Part shown: piece after piece, positions 1 through 64,000 of the stretch
How the letters are laid out: each line of letters starts with the position of its first letter
How positions within the stretch are numbered: the first letter of the stretch is position 1
Source: an uncultured Acidobacteriota bacterium
GTDB lineage: Bacteria; Acidobacteriota; UBA6911
Reading direction: 5' to 3'
Assembly (NCBI GenBank): GCA_963843575.1
Contig: CAWJKZ010000019.1
Location: forward strand, 288,001 to 352,000
Length of the DNA: 64,000 nt
The notes under the pieces: model-generated
The model's input: the letters and a program-made list of their open reading frames with translations, nothing else
Told to the model about the DNA's origin: nothing
Databases searched by the model: none
Position numbers and translations under genes: made by a program

Positions 1-249
1 CTCCTCAGAACTCAGGGAGAAGTCGTAGCTGACTCTGGATTTCAAAGGACCGCTTGTTTCGCCGATGGTTGGCGGGCCAACCAATAGAATACGTCCTCTC
101 AGGAAGGTCCCCGAGGCCGCGCTAACCGCTGATCGCGCACGGCTAAGGGAGGCACGGCTGCCTTGGCTTCGAGCAATCGCGGCGGCGCAGGTGGCCTGGC
201 AGCCAAGCTTCGTTGTTGCGGACATACAGGGAGAATCCACTGGTGCCCC

Positions 250-684
250 ATGGAACGTGAACGCTTTAGCCTCCTCACCCTCATCGGTCGAATCGTGCTC
301 CCCTTCGCTCTGGTCTATGGGACGTGGAATCCGTCAGGCCTGTCGTTTTATCATTGGGCCATCGAGCCCTTTTTCTCGGGCACGCCGGCGATCGGACCGG
401 CGAAGGTCTTGGTGGCTCTACTCCTGCTCACGGGCTGGGTGGTGGTGATCCAGGCGACGAGGCGGTCGCTCGGATTCGGCGGCGCGATCCTGATCGCAGG
501 AATATTCGGCGCGCTCGTCTGGCTGCTCATCGCCAAGGGTGGTGTCCTCCAACCCCACGGCGCGACGGCCTTTTCGCACCTGGGACTGGTGGCGCTCAGT
601 CTGCTCCTCGCCATCGGGATGAGTTGGGCCATCGTGCGCCGGAAGCTGACCGGTCAGGTCGAGGTGGAGACCGAGCGGGGCTAG
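250..684 (+). CDS. Membrane protein, DUF6524-like
   Basis: ORF 163..684; likely ATG at 250 (MERERFSLL...). Four hydrophobic segments and a 'TWNPSGLSFYHW' motif. Confidence 0.7.
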   Translation: MERERFSLLTLIGRIVLPFALVYGTWNPSGLSFYHWAIEPFFSGTPAIGPAKVLVALLLLTGWVVVIQATRRSLGFGGAILIAGIFGALVWLLIAKGGVLQPHGATAFSHLGLVALSLLLAIGMSWAIVRRKLTGQVEVETERG

Positions 685-701
685 TATCACTCTGCTGCTA
701 A

Positions 702-973
702 GGGTCTGTCACAGAATAACAGGCCCACTTTGGCGCGAGCGCCGGGCGGGCAGATGCAAGGCGCCGCGACGCAGGCGATGTGGTGAAATCGTCGAGGAGC
801 GGCAACGCCGCAGATGCCGGCCCGCCGCCGCGCCCCTCCGGGCTGCGGCCCGCAGGCCCGCTGACTGCGTTGCTCGCTCCTTACATATCACCCCGGGTAT
901 GCTCGTCGCTCGCGCCTTGTCAGCGGGCCTGGGGGCCTGCAGCAAAGTGGACCTGTTATTCTGTGACAGACCC
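702..973. mobile_element. Non-autonomous MITE (272 bp) with 31-bp TIRs and TAA flanks
   Basis: 702-732 GGGTCTGTCACAGAATAACAGGCCCACTTTG matches the reverse complement of 943-973 with 1 mismatch. TAA at 699-701 and 974-976. No transposase ORF inside. Confidence 0.85.
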
Positions 974-1096
974 TAATCAGTTGATAGAACCACCATGAAT
1001 GGCGGCGCGCCCTCGCGTGCGAAACCAGGGGTTCGCGCGATGTCCCAAGTGCAGCGTGCCACGCCGTCATCGGCACTGCGCTGGGCGGCGTGAAAG

Positions 1097-2227
1097 GTGA
1101 TGGTAATGACGAGTACGCCGAACGGGGATCAGCGGGCACCGGATCGCGACGAGCACCTTCTGGCGCCCGTCGATGGCAGCCACACGCCCGGATTCGAGGG
1201 GTCCTCTGAGCACGAGCTGCCCCCCGAAATCCTCAACAAACGCATTTGCGATTTCAACCTCCACATCGAAGGTGGGCCGCTCGAAAACGTGATCGAGCGC
1301 TTTCGCCGCGAGTTGGTCGAGCGCGGGATCACGAGGCTTCAGCCCGCCTTCTACCTCTCCGACGAATGGGGTGTGTCGGACGACACGGTGGCGATCGCCA
1401 TCCCCTTTTACCTGGCGGACGAGCGGCTGCGGAGGGTCCATCAGGCCAAGTCGGGCGTCGTGGAAGGCAAGAACGAGGAGGACGTCCTTCGGTACCTGCG
1501 CCACGAGATGGGCCACGCGGTCAACTACGCATACCATCTGTATGAAGACCAAGACTGGACCGCCTTGTTCGGTCCGATGTCGCGGCCGTACACCGACGAG
1601 TACCGAAGCGTCCCTTTCAGCCCGAACTTCGTGCGCCACCTGCCCGGAAACTATGCCCAGAAGCACCCGGATGACGACTGGGCGGAGACGTTCGCCGTGT
1701 GGATGACGCCGGGTGCCGATTGGACGACCCAGTACCAGGATGCACCGGCGGCCCTGGCCAAGCTTCAGTACTGCGACCGCGTCATGACGGAGGTCAAAGA
1801 CCGCGAGCCCCACGTCACCAGTGCCGTTCTCGACACTGACGTGGGCGATATCCAAGAGACCGTGGCTCAGTTCTACGACGAGGGGGGGATCCAGGGTATC
1901 GCACTGCCCTTGAGCCTCGACGGGGATCTCATGGGCATTTTCCCTCCCTGCCAGGGGTCAGCCGACGACGGCGATGCCGGCCGCGTGGCGAAGGCATCAT
2001 CCTTGATCCGGCAGCATGAGAACGAGATGGCCGATGCCGTGTATTGGTGGACCGGCATGGACCATGCGTTGACTTACGCCCTGCTGGAACACGTGGCCGA
2101 CCGCGCCGAACGGAAGGATCTCCGCTATCTCCTCGAGCACCGCGACCGGGTGCTCGTGCAGCTCGCAGCCTTCCTCACCACCCTGGCGATGAACTACGTG
2201 TACCGGGGAAGTTTCATCGCCACCTGA
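1097..2227 (+). CDS. Putative zinc-binding metallopeptidase (zincin, Peptidase_Mx-like)
   Basis: HEXXH motif 'LRHEMGH' and downstream 'YAQKHPDDDWAETFAVW'. Confidence 0.8.
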   Translation: MMVMTSTPNGDQRAPDRDEHLLAPVDGSHTPGFEGSSEHELPPEILNKRICDFNLHIEGGPLENVIERFRRELVERGITRLQPAFYLSDEWGVSDDTVAIAIPFYLADERLRRVHQAKSGVVEGKNEEDVLRYLRHEMGHAVNYAYHLYEDQDWTALFGPMSRPYTDEYRSVPFSPNFVRHLPGNYAQKHPDDDWAETFAVWMTPGADWTTQYQDAPAALAKLQYCDRVMTEVKDREPHVTSAVLDTDVGDIQETVAQFYDEGGIQGIALPLSLDGDLMGIFPPCQGSADDGDAGRVAKASSLIRQHENEMADAVYWWTGMDHALTYALLEHVADRAERKDLRYLLEHRDRVLVQLAAFLTTLAMNYVYRGSFIAT

Positions 2228-2253
2228 GCGATCTGCCCCTCCCCGTGCGAAGG

Positions 2254-4005
2254 TCACGCATCTGCCCACGGAGGCTTCAACCCGACCGGGGAAAACTCAG
2301 GTCGCCGCTTAAGATATTTTTTCCTGTCGGCCTTCCACGATTCGAGCTCTTTCGCGACCGGGTCCGAAGGTTTCAGCCCGGCTTTCGGACCCTCCAACGC
2401 GGCCCACAGAAACGGCATCACCCGATGGCGGTGCCATCTCATCGGGTCCTCGGTCTTCGCCTCGGGGCGCGGGTCGAAGGCGCTCGCTTGCCGGACACGC
2501 TCGATGAGGCCGGACACGACCTCGTGGGCGATGGCCGCCTTCTGAGTCTTGGGGAGCACATGCCAGACTTCCCAGAGGAGTGTTTCGGGCTCGATGAAGT
2601 CGCTCTTGATGCGCTCATGGCCCGACTCCAGGTTGAGCTTTCGCGCCTTGCGCCTGAGCCGGTCGAGTGCCTTGGCGCCGCCATGCTTGGCCACCGTTTT
2701 CTCGCCATCGATGAGGAGCATGTCCTGGAGGATCGAGTCTTCCACTTTCACATGGGGATGGGCCTGCAAGTACCGGCAATGATGGACGTCGAGCAGCACC
2801 GACTCGACGAAGTCGCGCGCACTGGTCCTGCCCATCTGGCCGCGGTCCTCGAAGCTCGCCTCGTCGTACAGCATGGTGATGTCGAGGGGCGCGTCGAGTT
2901 CGGGCACCCGCTCGACGTTGAGGATCGTGGCGCTCTTGACGTGGCACTCGCCGGCGATCTGGAGCCGGTTCAGGTTGACCTCGCTGTATCGCATGATCTG
3001 GTCGGGACGGTAGCCCACCTCCTTGGGGTGGGCAGACTGCCAGTAGCCCGGGTGGATGTACTGGGCATTCAGGCGCACGGCGCGGCCGAACGCGAAATTG
3101 GTCTGGAAGACTTCGCGCGGGTCGCCGACCGGTCCCTTCGCGGGGTCCATTAGGCCCCTGGGCGGGTTCGGCGCGGGCCCCCAACCGCGGTCCAGATAGC
3201 AGTTCTCGGGCGTGGGCACGCCGGTGGCTCCGGGGTGGAACGCGCCCGCCCAGTAGCAATTGAGGATCTCGCGGAAGGCGGCGAACCGCCTGGGGGTGGC
3301 GCGCAACGCGCGATCGTCCGGGTTCGGCCAGTCCATCAGAAACAGCGACACCTCGGGGTGGTTGACCCGGTACGCGATGGCATCGGCGAGGAGGCTTCCC
3401 CCCAGAAACGTCTTGGCCGAGAACGAGAACTGACAGCCGCCGTGCGCCACCGAAGGGGCGAGCCCACTTCCCTTCATGGGGACTTCCCAGACCATTTGCT
3501 GGAGGAAGTGGACGAAGCGGTCGTCATACAGCCACACTAGAGGAACCGGCTTGATGCTGTATTCGACCGTCTCGGGGTCAATCGAGATCCGAACCGTGAA
3601 CGGCTCGAGTGTGGCATCCGGCCAGCGGAACTCGACGTTTTGCCGTTTCACCCCCCACTGGTCCTTGTCCTCCTCGAGCCTGACTGTGGCGAACATGCAA
3701 TAGGGCTCGCCATCCTTGCGCTTTTCCTCGTACTTGTCCCGGATGCCCCGGGCGACCTCTCTCTCGAGCCCCAGCATGACGTCGCTCTCGAAGTACTTGT
3801 CCTCGCCCGCTTCATCGACAGACATCTTCTTCCAGAGCTTCACCGTCTTCCTGGACTGGAACGTGGGCTCGCTGCCGATCCATGCGTCTTCCCAGCCGGT
3901 CCGGTCCGGCCGGCGGAAGGTGCCGAGAACCCCGGTCATGTGCGCATATTCCGACGACCCATGCCCCTTCTCTTCCCGTTTCCTGTCCTTGCCCTTCTTG
4001 CCCAT
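2254..4005 (-). CDS. Hypothetical protein, possible divergent COOH-NH2 (amido)ligase, DUF2126-like
   Basis: 583-aa ORF with RBS (GAAGGGAG). Motifs GSEPTF, DPETVEY and HGGCQF recall the GGEPTF/DPGVIEV/GGGNH motifs of glutamine-synthetase-fold amidoligases. Confidence 0.55.
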   Translation of the reverse strand: MGKKGKDRKREEKGHGSSEYAHMTGVLGTFRRPDRTGWEDAWIGSEPTFQSRKTVKLWKKMSVDEAGEDKYFESDVMLGLEREVARGIRDKYEEKRKDGEPYCMFATVRLEEDKDQWGVKRQNVEFRWPDATLEPFTVRISIDPETVEYSIKPVPLVWLYDDRFVHFLQQMVWEVPMKGSGLAPSVAHGGCQFSFSAKTFLGGSLLADAIAYRVNHPEVSLFLMDWPNPDDRALRATPRRFAAFREILNCYWAGAFHPGATGVPTPENCYLDRGWGPAPNPPRGLMDPAKGPVGDPREVFQTNFAFGRAVRLNAQYIHPGYWQSAHPKEVGYRPDQIMRYSEVNLNRLQIAGECHVKSATILNVERVPELDAPLDITMLYDEASFEDRGQMGRTSARDFVESVLLDVHHCRYLQAHPHVKVEDSILQDMLLIDGEKTVAKHGGAKALDRLRRKARKLNLESGHERIKSDFIEPETLLWEVWHVLPKTQKAAIAHEVVSGLIERVRQASAFDPRPEAKTEDPMRWHRHRVMPFLWAALEGPKAGLKPSDPVAKELESWKADRKKYLKRRPEFSPVGLKPPWADA

Positions 4006-4199
4006 GCTGCTCCCTTCGTTTCGGCGGCCGCGGCCGCCATCGTTCGTGGGGGGCGAACTCCTTGCCGTGGGTGTTGAGCCCTGCGCCTGCGGCCATTAAT
4101 TCAGACCGACTTCACCTCTGAGAACCGGCTGTTGCGTCGTTTGCCCGGGCCTGTATCCAGACGCAGGGTCCTGGTTACGCTCTCTTCCCTGCCTGCACC

Positions 4200-4265
4200 A
4201 TGATAAAAGGGGTGAAGACCGGCGTCAGTTCACTTGTGCACACCCCATTAGTTTCTCGATGCACA
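4200..4265 (-). promoter_or_regulatory. Island promoter motif copy P1 (faces 4005 gene)
   Basis: Minus strand: TGTGCATCGAGAAAC-N8-TGTGCACAAGTGAAC/TGACG-N17-TATCAT. Distal box is degenerate and box spacing is 23 bp. Confidence 0.65.
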
Positions 4266-4331
4266 TCCGCTCCTTAGGAGCGGCAGTCTCATCCACTCGG
4301 AGTTTCCACCGGGGACGGCGATCCCGCGTTG

Positions 4332-4396
4332 TGAGCATTATCGGACACACGTCTGAGCGATATTGTACAGACATCGGTCTGCGGCGGCCCCATAGT
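4332..4396 (+). promoter_or_regulatory. Island promoter motif copy P2 (faces dodecin)
   Basis: TGAGCATTATCGGAC-N7-TGAGCGATATTGTAC/AGACA-N17-CATAGT. Confidence 0.7.
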
Positions 4397-4516
4397 AGCG
4401 GGCCTGGGCCGCATCGCGGCCCTCCGCACAATGCGTGTCGCAAGCGACGGTTCGTGCGGGTCGGGGAGTCCGCTCCCGCCGGAATTCGGAGTAATGCAAT
4501 TCACAGGAGGTCGTCC

Positions 4517-4720
4517 ATGACAGTAGCAAAAGTCGAGGAAATCAGCGCCACTTCCACCGTGAGTTTTGAGGACGCCATCGGTCAGGGTCTGGCCCGGGCG
4601 GTCAAGACGCTACGCAATGTTCGCAGCGCCTGGGTGAAGGAACAGCACGTGCGCCTCGATGGCAAGAAGATTGTCGAGTATCAGGTGAACATGGCCGTCA
4701 CCTTTGTGCTGGAGGACTAG
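4517..4720 (+). CDS. Dodecin (flavin-binding) family protein
   Basis: AGGAGG RBS, ATG 4517; 67 aa 'ISATSTVSFEDAI...KTLRNVRSAWVKEQ...EYQVNMAVTFVLE'. Confidence 0.9.
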   Translation: MTVAKVEEISATSTVSFEDAIGQGLARAVKTLRNVRSAWVKEQHVRLDGKKIVEYQVNMAVTFVLED

Positions 4721-4874
4721 CCTCGATTTTCACAGTACGGGAACCGACTGACGCCGCTCCCAACCCCCGGGGGTCAGGCGACTTTGCGGATCCGGCCACC
4801 GACGGCGCGGCGCTGCCGATCCTGCATCTCGACGGGTGCACGATTCCCATGGACGCCTGTTTCGTCGGGGGGCA

Positions 4875-4939
4875 CGGGCAATACTGACCAGACGTCTGAG
4901 CACTATCGAACAGACACGCGCTTGTCCTTGGAGTACAAA
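4875..4939 (+). promoter_or_regulatory. Island promoter motif copy P3 (faces PBP/mgtA)
   Basis: CGGGCAATACTGACC-N7-TGAGCACTATCGAAC/AGACA-N17-TACAAA. Confidence 0.75.
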
Positions 4940-5054
4940 CGATTGTGCAGGTTGCGCTCGGGGAGCGGCCAAGCGGGGATGGGGCGTTCCAGGACGCCAA
5001 AGGATTATGCGGCCCTCAGGCAGTGGTGAAATATTCCGACTATTGTACCGGAAG

Positions 5055-7349
5055 ATGAGAAGTGTGCCGCATTTTCCCAAAACCCCCGCGCCCCCCGAAG
5101 CGGCTCATGTCAGGGAGATACACTCCGGAACAGGGGCTCGAACGACCTCGCGGCTGCAGCGCACCCGCGCCTTCGTGGCCGGTCGCCTGCGATCCCCTTG
5201 GTTGCGCCGCATCGTGTTCTTTCTGGCCGCCCCACTGGCGCTGCTTGTGCTTCTCCTCTCGGCGGGACTCATCCGTCACGTCTACTTCGATCGCAGCGGG
5301 CTCCCGGACATCGAGCCGTTCATCCGTTTCGAGCCCCCCACGACAGGCAAGGTCTACGACGCCCGGGGCAAAGTGCTGATCGAGCTGGCACGGGAGTACC
5401 GCCGGGTGGTCTCCTACGACGAGGTGCCCGTCATCGTGCGCCAGGCCATCCTGGCGGCTGAGGACAAGAACTTCTTCGCCCACTCCGGCGTGGAATACCG
5501 TGCGCTTCCGCGGGTGGTGCAAAAGACGGCGGTGCGCTCTCTGGCCGAATGGCGGAAGGGAGGCAGGTTCCGGCTGCTGTTCCCCCAGGGCGGCTCAACT
5601 CTTACGCAACAGCTCGTCCGCGGTTACTTCCTCCAGGGCCGGACGAGCGTCGAGGCCGGCGACGTCCTGTTCCGTGATAGTCTGATCCCACGGCTCCTCT
5701 CCGCCGGTTTGGGGGCGCACGCCACGAACAAGCTCCTGCGGAAGCTCGAGGAGGTGCGCCTGGCGCTCTGGCTCGAGGAGGAGATGCGCCGGCGCTGCGG
5801 ATCGCGGGAGCGAGCCAAGCGCGAGATCTTTGCCCGCTCCGCCAGCTTTCTCTACCTGGGCAACGGCCGCTACGGCTTTGCAGCCGCCTCCGAGTTCTAC
5901 TTCGGCAAGCCCCTGTCGAGCTATACGCCGGAGGATGCGGGGGAGGCGGCGCTACTCGCGGGGATCACCAAGTCGCCCGAGGTCTACGCCCCGGTTGCGG
6001 ACGACCCGCGGCCCCGGCGCCGCCGCAACGAGATCCTGGCTCTGATGGCGCGCAACGGCTACATCCCCGAAGGCCTCGCCAAGCGCTGCCAAGCCGAGCC
6101 GGTCCGTGTGGCTCCCCAGAGCCCGGTCAAGACCCATGCCCCTGCCGCCATCGAGAATGTCTTTGACGAGCTGAAGCAGCACGGCGCGGACCGATTCGGG
6201 ATCGAAGACCTCGTCCAGGGTCGGATCTCGGTCCACTCTACCCTCGACGAGCGGATTCAAACCATCGTGAACGAAGCCCTGGAAAACGGCCTCGCTCGCT
6301 ACGAAACGCGGCACCCCGGGGCGAAGGGATCCATCCAGGGTTCCGTGGTGGCTCTGCGCAACGCGAACGCGGCAATCCTGGCCGAGGCAGGCGGGCGGAA
6401 AGTCTTTAGGGACCGCGAGGCGCGCTACTCCGACTTCAACCGCGTCACGGGCTCCCTGCGGCAGCCGGGCTCGGCGTGGAAGCCTCTGGTCTACCTGGCC
6501 GCGTTCCGCCAAGGCATGGACCTCGCTACCACGGTGCCCGACGAGCCCATCGAGGTGTCCATGGGCACCGATCGGGACGCGAAGTGGATCTCCAACTACG
6601 ATAATCAGTTCAAGGGGCCGATCCCGATCCGCCAGGCACTGGCTGAGTCCCGGAATGCGGTAGCCATTTGGATCACCCGCGAGATCGGCATGGACCAGGT
6701 GATCCGGACCGCCAGGGAAATGGGGATCCGCACCCCGCTGCAGCCCCACATCACAACGGCGCTCGGGGCCTCGGAAGTGCGGCTGCTGGAGCTGGCGGGC
6801 GCCTATCGCAGCATGGCCTCCGGAGTCTTGGCGGAGCCACACGTCATCGATCGCGTGACTGACACCTCCGGGGCGGTGCTCTACGAGGCCCCCATGACGG
6901 CGCGACCGATCGGCTCCGCCGAGTTGACCCTGATCCAGGAGGGGCTACGTGGCGTGGTTCGCCTCCCGGATGGCACCGCCCACAGTCTTGACGGCCGCGA
7001 CTTCCCGGTCCCGGTTATGGGCAAGACGGGAACGACGAGCGACTTTCGCGACGCGCTTTTCGTGGGGTCCACTTACGGGACGCAGGGGATCACGGTGGCG
7101 GTCCGGATCGGCTTCGATGACAACCGCACGCTGGGCGAGAAGGAGACTGGAGGGCGCGCGGCGCTGCCGATCTTTCGCGAGATCATGCTCCGTGTCTATC
7201 GGGACAGACTGGTGGGGCCGGCACCGCATTTTCCCCGTGAGATCGAAAAGGGGATCGACGGGTACCTCGCGGAGCAGGCCTTGCTGGAAGCGGGGCGTGA
7301 CACGCCGCCGCCGCCGGCTTCGACAACGGCCTCATCGCTCCGCCAGTGA
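5055..7349 (+). CDS. Class A penicillin-binding protein (transglycosylase/transpeptidase, PBP1A-like)
   Basis: TM anchor; GT51 motifs EDKNF..HSG and GGSTLTQQL; transpeptidase motifs SAWK, SRN and KTG. Start uncertain. Confidence 0.88.
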   Translation: MRSVPHFPKTPAPPEAAHVREIHSGTGARTTSRLQRTRAFVAGRLRSPWLRRIVFFLAAPLALLVLLLSAGLIRHVYFDRSGLPDIEPFIRFEPPTTGKVYDARGKVLIELAREYRRVVSYDEVPVIVRQAILAAEDKNFFAHSGVEYRALPRVVQKTAVRSLAEWRKGGRFRLLFPQGGSTLTQQLVRGYFLQGRTSVEAGDVLFRDSLIPRLLSAGLGAHATNKLLRKLEEVRLALWLEEEMRRRCGSRERAKREIFARSASFLYLGNGRYGFAAASEFYFGKPLSSYTPEDAGEAALLAGITKSPEVYAPVADDPRPRRRRNEILALMARNGYIPEGLAKRCQAEPVRVAPQSPVKTHAPAAIENVFDELKQHGADRFGIEDLVQGRISVHSTLDERIQTIVNEALENGLARYETRHPGAKGSIQGSVVALRNANAAILAEAGGRKVFRDREARYSDFNRVTGSLRQPGSAWKPLVYLAAFRQGMDLATTVPDEPIEVSMGTDRDAKWISNYDNQFKGPIPIRQALAESRNAVAIWITREIGMDQVIRTAREMGIRTPLQPHITTALGASEVRLLELAGAYRSMASGVLAEPHVIDRVTDTSGAVLYEAPMTARPIGSAELTLIQEGLRGVVRLPDGTAHSLDGRDFPVPVMGKTGTTSDFRDALFVGSTYGTQGITVAVRIGFDDNRTLGEKETGGRAALPIFREIMLRVYRDRLVGPAPHFPREIEKGIDGYLAEQALLEAGRDTPPPPASTTASSLRQ

Positions 7350-7373
7350 CGCCCTGCGACGAGAGCAGCTTGC

Positions 7374-9918
7374 ATGGAAAAACGAGAAACTCCTTTAGAG
7401 GGCTTCTGGGATAAGCCGCTGCAGGACCTGCTTCAACTTCTGCAGGCAACCCCGGCCGGGCTGACTACCGACGAGGCGAAACGGCGCGTTGCGTCTTTAT
7501 GGCCCAAACAGCCTCGTGCAGGAGTCGCGCTTCGCAGGCTTGCTCGCCTTCCTCCGCTTCTTTGCCAATCCTCTCGTCGTCATCCTTCTCGTTGCCAGCG
7601 GCATATCCCTGGGACTGGGGGACCCGGTCGGTGGGCTGATCATCATCGCCATGGTCCTGCTCAGCGTTCTGCTGAACTTCTTCATGGAATTCCAGGCTCG
7701 ACACGCGGTGGAAGAGATTCGGAAGCAGGTTGCCACAACCGCTGCCGTTATGCGTGACGGGCAGGAACAGGAACTGCCGATAGCAGAGCTGGTCCCGGGG
7801 GATATCGTCCGGCTCAATGCTGGAGACCTTGTGCCGGCGGACGCGCGTCTGCTGGATGTAAAGGATCTGCACGTGCGCGAGTCGGCGCTCACCGGGGAGT
7901 CGCTGCCCGTCGAGAAGGCAGCGCACGATCTTCCGGAGGGGAAACACGCCATTGCCGACGCAAGCAACAGCGTGTTCCTGGGCACTGCGGTTCAGACAGG
8001 GATGGGCACCGCGGTCATCGTCCGCACAGGCCGAGGTACTGCGCTCGGAGGGATCGCGCAGCGTTTGGCTGCGCGGCCGCCGGAGACCGAGTTCGGCCGT
8101 GGCATACGCCACTTTGGGCTGATGATCACCCGGGTGATCATGCTGCTTGTGCTTTTCGTTCTGCTGGTAAACCTCTACTTCCACCGTCCGCTGCTGGAGT
8201 CCTTCCTCTTCGCAGTCGCCCTGGCGGTAGGGATGACCCCTGAGATGATGCCGATGATCATCACCGTCACCCTGGCCCAGGGTGCGAGGCGGATGACCAA
8301 AAAGAAGGTTCTCGTCAAGCAACTTGCGGCAATCGAGGATTTCGGCAGCGTGACGATCCTCTGCAGCGATAAGACGGGCACACTGACCGAAGGCGAGATC
8401 GTGCTGGACCGGCACGTGGATGTCCTGGGGAAGGAGGATGAGAACGTTCTGCGGCTCATCTACCTGAACAGCTACTTTGAAGCGGGCATCAAGAGCCCCC
8501 TGGACGATGCCGTCCTGAAGCACGAGCACCCTAAGATTGTGGAGTATGTCAAGGTGGACGAGATCCCCTTCGACTTCAACCGCAAGCGCCTTTCGGTGGT
8601 GGTGCGGCATGGCGACGAGCACCTCCTCATTACCAAGGGCGAGGCAGAGGGTATTTTGGGCATCTGCCAAAGCGTGAGCATCGATGGGTCACCCCAGCCG
8701 TTCGATGAAAGCCGGCGCGCTGCGGCGGAGGAGACGTTCAAGAAGTTGAGCGCCGACGGTTACCGGACTCTTGGGGTCGCGGTGCTGAAAGTGGACAAGC
8801 GGGATGCCTACACCCCGGCGGATGAGCGGGATATGACGCTGGCCGGGTTCGCGGCATTCCTGGACCCGCCCAAGGAAGGAGTTCATTCCGTTCTGGAGGC
8901 GCTGAAACAGAATGGCATCTCCGTGGTCATCATGACCGGCGACAACCAGTATGTGACACAGAAGATAGCGCACGACGTCGGGCTGCCGGCAGACCGCATT
9001 CTCACCGGGAACCAGGTCGACACAATGGACGATGCCGCTCTGGCCTACCAGGCGGAGAATGGCGCCATCTTCGCCCGCGTGTCGCCTGAACAGAAGAACC
9101 GGGTCATCCTCGCTCTGAAGGCGCGTGGGCACGTCGTCGGGTACATGGGGGACGGCATCAACGATGCTCCGTCGCTGCACACGGCGGATGTCGGCATTTC
9201 AGTAATGAACGGCGTGGACGTGGCCAAGGATGCTGCGAAGATCATCCTGCTGGAGAAGGACCTGGCGGTCTTGAACGACGGGGTAATCGAGGGGCGGCGC
9301 TGCTTCGCCAACATCATGAAGTACATCATCATGGGCACCAGCTCGAACTTCGGCAATATGTTCAGTATGGCCGCGGCGTCGCTCTTCCTGCCATTCCTGC
9401 CTATGCTGCCGACGCAGATCCTGCTGAACAACTTTCTGTATGACATCTCGCAGATCAGCATCCCCAGCGACAATGTCGATCCCGCCCTGCTGCACCGGCC
9501 CAAGCGATGGCAGATCGCGTTCATTCGCCAGTTCATGATGATCATCGGTCCCATAAGCTCGATCTACGATTTCCTCACTTTCGGGGTATTGCTCTGGGTG
9601 TTCCACGCTTCCACGAACGCGCCGCTATTCCACACCGGATGGTTCGTGGAATCCCTGGCGACACAGACGCTGGTTGTGTTTGTGATCCGGACGGCAGGCA
9701 ACCCGCTCAAGAGCCGTCCCAGCCGGCCGCTGCTCATAGGCGTGTTCGTCGTCGTTGCTATCGCCGTTGTGTTGCCGTACACGCCGCTCGGGAGCCTGCT
9801 GGGGTTTATCCCGCTGCCGGTGCCGCTGTTGGGTGCGATCGCGTTTCTTGCCGTGACCTACCTCCTGCTGGTGCAGGCCGTTAAGTCCTGGTTCTATCGC
9901 CGGCACGCGCTGCTTTGA
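7374..9918 (+). CDS. mgtA: Mg2+-importing P-type ATPase (frameshift near 7485)
   Basis: TGES, PEMMPM, DKTGTLT, TGDN, GDGINDAP and SSNFGN motifs. The N-terminus (MEKRET...GLTTDEAKRR) lies in the 7374 frame and continues as LRLYGPN in the 7489 frame. Confidence 0.9.
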
Positions 9919-9944
9919 CAGGCCCGGGTACCCATCTACTGGGA

Positions 9945-10009
9945 TGAGCAATTTTGACCGGATTTGTGAGCAGTACTGAACTGACATGCGAATTACTCGG
10001 GGGTATAAG
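9945..10009 (+). promoter_or_regulatory. Island promoter motif copy P4 (near-consensus)
   Basis: TGAGCAATTTTGACC-N7-TGAGCAGTACTGAAC/TGACA-N17-TATAAG. Confidence 0.9.
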
Positions 10010-10181
10010 AAGTGTGTCTCGAGTGGACCGCGGGGGTCGGGTGTGTTCGAATGAGCGGCCTACCGGTACGGGAGTCCCTTACAGCGACTCAACCTACTGA
10101 GGCACCGAGGGTGGCGGAAGTTGTCGAGAAAAAACAGATCGACGCGTGGTTTTGCATAGTTCGTTAGGTTTGGGAAATGAT

Positions 10182-10787
10182 ATGAAGAAACTATTGGGAC
10201 TCTTCGCCTTGACAACGCTGGCTTTTGCCCAGGGGGGAACGATCGGCAGCGGCACCAGCATATCGGTTCGGACCAGTGAAAGAATCGATGTAAAGAAGAG
10301 CGACGGCCGGGTATTCACCGGCGTTGTAGATCAGGATGTGAGGGATGCGAACAGCCGCGTTGCTATTCCAAGGGGTTCGCAGGTGGAGCTGGCCGTGAAG
10401 AGACTGGCACAGAGTGATCTGGTGCTCGATTTGGAATCGGTCACCGTAGGCGGGCATCGGTATGCGGTAACAGCGGCCGATGCTGTGATGGATAAAGAAC
10501 GGCGGGATGGTATCGGTAAGAACCAGCGGACCGCCGAGTATATCGGCGGCGGGGCGTTGCTGGGCACGATCATTGGCGCGATTGCCGGCGGAGGAAAAGG
10601 CGCCGCAATCGGCGCAGCGGCGGGAGCGGGGGCGGGAGCGGGCACGCAGGTCCTGACCCGAGGCAAGAAGGTGAACGTTCCCGCCGAGTCCTTGTTGACG
10701 TTCCGTTTGGAGAAGTCGCTCCAGATGGGAGTGGCGGACAGTGGGATCACTCGCAACGGCCGCCATTATCACAAGACGATTCGGTAG
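10182..10787 (+). CDS. Secreted protein with glycine-zipper segment
   Basis: Signal peptide MKKLLGLFALTTLAFAQ; 'GGGALLGTIIGAIAGGGKGAAIGAAAGAGAG'. Paralog of the 19122 gene. Confidence 0.8.
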   Translation: MKKLLGLFALTTLAFAQGGTIGSGTSISVRTSERIDVKKSDGRVFTGVVDQDVRDANSRVAIPRGSQVELAVKRLAQSDLVLDLESVTVGGHRYAVTAADAVMDKERRDGIGKNQRTAEYIGGGALLGTIIGAIAGGGKGAAIGAAAGAGAGAGTQVLTRGKKVNVPAESLLTFRLEKSLQMGVADSGITRNGRHYHKTIR

Positions 10788-11319
10788 AACTCGATCCGTT
10801 TTCTGCGGCTTGTAACCGCGCACAAAGAGACCCGCCGGGGGAGGGTCCGGGCTGAAACGATGAGGCGATCCGGGCGAGGAAGTCTGAGAGCATGCCTTTT
10901 GCGGAACGCCAGCAGGCGAAATGCCGGCCCTTGGGGAATTCCCATTCCTGCCATGACTCTCGAGGCCCCAAACCTCACGAGCAACGCAGAGAGCGCCCGT
11001 AATCCGCATGCGCGCGGCCCCTGCAATCCCCGGATAGGCTCCTGGGCTCTTTCCAGGTCAAACCCCGGCACTTGCCTAGTTCTCTTTCAAGTTGCTCCCT
11101 GTTAATTTAGAACCCGTGGATGTTGGAAGATTCGGGCGACTTGCGACAATGAGCCGTTTGTGTCTCCAGTGGTTCCAACGGCGGTATGTTGGATCGCAGT
11201 TTCCCGCTGTCCAAGTCCCGAAACTGGAATGACTCCGGTTTGGACAAAAGTGTGCGGATGAAGAGGGACGGAACATCGTCTCGTCACTGGGGGCGCTCCG
11301 CCATCAGAGGGAGGCTGTT

Positions 11320-11976
11320 ATGGAGAACAAAAAGACCCAGCCTGTCGATTGGGAAGCTCTGCTCAACGGCATCACACGGGGGAAGACCGTTCTGGAATGT
11401 GGGGCGGACCGCAAGATCTTCCGACAAGGACAACCTGCGGATTCCCTATTCTACCTGCGGCGAGGCAAGGTGAAGCTCTCAGTAATATCCCAACAGGGCA
11501 AAGAAGCGATTGTCGCTATTCTGAGCGCCGGTGAGTTTTTCGGCGAGGGGGGCCTTGCCGGTCAACCACTGCGTATGGCATCGGCTGTTGCGATGACAGA
11601 TTGCACCATTGACAAGATTGAGAAGTCGGTGATGACGCGAATGCTTCACGAACAGCACGACGTCTCGGAATTGTTTGTCAAGCATCTGCTTTCACGCAAC
11701 GTCCGATACGAAGCTGATCTCGTGGACCAGCTTTTCAACTCGAGCGAAAAGCGGCTGGCTCGGATTCTCTTGCTGCTTTCCCATTTCGGCAAGGAAAGCA
11801 GGGCTGAACCTGTAATTCCCAGAGTGAATCAGGATACCTTGGCACAAATGGTCGGCACGACCCGGTCGCGCATCAGTCATTTCATGAACAGGTTCAGGGA
11901 GCATGGCTTTATCGAGTACGACGACGTCGGATTGACCGTCCACAGCAGCCTACTAAGCGTGGTACTCCACGATTAA
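11320..11976 (+). CDS. Crp/Fnr family transcriptional regulator
   Basis: cNMP-binding domain (GEFFGE...PLRMASA), 'SSEKRLARILL' and HTH 'QDTLAQMVGTTRSRISHFMNRFR'; GGAGG RBS. Confidence 0.92.
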   Translation: MENKKTQPVDWEALLNGITRGKTVLECGADRKIFRQGQPADSLFYLRRGKVKLSVISQQGKEAIVAILSAGEFFGEGGLAGQPLRMASAVAMTDCTIDKIEKSVMTRMLHEQHDVSELFVKHLLSRNVRYEADLVDQLFNSSEKRLARILLLLSHFGKESRAEPVIPRVNQDTLAQMVGTTRSRISHFMNRFREHGFIEYDDVGLTVHSSLLSVVLHD

Positions 11977-12175
11977 GGGTCCCGGGCCGTGCGTGACATC
12001 CTGTAACCACGCAATATCTTCCGATCAAAGCCGTCAGCAACAGCAAAGCACTCATGCCAGAGACTGGAAACCAAGTGACTTTGCACGCCTGAGACTGCAT
12101 GTCGACTGTGCTGCCAAAGCGGAACGCGGGAATTGAAGGGGCTCCATACTAAACGGAACAGGAGCGCGTCGACCT

Positions 12176-13916
12176 ATGGCTAAGAAGTCTAGACTCCCGA
12201 TGGACGGCATTTCGAAATGCCCAACTGGAATCCAGGGTCTCGACGAGGTTATGTTCGGCGGTCTGCCGAGAGGGCGGCCCACTCTTGTGTGTGGCGGCGC
12301 AGGCTGCGGAAAGACACTGCTAGGCATGGAATTTCTGGTGCGCGGAGCAACACAGTACAACGAGCCCGGGGTGTGCGTCTCATTTGAAGAAACCGCCGAG
12401 GAACTCGCGCACAACGTGGGATCGCTCGGCTTCGACGTCAATGCACTCATTTCGCAAAAGAAGCTGGCCATCGACTACGTTCACATGGAACGCAGCCTCA
12501 TTGAGGAAACGGGTGAGTACGACCTGGAGGCGCTATTCGTTCGGCTCGGTCAAGCCGTGGACTCCATTGGAGCGAAGCGGGTAGTGCTCGACAGCATCGA
12601 GTCGCTGTTCGCCAGCCTCGCAAACGAAGCAATTCTGCGTTCGGAACTTAGGCGTCTGTTTCGTTGGCTCAAGGACAAAAAACTCACGTCGGTAGTCACT
12701 GGCGAGCGCAGCGAGGGCGGGCTCACGCGCCATGGCCTGGAAGAGTACATTTCAGATTGCGTCATCCTACTCGATCACCGGGTGACGGAAACCGTTTTCA
12801 CGCGGCGTCTGCGCGTTGTCAAATACCGAGGCTCGACGCACGGGACGAACGAGTACCCATTCCTCATCGACCACGACGGTATCTCGGTTCTGCCCGTAAC
12901 CTCCATTGACCTGAAGCATGCCGTCTCCAACGAGCGGATTTCGACCGGCATTCCCGCGCTGGACAGCATGCTCGGCGGCAAAGGCTACTTCCGGGGAAGC
13001 AGCATCCTCATCTCCGGCACGGCTGGCACAGGGAAAACCAGTGTGGCCGCTCATTTTGCTGACGCCGCATGCGCCCGCGGAGAGCGATGTATCATTTTTT
13101 CTTTCGAAGAATCCGCCGACCAGGTGATACGCAACATGCGGTCGATCGGCATCAACCTGGGCCGTTGGATCAATAAAGGCCTGCTGCAGTTTCACGCCGC
13201 ACGACCGACCACGTCCGGTCTCGAAATGCATCTTGTCAAAATGCACAAGATCATCGGGAGCTTCGATCCGCGCATCGTGGTGGTGGACCCGGTGACCGGA
13301 TTGACAGACTCCGGCACCCAGGCCGAGACCCGAAGCATGCTGCTGCGTCTGGTAGATTTCTTGAAGGAAAAGCAGATCACGGCTTTGATGACGACACTGA
13401 CCGACGGAGAGGCTGCGCAGGAGCAGACTGAGGTTAACATCTCCTCACTGGTGGACACGTGGCTGCTGCTGCGTGACATCGAGAGCGGCGGTGAGCGTAA
13501 CCGGGGCCTCTACATCCTCAAGTCCAGGGGCGCGGCTCACTCGAACCAAATTCGCGAATTCCTCTTGACCGATCGTGGCGTGGAGCTTCGAAATGTCTAC
13601 CTCGGTGAGACCGGTCTGCTCACCGGCTCGGCTCGAGTTGCCCAGGAGGCCAAGGACGCTGCGCAGGCGCTGCTCGCTGAGCAGGAGATCGAAACCAAGC
13701 AGTGCGCACTCGATCGCAGGCGGAAGGCGATCGAGGCCCAAATGGACCTCCTCCGGACTGGAACTGCAGACCGAAGCGGAAGAATCGAGGCGGCTCATCG
13801 CACAGGAGCAGGTGAAGCTGAAGAAGTGGGAGCAGGCCCAAGGTAAAATGGCGCAGAGCCGGGCATTGAACGAGGGTACTCGGGGCAGGGAACGTAAAAA
13901 GCGCAAGAGCGAGTGA
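12176..13916 (+). CDS. kaiC: Circadian clock protein KaiC (double domain, C-terminal coiled coil; frameshift near 13755)
   Basis: Two RecA-like domains with Walker A GGAGCGKT and GTAGTGKT, and SFEE motifs. Phosphosite region 'ISSLVDTW'. The tail continues in the 13575 frame to the stop at 13916. Confidence 0.92.
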
Positions 13917-13925
13917 GGACCGGAG

Positions 13926-14253
13926 ATGAAAAGAGTCAGCGACACGTACAGTTCGAGAAAGGAAAAACTCCAAGAAACCAACATGGGAGTTGAGGCTTTA
14001 TGTCGCGGGACAGACTGCAAGATCGTTGCAGGCATTCGCCAATCTGAAGCGGATCTGCGAGGAATACCTTGATGGCAGATATCAGATTGAGGTCGTTGAT
14101 CTAATGAAAAACCCGGAACTCGCCAAGGGCGACCAGATTTTCGCGCTTCCGACTCTCGTGCGGAAGCTTCCGGAGCCGGTCCGGAAGATCATTGGGGATC
14201 TGTCGAATACCGAACGTGTACTGGTTGGCCTCGATCTGCGCCCACGCGCCTGA
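13926..14253 (+). CDS. kaiB: KaiB protein, copy 1
   Basis: '[14 protein letters not shown]...[29 protein letters not shown]'. ATG 13926 after GGAG is one base out of frame (A-run), so the ORF track starts at 13990. Confidence 0.9.
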
Positions 14254-14261
14254 GGAATGTC

Positions 14262-14621
14262 GTGAAACGAAAAAGCCGGAAAATTCATGACGCAGCGAAA
14301 GAATTTGAGGAAGCTCTTTCCCGGCAGCCTGTTGCGGGGCGCTACGTTTTGTCGCTGTTCGTAACCGGCAGCACTCCGAAATCGCTTCGTGCGATTAGGA
14401 ATATCCGAGCCCTGTGTGAAGAGAAGCTGTCGGGCTGTTACGAACTCAAGGTAATCGATATCTACCAACATCCTGAAAAAATCAAGTCGGAGCAGATTGT
14501 CGTCACGCCGACGCTGGTAAGAAAGCTGCCGGTCCCGTTGCGCAAACTGATCGGGGATCTGTCGAATAAGGATCGATTACTTCTGGGGCTGGATATTGTT
14601 CTCGGGCAGGCTGCGCTATAG
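14262..14621 (+). CDS. kaiB: KaiB protein, copy 2
   Basis: 'YVLSLFVTGSTPKS...VIDIYQHP...[19 protein letters not shown]'. Confidence 0.9.
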   Translation: MKRKSRKIHDAAKEFEEALSRQPVAGRYVLSLFVTGSTPKSLRAIRNIRALCEEKLSGCYELKVIDIYQHPEKIKSEQIVVTPTLVRKLPVPLRKLIGDLSNKDRLLLGLDIVLGQAAL

Positions 14622-14646
14622 GCGCAAAATGGCTGGATAAGAGAGT

Positions 14647-15825
14647 ATGGCACGAAAGCGTCGGGACCGACTCGACGACGCCGAAGAAATCCTGGGCGCG
14701 CTGCGAAGCGGAGAAGTAGACGCGATTGTGGCCTCAGGTTCCGACGGCGATCGCGTCTATACGCTGAAAGGAGCCGATGAAGCATACCGGCTCATGGTTC
14801 AGAACATGGCGGGAGGCGCTCTCACCGTCGCGTCGGACGGCCTTATCCTTTTCGCAAACGAGAAAGTAGCCTCCATTCTCGCGATCCCGCACGAGCGCGT
14901 GGTCGGTTCCAGTTTCGGGGATTTCATTTTTCCGGAGGATGCCGACATATTTTCGGCACTCCTCACCCGCGAACTTGGGGTCGCTGCAAAAGGCGAAGTG
15001 CGGTTGAAAACGCCCGGCGGTGTGCTGGTGCCGGTGTCTCTGTCTGTCAATTTCCTAGCGCTTGACGGAGTCGATTGTTTTTGCGTCATTGTTGCGGATC
15101 TTACCGACCAGAAAAAGAACGAAGAGGTCCTGCGCGCGCTCTCGGCTCGCCTGCTTCACGTCCAGGATGAAGATCGACGCCTCATCGCGCGTGGGCTGCA
15201 TGATGGCGCCTTCCAACGCCTCGCCGCCCTGGAATTCAAGCTGAACCTCGTCGGCCAGGCATCCCGCGAACTGGCACCGGCCGCCCAAAGGCACCTCACT
15301 GAGTGTCTGGATCTGGTAGGCCAATGCTGCAGGGATCTCTGCAATCTTGCCTACCTGATCCAACCACCGTTGCTGGAGGAACAAGGATTGGGCCCCGCGC
15401 TCCGGGCCTATGTCAACGGCTTCAACCGGAGGCTCGGTCCGCAGGTCAGCCTCAATTTCCCCAGCCGGCGGCGCAGGCTCCCCGTCGATGCGGAAACAAC
15501 CTTGTTTCGCATTGCACAGGAAGCGCTGACCAATATTGAACGCCATTCGGGCAGTGCGACTGCCGAAATAGTTTTCCGCAGGAAGCGCGGTGAAGTCCTC
15601 CTCGAGGTCGTTGACCACGGCTGCGGCATCTCCGAGGAAAGTCTGAGGAACTTGAACGGAGGTACGGCCTTGCCTGGTATCGGGATCGCCGGGATGCGGG
15701 AGCGTGTTCGGCTACTCGGCGGCCTCATGGAAATGTCCTCCGGCTCCGGCCGCACCACGGTGAGGGTAAGACTTCCGATAAAACGCCGCGGCTCAACAGT
15801 CAGTCTGCGTGACCGCCTCGCATAG
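14647..15825 (+). CDS. PAS-domain sensor histidine kinase (HisKA_3/NarX-like)
   Basis: PAS domain; H-box 'RRLIARGLHD'; 'FRIAQEALTNIERH', 'DHGCG' and 'GIGIAGMRER'. No TM segment. Confidence 0.88.
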   Translation: MARKRRDRLDDAEEILGALRSGEVDAIVASGSDGDRVYTLKGADEAYRLMVQNMAGGALTVASDGLILFANEKVASILAIPHERVVGSSFGDFIFPEDADIFSALLTRELGVAAKGEVRLKTPGGVLVPVSLSVNFLALDGVDCFCVIVADLTDQKKNEEVLRALSARLLHVQDEDRRLIARGLHDGAFQRLAALEFKLNLVGQASRELAPAAQRHLTECLDLVGQCCRDLCNLAYLIQPPLLEEQGLGPALRAYVNGFNRRLGPQVSLNFPSRRRRLPVDAETTLFRIAQEALTNIERHSGSATAEIVFRRKRGEVLLEVVDHGCGISEESLRNLNGGTALPGIGIAGMRERVRLLGGLMEMSSGSGRTTVRVRLPIKRRGSTVSLRDRLA

Positions 15826-15834
15826 GGAAGCGTG

Positions 15835-15861
15835 ATATCCCGCCCAAAAAGCGGCGGGATA
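15835..15861 (+). terminator. Hairpin after the kai-HK operon
   Basis: ATATCCCGCC...GGCGGGATAT 10-bp inverted repeat; no U-tract. Confidence 0.45.
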
Positions 15862-15970
15862 TGAGAAGCCAGAAGTCAGGAGCCAGAAGCCAGAGTAATC
15901 GTGGCAGCACTGGAACATCGGCTGTTCGATCCTGCGACAGCCCGAACCGAGTCCCCCTCTAAGACCGGGC

Positions 15971-16036
15971 TGAGCACTATTGACCAGATCTGTGAGCAGT
16001 ACCGGACAGACGCGCCACTTACCCCCAGAGTATAAA
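15971..16036 (+). promoter_or_regulatory. Island promoter motif copy P5
   Basis: TGAGCACTATTGACC-N7-TGAGCAGTACCGGAC/AGACG-N18-TATAAA. Confidence 0.85.
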
Positions 16037-16191
16037 TAAGGTTGAGGAAAGATGTGACGGGTGACCCAACTGAAGCGAATCTTGCTGAATGCAACCGCGC
16101 AGGTGGAACAGAGCTGGGACGACACGGCTTACTCGATCGGGTACAGGTTAGAGTCAAGAGGGGAAAGAGGTTAGGACAAGGAGAGCGCAAC

Positions 16192-16794
16192 ATGGCCCAA
16201 AAACACACTGCAGTGCTTGGTATCTACACGAGTTATTCGAGCGTGGAGAACGCTGTCGATATCTTGAAGGAGGCTGGGTTTAGGAACAGCGATATTTCCG
16301 TCCTATTTCCTGAAAAGGCAGGCTCCAAGGAGTTTGCCCACAGCAAGGGCACCAGGGCTCCCGAGGGCGCTGCCGCAGGCGCCGGAACGGGTGCGGTGCT
16401 GGGTGGTGCGCTGGGATGGTTGGTGGGCACCGGCGCTCTTGCGATACCGGGCTTAGGTCTCGTTATCGCGGCCGGTCCCATCATGGCGGCCCTTGCCGGA
16501 ATTGGCGTGGGCGGCGCAGTAGGAGGGATAACGGGCGCACTGATCGGCTTAGGGATACCCGAACACGAAGCCAAGCGATATGAAGTCCGGGTAAAAGAAG
16601 GCGGAATCCTCCTCTCGGTGCATTCGGACAATTCCGACTGGACGAAGCGCGCCAGGGAGATCCTGGAGAGGACGGGTGCGCAGGATATTTCATCCACCGG
16701 AGAAGCCTCCGTAAACTACATCAGAAGCGGTGGGCCGCTTTCAGCCGGTACGACCACGGGTCGCGCATTGGAATCAGCGACGCCTAAGGACTGA
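16192..16794 (+). CDS. General stress protein (YflT/DUF3341-like membrane protein)
   Basis: AGGAG RBS; 'AVLGIY...GFRNSDISVL...GALAIPGLG...AAGPI...GIPEHEAKRYE...GGILLSVH'. Confidence 0.8.
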   Translation: MAQKHTAVLGIYTSYSSVENAVDILKEAGFRNSDISVLFPEKAGSKEFAHSKGTRAPEGAAAGAGTGAVLGGALGWLVGTGALAIPGLGLVIAAGPIMAALAGIGVGGAVGGITGALIGLGIPEHEAKRYEVRVKEGGILLSVHSDNSDWTKRAREILERTGAQDISSTGEASVNYIRSGGPLSAGTTTGRALESATPKD

Positions 16795-16847
16795 GGTAAG
16801 GTCATATTCGTGATCATCAACAATATGAGACTATGCTGAGGTAAGAA

Positions 16848-16928
16848 ATGGAAACCATCTTGATTGTGCTTTTGGTGTTGTTATTGTTAGGCGGGGGGGG
16901 CTGGGGATACTCCCGCTGGCGCCGGTAG
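16848..16928 (+). CDS. 26-aa single-TM microprotein (DUF3309-like)
   Basis: GAGG RBS; METILIVLLVLLLLGGGGWGYSRWRR*. A paralog lies at 34761-34847. Not in the ORF track. Confidence 0.8.
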   Translation: METILIVLLVLLLLGGGGWGYSRWRR

Positions 16929-17026
16929 TGCCCACGCTATGGACCTGGCTGGCAGTTACGCCTTTTCGTGTATCTGCTTTCACCCGGGCGGACTATTTGA
17001 TGCTTAATGCCGCAAAAGGGAAATCT

Positions 17027-17431
17027 ATGAGACGAGAAGTGGGCCTTTGGATTGACCACAGGAAGTCGGTTATTGTCAATGTTACTGACGACGGGGAAGA
17101 GACGAGCGTGATCGAATCAGGCATGGAGAAGCACGTCCGATATTCTGGTGCGGCACAGGAGGACTCGGCAGAAGACCAACGAGACACACGCTTCACGGGC
17201 CACCTCAACAAATACTATGATCATGTAATATCGCGTATTCGCGACGCGGAATCCATCCTGATCCTTGGTCCCGGTGAAGCAAAGGTAGAGCTCGAAACAC
17301 GTCTGGCGGGGGAAGGGCTCACAGGGCGCATAGTTGGTGTTGAAACCGCCGACAAGATGACGGATCGACAGATTGCCGCGAGAGTCCGCCAGCAATTTCC
17401 AGAACGAAGTCATCAAGGATCGCAAATATAG
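17027..17431 (+). CDS. eRF1-domain-like / host-attachment-like small protein
   Basis: 'VGLWIDHRKSVIV...ESILILGPGEAKVEL...VETADKMTDRQIAA'. Confidence 0.65.
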   Translation: MRREVGLWIDHRKSVIVNVTDDGEETSVIESGMEKHVRYSGAAQEDSAEDQRDTRFTGHLNKYYDHVISRIRDAESILILGPGEAKVELETRLAGEGLTGRIVGVETADKMTDRQIAARVRQQFPERSHQGSQI

Positions 17432-17456
17432 CCGGGGGTCCTTGTTCGGTGATGTT

Positions 17457-18932
17457 ATGACGCAGGCCGATGACAGGCAACATCGCTCTATCTTAAAGGG
17501 CATCGCCCGGCGGGCGATGCTCGAGAGGGGTCTACTTCCTGATTTCGCGCCCCTGGCACTGGCCGAGCTCGACGAAATCAAGGGCCCCGCAATTCGAGCC
17601 GATGAATCGACACGAGATCTCCGGCACCTTGCCTGGTGTTCCATAGATAACGACGATTCTCGTGATTTGGATCAGCTCACCGTGGCCGAAGCCTTGCCTG
17701 GGGAAAGGGCAAGAATTCTCGTGGCGATTGCCGATGTCGACGCGATCGTCAAAGTGAAATCGGCGCTTGACGATCATGCGCGACACAACACCACATCGGT
17801 ATACACTGGTGCTGAGACGTTTCCAATGTTGCCCGAGAGACTCTCAACCGATCTTACGTCTCTAAACTATGAGTCAGATCGTCTCGCCATCGTTGTTGAA
17901 ATGGTTATCGCCGGTGATGGAACGCTTCAGGATTCGGACCTCTATGGGGCGGCGGTCCGCAATCATGCGAAGCTCGCCTACAATAGCGTAGGGGGCTGGC
18001 TGGAGGGTAACGGCCCGATGCCGCCGGCGATAGGTCCAGTCAGCGGTCTCGATGAGGAACTCCGGCTGCAAGATCGCGTGGCCCGTAAGCTGAAGGCTCT
18101 CCGCCACACGCAGGGCGCGCTGAATCTCGAGACCATCAAAGCACGGCCGCTATTTGAAGGGGATAAGCTCAAGGACTACGAGGCCGAAATAAAGAGCCGG
18201 GCCAACGATATTATTGAAGATTTCATGATTGCCGCAAACGGCGTTACCGCACGATATCTCGCGGCCAAAATGTTCCCGTCGATGCGGCGCGTTGTGCGCA
18301 CACCCAAACGGTGGGACCGGATCATCGAGCTTGCCTCAGAGCGGGGCTTCACGCTGCCCCAGAATCCCGACTCCAAGGCACTGGAGCTATTCCTGGCGGT
18401 GACGAAGACCGCCGATCCCCTCCGTTTTCCCGATCTTTCTCTCAGCGTGATCAAACTAATGGGCGCCGGTGAATACGTCGTTGAACTTCCGGGAGAGAGC
18501 GCGGCCGGGCACTTTGGTCTTGCCGTCAAGGATTATAATCACTCTACAGCCCCCAACCGCAGATACCCCGATCTGATCACGCAACGGCTGCTGAAGGCAG
18601 CCATGGCCGGACGTGCCGTGCCCTATGAGAATGATGAGTTGCAGGCGCTCGCTAAGCACTGCACGGAAGAAGAGGACGCAGCGAAGAAGGTCGAACGGCA
18701 GGTTGAAAAATCGGCAGCGGCCCTGCTGCTGGAATCGAGGATCGGGGAACGATTCGATGCTCTGGTCACCGGCGCATCCGACAAGGGTACGTGGGTCCGT
18801 CTGCTGCAGCCGCCCGTTGAAGGAAGACTGGTTAGCGGCTTTCAAGGCCTGGACGTCGGTCATAGGCTCCGCGTGCAGTTGACCCGCACCGATGTGGAAC
18901 GCGGATACATCGATTTTACGGGAGTGGGTTAA
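17457..18932 (+). CDS. RNB-domain exoribonuclease (RNase II/R family, short form)
   Basis: 'SIDNDDSRDLDQ', 'IEDFMIAAN', 'HFGLA...HSTAPNRRYPDL' and a C-terminal S1-like domain. Confidence 0.88.
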   Translation: MTQADDRQHRSILKGIARRAMLERGLLPDFAPLALAELDEIKGPAIRADESTRDLRHLAWCSIDNDDSRDLDQLTVAEALPGERARILVAIADVDAIVKVKSALDDHARHNTTSVYTGAETFPMLPERLSTDLTSLNYESDRLAIVVEMVIAGDGTLQDSDLYGAAVRNHAKLAYNSVGGWLEGNGPMPPAIGPVSGLDEELRLQDRVARKLKALRHTQGALNLETIKARPLFEGDKLKDYEAEIKSRANDIIEDFMIAANGVTARYLAAKMFPSMRRVVRTPKRWDRIIELASERGFTLPQNPDSKALELFLAVTKTADPLRFPDLSLSVIKLMGAGEYVVELPGESAAGHFGLAVKDYNHSTAPNRRYPDLITQRLLKAAMAGRAVPYENDELQALAKHCTEEEDAAKKVERQVEKSAAALLLESRIGERFDALVTGASDKGTWVRLLQPPVEGRLVSGFQGLDVGHRLRVQLTRTDVERGYIDFTGVG

Positions 18933-19121
18933 TCGTGACCCGGAAGTGAAACGGGAATTCACGGAGAAGATTCTCGATGCGTCGGGTTGAACAGGGTCTG
19001 CGGGTTAGCCCCCGCGGACAGAACGGTCTTTGACGAGAGGGACCCAAAACCGCGATAGGGGATGTCGAGCCTGAATGAGACTCGCAGTCTCCCCGAATTC
19101 GACGGTGTGAGCAGGAGCATT

Positions 19122-19742
19122 ATGAACTGGCGCGCGCTTGTCTTTGCTGTGACTATTGGCACACTCTGCATCTCGTGCGGTGTAAGGGTACCGGGAACCG
19201 ATGTCAGGGCCGACTCGGAGAAGCACTCTGGCAAGAGTGCTCGACGGGGGACCGGTGTTCACAACCTCACAATGCCGGCCGGCACCGTCTTGAGAGTCCG
19301 CATCGACGATGCGCTGTCCACCCGGGAAAGCAGTCCCGGGGATCCATTTACCGGATCGTTGGTTGAGCCGGTGGTGATGAATGGGGAAGAAGTTCTTGCA
19401 GCCGGAACTAGGTTCAAAGGACACGTGACGACTTCGGTCAGACCGAGCCGCCTTCAGGGTCGGGCAGCCCTCGGCTTCACGCTGGACCGTTATGAAATGA
19501 GAGGCTCCCAACACCCGGTGAGCGCGGTTCTCGATACTCAAACGAGCGATGCTCACAAGCAGCAGAACATCGAACTGATCGGTGGCGGAGCGGGGCTGGG
19601 CGCATTGGTTTGTGCCGTTGTTCGAAGAGGCCAGGGCGCTGCGATCGGTACAGGAGCGGCGTATACCGCCGGAAAGGGAGGCGTAACCATCGCCGCCGAC
19701 ACGGTGTTCAGTTTTGTTTTGAAAGTTCCAGTCCCATTGTGA
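19122..19742 (+). CDS. Putative lipoprotein, paralog of the 10182 glycine-zipper protein
   Basis: AGGAG RBS; lipobox-like 'LCISC'; shortened glycine zipper 'GGGAGLGAL...GAAIGTGAA'. Confidence 0.7.
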   Translation: MNWRALVFAVTIGTLCISCGVRVPGTDVRADSEKHSGKSARRGTGVHNLTMPAGTVLRVRIDDALSTRESSPGDPFTGSLVEPVVMNGEEVLAAGTRFKGHVTTSVRPSRLQGRAALGFTLDRYEMRGSQHPVSAVLDTQTSDAHKQQNIELIGGGAGLGALVCAVVRRGQGAAIGTGAAYTAGKGGVTIAADTVFSFVLKVPVPL

Positions 19743-19934
19743 AAGGTAATTTTCGCGGTCAACGATTCCCCGAGCCGCCCCGCACCGGGGTAAGCCTCAC
19801 GGCTTGATCTGTTAATCCTGGATCAAAGGATGCGAAGCACAGTATCGGTGGACTCTGAGTCCCGTTCAACAAGGTTCAAGCACATGGCGTCTTCGGTGTT
19901 TTCACTAAACGTCAGACATCAGGGTGGGGGTTCC

Positions 19935-21206
19935 GTGTTGCGCCGTGGGTTGACGCTTGTCGTCACCCTGCTGCTGTGCAGTGTGGGCTTGTCCGGATAC
20001 TCTGTTCTCACGCACGAGGAAATCGTGGACCTGCTCTGGACCGATGGAATCCGCCCCCTCCTGCTCAGGCGATATCCGGAATCGTCGGAAGACCAGCTCA
20101 GGGAGGCGCATGCCTACGCCTATGGAGGCGCCGTCATCCAGGATCTCGGCTACTATCCATTCGGCAGCGCGGAATTCAGCAACCTGGCGCATTACGTTCG
20201 CAGCGGAGACTTCGTTCGCGAACTGCGGCTGGAGAGCCAGGATGTCAACGAGTACGCCTTCGCGCTGGGCGCTCTGTCGCACTATGCGTCGGACATTGCC
20301 GGCCACCCGGCTGTCAACCAGGCCGTCGCGATTCAGTATCCGAAGCTGCGGGCGAAGTTTGGCAAATCGGTCAAGTATGCGCAGGACAAGACGGCCCATT
20401 TGAAAACAGAGTTCGGGTTCGACATGGTGCAGGTCGCAAAGAATCGTTATGCGTCGGAGCAGTACCACGATTTCATCGGGTTTAAGGTGTCCAAATCCCT
20501 GCTGGAGCGGGTCTTTCCAATCGTATACGGAGTGGAGTTGAAAGACGTTCTCCCCCACGCGGATCTGGCAATCGGCTCGTATCGTTTCTCTATCAGCCGG
20601 CTGATTCCGGAAATGACCCAGGTCGCGCTGAAAACCCATAAGAAGGACATGATGCGCGAGACGCCTACTCTCGCGAGAAAGAAGTTCCTTTACCGTCTCT
20701 CGCGCTCCGATTATGAAAGGGAGTGGGGAAAGGACTACAGGAAGCCCGGATTCGGCATCCGGATCATGGCAGGCGCTCTTGCGATTCATGCCGAAAATTG
20801 GCCCGTTCAAGGCGCTGGCGTTCAACAACCCTACCCCGCAGACGGAGGAACTGTATTTCAAGAGCATCAACACCACCGTCGATCAATACCGGGCCTTTCT
20901 CGAGGAAGTGCGCACTGATTCACTGCTTCCTCCCAATCGTGATTTGGATGATGGCAGAATGACCAAGCCAGGGGAATACTCGCTGGCGGACAACACGTAT
21001 GCAAAGTTGCTGGCCAGGCTGTCGGAGCGGAAGTTCGATCGGACCACGACGGACCTGCGCGCCGACATCCTGCGCTTTTATTCCGACCTCTCTATTCCGA
21101 TCGAGACGAAAAAGGACAAGGTTCGCTGGCAAGGCGTGCTGACCGGCTGGATCAATTGAAGTCGGTGACTCCCGATCCGGCTCTTGCGCGCGCTCCTGCA
21201 AAGTGA
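19935..21206 (+). CDS. Zinc-dependent phospholipase C family protein (frameshifts near 20770 and 21145)
   Basis: Signal peptide then 'YSVLTHEEIVD', 'QDLGYYPFG' and 'GALSHYASDIAGHP'. Continues in the 20713 frame. Confidence 0.75.
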
Positions 21207-21229
21207 CCTTCATCGCTCGGAAATGAACG

Positions 21230-22035
21230 TTGCCATGTCCCATAAGCCGCTGTATCGAAGATGGCTCGGCAGTCGTCCCCCTTGTATTGTCAGCGGCGAT
21301 CCTTTGCGGCGAAGCTACAAACCCTGTCGATTCCGGACCGATGCCTCCCTGCGGAAGCACGACGGTTCCCCCCTATCCCGACGTGGATGAGTCGCCCACG
21401 GTAAAAGCCTGGGACCGCTCCGACCTGGCCGCGACTGGACACCGCCTGCCTGCACCGGTTGGACGGCATCGGGCTTTACGACCCTGGTGGTTACGGTTGC
21501 GCTCTTTCGGCATGGCTCCGGGGTCGAGGGCCTGCTCCGCCGCGTCGGGGCGATTTCCGAACTCGCAGGGATGCGCTATTGGTCGACCACCCACAAGCGA
21601 TGGCAGACACTGATTGTCGACGCCTATGCTCTGCCCGGGCCGGCCGGCGGTCGACGCCGCAAAGACTTCTCGCCAGACGAGATCGCGGAAGGCAAGTATC
21701 TGTACTTTCAACAGGAGGATAACCTGTCCGGCAAGGCGATTTACCGAATGCACATTCAAAGCGCTTCTCCCGACCGGCTGGTGTTCGATACCGAAAACAT
21801 CAGCACCGTGCGGTACTTGCTGTGGCCCCTTTTCCGCCCGGGCGAAATGCAGTCGATTTACTTCCTCGAACGCGAGTCGCAGGATGTCTGGCGCTATTAC
21901 AGCATCTCGCGCACGGGAAGGAAAGCGAGCAGGTTAACTGGGGGACACGACGCATCCTCGATCAACCGAGCTGTTGCATTTTACCGCCACCTGGCGGGCA
22001 TTCCGACGGATCAGGAGCCTCCCGCGTCGCGATGA
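21230..22035 (+). CDS. DUF6675-like secreted protein (frameshift near 21430)
   Basis: Joins ORFs 21230 and 21487; 'WTPPACTGW', 'GMRYWSTT' and 'SSINRAVAFYRHLAGIPTDQEPP'. Confidence 0.6.
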
Positions 22036-22203
22036 ACCGCCCGTCCCACTAAACCACCCCAGGGCTGACATCGAGCAGTTGGCGCGCCGGGCTTCGGTGA
22101 CCGACGGAAAGGCATCGGAGACGCCAAAGGTTAATTGTATCAACGACGAACTCCCGGGAATCTTTACCGCCATCACGCTCCAGTTGCACCTCAATGACTC
22201 GGA

Positions 22204-22268
22204 TGTGCAATTTTGACCGCACGGGTGAGCCGTACTGAACTGACGCCCCGGTTATTTGAAAGTATAAA
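22204..22268 (+). promoter_or_regulatory. Island promoter motif copy P6
   Basis: TGTGCAATTTTGACC-N7-TGAGCCGTACTGAAC/TGACG-N17-TATAAA. Confidence 0.9.
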
Positions 22269-22324
22269 AATCATTGGCTGCACCTGCCAATCCTAATCTT
22301 GGCGGAAGCAGGTGCCGGAGCCTA

Positions 22325-22402
22325 GGCATCCCCATCCTTGTGGTGGTGGCCATCGTCGGGATCTTGATTCGGTTCATTCAAGGCCGAAGAGGAACCGCAT
22401 AG
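22325..22402 (+). pseudogene. 3' remnant of an lmo0937-family gene
   Basis: GIPILVVVAIVGILIRFIQGRRGTA* resembles the C-terminal half of 23347..23496. No in-frame start seen. Confidence 0.55.
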
Positions 22403-22420
22403 ATTGCAGGGAGGAAACAA

Positions 22421-22645
22421 ATGAAACCGATCACCTTGATTGGAATTGCATTCCTGGTTCTGGGGGCGCTGGCGCTCGCGTATCAAGGCATCAATTACAC
22501 TCGGACTGAAAAGGTACTTGACCTGGGACCGATTCATGCCACCAAAGAGACGCACGAACGGATTCCACTTCCTCCCATTCTTGGAGGAATAGCATTGCTT
22601 TCAGGCGGTGTTTTGCTGGCTCTCGGCGCGCGGCGAAAGGCCTAG
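22421..22645 (+). CDS. DUF3185-like small membrane protein
   Basis: GGAGG RBS; two TM segments flanking 'YTRTEKVLDLGPIHATKE...IPLPP'. Confidence 0.8.
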   Translation: MKPITLIGIAFLVLGALALAYQGINYTRTEKVLDLGPIHATKETHERIPLPPILGGIALLSGGVLLALGARRKA

Positions 22646-22779
22646 CTCGCATTTGGTCACGGCGTTTTGCGTGCCGAGGCGGCGCAGGTCCTCGAAGCCG
22701 GTACAGATTCCTCTCTGCGGTGCGGAAACTGCCGGGTTGAGCACTACTGGATCATAATGTGCACACATGGTCTCGATCG

Positions 22780-23110
22780 CCGCGCGGCGAGTTACACCTG
22801 GACGTTCTGTTTGTTCTGTTGCTGGTGACAATGGTCTATCTCATCAGGGAGACTCTTTTCGTCTTTGCTGTGGCGCTCCTGTTTTCGTATCTGCTATGGC
22901 CTCTGGTGCACTTTCTCGATCCGCGTTTTCCAGGACTACGTCTTGTCGCCCCACCTGTTGAGCAAAGGCGTGAAACTGCAACCAGTGGTCGTTATTGTCG
23001 GAATTCTCGCTGGCAAATCGCCGGGATCGCCGGTACCTTTTTTGCTGTTCCCATTATGGCGATCCTCCGAATTGTATATCGGCAGCTGAGAAAGAAGGGA
23101 CACCACGCTC
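22780..23110 (+). pseudogene. Internally deleted AI-2E family transporter remnant
   Basis: N-terminal 'LFVFAVALLFSYLLWPLV' joins directly to C-terminal 'QDYVLSPHLL...LQPVVVI...IAGIAGTFFAVPIMAILRI' across frames. The middle of the gene is missing. Confidence 0.65.
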
Positions 23111-23218
23111 GCAAACCCCGCGATAAGAATCGTTTAGGGATGTGGCCAGCAGGAGGCTGCGCCGCACGGGGGTTGCGATTGCGATTTGCTCACAAGTGAA
23201 ATCGCCCCCTTAGGTAGG

Positions 23219-23283
23219 TGTGCAATTGTGACCGGCCGTGTGAGCCATTCTGAACTGACACGCGATGTCCTGCAGGGTATAAA
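23219..23283 (+). promoter_or_regulatory. Island promoter motif copy P7
   Basis: TGTGCAATTGTGACC-N7-TGAGCCATTCTGAAC/TGACA-N17-TATAAA. Confidence 0.88.
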
Positions 23284-23346
23284 GGTGATAAGAATTGGTG
23301 ATGAAGAGGCTTTGGGATCAAGAGAAAAACGAAAGCGGGGTTGGTT

Positions 23347-23496
23347 ATGTTATGGACAATCGGAGGGGTTTTGCTGGTGTTGTGGCTTTTGGGATTTTCC
23401 ATGCACGTGGGTGGAGGTTTGATTCACGCGCTGCTGGTCATCGCGATTATTGTGTTTGTCTTCAATGTGCTCACAGGTCGTCGTTCGTCGATCTAG
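23347..23496 (+). CDS. lmo0937 family small membrane protein (49 aa)
   Basis: MLWTIGGVLLVLWLLGFSMHVGGGLIHALLVIAIIVFVFNVLTGRRSSI*. Not in the ORF track. Confidence 0.88.
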   Translation: MLWTIGGVLLVLWLLGFSMHVGGGLIHALLVIAIIVFVFNVLTGRRSSI

Positions 23497-23707
23497 CTCC
23501 CACTCGGCGTCCCCATCAAAGGGGATGAGCAAGTGTGAGCCGTTAGAGCCATGCGGGACGGATGCGAGAAGAGCGGATCCTGAAAACTCCGGGAGAGGGC
23601 GGAGAAACGGCGAGGAAGTTGAGTGGACTTGAACGAATGGAGAAACATGAGTGCGAGCGCGTCGTGAGAAGTGAGCGGAAGCGCGCGCAACAATTTAGGA
23701 GAGCGTT

Positions 23708-24419
23708 ATGAAACTGAATGGGTTAGCGAGGGTTGGGGTCACCTGCCTGGGCATGGGTGCGTTGTCGGCGGGACTGTTGTTCGCCGATGAGAGCGCCGTG
23801 AAGCGATTGAAGACGGCGGGTGTTGTTTTAAGCGAGATCATGCGAACGCCCGACAAAGGTGTCCCGCAAGAATTGCTCGAAAGCTCGCAGTGTATCGTGA
23901 TCGTTCCGGGGATGAAAAAGGCCGCGTTTATCGTGGGCGGTAACTATGGCAGAGGCTTCATGTTGTGTCGCCAGGCTTCCGGCTTGGGGTGGTCTGCACC
24001 CGCCGGGGTGAAGGTTGAAGGCGGCAGCGTAGGTTTCCAGATCGGAGGCTCGGAGACGGACGTGATCATGCTCGTGATGAACAAACGCGGCGCTGAAAAG
24101 CTTCTTTCGAGCAAATTCACCCTCGGTGCAGACGCTTCCGTGGCAGCCGGACCTGTGGGGCGGACATCGTCGGCCGACACGGATGCGAAGCTGCACGCGG
24201 AGATACTGTCGTATTCGCGCTCACGCGGGGCATTTGCGGGTATTTCACTGGAGGGCGCAACGCTGCGGCCTGATGAGGATGCGAATGCTGGCGCTGTATG
24301 GCAGGAAACTCAGCAACGAACAAATTGTCATGGGCAAAGTCAAGTCGCCCGCCTCGGGCGCCAAGCTGGCGTCGGAATTGAACAGATACTCCGCTCGCAA
24401 GGAAGCTCGAAAAGATTAA
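23708..24419 (+). CDS. Lipid-binding SYLF (Ysc84) domain protein (frameshift near 24290)
   Basis: 'GGSVGFQIG', 'ASVAAGPVGR' and 'YSRSRGAFAGISLEGA'. The true C-terminus 'ALYGRKLSNEQI...' ends at 24419 in another frame. Confidence 0.85.
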
Positions 24420-24463
24420 CTGGACGAAAGTACGGGCACTCAGCCACTGGAGACGGTAACACC

Positions 24464-24700
24464 ATGAACTGGGATCAGATTGAAGGAAAATGGAAACAGT
24501 TTACAGGATCCGCCCGCGAACGCTGGGGAAAACTCACGGACGATGACTTCAAGACAGCCGCCGGGAAGAAGGAGAACCTGGTAGGGCGCATTCAGGAACG
24601 CTATGGAATCGCGAAGGAGGAAGCTGAGAGGCAGGCTAACGAGTGGTCTGCCGCTCTAAAGGAGTCCGCTCGCGAGGTCGGCGCTAAAAAACTTTCGTGA
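24464..24700 (+). CDS. csbD: CsbD family general stress protein
   Basis: MNWDQIEGKWKQFTG...WGKLTDDD...GRIQERYG, with its own GGAG RBS. Confidence 0.9.
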   Translation: MNWDQIEGKWKQFTGSARERWGKLTDDDFKTAAGKKENLVGRIQERYGIAKEEAERQANEWSAALKESAREVGAKKLS

Positions 24701-24909
24701 GCGTGCCCGCCAGCTAACCCTTCAAAGCAGATATGGCGCTGGCACGGCCACGATGACACGTTGCTGTAAATGGTTGTTCTTTGGCCCTACCGACGAATCG
24801 ATGGGGCCTCCAAGGCAAGGCAGCCGCACAGGATGCTGTGGTGAGTCCGGCCTTGGGGTCGGGTCACTGAGATAGGTAGTCCAACAATTTAGCAATGAGG
24901 AGTTCCAAA

Positions 24910-25650
24910 ATGAATAGATTCAAAGTTGGGGCGACGATCTTTGGTCTCGCCCTGGTAACCCTGGCATTTCCGCTCAGGGGGAGTGCAGACGAGTGGGACA
25001 AGAAGACCAGTGTGACATTCAGCGGCCCTGTCGAGATTCCGGGTGTGGGGGCTCAGGTCCTGCCGGCGGGCACATATGTCTTCAAGCTGCTGGATTCGCA
25101 ATCCGACCGCCACATCGTTCAGATCTTTAACGAACGGGGAGACCACGTTTATGCCACCATCCTTGCGATACCGAATTTCCGCCTGAGATCTACGGACAAG
25201 ACGGTTATGACGTTCAGGGAAAGGGCGGCCGGTGATCCGGAAGCCATCAGGGCGTGGTTTTACCCTGGGAACAATTGGGGCCAGGAGTTTGTATATCCGA
25301 AGAAAAGGGCTCTCGAGCTGGCAAAGATCGCCAACGTCCCCGTTCTCGCGATGCCTACCGAGCTGGAAACCAACCTTACCTTGCCAGTAACCAAGATAGA
25401 CGAACCGCCGGTAGTCGCTCTGATGGAGGCGCCTCTCGAGGCCGTTAAGCCTACAGGAGAAGCGGTCGCAATAACCGAAGTCGTCGAGGCCCCGCCGGTA
25501 GAGACAGCCGCTGCTGTTCAGACCCCGACCCCGGAGCCTGACAAGCAGTTGCCCAAAACCGCCAGCCTACTGCCTCTGGTGGGATTGATCGGGTTACTGT
25601 CGCTGGGCGCAGGCTTCGCTCTTTTGGGATTTCCGAGGCGACCTGTTTAA
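24910..25650 (+). CDS. Secreted protein with C-terminal LPXTG-like sorting signal (LPKTA)
   Basis: GAGGAG RBS; signal peptide; Pro/Thr/Ala-rich linker; LPKTAS, hydrophobic helix and PRRPV tail. Confidence 0.82.
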   Translation: MNRFKVGATIFGLALVTLAFPLRGSADEWDKKTSVTFSGPVEIPGVGAQVLPAGTYVFKLLDSQSDRHIVQIFNERGDHVYATILAIPNFRLRSTDKTVMTFRERAAGDPEAIRAWFYPGNNWGQEFVYPKKRALELAKIANVPVLAMPTELETNLTLPVTKIDEPPVVALMEAPLEAVKPTGEAVAITEVVEAPPVETAAAVQTPTPEPDKQLPKTASLLPLVGLIGLLSLGAGFALLGFPRRPV

Positions 25651-25717
25651 TAAGGACGCCTTGTGCTGGTGTGGATCATTCTGCAAGGGGTCCATACCAA
25701 GCGCGTTCCCAGGGATA

Positions 25718-25744
25718 GGGCGCAGGCGAAGCTAGCCTGCGCCC
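25718..25744 (+). terminator. Hairpin after the LPKTA gene
   Basis: GGGCGCAGGC-N7-GCCTGCGCCC perfect 10-bp stem. Confidence 0.45.
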
Positions 25745-25922
25745 AAAGAGCGCAGTGGAGTCCCGAACACCTGGGCCTGCGCTTCCCCCCCCGGGGCAAG
25801 TGTTTCCGGGTGTGCAAAGAGGGGTCCCCCGGCATGTGTGCCCATCCCACACCCCGAACTCGCTGCCCTTTACTTCCTCCAATCCAGGTCGACGCCCCGC
25901 GCCGATAAAGAAGAGGCGAACG

Positions 25923-26747
25923 ATGAGCACGATAATTACGAAAGACGGTACGCAGATCTATTACAAAGACTGGGGCACAGGACAGCCTGTGGTGTTCAGC
26001 CACGGCTGGCCCCTCAGTGCGGACAGCTGGGAAGCTCAGATGCTGTTCCTGGCCTCGAACGGCTATCGCTGCATTGCCCATGACCGTCGCGGCCATGGCC
26101 GGTCGAGCCAGCCCTGGACTGGCAACGAGATGGACACCTATGCCGACGACCTCTCGGAGCTCATCGAAACACTGGAGCTGCAAGGCGCCGTCCTAATCGG
26201 TTTCTCGGCGGGCGGCGGCGAAGTTGCACGGTATGTTGGCCGCCACGGCGCGAAACGGCTGGCCAAAGCCGCGCTGATCTCCGCCGTCCCGCCGCTGATG
26301 CTGAAAACGGCGGCAAATCCCGGCGGCATGCCCATTGAGGTGTTCGACGGAATCCGCCGCGGTTCCATGGCTGACCGCTCGCAGCTCTACAAGGATCTCG
26401 CCGGCGGCCCGTTCTTCGGGGCCAACAGACCCGGCGCCAAGGTCTCTCAGGGAATGATCGACTCGTTCTGGCTCCAGGGGATGCAGGCCGGTCACAAGAA
26501 CACCTTCGACTGCATCAAGGCATTCTCCGAGACGGATTTCAGCCAAGACCTCAAGAAGTTCGACCTGCCGACGCTGATCCTTCACGGCGACGACGACCAG
26601 ATCGTGCCGATTGGTGCCTCGGCTCTCCGGTCAGCGGAGCTGGTCAAGAACGCAACCCTCAAGATCTATGCGGGCGCACCTCACGGCCTCGCCTACACGC
26701 ACAAAGACCAGCTCAACGCCGACCTGCTGGCATTCCTCAATACCTGA
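25923..26747 (+). CDS. Non-heme chloroperoxidase / arylesterase (alpha/beta hydrolase)
   Basis: 'IYYKDWG', 'SHGWPL', 'HDRRGHGRS', GFSAGG nucleophile motif, 'HGDDDQIVP' and 'GAPHG'. Confidence 0.9.
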
Positions 26748-26868
26748 GGTCTCTTTGCCGGAGGCCTATCTCCGAAAAGAGAGGACTTTACAGGTCTTCC
26801 GTTGGCCAAGCCGACAAGGTCAACCGGACGCGCGGCAAAAGCAAGGCCCTACGGAGAGATGCGGCGGG

Positions 26869-28815
26869 TCATGACGCCTTGTGCCGGACCAGCTCTGGAA
26901 TCTGCTCGACAGCCTGCGCCAGGCTCGTGAGCAAGCGATCCGGTTGGGTTCGTTCGAAACGCGCCTTGGCCTTCTCCGTATCGCCATTGAACCCCCAGAC
27001 TCCGACAACGAGTTTGAGTCTGGGAAAGCGTTCCCGAATCAGTTTGCACATCGTCCGCGCGGGTGGAAAAGCATAAGGCGGCAATGCGGAGATGCAGATG
27101 ACGTCGTCTTGTCTCTTTTCAATCAACGCCAGCAACTCCGCGGGAGAAGTGTGGGCGATCGGAAGAGAGAGAGCCGAGTGGCCCCCCTGCTCCAGGAGCT
27201 GCGCCAGCATGGCGGCCGTGACCTCATCGGCCTGATCATTTGCGGGAAGGCAGAGTATTCTGGCGCTGTGATGCTCAACCGGGCCTGATTCCGCCGTGGC
27301 ATCGTCGGCTGGGGTTGAATCCTGCACCGGTTGGTACTCCGAAAGTTCGGTAATCATTTCGTTGATGCTGAGAAAGAGAAACGCCTCCCTGGTTGTTTCA
27401 ATCGCCCCTTGGTGGCGATCCTGCTCGGCCAGGCTCAACGCAGGTACGAGCACCGAATCGTATAACTCCAGCAGGGATTTTTCTTTCAAGAACCGGGTCA
27501 CAATAGCTTGCGCCTCCGGTTGGTCCATCGCCAGCAAGCGCTGGTAGATCTGAGCTTCCGCCCCCAGAGCTACTTCATCCCCCAGCAGGACATGAAGAAA
27601 AGAGAGTTGAGGAACGTAGCGGCCCAGCACAACGACGCAAACGGTAAGGGGCGTAGACAGGATGAGACCGGCTGGACCCCACAGAATAGTCCAAAAGACA
27701 GCCGCCACCAGCAGCGCCAACGAAGAGATTCCCGTGTTCGCCCCATAAAGCCACGGCTCGACGAAATTGGCAATGATCAGTTCGAGACCGGCAAACAGCA
27801 GGAACACCAGCAGCGGCGGCAGCCAGCTGTCAAAAGCTGCTAACGAGAGGATGATCGGCAGAGCGGCGGCAACCGTCGTGCCGACATACGGCACGATGCG
27901 CAGGAGGCCGGCGATGACTCCCCAGAGCGCGGCATTGGGCACGCCAATGCAGTACAGCCCGAATCCGAACAGAGTTCCAAAGCCGGCATTGACCAGGAGC
28001 TGCATCAACAGGTATCGGCTGACACGTTGCGCCGCATCGTCGAGCGCCTGCGTCATGATATTGATCTGCCCGAGTCCAACCAGCCCGAAGAAACGCTGTC
28101 TCAAGTCGAATCTCTTGGTCAACATGAAGACCGTGAATATGAGGACAAGTCCGGCCAGTGCCAGCGGCCGAAGAACGGGCTGGACCAGATCACCAAGGTA
28201 GTCCAATCCGTTTGCCGGCGATTGCACGATCTGTACGGGCAGGGGAAGCGCGGGAGTATTCGGTGCACTGCGCTGCTTCCGATTCTGCACCGCAGGACCT
28301 GGCTCCGGAGAGGGTGCCATCGGGCTGGTAAGTTCGCTCGCGATTTCCTTCAAGCTGCCGGCAGCCAGGCCTAACGGTCCCTTTGTGGGAATGCGAAGCG
28401 CTTCCATCTTGGCGTGAATGTTCTGGCGGTACGTGGGAAGCTTCTCGGCAATGTCAACGAGCTGAATTGCGATGATCCAGCCAACGAAGCCGGCCGCCGC
28501 CATCGTTACCAGGACGGTCACAGCGACGGCCGGCATGCGGCCGATGCGTGATCTTTGCAGGAGCGCGACCACAGGGGTCAAAACGAACGTCAGAATGAGA
28601 GCAAATGCCAGGGGGATCAGAATTTCGCGGGCAAAGTACAGCGCTGCGATCGTACCAAACAGCGTGACCATCGCCCAGCTATTGGAGCTTGGGAGGTGGC
28701 GGCGTGATGCGCTGATGGCCACCGGTACTGAAGCACTGCGCAAGTCAACCACGATGGTCGCGGGATCCGTCCTGAGGCGCCTGCGGAAGAATGGTCGGTT
28801 CCAGATGAAAGCCAT
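26869..28815 (-). CDS. AI-2E family transporter with C-terminal soluble (B12-binding-like) domain
   Basis: Multi-TM; 'LLRIVPYVG', 'NFVEPWLYG' and 'WGPAGLILSTPLT'. Start uncertain. Confidence 0.85.
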   Translation of the reverse strand: MAFIWNRPFFRRRLRTDPATIVVDLRSASVPVAISASRRHLPSSNSWAMVTLFGTIAALYFAREILIPLAFALILTFVLTPVVALLQRSRIGRMPAVAVTVLVTMAAAGFVGWIIAIQLVDIAEKLPTYRQNIHAKMEALRIPTKGPLGLAAGSLKEIASELTSPMAPSPEPGPAVQNRKQRSAPNTPALPLPVQIVQSPANGLDYLGDLVQPVLRPLALAGLVLIFTVFMLTKRFDLRQRFFGLVGLGQINIMTQALDDAAQRVSRYLLMQLLVNAGFGTLFGFGLYCIGVPNAALWGVIAGLLRIVPYVGTTVAAALPIILSLAAFDSWLPPLLVFLLFAGLELIIANFVEPWLYGANTGISSLALLVAAVFWTILWGPAGLILSTPLTVCVVVLGRYVPQLSFLHVLLGDEVALGAEAQIYQRLLAMDQPEAQAIVTRFLKEKSLLELYDSVLVPALSLAEQDRHQGAIETTREAFLFLSINEMITELSEYQPVQDSTPADDATAESGPVEHHSARILCLPANDQADEVTAAMLAQLLEQGGHSALSLPIAHTSPAELLALIEKRQDDVICISALPPYAFPPARTMCKLIRERFPRLKLVVGVWGFNGDTEKAKARFERTQPDRLLTSLAQAVEQIPELVRHKAS

Positions 28816-29692
28816 GTTAGGGGCCTTTGGGAGGCGATACCGCACGCCAGTAACCAAAAACGAGAGTCCCCGGCGCACTGCTCGCGAGGAGGGCCATCAG
28901 CCCACGAAGGCAATTCTGCTGCAAGGAGGCTGACCGGGTAAATTTCGGCACCTGCCGCCTATGTATGAGCAGTCTCTGCGACGCATAGTAAAAACAATCT
29001 GCGATTTTGACCGCGCAGCCTCCCTGGTTGGGATGCGTGCCTCTAGCTTCCGATATGGGGCTGATGTCTCCTTCGGCTCCGTGAACCCCGGAGTCCAAAG
29101 CCGATTACAGAGGAGATTTTATCCCAAAACGCTGTTGCAGCATAAGGAATCCCACAACACTTCTACTTACACGGCGGATTTGTTTATCCTGCTCACGAAA
29201 AGGTATGCAAAGAGATCCTGCTAGGCTCGTGGACCGCCGAATCACGTGCTGACCAACTCTGTCGAGGTTCGCTACTTCCCACGGCCCGTTCCGCTGCCTG
29301 TTGGGCAGCGCGTCCGTGGGGGGGAGACTCGTTCCCACCCGGGCGATCCTGTGCGGCTCGCTCAAAGGCCTTCCAGACGCCTTTGAAACGGCGTCGATCA
29401 GCACGAGAGACCGGTGACTCGTCCGCATCCCGACCTTGGAGCAGCGCATCACAGCGGCCGTCTGGAGCAGATGACCTGGCAGCGGGAACGGAGCACGGGG
29501 GACGTCCGTGGATCTGCCTGCCGTGTTGGCGCTCGACTGAGTCACATCGATAATTGCAGAACTATGCGGGCGATTCAATGCAGAACACACGGGAGCGGCT
29601 ACAACCGCCGCCTTTAAACCGAACCTGATTTTGCACTGTTGGGGTCCCCCTGGAAACCAACGACTCCCTGGAGCGAGGAGGCTGTCCTGGGA

Positions 29693-29758
29693 TGAGCGCT
29701 TTTGACCATACGTGTGAGCGGTATTGCACTGAAAAGTGAGTCCCCCAAAAGGTATGGT
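29693..29758 (+). promoter_or_regulatory. Island promoter motif copy P8
   Basis: TGAGCGCTTTTGACC-N7-TGAGCGGTATTGCAC/TGAAA-N18-TATGGT. Confidence 0.8.
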
Positions 29759-29931
29759 GAAATAGGGTTGGTGACTACTTGCCGGGTAGGTCGCTCATGA
29801 TCGGCGTTGGTCTAATCCAAAACCTCACGGGTATGTTCTTTTGCACTCGGTCCGACCCACTCCGTCCGGCGGGGCGGGCGCTGGAGGCCAGAGCTCGGGG
29901 GAAACAGCAACAATTCACTAAGGAGGATGTG

Positions 29932-30705
29932 ATGCTTAGGAGCATGAAGGATCTCTACGGGTTCACGATCGGGGCCACCGATGGGGACATCGGCACAGTC
30001 AAAGAGTGCTATTTCGACGATGTGAGCTACACGGTGCGCTACGTCGTGGTCGACACGGGGGGGTGGCTTTCGGAACGTAAGGTACTCCTCTCGCCGTTCG
30101 CCTTCCGAGCAATGGACTGGGAGCACAAGCGCATCACGGCCGCGCTGACGAAGGCCCAGGTGGAGAAGAGTCCAGATATCGACACGGATAAGCCGGTCTC
30201 GCGGCAGCACGAGGCCGTTTACTATGGCTACTATGGCTACAACCCGTACTGGGAGGGGTCCTATCTCTGGGGCGCGTATTCCTATCCCTATTCTGGGTCC
30301 GGGCCGGCCCCGAGTGCCGCGGACCTCGAGCACGAGCGGCGTTGGAACTGGGAGACCGAGGAGCGCGGCGACCCGCACCTCCGGAGTTCGCGCGCAGTGA
30401 CCGGCTACCACATCCAGGCGAAGGACGGCGACGTCGGCCATGTGGCGGACTTTCTTGTGGACGATTACTCCTGGGCGATCCGCTACATGATCGCGGACAC
30501 AAGCAACTGGTGGCTAGGCAAGAAGGTGTTGGTGGCGACCGCCTGGATCAAGCGGGTGGACTGGGACCATTCGGAATTGCACGTGACCGTCACGCGCGCG
30601 CAGATCAAGAACTGTCCAGAGTACGATCCGGCCCGACCTGTCGAGCGCGCCTACGAGACGCAACTATACGGCCACTATGGCCAGCCCCGCTACTGGGACG
30701 AGTAG
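29932..30705 (+). CDS. Tandem PRC-barrel domain protein
   Basis: AAGGAGG RBS; two repeats 'ATDGDIGTV..YFDD..VRYVVVDTGGWL..KVL' and 'AKDGDVGHV.DF.VDD..IRY...W..KKVL'. Confidence 0.88.
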   Translation: MLRSMKDLYGFTIGATDGDIGTVKECYFDDVSYTVRYVVVDTGGWLSERKVLLSPFAFRAMDWEHKRITAALTKAQVEKSPDIDTDKPVSRQHEAVYYGYYGYNPYWEGSYLWGAYSYPYSGSGPAPSAADLEHERRWNWETEERGDPHLRSSRAVTGYHIQAKDGDVGHVADFLVDDYSWAIRYMIADTSNWWLGKKVLVATAWIKRVDWDHSELHVTVTRAQIKNCPEYDPARPVERAYETQLYGHYGQPRYWDE

Positions 30706-30813
30706 CGGCTCGTTCTTCCCATCCGCTCCGCAAAGGAAAAAAGGGAGAGATGAATAGAATGCCACAACACTGGTTTACGCGGGCCAGTCTAACCATCGAT
30801 CGGAGGAGTTGCT

Positions 30814-31206
30814 ATGACAGGATTTATCAAAAATATCGAGGGCATTGCCGTCAAGAATGAAGAATTTCGCAGGGTGCTTTACACGGCCAAGAACTGTCAG
30901 CTCGTGGTCATGGCGTTGAAGCCCAAGGAGGAAATCGGGGCGGAAGTGCATAAACTCGATCAGTTCTTTCGCGTGGAGGAAGGGACGGGCGAGGCCGTTC
31001 TCGATGGTGTTCGCACGGTGATCAGCGCGGGTTTCGCCGTGCTCGTGCCTGCCGGGACGAATCACAACATCGTCAATACCGGCAGTGTCGCACTGAAGCT
31101 CTATACGCTCTATGCGCCGCCGAATCATCGGGACGGCGTCGTCCACCATACCCGAGCCGATGCAGAGAAGGACAACGAACACTTCGAAGGCAAAACTACG
31201 GAATAG
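30814..31206 (+). CDS. Cupin domain protein
   Basis: 'EEIGAEVH..DQFFRVEEG', 'VPAGTNHNI.N' and 'YAPPNH'. Confidence 0.88.
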   Translation: MTGFIKNIEGIAVKNEEFRRVLYTAKNCQLVVMALKPKEEIGAEVHKLDQFFRVEEGTGEAVLDGVRTVISAGFAVLVPAGTNHNIVNTGSVALKLYTLYAPPNHRDGVVHHTRADAEKDNEHFEGKTTE

Positions 31207-32054
31207 AGAGTCGACCGCGCGCCGTCCTGGGGAAAAGCAAGGATGTGGCCCGGTTGTCGTTCGCCAAAATCCGGGCCGTCTTGAAACCTCATTTTATGCG
31301 GCTTTGGCGCGAAAAGTGCGGATCTGAATTCGTGGTTGCTCGTCTTATGCGGCGGAATGTCGTGCAGGCATCCACCGCATTCACCTTCGGCACGCGGAAT
31401 AGCGACTGATGTGCGGGGGCGTCACTGCGACCGGCGACTCCTTGACCGGCCGAGGAAGTGGCGCTGATTTCCTCGACTTTTGCTGCTTTGCAGCGGCTTT
31501 AGAGTTGGGGATGGTGGGCCGGGGTCGCATCGCAAAACGCTGCACCCGCAGGCGACGGGTCTGAGGAGTGCGTTCCCGCCGGTATTCAGCAGAAGGGAAA
31601 ATTACAGGAGAACGTCCATGACAGCTCAACGGCATGTTCGATACTGCTCACAACGCGAGCTCGTCCGGATCCATTTATGAGTTTCGGGATCAACCGCAGG
31701 AGGTTGACCTATCACTAATTCTCCTGGTAGGTCAAACCTCGAGGACCTTTGGTGACACGCGGCGTGAAAATCAGATTCTTTTCCGCTTGTCCTAGGGTAA
31801 TATAGCTTGTCTGGATCCAAAAGGACAACAAGATTGGAAGTGCGAATCCAAAACCACTCATGCGCATGAAGTTGACCGGTCAGGTGGCGGCGGCTACAGG
31901 TGCTCAGGAGGGGGGACGGAAACTCGAGAAGGGCCTGGAGAGCAGCAGATGGGCGTCTTTTGTTCAGAACGGATACGAACGGAGAGCGCCGGTTCCTTAT
32001 AACAGATCATGCGAAATCAAATTGCTTCTTATCTTTGGATCTCTTATCCCTGCA

Positions 32055-32912
32055 ATGAAGAAGTATCATAACATTTATTTGCCCGTTAGCCGGTTCTTTG
32101 CTTTCATAGTCAGTGTGTTGCAGGCTTTCAGACGCAATCAGGGTCTCTTGCTGGCCGGCGCTATCGCTTATTATACCCTGCTGTCAATTGTGCCCTCGTC
32201 GATCCTCGCCCTCATTGTGCTTTCACATTATATCGATGAGAGCCTGTTATTTCATACCCTGGCGACATATATAGAAATGATGATACCGGGCTATGCAACT
32301 ACATTGACTGAGCAAGTGCGGGTATTTCTTGAACACGGCAACTCGGTCGGGAGTGTTGTATTTCTCGCTATGCTTTTTTTTAGTTCCATTGCCTTTACCG
32401 TGCTCGAAAGCGCCATGGCAGTGATCTTTTTTCATCGTGTCAGAACTCAACGCCGTCACTTTCTCCTGTCCGCAATTATTCCTTACGTGTATATGTTTTT
32501 AATCGGCGTCGGTATCCTGCTGGTGTCGTTTATTGCGGGTGCCATAGAAACACATAGCGGGGGGCAGTTAGTCGTATTTCGATGGGTTCTCAGCCTTGAG
32601 GGCCCTTCCATTGCTGCACTGTATGTAATCGGGATACTCGGTGAGGTGTTGTTGCTGACTTCCTTCTACCTGGTCATGCCCGTTGTGCGCATCACGTTCC
32701 GGCACGCTCTGATGGGAGGGACGATCGCGACGGCATTATGGGAGATCACCCGCCGTGTGCTGGTCTGGTATTACTCGGTCCTCTCTTCGGTCAATTTGAT
32801 CTACGGTTCGTTTGCCACGTCAGTGGTGGCCCTGCTCAGCATAGAGGCGATAGCCGTTATTGTTTTGCTGGGGGCCCAAGTCATTGCAGAGCTTGAGCGC
32901 AGAAAAGCCTAA
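32055..32912 (+). CDS. YihY/BrkB family membrane protein
   Basis: 'AGAIAYYTLLSIVP', 'IYGSFAT' and 'LLGAQVIAE'; lower GC than the flanks. Confidence 0.85.
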   Translation: MKKYHNIYLPVSRFFAFIVSVLQAFRRNQGLLLAGAIAYYTLLSIVPSSILALIVLSHYIDESLLFHTLATYIEMMIPGYATTLTEQVRVFLEHGNSVGSVVFLAMLFFSSIAFTVLESAMAVIFFHRVRTQRRHFLLSAIIPYVYMFLIGVGILLVSFIAGAIETHSGGQLVVFRWVLSLEGPSIAALYVIGILGEVLLLTSFYLVMPVVRITFRHALMGGTIATALWEITRRVLVWYYSVLSSVNLIYGSFATSVVALLSIEAIAVIVLLGAQVIAELERRKA

Positions 32913-33312
32913 GGTCATCATTTGCGGGCGTATGGTGACGATTCTCAGCCAACCCGCAAGTTCGCCATAGTTGGTCGGTTAGAGTCGGAAACGACCCTCT
33001 ATTTCGCCACAACCGCGGCCGCGCGGGAGTGCAACCGCGCGCCAGGTTTCAAGGCGACGCACTGCCGTTTGCGGGCGAAATGTGTCTGCAGCACTGCCGC
33101 ACTGTTCCGGGAACGTCAACAAAGTCCGATCAGCATCTCCGTGCCTCGCGGGAGGATCTCGTAGGAGGGTGACCATCGGTTCTCAGCTAGTTACCGATGA
33201 CGACAGCAACACCCATATCGACCGGTCAGGTGCTGCTGGAACCGCTTATAGGCGTAGAGGCCGCGGGCCGAGTCGCCCACGAAGACGGAAAGCGCGGTTT
33301 CCGGGACTGCGG

Positions 33313-33377
33313 TGAGCAGTTCTGAACATAGCGTTGAGCAATATTGAACTGTGGAATAAATTGTAATCCTATATCGT
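33313..33377 (+). promoter_or_regulatory. Island promoter motif copy P9
   Basis: TGAGCAGTTCTGAAC-N7-TGAGCAATATTGAAC/TGTGG-N17-TATCGT. Confidence 0.78.
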
Positions 33378-33436
33378 GTTTCCGTGCTTTGGAATCTGGA
33401 AAATTCTATCTTTCGATCTGCAGAAATGGAGCGACT

Positions 33437-33724
33437 ATGGATACTCTAGGTGAAAAGGATAGTGAGCGGTTCGGCAAGCGTGCGGCAGGCAGCATTGGCA
33501 GCGCTGTTGATTTAGCAGGCCAGAAGTTGGATGCTGCGGTTGATTACGTAGAGAGTGCGAAGCAAAACGTCCAGCACACTCTGGATAGAGTGCGCCAAGA
33601 CGGGTGGAAGGGAGCCCAAACAAGGTTGATGGAATATACCCGTCGTGAACCTGCTACTGCTTTGCTGATCGCAATCGGCACCGGTGTGATTGTAGGGTGG
33701 TTAACGAAAAAGACCCGAGGGTAG
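33437..33724 (+). CDS. YqjD/ElaB (DUF883)-like tail-anchored protein
   Basis: Helical N-terminus and C-terminal 'YTRREPATALLIAIGTGVIVGWL'. Confidence 0.7.
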   Translation: MDTLGEKDSERFGKRAAGSIGSAVDLAGQKLDAAVDYVESAKQNVQHTLDRVRQDGWKGAQTRLMEYTRREPATALLIAIGTGVIVGWLTKKTRG

Positions 33725-33728
33725 GTAG

Positions 33729-34160
33729 ATGAGCGCAGGTGCTGAGGTAAATCCCCCTCATGCCGAATCGTCACGTTCCCAACTCCCGTCCCTTTTTAAC
33801 AGATTTGGCGATCAATTACTTAGGCTGTTCGACACCCACCTTGCCCTCTTCAAAGCTGAGTTCAAGGGAGCCGTTAAGATTTATGCAAAGCACCTCATCT
33901 TAACGATTTCTGCCGCGCTGGTTGCGATGGTGGGATTCTTTTTCCTGAGTGTGGGGCTTGTACTCTGGGTCGATGCACACATTAACAATGTGGGCATTTC
34001 ATTCGGTTGCGTGGGAGGGGCTTACCTGACGATCGGTGTCCTAACAGCCCTGGCGGCAGCAAGGAGAGTAACCAATCAGGCTCCCGTCTTTAATCAGACG
34101 CTGGAAGAACTGGAGAGCGACCAACAATGGATAAAGACAGAGACTCAAGCGGCCAGGTAA
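33729..34160 (+). CDS. Holin-X / YqjE-like membrane protein
   Basis: 'HLALFKAEF', two TM segments and 'QTLEELESDQQWIK'. Confidence 0.75.
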   Translation: MSAGAEVNPPHAESSRSQLPSLFNRFGDQLLRLFDTHLALFKAEFKGAVKIYAKHLILTISAALVAMVGFFFLSVGLVLWVDAHINNVGISFGCVGGAYLTIGVLTALAAARRVTNQAPVFNQTLEELESDQQWIKTETQAAR

Positions 34161-34546
34161 ACTCAAAGCAAGAACTGCAGCGGGAGTTGGAGAGAACACG
34201 GCAGTCCATGTCGGATACACTGGGTGAAATCGAAGGGGAAATCTCTGACGCCTTTGACTGGCGAACTTATGTCAGAAGGCACCCGGGAGCTTTTTTGATC
34301 GGAGGCGGAGCACTTGGTTTCATCATCGGCCGTACCATCACAGGATCCGGATACCCTGCGAACGTAAGGAGCGGTCATCATCAGGGCGGCGCCTTTGAAG
34401 GGACCATGGATCAATCGCCTAAGCTCCTTTCCGAAGATTCGAGCATCCGTAGGGTTATTGACATGACCGCCTCGGCGCTGCTTGCACAGTTGGTCCCGAT
34501 TGTGTCTTCCAAGTTGAGAAACCTTCTTGGGATTCACCCCGGTTGA
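34127..34546 (+). CDS. DUF3618-like protein
   Basis: 'ELQRELERTRQSMSDTLGEI...DWRTYVRRHP'; overlaps the upstream gene, as is usual for this trio. Confidence 0.7.
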   Translation: MDKDRDSSGQVNSKQELQRELERTRQSMSDTLGEIEGEISDAFDWRTYVRRHPGAFLIGGGALGFIIGRTITGSGYPANVRSGHHQGGAFEGTMDQSPKLLSEDSSIRRVIDMTASALLAQLVPIVSSKLRNLLGIHPG

Positions 34547-34580
34547 GCTTCGAGGTGGCGAATCGATTCAGGACGCAGAA

Positions 34581-34723
34581 CAACACGGGCGCGAATGAAA
34601 AACAAAAGCCAAAACAGAACGCAGATCCCGCGGATCCAACGGATTCACGCGGATCGACCGCATCCTGTCGCCAGGTCGATCTGTTGGGATCCGCGCGCAT
34701 CCGCGTCCTGAACAAAATACGTT
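34581..34723. repeat. ACGCGGAT/ATCCGCGT palindromic repeat element, copy A
   Basis: Shares CAACACGGGC...AAAAGCCAAAACAGAACGCAGAT and CCGCGCGCATCCGCGTCCTGAA..AAATACGTT with 63099-63173. Confidence 0.75.
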
Positions 34724-34760
34724 AGCTGTTGCAGGGCGCGGGTCCGAGGGTCGGCGCGCG

Positions 34761-34847
34761 CTATCTGCGCCAACGTGAGTATCCCCAACCGCCGCCACCG
34801 ATCAAAAACAACACGACAATAATGATGATCAAAGTTTCCGTTGACAT
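34761..34847 (-). CDS. 28-aa single-TM microprotein (DUF3309-like)
   Basis: GGGAG RBS; MSTETLIIIIVVLFLIGGGGWGYSRWRR*; the only gene downstream of P10. Confidence 0.8.
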   Translation of the reverse strand: MSTETLIIIIVVLFLIGGGGWGYSRWRR

Positions 34848-34981
34848 GTCTCTCCCATCCTTGCGTAACTCATGATTGTTCATTAGCGTCTGTAAACCAT
34901 GCCGCGCAAACGGACTTCACCGTGACAGGACCCCGCTGGTGCGGTCATCTCGCTCCCGTCCGGCATCCGAGGCACGGCTCC

Positions 34982-35046
34982 TTTATACTCAGAAGGTTGT
35001 GGCGTGTCAGTTCAGTATGGCTCACACATATGGTCTATTTTGCTCA
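34982..35046 (-). promoter_or_regulatory. Island promoter motif copy P10
   Basis: Minus strand: TGAGCAAAATAGACC-N7-TGAGCCATACTGAAC/TGACA-N17-TATAAA. Confidence 0.88.
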
Positions 35047-35291
35047 TCGCATTTAGGGTTGTTGGAAAACCCCGGGCAAAGGCACCGGGCTCTTCTGTTC
35101 CGCCCCCCTCCGGGGCTCCGGGACGAAGTGAATGGATCGAGTTCTGTCCGGCTGTTACGGCCGCTAGCGACCGGTTTCCGCAAAACCGCAACGGTCAAGC
35201 GAGAATGGCCAGAGGAAGAACTGTCCAAAAGCGTCGTGTCCCGGTTGCGCTCCGGTTCGATAAGAGTTAGCTTTCAAATGAGGAGAACAGC

Positions 35292-38200
35292 TTGAAGGTG
35301 AGCGAGCCAGATCTTAGGCAACCTGCTGCATTATGTGGCAACCCTCCACGGAAAGGACCCGACGCAAGAATTACGGCGGCGACGAGCCACCGTTGCGATC
35401 GGAACTGTTCAGCAGCGACCAGATGGAGCAGCACGGCAAGGCCCTGGCGGGTTCGCATCAGGTGGGTTCGGGACACGCACCGGACCAACTCCTGACACGC
35501 CTGGCAGAGAATGAAGGGGTGCTCATCGAGGTTCGCAACCTGCTGCTGGAGCCGGTCGAGACGAAGCGCCAGATGACGCCGGCCGGAGAATGGCTGCTGG
35601 ACAACTTCTATCTGATCGAGGAGCAGATTCGCACGGCCAAGAGGCATCTGCCCAAGGGATACAGCCGGGAATTGCCGCGCCTGGTGAACGGCCCATCCGC
35701 CGGACTTCCGCGCGTGTACGACATCGCGCTGGAGACGATCTCGCACGGCGATGGACGGGTGGATTCGGAAAGTCTCAGCAGCTTCGTGGCAGCCTACCAG
35801 TCGGTCAGTGCCCTGAATCTGGGCGAATTGTGGGCAATCCCCATCATGCTCCGCCTGGCGTTGATCGAAAATCTCCGCCGCGTGGGAGCCCGACTGGGCG
35901 CCGGCAGAATCTATCGAAACCAGGCCGACCATTGGGCCGGCCGGATGACGGAGATCGCCGAGAAGGACCCGAAGAGTCTGATCCTCGTGACCGCGGATAT
36001 GGCGCGGTCCAGTCCGCCGATGGTGAGCTCGTTCGTCGCGGAGTTTGCGCGCCGTTTGCAGGGACAGAGCCCCGCGCTGGCATTGCCGCTTACCTGGATC
36101 GAGCAGCGACTCTCCGAGTCCGGCCTGACGATCGATCAGCTGGTTCAGTCGGAACACCAGCAACAGGCCGCCGACCAGGTCTCGCATCAGCAACAGCATC
36201 GGCAGCCTCCGATTTCTGGGAGCGATGGACTGGCGAGAGTTCGTCGAGACGCTGAGCGTTGTCGACCAGGTTCTTCGTGAGGATGCCGGCGGAGTCTACG
36301 GCAAGATGGATTTTGCCACCCGCGACCGCTACCGTCACGCCGTGGAGAAAATAGCGAAGAGCAGCCCTCTATCCGAAGATGCTGTGGCGCGCAAGGCCAT
36401 CCAGTTAGCCCGCGAAGGCGCAGCCAACAAAGGGAGTCTCGATCGAGAGGCCCATGTCGGATTCTACCTGATCGACAAGGGCGTGCCGCAGCTCGAACGA
36501 GCTGTGAAGGCGCGCCTGTCTATTGCGAGAAACTGTTCGGCGAATGAGCAGTCGGTTTCCTCTGCTCCTCTATCCAGGCACCATCACGCTGATCACAGCG
36601 ATACTGTCCGCGGGCTTGTTGGCGAAGGCGCATGCCGGCGGGTTGCATGGTTGGGCGCTCGCTCTGGTCGGAATCCTGACGCTTCTGTGCTCAAGTCATC
36701 TGGCGGTCGCGCTGGTGAATTGGCTGGTGACGCTGCTGGTGACGCCGCATCCGCTGCCGCGCATGGACTTCTCCGGAGGAATTCCGCCGGAATCCCGCAC
36801 CCTGGTCGTGATCCCGACGATGCTCACGAGTTCTCAGAATGTCGAGGATCTTGTCGAGGCGCTTGAAGTCCGCTTCCTGGCCAATCGGGATGAAAACCTG
36901 CACTTCGGCCTGCTGACCGATTTCCGAGACGCCCACGAGGAAACGATTCCGGAGGATGAGCCGCTGCTGCGGCTTGCCGAGAAGAGAATCAGGGAGCTGA
37001 ATGAAAAGTATGGAGGTGCGAAGATGCGACACCTTCTTTCTTTTTCATCGCCCGCGCCGATGGAATCCCCGGGAGCGGCGGTGGATGGGTTACGAGCGCA
37101 AGCGAGGAAAACTCGCGGAATTGAATTCTCTCTTGCGCGGCGGTTCGAGGGAGCGTTTCTCGACCGTGGTCGGTGAAACTGCAGTCTTATCAAACGTGAA
37201 GTACGTGATCACGCTCGACACGGATACGCAACTGCCGCGCGATTCGGCGCGGCAGTTTGTGGGAGCCATGGAGCACCCGCTGAATCGGGCGCGGTACTGC
37301 CACGACAAGCAGCGTGTCTGTGAGGGGTATGGCATTCTTCAGCCGCGTGTGGCCGTGAGCCTGCCGGGCACCAACCGGTCCAGGTATGCGCGGCTGTTTG
37401 GCAGCGAGCCGGGCATCGATCCTTACACGCGCGCAGTCTCCGATGTTTACCAGGACTTGTTCGGTGAAGGCTCGTTCATCGGCAAAGGCATTTATGATGT
37501 GGATGCATTTGAGCTGGCGCTCAACGGCCGCTTTCCCGAGAACCGCATCCTCAGCCACGACCTTCTCGAAGGGTGTTACGCGCGGGCGGGGCTGATGAGC
37601 GACGTGCAGTTGTATGAGGAATATCCATCCCGCTACAGCGCCGACGTGAGCCGCCGGCACCGCTGGATTCGCGGAGACTGGCAGATTGCCCGGTGGTTGC
37701 TGCCGCGCGTCCCCGGTCCAGGCGGGCGCCGTCAAAAGAACCCGCTCTCGGGATTGTCCCTGATGGAAGATCTTCGACAATCTGCGGCGCAGTCTCGTGC
37801 CTCGGCATTGACACTCCTGCTGCTCCTGGGCTGGATGTTCCTGTCACCTGTCTGGCTGTGGTCATTGTCGGTGACCGGCAATCATCCTGATTCCTTCCTT
37901 GATTGGATCCATTCTGGAGATCGCTCGAAAACCGGCTGATGTGCTGCTGAGTCAGCACATCGCAGGCTGCACTGCGATCGGCAGGCCGGCACCTGGCTCA
38001 GGCAGCGTTTATGCTCGTGTGCCTGCCCTACGAAGCATTCTTCAGCCTGGATGCGATCGTACGAACGGCGGTAAGGATGTTTGTCACACGCAGGCGACTC
38101 CTGGAATGGAGTCCGTCGACCGATCCCGACCGCAATACCCGCTCGAGCCTTTTCGCCTCTTGCCGCTCGATGTGGATCGCGCCCTTCTTGGCCACCGCGG

Positions 38201-41200
38201 CAGGAATCTATCTGGCGCTTTCGAGACCTGCCGCGCTAGCCACCTCCGTCCCCATACTGGGTCTCTGGTTTGCCTCTCCTGCCATCGCCTGGTGGATCAG
38301 CCGGCCGCTTGCGCGCCGGGAGGCGAGGCTGACGGCTGAACAGATCGTCTTTCTCCGCAAGCTCTCCCGAAAGATCTGGGCGTTCTTCGAGACTTTTGTC
38401 GGCCCGGAAGACCATTGGCTGCCGCCCGACAACTTTCAGGAGCATCCGGTTGAAGTCGTGGGACATCGCACGTCGCCGACCAATATGGGACTTGCACTGC
38501 TCGCAAATCTGTCCGCATACGACTTCGGCTATATCCCGGCCGGACAGCTCATCGTGCGCACGGGGAATGCATTCGATACGATGGAGGGCCTGGAGCGGTA
38601 CAGAGGCCACTTCTACAACTGGTACGACACACAGTCTTTGAAACCGCTGTTGCCGGCCTACGTTTCGTCGGTGGACAGCGGAAACCTCGCGGGCCTCCTG
38701 CTGACATTGCGGCCAGGTCTGCTCGAGCTTCCCGATCACAGGATCCTGGCGCCGCGCTTTTTTGACGGACTCGGCGACACGCTGAGAATCCTGGTGGACG
38801 CTGCGGGAGAAGCCGCTCCGGCGGCGCTGGCCCGACTGCAGAGGGATCTGGACGACGCATTGTCTTCCAGGCCGACAACGCTTGATGCGGCGCGGCAGTG
38901 TCTCGGCCGGCTGGCAAAATCCGCCGCGGCGGTGGAGCGCAGCCTCGAGGCTCGATCCCGGGAGCCAGGCACGTGGTGGGCGAATGCCCTTGCCCGGCAA
39001 TGCCAGGGAGCACTCGATGATCTGATGTTTCTGGCTCCTTGGACATCTCTGTCGCCCCCGAAGAACCCGGCCAGCGAGATCTCCGGTCTCGACGAGATTC
39101 CCACCCTGCGCGAACTGGCAGGATTTGAGGCGAAGCTGCTGCCGGCGATCGAGCGCCGGCTCCTGTCGGCGGGCAATCCAGAGGAGAAGCGCATGGCTCG
39201 GCGGAGCTTCGACCCTCCATCATTGAAGCAAGCCGACGCGCCCAAGAGAGGATTGCGTCCATTGAAAGGCTCGCACTGCGCTCGGTCGAACTCTCCCATA
39301 TGGAGTATGACTTCCTGTACGACAAGGCCCGTCATTTATTGGCGATCGGATACAACGTTTCCGCGCACCGGCGCGATTCGAGTTACTACGATCTGTTGGC
39401 TTCGGAAGCGAGATTGGCCAGTTTTGTAACGATAGCCCAGGGACAGCTGCCTCAGGAGAGCTGGTTTGCCCTGGGGCGTCTGCTCACTACCGCCGGCGGA
39501 GATCCGATCCTGCTTTCGTGGGGCGGATCGATGTTCGAGTATCTCATGCCACTGCTGGTAATGCCGACCTACGAGAACACGCTGCTCGACCAGACCTGCA
39601 AAGCGGCGGTGGACCGGCAGATTGAGTATGGGAGGACACGCGGGGTGCCCTGGGGCATTTCGGAATCCGGCTACAATGCGGTCGACGTCCATCTCAACTA
39701 TCAGTACCGGGCGTTTGGCGTACCCGGCCTGGGACTCAGACGAGGGCTGGCCGAGGATTTGGTCATTGCACCGTATGCGTCAGCATTGGCGCTGATGGTG
39801 GCGCCCGAGGAGGCGTGCCTCAATCTGCAGCGACTCGCCGCCGACGGCTTTGAAGGAAGATACGGCTTCTATGAAGCCATCGACTACACGCCGTCGCGTC
39901 AACCACGCGGTCAATCGAGTGCCGTGGTCCGGTCGTTCATGGCACACCACCAGGGCATGAGCTTGCTGGCACTGGCGTATCTGCTCCTGGACCGCCCGAT
40001 GCAGAAGCGATTCGAGTCGGATCCGTTGTTCCAGGCGACCATGCTGTTGCTCCAGGAGCGCATTCCAAAGGCGACGGCGTTCTTCTCGCAGGCTGCCGAG
40101 CTTTCCGACTTGCGTAGGATCTCCAACGGCACGGAAACGCCGATCCGCGTCTTCAGCAGCCCCGACACTCCGATACCGGAGGTGCAGTTGCTGTCAAATG
40201 GCAGATACCACGTGATGGTCACGAACGCGGGCGGAGGATACAGCCGCTGGAAGAATCTCGCGGTCACACGCTGGCGGGAAGACAGCACCTGCGACAACTG
40301 GGGCATGTTCTGCTACATCCGCGACGCAACCAGCGGGGATGTCTGGTCCACGGCATATCAGCCGACGCGCAAAGGATCGGAGAAGTACGAGGCGATTTTT
40401 TCGGAGGCGCGCGCGGAGTTCCGTCGCCGGGACCACGACATCGAGACACATACGGAGATCGCAGTCTCACCTGAGGATGACATCGAGCTGCGCCGGATTA
40501 CCGTTACCAACCGTTCCCGGACCCGCAGGGTGATCGAACTGACGAGCTATGCGGAAGTCGTTCTCGCGTCGCCTGCAGGCCGACGCACTGCATCCGGCGT
40601 TCAGCAATCTCTTTGTTCAGACCGAGATTATCAGCCGGCAGAGGGCGATCCTGTGCACCCGCCGGCCGCGCTCGCTCGACGAGCCGACGCCATGGATGTT
40701 TCACCTTCTCGCGCGTCCAGGGCGCGGACATTGGGGAGATATCCTATGAGACCGACCGCTTGCAGTTCATCGGCAGGGGAAACACCGTCGCCGACCCGCA
40801 AGCGATGCGCGGTTCTGCGGACGCTCTCCGGCAGCCAGGGATCCGTTCTCGATCCGATTGTCGCGATCCGATACCGGATCACACTCGATCCGGAAGAATC
40901 GGCGTCGGTGAATGTCGTCTCCGGCATCGGTGAAACCCGGGACGAGTGCCTGGGGCTGGTTGAGAAATACCAGGACCGGCGTCTGGCGGATCGTGTCTTT
41001 GAACTTGCCTGGACGCATGGCCAGGTGGTCCTGCGGCAGCTCAACGCCACGGAAGCCGACGCGCAACTCTATGGACGCCTGGCCAGCTCCATCCTCTACG
41101 CCAATTCCTCTCTGCGCGCCGACCCGAGCGTCCTCATAAAAAACCGCCGAGGGCAATCCGGTCTGTGGGGCTACTCCATTTCCGGCGATTTGCCGATCGT

Positions 41201-44009
41201 GCTGCTGCGGATTGGAGACCCGGCTAATATCGATCTCGTGCGCCAGCTCGTCCAGGCGCACGCGTACTGGCGCCTGAAAGGATTGTCGGTCGACCTGGTG
41301 ATCTGGAACGAAGATCATGCCGGCTACCGGCAACTGCTCCACGACCAGATCATGGGGCTGATCGCCGCAGGCATCGAAGCCAACGTGACAAATCGGCCGG
41401 GCGGCATTTTTGTCAGAGCCGCGGAGCAAATATCGAACGAGGATCGCATGTTGCTCGAGTCGGTCGCTCGCGCCATCATCACCGACAGTCGAGGATCGCT
41501 GGCAGACCAGATCAATCATCACCGCCCCGCGGAAGCACCACGTCCCGCGCCTTATGCCGAGGCGAACCAGCCATAGCGAGCCCCCGGCGGTGCCTGCGCT
41601 GCCTCGCCGCGATCTGATCTTTTTCAACGGGCTGGGCGGATTCACGCTCCGATGGACGCGAGTATGTAATCACGACCGCGCCCGGGCAGGTGACGCCGGC
41701 CCCGTGGGTCAATGTCCTGGCGAATCCGCTGTTCGGAACCGTAGTCTCGGAAAGCGGCTCTGCCTGCACCTGGAGCGAGAATGCCCACGAGTTCCGCCTC
41801 ACTCCCTGGAACAACGACCCCGTGAGCGATTCGAGCGGAGAGGCTTTTTACATCCGCGACGAAGAAAGGGGGCACTTCTGGTCCCCAACGCCGCTGCCGA
41901 GCCGCGGAGCGACGCCTTACGCCAGCCGGCACGGATTCGGGTACAGCGTCTTCGAGCACACCGAGCGCGGCATCCGCTCGGATCTTACGGTTTTCGTGGC
42001 CCTGGACGCGCCGATCAAGTTCACGGTGTTGAAGGTGCGAAACGAGTCCGGCCGATCCCGCCGGCTCTCTGCGACGGGATATGTGGAATGGGTGCTGGGA
42101 GACCTGCGGCCGAAATCGACCATGCACGTGGTCACCGAAGTCGACCCAGCAGCGGAGCGCTCTTCGCGCGGAATCCCTACAACACGGAGTTTGCGGATCG
42201 GGTTGCCTTTTTCGACGTGGACGATGCCATTCGAACCGTCAGTTGCGACCGGACGGAGTTCCTGGGGCGTAACGGCACGCTTCGGAGTCCGGCAGCCATG
42301 TTTCGGGTGCGGCTTTCCGGGAAAATGGGAGCCGCGCTGGACCCCTGTGCCGCGGTGCAGGTTCCATTCGAGCTTGCCAACGGCGAAGAGCGTGAGTTCA
42401 TCTTCAGGCTCGGAGCCGGGCGAGACGCCGAAGACGCCGGCAAGCTGGCAAATCGCTTCCGCGGAGCCGCCGCGGCGCATGGCGCGCTCGAAGCGGTGTG
42501 GCAGTACTGGAAACGCACGCTGGGCGCCGTGCATGTGGAAACCCCGGACGAGTCCCTCAATGTCCTGACCAACGGCTGGCTCCTGTACCAGACTCTCGCG
42601 TGTCGTCTCTGGGCGCGAAGCGCATTCTACCAGCCGGGTGGAGCCTTCGGTTTTCGCGATCAGTTGCAGGATGTAATGGCGCTCATCCACGCCGAGCCTC
42701 GCCTTGTGCGCGAGCACCTGCTCCGCGCCGCGGCACATCAGTTCCGGGACGGAGATGTCCAGCATTGGTGGCATCCCCCGTCGGACCGGGGCGTGCGCAC
42801 GCACTGTTCGGATGACTACCTCTGGCTGCCGTTGGCAACCTGCCGCTACGTTCTGAATACTGGAGATACCGGGGTGTTGGATGAATCTGTCCACTTCCTC
42901 GAAGGACGCCAGGTAAACGCCGACGAGGACTCGTATTACGATCTGCCCGGCCGGTCCGAGGAAGCGGACAGCCTGTACGGACACTGTGTGCGAGCGATCA
43001 AGCGGGGCCTCAGATTTGGCGAGCACGGCCTGCCGCTTATCGGCTCCGGCGATTGGAACGACGGCATGAACCTTGTCGGCGAACATGGCAAGGGCGAAAG
43101 CGTCTGGTTGGGATTCTTCCTCTATGAAGTGCTCATGCGCTTCACTGAAGTCGCCCGCAAGCGGGGCGACGCCTCCTTCGCCGATCGCTGCCGGAGCGAG
43201 GCGGCTCAAGTGCGCCGGAACATCGAGCAGAATGGCTGGGATGGCGCGTGGTACCGCCGCGCATACTTCGACGACGGCTCGCCGCTTGGCTCGGCGAGCA
43301 ACCCCGAGTGTCAGATCGATTCGGTTGCGCAAAGCTGGTCTGTCCTGTCCGGAGGAGGCGATGCCGAACGCTCGCGCATGGCGATGGAAGCGGTGGACAA
43401 GCGTCTGGTTCGCCGGGACCATGCGCTGATCCAACTCCTGGACCCGCCGTTCGACAAGTCGAATTTGAATCCCGGCTACATAAAAGGGTACGTCCCGGGC
43501 GTGAGAGAGAATGGCGGACAGTACACGCATGGGGCGATCTGGGCGTCGATGGCTTTCGCCGCCTTGGGCGACAGCCGGCGCGCTTGGGAACTATTTGGCA
43601 TCATCAATCCGGTGAACCACTCGAAATCTCCGGAGGGAATTGCCGACCTACAAGGTGGAACCGTATGTCGTCGCGGCCGACGTATACGCGCTCTCGCCGC
43701 ACACAGGCCGCGGTGGCTGGACCTGGTACACGGGCTCGGCCGGGTGGATGTACCGGCTGATCGTGGAATCACTCCTGGGGCTGCGGTTGGAAGTGGACAA
43801 GCTGCACCTTGCTCCGTGCCTTCCCGCGGATTGGAAGGAGTTCAAGGTCCATTACCGGTATCGGGAGACTGTCTATCACATCTCCGTCCTGCAAACGCGC
43901 GCGGTGAAGGGCCGGACAGACCGTGACCGTCGATGGCATCGAGCGAGACGACAATGTCATTCCCCTTGTCGATGACCGTCAGGAGCACTCGGTCGAGGTG
44001 AGAACATAG
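35292..44009 (+). CDS. ndvB: Cyclic beta-1,2-glucan synthase (Cgs/NdvB-like, with GH94 C-terminus); broken by many frameshifts
   Basis: Collinear fragments: 'EWLLDNFY', '[11 protein letters not shown]', 'ITLDTDT', 'LSHDLLEG', '[11 protein letters not shown]', 'RTSPTN', '[12 protein letters not shown]', '[11 protein letters not shown]', 'GDWNDG', 'RENGGQYTH' and '[12 protein letters not shown]'. Confidence 0.88.
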
Positions 44010-44243
44010 CCGCACCGTGCATGGCGCACGATGCTCCAGGCTGCGCTCGACTGCCCGCAGAGGTCATCGAGACTCACTAATCGGTTCACCGGCCTGTATC
44101 TCGAGATTCTTCGAGCCTTCCAGTCTCGGAGGTTACGCAAGCCTACCTCTAAAACCCGAAGGCTCAATACAGTCTGAACGGTCCGCAACATCATCGGTTC
44201 ATTGGTTGAGGTAGGAGTCTCGAAGCTCACCAGTAACGGGTCC

Positions 44244-44585
44244 TCAGGCGTCGGCTATTTTAACCTTGGCGTCCGGGCTGGTTCCTTTGATGACAACCTT
44301 CACAGCATCTTCCATCGGGTCTTTGAAGGGAACCTCGATCCGGAGCAGGCCGTGCTCGTAGGTCGCTTCTGCTTTGACGGGTTTCACCGGCCAGCCTAAA
44401 GCCAGTGCCGAAACATACTCGACGTCCCTTGCCGGCGCTGTCAGGTGAATGCTGTCTTCCAGGATCTTCACATCGATGCTCTCTGTTGGCGCTCCCGGGA
44501 TGGCGAACTCTACTACCAGCTTGTTGGTCTCCGCGTCCGCATACGCCACCGTATTTGGCGCAACCTTGATTCGATATTCCGACAT
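44244..44585 (-). CDS. Hsp20/alpha-crystallin small heat-shock protein
   Basis: 'LVVEFAIPG...IDVKI...AEATYEHGLLRIEVP'; AGAGG RBS. Confidence 0.85.
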   Translation of the reverse strand: MSEYRIKVAPNTVAYADAETNKLVVEFAIPGAPTESIDVKILEDSIHLTAPARDVEYVSALALGWPVKPVKAEATYEHGLLRIEVPFKDPMEDAVKVVIKGTSPDAKVKIADA

Positions 44586-44741
44586 CCTGATACCCTCTCT
44601 TTTCACCAATGTCATTGATTTCATTGAAACAGGCACAATTGATCTTCTGAAACGACCCCCCGCAAAATGAGTTTTCCGGTCCTTCGAAGACGCTATGGTC
44701 CCGCCTCCGCTTTCCCGCCAGATCATTAAAGAAGCACTTAA

Positions 44742-44806
44742 TGCATACCATCATGGCCCTTCGGTGTAAGTTCACTACTGATCACAGGTATGGTCAAAAC
44801 AGCTCA
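44742..44806 (-). promoter_or_regulatory. Island promoter motif copy P11 (faces Hsp20)
   Basis: Minus strand: TGAGCTGTTTTGACC-N7-TGATCAGTAGTGAAC/TTACA-N17-TATGCA. Confidence 0.85.
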
Positions 44807-44819
44807 TTTAGAACTGCAG

Positions 44820-44884
44820 TGAGCCATTTTGACCGTTGTTCTGATCAATAGCGAACTGACATAGGATATCCACAAGGGTATATA
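44820..44884 (+). promoter_or_regulatory. Island promoter motif copy P12 (faces Gln-rich gene)
   Basis: TGAGCCATTTTGACC-N7-TGATCAATAGCGAAC/TGACA-N17-TATATA. Confidence 0.85.
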
Positions 44885-45030
44885 TAGAGTGCCTCCAGGA
44901 TCTGGTGGGAGGCGGACGACAGAAGTGAGAAGTTGTCTGTTTCCTACGCTGTTTGTCGTGCTCCTCGGCGCATTGCATTCCGGGGGGGCTGCATTTCATG
45001 GAGCAAGCGGATTATTAGAGGAGGGGGACA

Positions 45031-46296
45031 ATGAGAGTTATCTCGAATCGGGTTGTGTTGGTGGTTGCGATTGTCATATTGTCGTTGTCGGGAATGAGTG
45101 CGCTAACCAACGCGCAGGAAGATCAAAAACAAAAGCAAAAAAAGGAGGTACAAAAGCAGCAGAACCCCAAGCAGCAGCAGCAAAAACAACAGCTCGACAA
45201 AAAAGAGCAGCAGGCAGCGCAGCAACAAAGGGTCCAGCAACAGCAGCAAGGGAAAAACAAGCAGCAGCAGCAAGCCCAGCAGCTGGCCGAGCAGCAGCGG
45301 AATCTGCAGCAGCAGCAGGAGCAGAACAGGCAGCAGCAGCTGGCGCAGCAACAGCAGATCCAGCAACAGCAGCGGCTAGCCCAGCAGGAGCGGAATCTGC
45401 AACTGCAGCGGCAGCAGCAGGAGCAGAACAGGCAGCAGCAGCTGTCACAGCAACAGCAGGTCCAGCAACAGCAGCGGCTAGCCCAGCAGGAGCGGAATCT
45501 GCAACTGCAGCGGCAGCAGCAGGAGCAGAACAGGCAGCAGCAGCTGGCGCAGCAACAGCAGATCCAGCAACAGCAGCGGCTCGCCCAGCAGGAGCGGAAT
45601 CTGCAACTGCAGCGGCAGCAGCAGGAGCAGAACAGGCAGCAGCAGCAAGACCGGAACTGGCAAACACAGCGTACGCAGCAGCAACAGGAGCGTCTCTCAC
45701 AACAACGTCAGCAGCAACTCATTGAACAGCAGCAGCAACGCATGACGCAGTACCGTCAACATGTGGACCAGGAGCAGCGTCTCGCCCCACAGCGTATAGA
45801 ACAGCTTCAGCAGCAAAATCGGATGGCGCAATACCGTTTTCAACAACAGTACTTAGAGCGTATGCGTCAACAGCAAATGCGTTTCCAGAACGATCTCAAC
45901 CATGATTATTCCCGTGATCCGTTTTTCTACACGGCTCCGAGCTATCGATACAATCGTGGCGGCACCTACTACGAGACAAATCAATACGGCGTAGATTTGC
46001 TCCGGAAGGCCGTGAACTACGGTTACGCAGAAGGCTACAGGGCCGGACAGGCAGACCGGTCGGATCGCTGGCGTTCCAGCTACCAGGACTCCTACGCCTA
46101 TCAGGATGCAAACTACGGTTATGCCGGCTATTACGTGGACCAGGACGCTTACAACTACTACTTTCGCGAGGGCTTCCGTCGGGGATATGAAGATGGCTTC
46201 GCGCGCCGCTATCAATATGGTCGCTATTCAAACGGTAACTATAGCATCCTCGACAACATCTTAGGGGGAATTCTCACCCTATCGTCGCTTCGCTGA
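45031..46296 (+). CDS. Secreted Gln-rich repeat protein with Tyr-rich C-terminal domain
   Basis: GAGG RBS; signal peptide; about 250 aa of Q-rich sequence; C-terminal 'GYAEGYRAGQADR...FREGFRRGYEDG'. Confidence 0.85.
   Translation: MRVISNRVVLVVAIVILSLSGMSALTNAQEDQKQKQKKEVQKQQNPKQQQQKQQLDKKEQQAAQQQRVQQQQQGKNKQQQQAQQLAEQQRNLQQQQEQNRQQQLAQQQQIQQQQRLAQQERNLQLQRQQQEQNRQQQLSQQQQVQQQQRLAQQERNLQLQRQQQEQNRQQQLAQQQQIQQQQRLAQQERNLQLQRQQQEQNRQQQQDRNWQTQRTQQQQERLSQQRQQQLIEQQQQRMTQYRQHVDQEQRLAPQRIEQLQQQNRMAQYRFQQQYLERMRQQQMRFQNDLNHDYSRDPFFYTAPSYRYNRGGTYYETNQYGVDLLRKAVNYGYAEGYRAGQADRSDRWRSSYQDSYAYQDANYGYAGYYVDQDAYNYYFREGFRRGYEDGFARRYQYGRYSNGNYSILDNILGGILTLSSLR
45300..45645 (+). repeat. 102-bp (34-aa) tandem repeat, about 3.3 copies
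   Basis: GAGCAGAACAGG recurs at 45319, 45421, 45523 and 45625. Confidence 0.9.
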
Positions 46297-46479
46297 GAAG
46301 AAAAACGGTGGTGTCCTGAATCAGCGCCTGGCTCCATAGATCAAGAACAATAAGTGGGAGCCGGGCGCGCCACGTTTCGTCCCGCCATGTGACCGCGCGG
46401 CGCGCCGGCCCGCCTTTGGGCGGCATCGCAAAGTCGCGACGCGCGCACAGCGGCGTCATGTAGCGGGTATTCCTTGTAG

Positions 46480-47235
46480 CTACGTGCTGCTTCGCATCCA
46501 GTTCTTGAGAATGTCGATGGGAACCGGGAAGACCACTGTCGTATTTTTCTCTACACCGATTTCGGTCAAGGTCTGCAGGTAGCGTAACTGAAGAGCTACC
46601 GGCTCCGTGTCTATGATGCCGGCGGCTTCCGCCAGTTTTGCCGCAGCCAGGCACTCCCCGTCCGCGTGGATGATCTTGGCTCTTTTCTCGCGCTCGGCTT
46701 CGGCCTGCTTGGCCATGGCACGCTGCATTTCCTGGGGCAGATCGACCTGCTTGACCTCCACGAGACTTACCTTGATCCCCCACGCGTCGGTGTGCTGATC
46801 GAGAATTGCCTGGAGCTTGACATTGAGTGTCTCTCGCCGGCTAAGCAAATCGTCCAAATCGACCTGGCCGAGAACCGAGCGCAAGGTCGTTTGCGCCAGT
46901 TGCGAGGTTGCGTAGAGATAATTCTCGACCTCCACGACGGCCCGAGGCGCATTCATGACCCTGAAATAGATGATCGCATTAACCTTCAGGGAAACGTTGT
47001 CGCGGGAAATGATGTCTTGGGGCGGCACTTCCAGGGTTACGGTGCGCAGACTGACCCGGACCATCCTGAAGACAGGCCAGAATATGAATACCAATCCTGG
47101 GCCCAGGGCCTCTGGCAGAAGACGGCCAAGCCTGAAGGCCACGCCGCGTTCGTATTCCTTGAGGATGTTTATCGTGCTCCAGACATAGAGAACGACAACG
47201 GCTATTCCAAAGAGCCAAAACATCGTAGGATCCAT
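46480..47235 (-). CDS. SPFH/Band 7 (stomatin/slipin) protein
   Basis: '[12 protein letters not shown]', 'SRDNVS', '[10 protein letters not shown]', '[11 protein letters not shown]' and 'LQLRYLQTL'. Confidence 0.92.
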
Positions 47236-47434
47236 GATTGCCTCTGAGCAACAATGCTATCGGGTTGGCTACACAAAAAAGAACCTGCAATTCGTCGAAT
47301 TCGTCCGCTCTTGAGTTCAAAGGTGAAGTCCGGGTGGTTTGGAGATTACACGGAGGCCGTAGCACAGGCCAACGGCGGCGCGCGGTCGGCTTTGCGTGCC
47401 CGGAGGGTGCGACTCCCCTCAATTCATCCGACCT

Positions 47435-47800
47435 TCATGCCGATTTGTCCGTCACAGCCCTCGGGGCGAAGCCTGCAACCGCTGCCTGCTCATTGTCATA
47501 AACCTGGAACACGGTCAAGAGCTTCGTGATTACCAGGAGTTCCCTTATTTTCCTGGTGAGGTTCAGGAGTTTTAGCTCCCCGCCCTCTTTCGTGACCGTC
47601 GTGTACGTTCTAACCAGCTCACCAATGCCCGAGCTGTCGACATAGTTCACGTCCGTCAAGTTCAGTACGACCTTCTTTCCACCATTCGCCAGAAGGTCGC
47701 TGATGGTGTGTCGAATGTTCGCCGTGGCTTCACCCAGGGTGATCTTACCGCTGATGTCCAGAACATGAACATCCCCAACCGCACGTGCGTGTATCTCCAT
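47435..47800 (-). CDS. STAS-domain anti-sigma factor antagonist
   Basis: 'VNYVDSSGIGELV' with the conserved phosphorylatable Ser. Confidence 0.88.
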   Translation of the reverse strand: MEIHARAVGDVHVLDISGKITLGEATANIRHTISDLLANGGKKVVLNLTDVNYVDSSGIGELVRTYTTVTKEGGELKLLNLTRKIRELLVITKLLTVFQVYDNEQAAVAGFAPRAVTDKSA

Positions 47801-47843
47801 ACCTGTTTCTCTCCTTGTCTGCGAGTCCGTCGTATCCGCCGTC

Positions 47844-48737
47844 TCAGTGATATGCGGGCGTCGTTTTGTGCCGGAATTCGTCAACGCTCGATGAGTTCGG
47901 CACGCCTGCTCTTGGTCGCTTTACCTTGCTCGCAAGGCCTACCGCCTCGAGGGCACAGATGAGGTACCACCCAATGTCAGTCTGCCACCACCGCAGACCG
48001 AGGCGCGCCGATCCGGCGTTTTTGTGGTGATTTCTGTGCCAGTTTTCGCCCCACGCCGTCAATTGCAGCGGTCCGAGCCACCAGACGTTCATGCTGGAGT
48101 CCCCTTCAGTGGAGCGGCCCAGGTGAGTCAGACTGTTGACGAGACTCTGCATGTGCAGCGAATAGACCAGACGAATTGCGCCCAGCCAGAAGAAACCCTG
48201 CCATCCGAGCACGAGACCACAGCAGAGGGATAGCAGGATCACGGGAACTTCAGCAAAGGTCCAAATCTTGTACTCCCGGCGAGTCAACTCCGGGCACCAC
48301 CTTTTCCTGTCCGCCGGAGCTGACTGGTAAAGCCAGCGCAAGTGCGCCCACCAGAAGCCCCCCTGCTTAGGACTGGAGATGTCTTCCGGGGTATCCGTGC
48401 GTGCGTGATGCAGCCGGTGGTAGGCAACCCAACTGGCCGGCGCTCCCGAGCCGTTGAACATGGTCCAGAAAATAAGCAGGTGCTCAACGGCCTTGTTCAT
48501 CCTGAGAGTGCGGTGCGCCAGCATTCGATGGTAACAGACCGTCGTACCGAACCCGCCAAAGGCTGTGAGCAGGAGGGTTATGCCCAGAACCCGCATGCTG
48601 GGGAGGGGAAAGAGAATGAGACCGGCCAAAGCCAGGACGTGAATCAGCACCAGATAAAGAGCAACCCCCATCTTACCTCGGGCAGGCCTCCAGAAGGGCT
48701 GTTCCCACGGCCGAACCGCGTTAGTGGTCTTGTACAT
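47844..48737 (-). CDS. Membrane fatty-acid desaturase (delta-9 type)
   Basis: Three His boxes HRMLAH, HRLHH and HRNHH; 'GFWWAH' and 'WWQTDIGW'. Confidence 0.88.
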   Translation of the reverse strand: MYKTTNAVRPWEQPFWRPARGKMGVALYLVLIHVLALAGLILFPLPSMRVLGITLLLTAFGGFGTTVCYHRMLAHRTLRMNKAVEHLLIFWTMFNGSGAPASWVAYHRLHHARTDTPEDISSPKQGGFWWAHLRWLYQSAPADRKRWCPELTRREYKIWTFAEVPVILLSLCCGLVLGWQGFFWLGAIRLVYSLHMQSLVNSLTHLGRSTEGDSSMNVWWLGPLQLTAWGENWHRNHHKNAGSARLGLRWWQTDIGWYLICALEAVGLASKVKRPRAGVPNSSSVDEFRHKTTPAYH

Positions 48738-48795
48738 GCATGCTCCGGCTTTGTGCGAGTTCCCGCATTCGGCTCGCCAAGGCCCCTGACAATAC

Positions 48796-48860
48796 TCATT
48801 ACCCCGACGCGATTGGCCTGTCAGTTCATTACGGCTCAGTCGTATGGTCAAAATTGCTCA
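48796..48860 (-). promoter_or_regulatory. Island promoter motif copy P13 (faces desaturase)
   Basis: Minus strand: TGAGCAATTTTGACC-N7-TGAGCCGTAATGAAC/TGACA-N17-TAATGA. Confidence 0.88.
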
Positions 48861-48922
48861 TCGCGGTTTCATGAGGGCAAGTGCCGTGCTTATTGCGGCC
48901 CCGGATCTCAGGGGGCGCCGGG

Positions 48923-48969
48923 CATGCCTCCGGGCGGCGGCATGAGCGATATGTGCTGAACCGGCCGCG
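48923..48969 (+). pseudogene. Relic of a groEL 3' end
   Basis: 47 bp with 4 mismatches to 57196-57242; reads MPPGGGMSDMC* versus [11 protein letters not shown]. Confidence 0.8.
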
Positions 48970-49177
48970 GCAGGTGTCGCTGTTGGGGACTGCCGCCGGG
49001 CAGTCCCAGGAGTTTCGCCCCGGGGCCTCTAGCCGGATCGCTCACGTCCGGTTTTCAGTCCCGTGGCTTTCCCCCAAATCGGCAGCGAGGACGGCAGGTC
49101 AACAGCCCATTGCGGCCCTCTCGCCAAGTCCAAAAACGCCTGCAGTGCCTTGGTCCCTGCTGAGGCGCGCCAACCGA

Positions 49178-49242
49178 TGAGCAGTTTTGACCGGAAGCGT
49201 GAGCAAAATGGAACATACGCGCCAATGACCCATCGGTAATAT
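49178..49242 (+). promoter_or_regulatory. Island promoter motif copy P14
   Basis: TGAGCAGTTTTGACC-N7-TGAGCAAAATGGAAC/ATACG-N17-TAATAT. Confidence 0.82.
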
Positions 49243-49268
49243 CCTCTCATTAGGTCGCCGGAGGCATT

Positions 49269-49493
49269 ATGGGCGCATGCAGTTTTGACCGGTTGTTGCA
49301 GTTCATCAACGAGCGGTTGGACCTGGACGGGCAGCTTGAGGTCTACGATCACCTTGACCAATGCCCTATTTGCCGTGATGCCGTTTGCCAGCTTTTTCGT
49401 GAGCGGGATGGAGCATTCGAAACGGCAGCAGAATCTCCGGGCTGCGTACAGATGATCGCGGACGTTCTTGCAGGCATGGCGTGCCAGGCTTGA
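49269..49493 (+). CDS. Small zf-HC2 (zinc anti-sigma-like) protein
   Basis: GGAGG RBS; HxxxCxxC 'HLDQCPIC' preceded by an N-terminal Cys. Confidence 0.7.
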   Translation: MGACSFDRLLQFINERLDLDGQLEVYDHLDQCPICRDAVCQLFRERDGAFETAAESPGCVQMIADVLAGMACQA

Positions 49494-49582
49494 GGTTCAA
49501 GCCTGTGGTGCTCGAAGATACGCCTGGGACAATGGCACTTTCGGGTCGGGCCCCAGACACATATGCAGAATCCGAAGCTGTA

Positions 49583-51572
49583 ATGGAGCAAGCCCCGGCT
49601 AAGCGAATTGCGTGCAAACGCCTGACCGTAGTCCTGATCAAGCCCTCCAAGTATGATGACGAAGGCTACGTCATTCGTCATTTCCGTGGCGTCCTGCCAA
49701 GCAACACGCTGGCTTGCCTTTCGAGCCTCACCGAAGATCTGAAGCGCCGCAGGGTGCTTGGCCGCAAACTCGAAATAAGGATCCGAATCTTCGATGATAC
49801 GGTCCAGCCGATCCCTGTCGACAGGATCATTCGTTCCAACAAACTCCCTCGAAACCGGACGGTCGTCGCCCTGGTCGGTGTTCAATCCAACCAGTTTCCT
49901 CGCGCTGCCGACCTGGCCCGCCGCTTTCGTGCGGGAGGGCTGCAGGTCCTTATCGGAGGATTTCACGTCAGCGGCATCCTGGCTCTGTTTTCGGAAATCA
50001 GGCCTGAAATCCAGGAATTGATCGATCTCGGTGTCACCGTGGTGAAAGGTGAGGTGGAGGAGACGTGGGGAGATATTCTCGAGGATGCACTCCACGACAG
50101 GCTCAAACCGATCTACGACTTTCTGGACAGGAAGCCCGATCTCTCCGACAAGCCCGTGCCGATGATCCATCGCTCCTACCTGAAGCGCTTCATCACTTCA
50201 AATTTCGGTACGATCGACTGCGGCCGCGGCTGCCCCTACAACTGCAGCTTCTGCACGATCATTAACGTGCAGGGGCACAAAGTGCGCTTCCGGTCCGTTG
50301 AGACGCTGACCAGCGCCATTCGCGAAAACTATCATCGGCATGGCATCGACTACTACTTCTTCACCGACGACAACTTCGCACGGAATGCCTGCTGGCGTGA
50401 GGTTTTCGAAATGCTGGCACGCCTGCGAGCTGAAGAGGACATTTCCATCCGCTTCATGATCCAGGTGGACACACAGTCCTACAAGATCCCGGATTTCGTC
50501 GAGCTGGCTTCTCGCGCCGGCTGCACCCAGGTTTTCATCGGGATGGAGAGCATCAATCCGAGAAACCTGAAAGCCGCGGGCAAGGCCCAGAACAAGGTGC
50601 AGGAGTACAGGGAGATGATCGCGGCGTGGCATGCGGCAAAGATCGCCACGCACATCGCCTACATCATCGGTTTCCCGTTCGACACTCCCGAATCGGTTGA
50701 AGAGGACGTAAACAGCCTGAAGCAGGAACTCGGGGTGGAGCAGGTATCATTTTTCATGCTGACTGCCTCTGCCCGGCTCGCAGGATCACGCGCGCATGGT
50801 GCGCGCCGGGGAGTACATGGATCCCGATCTGAACACGTATGATTCCTTCCATGAGACCACGCGGCACCCGAACTTCGCTCCCGGTGAGTGGTATGCCACG
50901 TACCGGAAAGCCTGGCGGAGCTTCTACTCCTTTGATTACATGCGGCACGTCCTGGCGAACGCCAATCCCGAGAATTACTGGAATATCCTCCGCAATTTCA
51001 TCTGGTACAAGAACTCCGTGCAAATCGAGGGCGGCCATCCGATGATCCATGGGTTGTTCCGCATGAAAGACCGCACAGACCGCCGCCCTGGATTTCCCAT
51101 CGAATCACGTCTCAGGCACTTTGTGCGGCGTTTTCGCGATGTGCGCAGTCTCGCGCGGAAGTGGATCGCGCTGGTGCTGGAGATGGAGGAGCTTTGGCTG
51201 CAAACGCGCATCCGCAGCAAGGCCGAGCTCCGTCTTATATTCGAGTTGAAGCGGGCGCGCGAGGAGGTCAACCGCAACTTGCGGACGGCCGAACTGCAGA
51301 TCGCTCATTACCGGGCGAAAGTTCATGTGCCGGAGCTGCGCGTACCCTCCAGGCTGTCGTTGGCTTTCCGGGACCTCAATCTCGATCTGGCAAAACGGGT
51401 GACCTACTCCCGGGCGGATCTCCAAGTGTTTTGGAACAGGACCTGGAAAAGGTGGCGCCGCCGGCAGATCCTCCTCATTCGCCCGCACAGGGTATTCCTG
51501 AATTTTCTTCGCGACGCCGAGTTGCTGTTGCTGTTTGCAGTAGCGCTTCTGCGTGCCGAACAGCACTCTTGA
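49583..51572 (+). CDS. B12-binding radical SAM protein (hopanoid-methylase-like); frameshift near 50765
   Basis: 'GGFHVSG', 'GRGCPYNCSFC', 'FFTDDNF', 'FIGMESIN' and 'YIIGFP'. Continues '(P)LPGSQDH...' into ORF 50796. Start uncertain. Confidence 0.82.
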
Positions 51573-51635
51573 GCCACACCCCGGCCGGCTGACCGTGAAG
51601 GGCCGGTCCGGATTTGATCAAGAACGCAACCTTAA

Positions 51636-51783
51636 GGGCTCGCGCAAGAATTATTTCACATTTTGCTGACGGTTCCCGAGCCAACAGATCATGCAGCAAC
51701 TAACGATAGGAGATTGCTATTGACGGAGCCGTCAGCCCTCCGGGGCGCGGCGCCACAATGTGAACTTATTTCTTGCGCGAACG
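51636..51783. mobile_element. Short MITE-like element with imperfect TIRs
   Basis: GGGCTCGCGCAAGAATTATTTCACATT at the left end; AATGTGAACTTATTTCTTGCGCGA at the right end; TAA on the left flank. Confidence 0.65.
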
Positions 51784-51820
51784 TATTCTTGGGATGGAGC
51801 TGGTCACCGATTGACAACAG

Positions 51821-52127
51821 CAGAACGCGGATCTTCGCGGATTTTACGGATTCACGCGGATCGGCCGCGCCCGGCATTCCTCCCCGAGGGCCGGCGCTTC
51901 GCGCCGATGCATCAAAGCCCGGCTCCCGCAGGAAAGCGCGCGGTTGGAAGGATGCCGCTTCGATTCAAGGTCCACGTTTTCCTGCAGGAGCCGGGCTTTG
52001 ATGCGTGCCAAAGGCAGCCCTCGGGGAGGAATGCCGGGCGCGGCCTGCCAGCAGGCAGCAATCCGCGTGTATCCGCGCAAATCCGCGTCCTGGAATCGTC
52101 AGCGTATTTCTGAACACGAGTACTAAG
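51821..52127. repeat. Long nested palindromic element (ACGCGGAT family, copy C)
   Basis: Perfect 28-bp IR 51863-51890/52018-52045; inner 27-bp IR 51909-51935/51978-52004 (1 mismatch); outer CGCGGAT/ATCCGCG repeats. Confidence 0.85.
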
Positions 52128-52131
52128 CTGA

Positions 52132-52196
52132 TGAGCAATATTGCCCAGGCCGGTGATCAGTACTGCACTGACACGCGCCCCATCCGAAGCTATAAA
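52132..52196 (+). promoter_or_regulatory. Island promoter motif copy P15 (faces VWA-sortase)
   Basis: TGAGCAATATTGCCC-N7-TGATCAGTACTGCAC/TGACA-N17-TATAAA. Confidence 0.85.
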
Positions 52197-52287
52197 GACA
52201 TGTGCTTCGAGCTGTCCGCCGGACAGGGCTCAGCACGTCAGATTGGGACTAAACCTTCAGTAGGGGAATGCACGGGGAGGTGAGGTC

Positions 52288-53313
52288 GTGCGGGTTGCGG
52301 TTGTTCTGAGTTCCCGGGCTTACGCAAGGAGGAAGGGTGCCGTCGCACACCTGTGTCTGGCCGCATTATATTCCCTGATCATTTTACCCGGCATTGCGCG
52401 CGCTCAAGAGGCGCCGCCGTCGCAGAGCCAGAGCTGCCAAGGGGACCAGTATACGATAAGTGTGAGCGTTGACATGGTGGTCCTGAACGCGACTGTGGTG
52501 AATCGCAAAGGGGAGCTCGTTTCGGGACTCGGCCAGGGAGACTTTCGGGTTTACGAGGACGGACTCCTCCAAGAGGTTACGTCGTTCAGCCACGAAGACA
52601 TCCCGGTCACGGTCGGCCTGGTCGTCGACAACAGTGGAAGCATGCGGTCCAAGCGCCCCGAAGTCATTTTCGCGGCATTGGCGTTTGCCCGCTCCAGCAA
52701 TGCGGAAGACCAGATGTTCGTGGTCAGTTTCAACGAAAGCGTTTCGTTCGGCCTGCCAGACGACACGCCGTTTACGGATAAGGAGGCTCAACTGAAGGCC
52801 GCCCTGTCCAGGATTGCCGCAAACGGCAAGACGGCCCTCTACGACGCCGTGGCTGCTGCACTCGAACACCTAAAAAAGGGAAATCGGGACAAGAAGGTGC
52901 TGATCGTGATTAGTGATGGAGGCGACAACGCCAGCACGCGCAAACTTGCAGAGATCATGGCCATGGCGGCCCAGTCCGATGCCATCGTCTACACGATTGG
53001 TGTCTTCGATGAGACTGATCCCGACCGCAACCCGGGTGTGCTCAAGCAGCTTGCAAAGACCACGGGTGGCCAGGCTTTCTTTCCCGAATCTGTTAAGGAA
53101 GTCTTCCCTATTTGCAACCAGATCGCTCGTGACATTCGCAACCAGTACTCCCTCGCGTACCTGCCCAAGAATGTGAAGCAGGACGGGACTTATCGGGTCA
53201 TACAGGTAGATGCCGGGACGCCGGGCCGCAAACGTTTGTCCGTCCGCACCCGGGCCGGGTACTATGCACCACTAACACCTGAACGAGTTACGGGAGCCGG
53301 AGCGGTCCCATGA
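52288..53313 (+). CDS. VWA domain protein, acidobacterial type
   Basis: MIDAS 'VDNSGSM', 'TALYDA', 'ISDGGDNAS' and C-terminal 'VRTRAGYY'. Confidence 0.88.
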   Translation: MRVAVVLSSRAYARRKGAVAHLCLAALYSLIILPGIARAQEAPPSQSQSCQGDQYTISVSVDMVVLNATVVNRKGELVSGLGQGDFRVYEDGLLQEVTSFSHEDIPVTVGLVVDNSGSMRSKRPEVIFAALAFARSSNAEDQMFVVSFNESVSFGLPDDTPFTDKEAQLKAALSRIAANGKTALYDAVAAALEHLKKGNRDKKVLIVISDGGDNASTRKLAEIMAMAAQSDAIVYTIGVFDETDPDRNPGVLKQLAKTTGGQAFFPESVKEVFPICNQIARDIRNQYSLAYLPKNVKQDGTYRVIQVDAGTPGRKRLSVRTRAGYYAPLTPERVTGAGAVP

Positions 53314-53984
53314 AGATCCGAATTGAGGAGAGGCGACCTCTTCCGAGGCGAAATAATGTCTTCCTTTGTTGGGGCCGGCGCCTCCTTTTTCTCATCGGCG
53401 CCCTGGCGGTGGGGTACGTCAGCTTCGCTTTCGTCGATGCGAGGCTTTATCAGGCCGCTCAAGCCCGGCGATTTCAACAGGAATTGGACAGCTTGAGAGC
53501 CTCTGCCGGCAGCGAACCCACTCCCCGGTCGCCCCTGCTTCCGCCCGCCGCGAACCATGCGAGAGCTGATATCCCCGGCATCTCCGGGCGAGGAGACTCC
53601 TCGTTGGGGCGGATCGAGATAAAAACCATCGGCCTTGCGGCGATGATCCTCGAAGGTACCGATGGACGAACTCTGCGACACGCGGTAGGGCATATTCCCG
53701 GCACTCCGCTTCCGGGCCAGCAGGGGAATGTGGCCCTCACGGGGCACCGGGACACTTTTTTCAGGCCCTTGCACAATGTCCATAGGGATGACGAAATTAC
53801 CCTGACAACATTGGCAGGAATCTACCGTTATCGAGTGGACTCGACCCGAGTGGTCGAACCCGAGGACACCGAAGTGCTGGCTGATTCCAGCGATGCAGTC
53901 CTCACCCTGGTGACCTGTTATCCGTTTTATTATGTAGGCCCCGCACCCAGGAGATTTGTCGTTCGCGCCAGCCTGATTCATTGA
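53310..53984 (+). CDS. Class D-like sortase
   Basis: N-terminal TM; catalytic 'TGHRDTFF', 'LTLVTCYPF' and 'APRRFVV'; ATGA overlap with the VWA gene. Confidence 0.9.
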   Translation: MKIRIEERRPLPRRNNVFLCWGRRLLFLIGALAVGYVSFAFVDARLYQAAQARRFQQELDSLRASAGSEPTPRSPLLPPAANHARADIPGISGRGDSSLGRIEIKTIGLAAMILEGTDGRTLRHAVGHIPGTPLPGQQGNVALTGHRDTFFRPLHNVHRDDEITLTTLAGIYRYRVDSTRVVEPEDTEVLADSSDAVLTLVTCYPFYYVGPAPRRFVVRASLIH

Positions 53985-54018
53985 TTCGCCCCTGCAGCCG
54001 AGTTCGCCTCGCTTCGAG

Positions 54019-54084
54019 TGAGCTCTTTTGACCACACCGGCGAGCAATACTGAACTGACGAGTGCTGCGTCCCGAGGGTATAAA
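54019..54084 (+). promoter_or_regulatory. Island promoter motif copy P16
   Basis: TGAGCTCTTTTGACC-N7-CGAGCAATACTGAAC/TGACG-N18-TATAAA. Confidence 0.85.
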
Positions 54085-54193
54085 TATAGAGCTTCCAGCC
54101 TACATCTGGAGGACGGGCGGCCTGTCGACGGATCTTCTTTTCATCCTCTGGATCCCGAACTATCGGTGTGAGGTGTCGCGAAAGGAGGGAATT

Positions 54194-54334
54194 GTGTCGC
54201 AAAACCATGGAGACAAAGCCAGGTTTGCCAAACAACGGCAAAGCAAGGTTCTCAGGCGGAAGCATATTCGAGAATGGACGAAGGCACTGAAGCTCGAAAA
54301 CATAGCGAGGACGATTCAGGCCGAGCCCCAGTAG
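54194..54334 (+). CDS. 46-aa basic microprotein
   Basis: AAGGAGG RBS then GTG: MSQNHGDKARFAKQRQSKVLRRKHIREWTKALKLENIARTIQAEPQ*; first ORF after P16. Confidence 0.65.
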   Translation: MSQNHGDKARFAKQRQSKVLRRKHIREWTKALKLENIARTIQAEPQ

Positions 54335-54418
54335 GCGGGGGACTGCGGTCCAATGCCCGGCGCTCGGACGCACGTCGTTTTTGACGCGTCGTGAGGTCAC
54401 ATCGTAAGGAGGCCCCCA

Positions 54419-55108
54419 ATGATTAATGCTCGAGGTTTCTTGATCTCCATTATTTTGACCGTGCTTGCCACGCCTTTGATTTATGCTCAAGACCTTTCGA
54501 GCTACCGGGGGTTCCAACTGGGAATGAACCTGCTCGCGGTGGCCAAACAGGCGAACGTGAAACCCTCGGAGGCCAAGGTGATTTACCAGCGGCCCGCGGT
54601 CATTCAGGAACTGGAATGGCTGCCGCAGGGCTCCTACGGTGCTCCCGTTCAAGGGGATCCGGTCAAGGAGGTTCTGTTCAGCTTCTATAACGGCGAGCTC
54701 TATCGAATTGTGGTCAATTACGATCAGGACAGGACCCAGGGCCTGACCGACGCGGACATGATCGAAGGCATTTCGACAAAGTACGGAACGCCAATCACCC
54801 CTGTTGCTGAGATCATCAGTTCTTCTCCGTCGCAAGTCTACAGCGACAGCGAAAAGGTCATAGCGCGATGGGAAGACACGAACTACTCGCTCAATCTCTT
54901 CCGTTTCTCTTACGGGCTTGCCCCGGGAATGCTGGTTTTCTCCAAACGGCTGGATGCCCTTGCCCAGGTAGCCATCACCCAGGCGATTCGTATGAACGAA
55001 CAAGAGGCGCCACAACGGGAGGTTGACCGTTTGAAAAAGCAGGATCAGGAGAAGAATGCCGCGGGGCAGAAGGTCAGGCCGGCGAACAAGGCGAATTTTC
55101 GTCCCTGA
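54419..55108 (+). CDS. Secreted hypothetical protein
   Basis: TAAGGAGG RBS; signal peptide ending IYA-QD; 229 aa. Confidence 0.75.
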   Translation: MINARGFLISIILTVLATPLIYAQDLSSYRGFQLGMNLLAVAKQANVKPSEAKVIYQRPAVIQELEWLPQGSYGAPVQGDPVKEVLFSFYNGELYRIVVNYDQDRTQGLTDADMIEGISTKYGTPITPVAEIISSSPSQVYSDSEKVIARWEDTNYSLNLFRFSYGLAPGMLVFSKRLDALAQVAITQAIRMNEQEAPQREVDRLKKQDQEKNAAGQKVRPANKANFRP

Positions 55109-55254
55109 TGGCACCTGTCCGTTTCAGTGATAATGACAACCTGATTGCGGCGGTTCGGCGCTGCTCCTGAACGCCATCAGCCGGGGTCGGGAATCGGCAG
55201 AGAATTTTGGTGGAAACACCGCTAACGTAGTTTCATAGGAATGGAGACTTGGGA

Positions 55255-55551
55255 ATGAAAACGAGACCATTGCACGATCGGGTACTTTTGAGGCGGATTG
55301 AAGAGAAGGAAGAGGTCAAGGGCGGGATCATCATTCCGGACACGGCGAAAGAGAAACCGATGGAAGGAGAGGTGATATCGGTAGGCCCGGGAAAGATCAT
55401 GGAAGACGGCAAGCGGTCGCCAATGGACGTGAAGGCAGGAGATCGGGTGCTGTTCGGGAAGTACGCGGGGACGGAGATCAAGATTGATGACAAGGAGTAC
55501 ATCATCATGCGGGAGGAAGAGCTCCTCGCGGTACTCAAGAAGGAGAAGTAG
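55255..55551 (+). CDS. groES: Co-chaperonin GroES
   Basis: 'RPLHDRV', '[13 protein letters not shown]' and '[13 protein letters not shown]'. Confidence 0.96.
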
Positions 55552-55600
55552 ACGCTTCTGCAGCACCGGGAAGTCAAATCGAAGGGAAGATAAGGAGTGA

Positions 55601-57232
<1,632 letters not shown>

Positions 57233-57292
57233 ACCGGTCGCGAAGCACCAGGGGCGCCAGGCGTTTTTTCGCTCGAGCTGAAACAGCCGCGG

Positions 57293-58226
57293 TCATTCGC
57301 TCGCCCTGAGCAATCCCTGGTGCCGCAGCCAGTTGGCACAAGCCTGCGTCCAGGTGGAGCATGGATGGTCGCTTGGGCGGACACCGAAGTCGTGGGCGGC
57401 CGTTGCGTAGACGTGCAACTCCGCCGGGATGCCGGCTCGCTTCAGGGCCAGGTACATGACCACGCTGTGATCGGGGTCGCTGATGATGTCGTCCCCGCCG
57501 TGCACCAGAAAGATCGGGGCTGTTCCCGGCCGGGATGCGCAGGCCGGGAGCGAGCTCATCCTTGTCCTTGGCCTTCAGATAGCCCGAATAGCACAGGATG
57601 GCGAAATCGGGCCGGCAACTGATCTTGTCGATGTCGTCGACCGGCTCGTAGGTCCGCTTCTCGAAGCCGATGGCCGTCGCCAGGGCCAGATGTCCGCCCG
57701 CCGAGAAGCCGACGATGCCGATTCGCTGCGGGTCGATTCCCCACTCCTCGGCCTTGCTCCGCACCAGGCTGACGGCCCGCTGGGCATCCTGGAGCGGGCG
57801 CCGCGCCGGCTCGCCCTTGGGCTCATCGGGCCGGCGCGGCACCCGGTACTTGAGGATGATGCCGGTCACGCCCAGCGAATTCAGCCAGGCAGCGACCTCC
57901 TCGCCTTCCAGTTGCCAGTAGAGGTTCCAGTAGCCGCCCCCGGGACAGATCAGCACCGCGGTCCCGGTGTCCTTGTCCTTCGCCGGCCGATAGATCGTGA
58001 TGGTCGGTCTGCTGACGTTGGTCACCATCCTGGTCGGCTCCGTGACCTCGACCTGCTTGCGGTCCAGCTTCGGCGACATCACGACCTTCTCCTCGCCGAT
58101 GTTGCCGACCTCATCCGGGACCTGGCCCGGCCAGAGCTCCACGACCAGCGGCTTGTCCTGCGCGAGCACCGGTCCGCCGGTACACAAGCCGGCGATGATC
58201 AAGAGCCGCGATGCCAATCGCCTCAT
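57293..58226 (-). CDS. Secreted alpha/beta hydrolase (xylan esterase-like); frameshift near 57525
   Basis: 'ICPGGGY' and 'GFSAGGHL'; C-terminal 'PIFLVHG.DD...HDFG' lies in the 57293..57559 frame. Confidence 0.85.
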
Positions 58227-58249
58227 GGTGCCCCCTTCGTTGACGGAGA

Positions 58250-58303
58250 TCATCGTCGAGGAGCGGCAACGCCCCAGATGTGAAATGATTCTTGCGCGAG
58301 CCC
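58250..58303. mobile_element. Isolated MITE end
   Basis: The reverse complement of 58279-58303 matches 51636-51660 with 1 mismatch; TAA follows. The adjacent ATCGTCGAGGAGCGGCAACGCC matches the interior of the 702-973 MITE. Confidence 0.7.
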
Positions 58304-58380
58304 TAAGCCCACCGCGAGAGCAATGGACCGAGGATACAGCAGCCCCAGACCTCGGTCAACGATTGCACTGCTGCTCGAGG

Positions 58381-58457
58381 ACGCGGATCAACGCGGAGAA
58401 ACGCGGATCAGAACTGACGATCCGACCTGCCGGCGTTTATCGGTTTTCATCCGCGTG
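58381..58457. repeat. ACGCGGA 10-bp periodic repeat with distal ATCCGCGT (copy D)
   Basis: ACGCGGATCA ACGCGGAGAA ACGCGGATCA ... ATCCGCGTG. Confidence 0.6.
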
Positions 58458-58591
58458 CCACCATGCTTTTCCGCTGCTACCAGGCGCCCCGGTCAGGAAA
58501 CCTGGTGAAATCCTGCCGGAGTTGTTTATAGTGGGCGGACGGAAGGCGCCCGACCTGCGCCCGATTGCGCGCTCAAGAAGCGGGGAACACC

Positions 58592-60640
58592 ATGAAAAGT
58601 CGTGCGTTGATCTTCGTGATTGCGTTCGGGGCGAGCGTCGTTGCGCAGGACGTGCCCCGGGCCAAGTGGATTGAAGGCGGACTCATCGATGCGGGAGGCA
58701 CGCACGAACCCACGATCTTCGTGGTCCGACGCGGCGGGCAACGGCTCGATGCGCGCGAGCAGAACGACCTCGCCGAGAGTGAAGACACGTTGCGCCGGCT
58801 GAAGGAGCAGGGCGTCGAAGTCTTTCACACCCATCTCTACAAGGGCTTCGGCATGGCGGCCGAGAGGCCCGGTATGGAGCAGACCAGACACACGGCGGAA
58901 ATCGCACACCGTCTCGGCCTCAAGGTCGACACGTACATCCAGTGGAACACCATGATGTACGAGACCTTTTTCGCCGAGGAGCCGCGGGCCCAAAACTGGA
59001 TCCAGCGCGACGCGCGCGGCCGGCCCATTCTGCTGACCTACGGATATCAGCAGTCCTACCGCTATCGCCCCTGCTTCGCAAACCAAGAGTACCTAGATTA
59101 CCTCAAGAAAATAGTCCGATACGCGGTCGAGGACGTCAAAACCGACTTCATTCATTTCGACAACTTCGACCTCAATCCCGAGCCCGACTCCTGTCACGAC
59201 GAGGCCTGCACGCGCGGATTCCGCGCGTACCTGAAGCAGAAGTACACGCCGGCGGAACGGACAGAACGCCTTGGGTTCGAGAACGTCGACTTCGTCAATC
59301 CGCCCGAGTGGAACGAGCCCAACCCGCCGGCGCGGATGCAGGTGATCTACGATCCCGTCATTCAGGAGTGGATCGACTATCGCTGCCAGGTCATGGCAGA
59401 CGCCCTGCGGCAGATGGCGGTTTATGCCAAGTCCCTGAATTCGGAAGTTGTGATCGAGGTTAACCCGCACGGCATCACCGGGGGCAACCGGGCCTGGGAA
59501 GCAGGGATCGATCACTCTCGCATTCTCAAGTCGACCCAGGCTTTCTGGACCGAGGAATCGGTCGATCCCGGTTTTGCCCCCGATGGACGGCTGCTTTCAC
59601 ACATCCGGAGCTACAAGCTGGCGCGGACCTATCGGAATGTGCTGATGACCTACATCTCCGACAATCCGGTCGCGATGGCGGAGGCGCTGGCGTTCAATCA
59701 GACCATTGGGTTCGCGGGCACCGCCCCGTTGCGCGCCGAGATGCTGCGCTACATCGACTTTTACAGGAGGAATCGGGAGCTGTTCACGGGCTCGCAGGAC
59801 CTGGCGAACGTCGCGGTCCTGCGTTCTTATCCGTCGATTACCTACAACCAGCGGAACGTCCAGCTCGCGACTATCCTGGTCGAGCAGGCGCTGATTCAGG
59901 GACGGATTCCCTTCGACCTGATCTTCGATGAGCACCTCGCGGACCTCGCGAAATACAAGGTACTGGTACTGCCCGACACGGAATGCCTCAGCGACGCGCA
60001 ACTGGCGTCGATCCGGAAGTTCGTCGCCGGCGGGGGAGGGCTGGCGGCCACGGGGCTGGCGGGTCGCTATGACCAGTGGCGGAGATTGCGTGTCGTGCCG
60101 GGCTTGAACGGGTTGATCGACGGCCAGCCTGCGGCGCGGGACTACGAAGAAGAGGTGGCGTCGGCCGAGGTCGGAGGCGCACCGGTGCGCAAGGAGTTTG
60201 AGAAGGGGCGCGTCGTCTATATCCCGGCGGTTCGCTTCGACGGCAAGCTCCCGGAGTTCGGCAAATATTTCCAGGTCGATCCCCGTTTCTGGAAGCTGCC
60301 GAAGAATGCCGGGGACATCACGGACGGCGTGCGGTGGGCAGCCCGGGGCGACATCCCGATGGAGGTGAGCGGACCGTCGTACCTGGTGGCGAACGCGGTC
60401 GAACAGCCCCAAAAGCGTAGCCTGATCGTGCACCTCGTAAACTACAATGCCGGGAAGGCGCCCCTGCCGGATCCGGTCGGGATCACGTGCCGGATTCCGG
60501 CGGGCCAAAAGGCCAAGGGACTCCGGGTCTACTCGCCGGACGCGGCCGGGCCCCGGTCGGTCGAGATGAAGAGCGAGGGTTCGAAGGTCAGCTTTACCGT
60601 TGCAGTGAAGACCTATTCCGTGGCGGTGATAGAGTGGTGA
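58592..60640 (+). CDS. Secreted glycoside-hydrolase-like protein with beta-galactosidase trimerisation-type domain
   Basis: Signal peptide; TIM-barrel-like region ('PCFAN..Y', 'DFIHFDN'); 'YKVLVLPDTECLSD...FVAGGGGL' and 'IVHLVNY'. Confidence 0.7.
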   Translation: MKSRALIFVIAFGASVVAQDVPRAKWIEGGLIDAGGTHEPTIFVVRRGGQRLDAREQNDLAESEDTLRRLKEQGVEVFHTHLYKGFGMAAERPGMEQTRHTAEIAHRLGLKVDTYIQWNTMMYETFFAEEPRAQNWIQRDARGRPILLTYGYQQSYRYRPCFANQEYLDYLKKIVRYAVEDVKTDFIHFDNFDLNPEPDSCHDEACTRGFRAYLKQKYTPAERTERLGFENVDFVNPPEWNEPNPPARMQVIYDPVIQEWIDYRCQVMADALRQMAVYAKSLNSEVVIEVNPHGITGGNRAWEAGIDHSRILKSTQAFWTEESVDPGFAPDGRLLSHIRSYKLARTYRNVLMTYISDNPVAMAEALAFNQTIGFAGTAPLRAEMLRYIDFYRRNRELFTGSQDLANVAVLRSYPSITYNQRNVQLATILVEQALIQGRIPFDLIFDEHLADLAKYKVLVLPDTECLSDAQLASIRKFVAGGGGLAATGLAGRYDQWRRLRVVPGLNGLIDGQPAARDYEEEVASAEVGGAPVRKEFEKGRVVYIPAVRFDGKLPEFGKYFQVDPRFWKLPKNAGDITDGVRWAARGDIPMEVSGPSYLVANAVEQPQKRSLIVHLVNYNAGKAPLPDPVGITCRIPAGQKAKGLRVYSPDAAGPRSVEMKSEGSKVSFTVAVKTYSVAVIEW

Positions 60641-61905
60641 ACTGGATATTGCGTTTGCTCGCGATCCTGCTGCTTCTCGCGCCGGCAGCCATGCCCGCGT
60701 CGCAGACCGTTCGTGTGGATCACCGGGTTTTTTCCGGCCTGCACGAGATGGACGGCAACTGGGCGGCGCTTTATGCGGCGAGTGACGGGAAGGTTTATGC
60801 CGGACTGGCCTATCACGGCGGTGACGGCCACCTGGTCTACTATGATTCGAAGACGGACCGGCTGCACGATGTCGGGAACCTGACCGAGCTGTGCGGCGAG
60901 TCTGAAGTGAGACGTGGTCCGCAGTCCAAGATTCACGCCAAGTTCGGCGAAGGCAAGGACGGGCGTATCTACTTCGGGACGCACGCCGGCTTGTGGTGGA
61001 ACTACGCGCGCTTCGCCACGAAAGAGGGATACCCAGGCGCGCACTGGATGGCCTTCGACCCGAAGTCCGGCCGTGTCGAGGACTTCGGGCTGGGCGCCAG
61101 AAACGAAGGGATCAACACCGGCGCGTATGATCCGTTGTTCAACCGCATCTACGGCCTCACGCACCCGCGTGGCCACTTCGTGTACTACGACGTCGCCGCG
61201 CGCCGCGCCGTCGACAAGGGGCGCATCAACAACTTCGAGTCGATCTGCCGCACGCTCGGGATCGACGACGAGGGTAACGTGTACGGCAGTTTCGGACAGG
61301 GCGAGGTGTTTCGCTACAATCCCCGTGCGGACGAGATCGAGGAGCTCCCGGTGCGGCTTCCCATCCGCGCGAAAGGGACGTCGCTCGGGCGCGACTACCT
61401 GAAGTCCGAGACCGCCTGGCGCACGGTGGTGTGGGACCGGCCAACGCGCCAGTTCTTTGGCGTGGAGGAAAGCGCCACCATCCTCTTTTCGTTCAATCCC
61501 CGCAACAATGAGGTGCGCCGTCTCGGGCAGCTGTCGATCCCCGCGTTCGACGAGAGCCGTGACATACCCTACGCGACCTTGAGCCTGGCGCTCGGCCACG
61601 ACAGGAAGCTCTATTACGGTGCGGCGGGGCGCGAATTCGATTACGGCGGAAGCGCAGAGGCGGCGACCTCGCACCTGATCACCTGGGACCTGGACTCCGG
61701 TCGCAGAGAAGACCTGGGCGAAATGCTGCTGGCGGACGGCAGGCGGGTCCTCGGCACCAACGCGGCCGATACCGGCCCGGACGGAACGATCTACCTGGTC
61801 GGCGCCATAGAAGTGCGGCCTGAAGCGGGGAAACCCTTGGAGGCTGCAGGAAAGGTCGGCGGCGTGTACTACCGGCTTGCGCTGCTCATCTATCGAGGGC
61901 GGTGA
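60637..61905 (+). CDS. Secreted beta-propeller protein
   Basis: GTGA overlap with the upstream stop; signal peptide; repeated 'DGKVYAG', 'DGRIYFG' and 'YD....' blades. Confidence 0.72.
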   Translation: MNWILRLLAILLLLAPAAMPASQTVRVDHRVFSGLHEMDGNWAALYAASDGKVYAGLAYHGGDGHLVYYDSKTDRLHDVGNLTELCGESEVRRGPQSKIHAKFGEGKDGRIYFGTHAGLWWNYARFATKEGYPGAHWMAFDPKSGRVEDFGLGARNEGINTGAYDPLFNRIYGLTHPRGHFVYYDVAARRAVDKGRINNFESICRTLGIDDEGNVYGSFGQGEVFRYNPRADEIEELPVRLPIRAKGTSLGRDYLKSETAWRTVVWDRPTRQFFGVEESATILFSFNPRNNEVRRLGQLSIPAFDESRDIPYATLSLALGHDRKLYYGAAGREFDYGGSAEAATSHLITWDLDSGRREDLGEMLLADGRRVLGTNAADTGPDGTIYLVGAIEVRPEAGKPLEAAGKVGGVYYRLALLIYRGR

Positions 61906-61909
61906 TGCC

Positions 61910-63085
61910 ATGCTGAAGCTGCGGAGGTGCCACTGGCGGCTCGGACTGCTGATCGTTCTGTGCTCGCGGCCGGCCGCGGCACAACGGGAGCCCGGATACG
62001 ATCACTCGGTGGTCAAGCAGGTGCGGATCGATCTGCGCGACCTGGGGTACCCCCCGGTGGATGTTATCCCGGCAGACGAATCCGCCATCCGGGCGCTGGC
62101 GGTCGCGCCGGATGGCACCCTCTATGGCGCTACGAGCGGGAGACGCAGCCATTTGTTCCAACTCGATCCGGTGCACGGGTACGTGCTTCCGCTCGGGTTT
62201 TTCGAGGGTGTATCGGCGGTGGAAGGGGCGCTCGTGATCTCGCGCACCGGCGACGTCTATGTCGGAACCGTGCCGGGCGGGCACCTGTTGAAGTATGCGC
62301 GGCCGAGGCCCGGGTCCGAGGCCGTGCCGCAGGTGCTGAAGCCGTTGCCGGTAGTCGATCTGGGCGCACCGCTTGCCGGCGACAGCATCTCGGCGCTGGC
62401 GATCGATCGCGAGCGCGATACGATCTACGGCCTGACCAGGCCCAACGGAGCCTTTTTCAGCTATGCCATCGACGGCGGACGCTTCGCCGTGCACGGCAAG
62501 GTCGCCGAACACGACATGCCGGGTGAGAAGTTCGAAGCCGGGAAGAACATCGGTCGGGCGATCGCAGTCGATGCAGACGGCAACGCCTTCACCTCCGGCG
62601 AGGGCGGGTCGCTGTTCCGGTACTCCAGCTCCTCCGGTTCACTGCTCAAGCTGGAGGTCACGGTGCCGGGGGTGCCCGGTCGGGAACCCTACAACCGTGT
62701 GGATGCGTGGGCGGTGGGGAGTGACGGGGCCATCCTCTACGGAGGCTCTTCCGACGGCTACCTGTTTCGGCTTGACCCCCGGGAGCTGCGCGTCCGGAAC
62801 CTCGGCAAGCCGCTCAACCGGTATCGCATCCGCGCGCTGGTGCTGGCCCGGAACGGAAAGCTCTACGGCGTGGGCGGCGACGACGACGAAATGGCGCAAC
62901 TCTTCGGTTACGACCCGGCGGGCGGGACCTATGAACTCCTGGGAATGATCGATGTGAACCGCCGCCCCTACTATTCCTGGCAGGCCTACGTCATCGACTG
63001 CGCCGCACTCGGAAGCGACGGCATCGTTTACCTCGGGCAAAGCGAGCGCAAGTCGAGACTCTACCTCTACTACCCCGAACCCTGA
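61910..63085 (+). CDS. Secreted beta-propeller protein
   Basis: Signal peptide; repeated 'PDGTLYG', 'GDVYVG', 'NGKLYG' and 'DGIVYLG' blades. Confidence 0.72.
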   Translation: MLKLRRCHWRLGLLIVLCSRPAAAQREPGYDHSVVKQVRIDLRDLGYPPVDVIPADESAIRALAVAPDGTLYGATSGRRSHLFQLDPVHGYVLPLGFFEGVSAVEGALVISRTGDVYVGTVPGGHLLKYARPRPGSEAVPQVLKPLPVVDLGAPLAGDSISALAIDRERDTIYGLTRPNGAFFSYAIDGGRFAVHGKVAEHDMPGEKFEAGKNIGRAIAVDADGNAFTSGEGGSLFRYSSSSGSLLKLEVTVPGVPGREPYNRVDAWAVGSDGAILYGGSSDGYLFRLDPRELRVRNLGKPLNRYRIRALVLARNGKLYGVGGDDDEMAQLFGYDPAGGTYELLGMIDVNRRPYYSWQAYVIDCAALGSDGIVYLGQSERKSRLYLYYPEP

Positions 63086-63098
63086 CCGGACGGGTCCA

Positions 63099-63200
63099 CA
63101 ACACGGGCGATGAAAGACAAAAGCCAAAACAGAACGCAGATTCCGCGCGCATCCGCGTCCTGAAAAATACGTTGGCGTATTTGTGAACATCGGTACTAAG
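63099..63200. repeat. ACGCGGAT-family element, internally deleted copy B
   Basis: Matches both ends of 34581-34723. The 3' end CGTATTTGTGAACATCGGTACTAAG matches 52103-52127 CGTATTTCTGAACACGAGTACTAAG. Confidence 0.75.
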
Positions 63201-63217
63201 TCCGCTGGGAAAGGCAA

Positions 63218-64000
63218 ATGGCCAAACGCTCGATCATGCCGCTTGCAGCTGAAACCTCGCCGGTCGCGGCGCCGAAGCATCTGCTGCGGGTGCTGGGCGT
63301 GAGTTTCGGGTTGGCCGTCACGATCGGCAATACGATCGGCATGGGCATCCTGAGGACGCCCGGGGAGGTCGCGACCCGCTTGCCCAACGCGTTTCTGTTC
63401 ATGGCCGTGTGGTTGGCAGGCGGAGTGTTCGCCTTGCTGTGCGTGCTGTCCATCGCGGAAATCGCCACCATGCTGCCGCGCTCCGGCGGCCATTACGTCT
63501 TCGCACATCACGCGTTCGGTGATTATCCCGGATTCCTCGCCGGCTGGGCCGACTGGCTTTCCACCTGTGGCGCCATGGCACTGGTCTCGATGACCGTCGG
63601 CGAGTATACGGGGCTGCTGTTTCCTCGGCTGCTCGGCTATGACAAGTATATTGCGACCACCGTGGTGGTGGTGTTCGCACTGCTTCAATGGCGCGGCATA
63701 CGCTGGGGGAGCGGGGCGCAGCAGATCACGGCGTTCTTCAAGACACTCGCATTTCTGGCGCTGGTGGCGGCGTGCTTCCTGTTCGCCGGTCGCACCGCAT
63801 CCACGGCTGATGCCGTCGCCAGAACTCCGGCGGGCTTGGGCTGGTTTGTCGCGATCGTCGTCTCGCTGGGTGCCGTCATCTACACCTACGACGGCTGGCA
63901 GGGAATCATCTATTTTTCGGAGGAGGTGCACAACCCGGCGCACGACATCCCCCGCTCGATGTTCGGGGGCGCGTGCGCGGTTATCATCATCTATGTGCTC
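63218..64000 (+). CDS. APC family amino-acid permease (runs off the window end)
   Basis: 'IGNTIGMGILRTPG', 'EIATMLPRSGGHY' and 'YTYDGW...FSEEVHNP'. Confidence 0.88.
   Translation, partial: MAKRSIMPLAAETSPVAAPKHLLRVLGVSFGLAVTIGNTIGMGILRTPGEVATRLPNAFLFMAVWLAGGVFALLCVLSIAEIATMLPRSGGHYVFAHHAFGDYPGFLAGWADWLSTCGAMALVSMTVGEYTGLLFPRLLGYDKYIATTVVVVFALLQWRGIRWGSGAQQITAFFKTLAFLALVAACFLFAGRTASTADAVARTPAGLGWFVAIVVSLGAVIYTYDGWQGIIYFSEEVHNPAHDIPRSMFGGACAVIIIYVL

Follow-up and report, generated by a model that had tools for sequence, protein, structure and literature searches.

The window analysed here is a stretch of 64,000 nucleotides on contig C19 of the 6.68-Mb genome of an uncultured Acidobacteriota bacterium (G000). 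A sequence-only reading of this DNA had listed 16 copies of a tandem-box promoter motif, and inspection of the sequence found the motif at every one of the 16 positions, in the orientation claimed. Box 1 reads TGAGCAAT.ATTGACCA and box 2 reads TGAGCAGT.ACTGAACT. As had been reported, the second box starts 22 bp after the first in 15 of the copies, with an offset of 23 bp in the remaining copy (P1). We built a 37-bp matrix with fixed box spacing from the 15 regular window sites. Scanning the window with this matrix returned those 15 sites and one weak site that had been overlooked. The features of the window are listed below, with matrix scores in bits.

4200–4265, minus strand: P1 tandem boxes and promoter, with degenerate boxes TGTGCATCGAGAAAC / TGTGCACAAGTGAAC at a 23-bp offset; fails the fixed-spacing matrix
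2254–4005, minus strand: P1 target, gene for a 583-aa protein of no known family
4332–4368, plus strand: tandem boxes ahead of the dodecin gene, 40.4 bits
4517–4720, plus strand: dodecin gene (Dodecin, E 2.9e-21)
4875–4911, plus strand: tandem boxes ahead of a class A PBP (5064–7349) and a P-type ATPase (7489–9918), 42.2 bits
9945–9981, plus strand: perfect-consensus tandem boxes (0 mismatches) ahead of a Gly-zipper protein (10182–10787) and then Crp-B, 56.7 bits
11320–11976, plus strand: Crp-B, proposed regulator of the Crp/Fnr family, 218 aa (cNMP_binding E 3.5e-20, HTH_Crp_2 E 5.6e-10)
12176–15825, plus strand: KaiC (12176–13846), KaiB (14026–14253), KaiB (14262–14621) and a PAS-HisKA_3 histidine kinase (14647–15825), directly 3' of Crp-B
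15971–16007, plus strand: tandem boxes ahead of a YflT-like stress protein (16192–16794), 49.4 bits
22204–22240, plus strand: tandem boxes ahead of a DUF202 membrane protein (22421–22645), 51.2 bits
23219–23255, plus strand: tandem boxes ahead of a 41-aa lmo0937-family protein (23371–23496) and Ysc84-CsbD (23708–24700), 43.8 bits
29693–29729, plus strand: tandem boxes ahead of a PRC-barrel protein (29797–30705) and a cupin (30814–31206), 49.6 bits
31614–31650, minus strand: weak extra tandem site, 28.6 bits, with no -35/-10 and no convincing gene behind it
33313–33349, plus strand: tandem boxes ahead of a 95-aa protein (33437–33724), a holin-X-type protein (33729–34160) and a weak DUF3618 match (34127–34546), 48.8 bits
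35010–35046, minus strand: tandem boxes ahead of a small ORF with no family found (34568–34798, minus), 51.8 bits
44770–44806, minus strand: tandem boxes ahead of Hsp20 (44244–44585, minus), 53.4 bits
44820–44856, plus strand: tandem boxes ahead of a 421-aa protein of no family (45031–46296), back-to-back with the Hsp20 site, 43.9 bits
48824–48860, minus strand: tandem boxes ahead of a fatty-acid desaturase (47844–48737), a STAS protein (47435–47800) and an SPFH/Band 7 protein (46480–47235), all minus, 53.6 bits
49178–49214, plus strand: tandem boxes ahead of a zf-HC2-like 74-aa protein (49269–49493) and a radical SAM enzyme (49505–50842), 45.0 bits
52132–52168, plus strand: tandem boxes ahead of a VWA protein (52288–53313) and a sortase (53310–53984), 44.6 bits
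54019–54055, plus strand: tandem boxes ahead of a 90-aa protein (54062–54334), a secreted 229-aa protein (54419–55108), groES (55255–55551) and groEL (55607–57232), 49.0 bits

The two-box promoter repeat is real. A search with the literal consensus, allowing up to 3 mismatches, gave 3 matches, compared to 0 in 100 dinucleotide shuffles. Across the whole G000 genome the matrix gave 28 matches at 25 bits or more, compared to 0 in a reversed-sequence control, and 56 at 12 bits or more, compared to 1. The original estimate of 16 copies in about 50 kb was both too few and too short, since 20 of the 28 sites fall within about 71–72 kb and the other 8 are dispersed on contigs other than C19. This cluster begins about 17 kb before the window, with four additional matrix sites 3.8–17.2 kb upstream of it (C19:270783+, 272093+, 282667- and 284213+), and occupies 71.3 kb, or 1.07% of the genome (binomial P ~1e-33). 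The stretch from 58 to 64 kb of the window, said to hold no copies, was empty even at 12 bits.

Gene calls were made with a crude in-house caller, which called 86.6% of the genome coding. Against these calls, 25 of the 28 sites touch no gene and the other three overlap ORFs of 43–53 aa. In 27 of 28 cases the next feature, 6–488 bp downstream, is a gene start on the same strand; only the weak site at 31650, behind which lies an 84-aa ORF with no family found, departs from this. The sites are intergenic and gene-facing, as proposed. Spacing between boxes was 22 bp in 26/26 pairs in G000 and in 127/128 pairs in the MAG loci (0 pairs in the control). A box is hardly ever found alone in the window; the 2 isolated matches both lie within coding sequence. 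Conservation is confined to the boxes and hexamers and does not extend to spacers or flanks, in agreement with the idea of binding sites under selection rather than a mobile repeat.

Each box is 16 bp long, is bounded by TG on one side and CA on the other, and has a palindromic core, CAGT.ACTG. The self-complementary cores CAGT.ACTG and CAAT.(A/T)TTG are conserved, and two divergent sites in G007 have as their common box 1 a perfect palindrome, TGGTCAATATTGACCA. A CTGACA-like -35 followed at 17–18 bp by a TATAA-type -10 had been predicted, and this architecture was borne out on 188 sites: the spacer is 17 bp in 127, 18 bp in 37 and of other lengths in 10, with no good -10 in 14. Beyond the matrix, 160 unique sites of other genomes show T/G/A/C/A at positions 38–42 with frequencies of 0.72/0.93/0.91/0.93/0.69, and GGTATAA 17–18 bp further on. 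Counted from the predicted -10, the box centres lie at -41.5 and -63.5, which are the class II and class I positions of Crp/Fnr activators. At class II promoters the activator normally stands in for the -35 element, so the well-conserved -35 would be unusual for promoters of this class. The fixed register of box 2 and the -35 element fits the need of a promoter-bound activator, and it is this geometry that suggests activation rather than repression.

The sites mark a regulon for stress protection that is conserved among uncultured soil Acidobacteria. Pfam and NCBIfam searches recovered most of the target families that had been named (dodecin, Ysc84-CsbD, lmo0937-family, Hsp20, PRC barrel, groES/groEL). 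The exception was "YqjD-like": the 95-aa protein at 33437–33724 has no family match, and it is the next gene that is of holin-X/YqjE type. Further targets include YflT, DUF3309 small membrane proteins, STAS proteins and c-di-GMP enzymes, and two conserved regulon proteins of no known family carry signal peptides. The proposed stress-type regulon is supported, and in other genera and families orthologs of these genes again have the boxes in front of them. Among G001, G014 and G017 (family f1), G040 (f8) and G033 (f7), copies of the motif lie ahead of the OmpA-like, Crp, Hsp20, 421-aa, groES, Ysc84-CsbD, STAS, desaturase, radical-SAM and lmo0937 orthologs. The pairing of site and gene is kept for lmo0937-family/Ysc84-CsbD (the 23219 site) and for Hsp20 in G001 and G017, for the 421-aa gene in G014 and G017, and for zf-HC2-like/radical SAM in G001 and G040. 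In G017, groES lies directly behind a site, and in G001 the ortholog of the 583-aa gene lies behind a strong one. The only site of G371 precedes an ortholog of the secreted 229-aa protein, and a DUF202 ortholog is present in a mini-cluster in G192.

G000 encodes three Crp/Fnr paralogs, two of them inside the cluster: Crp-A (C19:271243-271902), Crp-B, and a third at C9:114953-115597. The paralogs differ in their sensor domains and have one DNA-reading helix in common, which is TTRSRISHF in Crp-B. In 110 distinct sequences of the subfamily this helix reads GTTRSRvSHFMN, with at least 90% conservation at every capital-letter position, consistent with one shared motif. Sequence matches of the regulator in PDB include GlxR and M. 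tuberculosis Crp (E ~1e-17), CRP (E ~1e-10) and 2zcw (E 1.2e-6), and NCBIfam scores are far under the cut-offs for CRP, NtcA, FNR and FixK. In the phosphate-binding loop R-[IM]-[AS] stands in place of R-S/T-A, which makes cAMP binding doubtful.

Motif and regulator occur together. Among 41 relatives, the genomes with the motif and those with a Crp-B ortholog (identity 65% or more, E at most 5e-89) are the same 15; the identity cut-off was chosen post hoc, at a gap that separates the groups (≥65% vs ≤57%). Among 137 genomes of the class, the ortholog is present in 42 and a fragment of it in G373, and all 43 carry the motif. In the 94 genomes without the regulator, convincing sites were detected in only two. 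One of these, G391, has one site, and no ortholog was found in its 81% complete assembly. In the other, G400, four contigs carry five good sites between them; in this 84% complete assembly of 20 contigs no Crp-B ortholog was found, the best match being 29% identical. We also examined 79 loci (806 kb) picked by the regulator gene alone. These contain 165 sites (0 in the control), or about 205 per Mb, compared to 4.2 per Mb in the whole of G000. They hold 103 regulator genes; the nearest site is no more than 500 bp away for 55 of these and no more than 2 kb away for 80. In genomes with a single site, the gap between site and regulator gene is 154 bp (G006), 206 bp (G371), 1.8 kb (G013) or 7.5 kb (G192), and the target genes vary, leaving the regulator as the common denominator. 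It should also be noted that co-occurrence and proximity cannot fully tell regulator from regulated gene, since the regulator genes are themselves members of the regulon.

On sequence grounds, we consider it probable that lineage-specific Crp/Fnr-type regulators, encoded beside the boxes, bind them and switch on the regulon. Each copy would be a promoter with two 16-bp sites for dimers of one such regulator; the 22-bp offset would place both dimers on one face of the helix, where they would probably cooperate in binding and bring in RNA polymerase. The promoter would combine a good -35 (CTGACA) with a deliberately incomplete -10 (TATAA, not T). The putative regulon comprises about 28 promoters, 20 of them in the 72-kb low-GC cluster, with products of general-stress and dormancy type. 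Regulator genes among its members would create a feedback loop, and paralogs with one helix and differing sensor domains may allow several signals to converge on one promoter type. The KaiC, KaiB and histidine-kinase genes are a possible input module that the motif does not require: KaiC orthologs with 84% identity or more are found only in G000, G007 and G010 of the 41 genomes, each adjoining a Crp-B ortholog. The sequence-only reading had suggested an activator, with which the geometry agrees; it named no regulator, and the evidence points to the Crp/Fnr subfamily in the cluster.

The boxes can also be read in another way. Each has a conserved skew, with AG at positions 3–4 and AC or AA at positions 13–14 where CT is expected, and a symmetric homodimer leaves this skew unexplained. 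Read as direct repeats (TGAGC / TGACC / TGAGC / TGAAC, offsets 10, 12 and 10), they agree at 5/6 positions, compared to 5/8 for the dyad, so that the direct-repeat reading fits as well as the dyad. It is unlikely, though conceivable, that another reader of direct repeats (of AraC/XylS type, of OmpR/PhoB type or the cluster's NarL-type regulator) binds the boxes and that the Crp-like genes are mere regulon members. On this view the skew makes each box resemble a pair of direct TGAnC half-sites at a distance of 10 bp, and the two boxes are themselves direct repeats. Regulator genes placed downstream of their own motif would also be expected if they were mere targets, and in G400 sites are present where no Crp ortholog was found. 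However, no HTH_18 (AraC-type) or Trans_reg_C (OmpR-type) domain was found in 68 distinct proteins of the window and its flanks, and the NarL-type regulator has close orthologs in just 7 of the 15 motif genomes (KaiC in 3). Furthermore, the site neighbourhoods of G006, G013 and G371 have only the Crp ortholog in common, and direct repeats leave the self-complementary core unexplained.

If the Crp/Fnr-type protein does bind the boxes, it might do so as a repressor or anti-activator of an intrinsically active core promoter, with two dimers that occupy -71 to -34 and hinder the alpha subunits or sigma region 4 until they are released by a stress signal. The -35 (CTGACA, 5/6) and 17-bp spacer are near the housekeeping consensus of the tRNA promoters of G000 (TTGACA-N17/18-TAnnnT), so good a promoter might need no activator, and box 2 covers 1–2 bp of the -35 hexamer. 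Nevertheless, we regard repression as quite improbable. Repressors usually cover the -35/-10 region or the start, with variable placement, whereas here the sites are upstream in an invariant register. The -10 reads TATAA[A/G/C]; of 164 anchored sites just 7% have T as the sixth base, and the lack of this key last T in 93% of sites is as expected of an activator-dependent promoter. Crp-family stress regulators such as SdrP are also reported as class II activators, in the text of PMC8465061.

The same -10 bears on the sigma factor. Use of the housekeeping sigma had been proposed; the -35 fits TTGACA, but the -10 mostly lacks the sixth-position T and is in this respect unlike the tRNA promoters. 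An alternative or second sigma (group 2 or ECF) might read GGTATAA as its specificity element, with the boxes as auxiliary upstream elements. GGGTAT resembles the -10 of SigB-type sigmas, and STAS-domain proteins, which are partner-switching parts, belong to the regulon. However, the four G000 sigma factors with region 3 are RpoD, a second RpoD-like protein, FliA/WhiG and RpoH-like, with none of SigB/F type, and none of them co-occurs with the motif. The RpoD-like paralog is found in motif-bearing and motif-free relatives alike and is without a close ortholog in G033 and G040, which carry the motif. Nor are 37 bp of rigidly spaced, conserved sequence ahead of a -35 a sigma element. We find this explanation very unlikely. 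Lastly, a promoter cassette spread by duplication in a horizontally acquired island, recently descended and with no dedicated regulator, would suit the distinct composition of the cluster (GC 58–61% vs 64%, GC3 0.69 vs 0.79, coding density 79% vs 87%) and the patchy distribution within the family, but is barely credible given unconserved spacers and flanks beside specific positions conserved at 90% or more in the 160 unique sites from many genomes, invariant spacing, and the same site-gene pairs across families f1, f7 and f8.

Our searches turned up no publication and no previously described motif or regulon matching this one, in keeping with the earlier suggestion of a candidate undescribed regulon. 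The targets are of the same kinds as those of the SigB (Firmicutes), EcfG-NepR-PhyR (Alphaproteobacteria) and RpoS regulons; CsbD, YflT, Hsp20, PRC-barrel and small membrane stress proteins, STAS proteins, chaperonins and c-di-GMP enzymes are families of regulons of SigB/EcfG/RpoS type. Unlike in those sigma-run regulons, the promoters here have a TTGACA-like -35, a 17-bp spacer, a TATAA-type -10 and 37 bp of upstream boxes, and control is probably by an activator rather than a sigma swap. XylS/AraC operators consist of two asymmetric direct repeats of 15–17 bp, about 21 bp apart, the proximal one touching a σ70-type -35. The boxes share this layout of direct repeats with the proximal one at the -35, but they have a palindromic core, and no AraC-family protein is among the 68 proteins scanned.

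The regulator has the two-domain Crp/Fnr fold of E. coli CRP, whose site (TGTGA-N6-TCACA) has the same 16-bp core size and TG...CA ends as the boxes. Class II and tandem class III CRP promoters likewise have a site centred at -41.5, as predicted here, and an upstream site on the same face. Unlike CRP sites, the motif (TGAGCAAT.ATTGACCA) is conserved at its inner bases too, two sites are obligatory, at an offset of exactly 22 bp, the half-sites are conservedly skewed and the -35 is retained. The recognition helix, aligned with GlxR and CRP, is R-S-R-[VI]-S-H as opposed to R-E-T-V-G-R in CRP, a motif that the text of PMC8465061 quotes as SRETVGR.

Also comparable are SdrP/TTHA1359 of Thermus thermophilus, DdrI of Deinococcus radiodurans and Cmr of M. 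tuberculosis, Crp-family proteins that serve stress genes rather than carbon catabolism. The SdrP account in PMC8465061 describes a probable class II activator of the oxidative-stress response with sites adjoining or overlapping the -35, and that of DdrI in PMC11253593 describes DNA binding without cAMP. These proteins differ from the regulator here in having R-E-T-V-type helices and single sites and in belonging to other phyla; the TTHA1359 motif (AWTGTRA-N6-TYACAWT) differs as well, and the similarity of SdrP-type proteins is at superfamily level only (2zcw). For Cmr, PMC5758884 assigns specificity to discriminator bases at positions 4 and 13 of the motif; the skew of the boxes described here falls near these, at positions 3–4 and 13–14.

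The tandem-box motif was present at all 16 positions assigned to it by the sequence-only reading, each in the orientation proposed. The 22-bp offset between boxes held for 15 of the 16; in the remaining copy, P1, two weak boxes are offset by 23 bp. A search with the literal consensus, allowing up to three mismatches, gave three matches, compared with none across 100 shuffles. A 37-bp matrix built from the 15 regular sites (threshold at least 25 bits, reversed sequence as the control) recovered all 15 in the window plus one weak addition and, as the earlier reading had found, detected no site in 58-64 kb. Applied to the whole source assembly, G000 (6.68 Mb, 27 contigs, 64% GC), the matrix returned 28 sites, compared with none in the reversed control, and 20 of these are packed into 71.3 kb, or 1.07% of the genome.

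Sites outside the regular set of the window, and neighbouring genes.
Window 4265 (-): P1, degenerate site
Window 31614-31650 (-): orphan site (the weak addition at 31650-), 28.6 bits, with no -35 or -10 and no convincing gene downstream; 210 bp upstream of a BrkB-family gene at 31860 and inverted to that gene
C19:270783 (+), 272093 (+), 282667 (-) and 284213 (+): four sites upstream of the window on the same contig
C9, C10, C11 (two), C13, C14, C21 and C23: eight sites on other contigs
Window 11320-11976: Crp-B, Crp/Fnr-type protein
C19:271243-271902: Crp-A, Crp/Fnr-type protein
Window 12176-15825 (+): KaiC-KaiB-KaiB-PAS/HisKA_3 kinase operon, directly 3' of Crp-B
C10:633274-634722 (-): second KaiC paralog, 55% identical, behind a tandem-box site
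L001:6652-11170 (flank upstream in the cluster; C19:274652-279170): 1283-aa CheB methylesterase-CheR methyltransferase-PAS-HisKA_3 kinase fusion, then a NarL-type response regulator, then a second PAS kinase
Window 26869-28671 (-): 600-aa protein with an AI-2E-family transporter domain and C-terminal B12-binding domains, an unusual fusion
Window 39300-43926 (+): two neighbouring genes (758 and 778 aa), each with GH94 supersandwich domains; the first adds a glucoamylase-like domain and the second a GH94 catalytic domain, and the two look like one large glucan phosphorylase/synthase-type gene, split or duplicated

Gene context was judged against our own crude gene calls (6,144 genes, with 86.6% of the genome called as coding). 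Of the 28 sites, 25 are clear of called genes and three overlap ORFs of 43-53 aa. The proposal that copies face a downstream gene was borne out, with a same-strand start 6-488 bp downstream for 27 of the 28. The cluster that holds most sites (C19:240000-350000, i.e. window 1-58000 and sequence upstream) has a GC content of 58-61%, compared with 64% for the genome; its GC3 is 0.69 and its coding density 79%, compared with 0.79 and 87% for the rest of the genome. GC climbs to 65-66% from about window 62000.

When the 28 sites of G000 were pooled with 160 unique ones from further genomes, the consensus was ga-TGAGCAATTTTGACCA-gAcgtG-TGAGC(A/C)gTAcTGAAC-TGACAcGCGA-N-gGGTATAA. Conservation extends beyond the search matrix, to TGACA (positions 38-42, 0.69-0.93) and to the -10 (0.91-0.98). 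The predicted CTGACA-like -35 with a 17-18 bp spacer was also upheld when the spacer was measured on these 188 sites: it is 17 bp in 127, 18 bp in 37 and of other lengths in 10, with no good -10 found in 14. Boxes 1 and 2 were scanned separately at every offset from 15 to 40. All 26 pairs in G000 and 127 of 128 in other loci had an offset of 22 bp, with no control pairs, and P1 was the only other spacing seen in G000. Just two isolated boxes occur in the window, both within coding sequence, and we reject the idea that single boxes work alone.

Each box is 16 bp long, ends in TG...CA and is built around a self-complementary core, CAAT.(A/T)TTG or CAGT.ACTG. When the boxes are checked as dyads, five of the eight position pairs are complementary, and there is a conserved skew, with AG at positions 3-4 and AC or AA at 13-14. 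Because of this skew, the boxes can be read about equally well as direct repeats of TGAnC, with offsets of 10, 12 and 10. A perfect palindrome, TGGTCAATATTGACCA, occurs in G007, where it serves as the box 1 common to two divergent sites.

The -10 is found about 59-65 nt past the start of box 1 (e.g. window 10004-10009). If it is taken as -12 to -7, the centres lie, relative to the predicted start site, at -41.5 for box 2 and at -63.5 for box 1, which together with the rigid 22-bp spacing is the placement of a class II (plus class I) site. The -10 itself is TATAA plus A, G or C, and just 7% of 164 anchored sites have T as the sixth base; tRNA promoters of G000 follow TTGACA-N17/18-TAnnnT. This odd -10 could reflect either built-in activator dependence or another sigma specificity, so the promoter sequence does not fix the choice of sigma factor. 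Around the predicted start, about 10 of the G000 sites have a loosely common word, GTG(c/t)CTC(g/c)A (for example at window 10014-10030 and 52199-52215). A common 5' hairpin was dropped as a candidate, as the 50 nt that follow the predicted starts had a mean z of -0.52 against mononucleotide shuffles, with four of 28 leaders below -2. Rfam gave no family at the gathering score over the entire window.

For comparison across genomes, we used a motif pattern allowing up to three mismatches, which in G000 returns precisely the 28 sites. Among 41 genomes (G000 and 40 relatives), 15 had a match, with 1 to 38 copies each (control, 2). Among 274 genomes from other classes of the phylum, six had a single weak match with two or three mismatches (control, 4). 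A site precedes orthologs of the same genes in G001, G014 and G017, which belong to the family of G000, and in G040 and G033, which belong to two further families (f8 and f7). The conserved pairings include the genes for the OmpA-like protein, the Crp-like regulator, Hsp20, the 421-aa protein and groES, and also those for Ysc84-CsbD, STAS, the desaturase, the radical SAM enzyme and the lmo0937 peptide. Retention of the motif ahead of orthologous genes across families excludes a recent repeat and supports the earlier view that these are selected sites rather than a mobile element.

Target genes of the sites in G000.
Window: dodecin
Window: class A PBP and P-type ATPase
Window: Gly-zipper protein, then Crp-B
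Window: YflT-like protein
Window: DUF202
Window: lmo0937-family peptide and Ysc84-CsbD
Window: PRC-barrel protein and cupin
Window: 95-aa protein and holin-X-type protein
Window: Hsp20
Window: 421-aa protein of no known family
Window: fatty-acid desaturase, STAS protein and SPFH protein
Window: zf-HC2-like peptide and radical SAM enzyme
Window: VWA protein and sortase
Window: two proteins of no assigned family, then groES-groEL
Upstream of window: Thivi_2564-family peptide and Crp-A
Upstream of window: OmpA-family protein
Upstream of window: proteins without assigned family
Other contigs: KaiC paralog; DUF3309; second PRC-barrel protein; HlyD-ABC fusion
Other contigs: MT0933-like peptide; second STAS protein; PAS-GGDEF-EAL protein; one protein without family

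The stress families expected among the targets are indeed there (CsbD, YflT, Hsp20, PRC barrel, lmo0937, DUF3309, STAS and groESL), and they give the set the composition of a general-stress or dormancy regulon. Two conserved regulon proteins without a known family are secreted.

Two Crp/Fnr-family genes lie in the cluster, Crp-B and Crp-A, each downstream of a site, and a third paralog lies on C9. Crp-B matches PF00027 (E 3.5e-20) and PF13545 (E 5.6e-10), as does Crp-A (E 9.5e-19 and 1.7e-10), and residues 21-202 of the candidate regulator align to GlxR chains. With a beta-roll sensor-type domain and a Crp-type HTH, the regulator is predicted to belong to the Crp/Fnr superfamily. None of the NCBIfam cut-offs for CRP, FNR, NtcA, FixK, LdrP, PtrA or YeiL is reached; the best scores are 63 bits for NtcA (cut-off 245) and 59.8 for CRP (cut-off 266), the rest being lower. 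Close relatives number in the thousands in metagenomes, all under generic names.

Across 110 distinct sequences, conservation is 90% or higher at each named position of the recognition helix, G-T-T-R-S-R-x-S-H-F-M-N, which agrees with one common motif for all paralogs. CRP-type proteins have R-E-T-V-x-[RK] (PMC8465061), whereas the regulator here has R-S-R-[VI]-S-H, a difference that agrees with a new DNA specificity. Among the variants listed, the phosphate-binding loop reads FFGEG[C/G]LAGQPLR-[I/M]-[A/S]-T-A, with R-T-A only in the C9 paralog; that paralog excepted, the loop does not match the G-E...R-[ST]-A cassette of cAMP-responsive CRP. Two sensor-domain cysteines (GEGC and tdC; Crp-B residues about 78 and 95) are each at least 90% conserved in the same 110 sequences, and the first is replaced by Gly in Crp-B. 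Both are near the pocket equivalent to the cAMP-binding pocket of CRP and could form a redox or metal sensor. Given the differences in sensor domain, the loop without an R-S/T pair and the cysteine pattern, signals may differ between paralogs.

The distribution of the regulator follows that of the motif. Among the 41 genomes, an ortholog at 65% identity or more (E <= 5e-89) occurs in 15, exactly those that carry the motif. The next-best homologs, at 47-57% identity, are in genomes lacking the motif (G031, G035 and G039); the 65% cut-off was chosen after viewing the data, and there is a clear gap between the groups. G034 is counted as motif-negative in these tallies, and no claim depends on it. 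Among 137 genomes of the class, 42 have an ortholog and G373 has a contig-end fragment, and the motif occurs in all 43. In the 94 without an ortholog, five good sites were found in G400 (84% complete) and one in G391 (81% complete), which counts against a Crp-like reader; ten more have chance-like matches with three mismatches, and the control pattern occurs in eight genomes. The G400 sites are on four contigs (C4:8744, C5:35922, C10:71703 and 152090, and C19:16849). Paralogs of a 503-aa protein follow two of these sites, whose -35 region is different (CAGTCG).

We also examined 79 loci picked solely for the regulator gene. All are MAG-derived, mostly labelled Acidobacteriota or Terriglobia, and no cultured member was found among them. 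They contain 165 sites over 806 kb, compared with none in the control, with at least one site in 65 of the 79. For 55 of the 103 regulator genes in these loci a site lies within 500 bp, and for 80 within 2 kb. The layout seen most often, in 44 genes, places a site no more than 400 bp past the regulator stop codon; in 15 cases the site is within 400 bp upstream. In four genomes with a single site, the distance to the regulator gene is 154 bp (G006), 206 bp (G371), 1.8 kb (G013) and 7.5 kb (G192). Their target genes are unlike, leaving the regulator as the common element. Co-occurrence and proximity cannot fully tell a regulator from a regulated gene, and this weighs against the assignment.

Among the other candidates, the NarL-type regulator of the cluster is weakened as the motif reader, as close orthologs occur in only 7 of the 15 motif genomes. 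A second RpoD-like sigma is rejected as the regulon sigma because it occurs with or without the motif. Among sigma factors with a region 3, no dedicated alternative sigma that would run a stress regulon of the SigB, EcfG or RpoS kind was found to track the motif, nor was any SigB/F-type sigma found in G000. No AraC-type (HTH_18) or OmpR-type DNA-binding domain was found in the 68 distinct proteins of the window and flank; a cupin there gives a weak AraC_binding match and has no HTH. KaiC is rejected as an obligatory partner, with close orthologs in 3 of 41 genomes (3 of the 15 motif genomes).

For the Crp-like regulator, we propose that two dimers would occupy -63.5 and -41.5 cooperatively, both facing the same side of the helix, and would activate RNA polymerase at a promoter whose -35 is near consensus and whose -10 lacks the last T. 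As regulator genes lie inside the regulon, feedback would be expected. All of these steps, binding and activation alike, are read from sequence. Against this mechanism, a well-kept -35 is unusual for class II promoters, and the box skew and the equal fit of direct repeats also count as points against it.

KaiC directly follows the Crp-B orthologs in G000, G007 and G010. A Kai-type timer may feed into the regulon, or be fed by it; these are hints and not proof. Taken together, the observations allow a broader reading that we consider doubtful as a whole: a master general-stress or dormancy switch of a large uncultured soil lineage of Terriglobia that does without an alternative sigma factor, in which paralogous Crp-like sensors share an identical DNA-reading head and differ in sensor domain, one being linked genetically with a KaiC-KaiB timer and kinase. 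Pairs of dimers would sit on a rigid two-site promoter, and the skew would mark an oriented, possibly mixed-paralog or tetrameric complex formed by no described Crp/Fnr protein.

Acidobacteriota rank among the most abundant soil bacteria, and we found nothing in print on the regulation of stress survival in this phylum. A literature search confined to articles without their supplements revealed no paper describing the motif, TGAGCA-type Crp/Fnr boxes or, in Acidobacteria, a stress regulon of the Crp type. The finding offers a concrete wiring diagram, open to test, for one widespread uncultured lineage: a DNA motif, a candidate regulator family and about 30 target promoters per genome, covering chaperonins, Hsp20, CsbD-type proteins, membrane and envelope proteins, c-di-GMP enzymes and KaiC. 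With the motif, stress regulons can be annotated in MAGs and metatranscriptomes from drying, rewetting or starving soils can be interpreted, and the regulator and its boxes are open to in vitro work without culture. Sites that are always paired, rigidly spaced and skewed are instructive, too, on the ways in which Crp/Fnr proteins can be placed at promoters.

By analogy, the working scheme proposed here would be that of a Crp/Fnr class II activator regulon with an additional upstream site. In purpose it resembles the SdrP, DdrI and Cmr stress regulons. The regulator appears to be a Crp/Fnr-superfamily protein outside every named subfamily scored, and the system is unusual in its obligatory paired sites, its rigid 22-bp spacing, its skewed half-sites and its several paralogs with one reading head.
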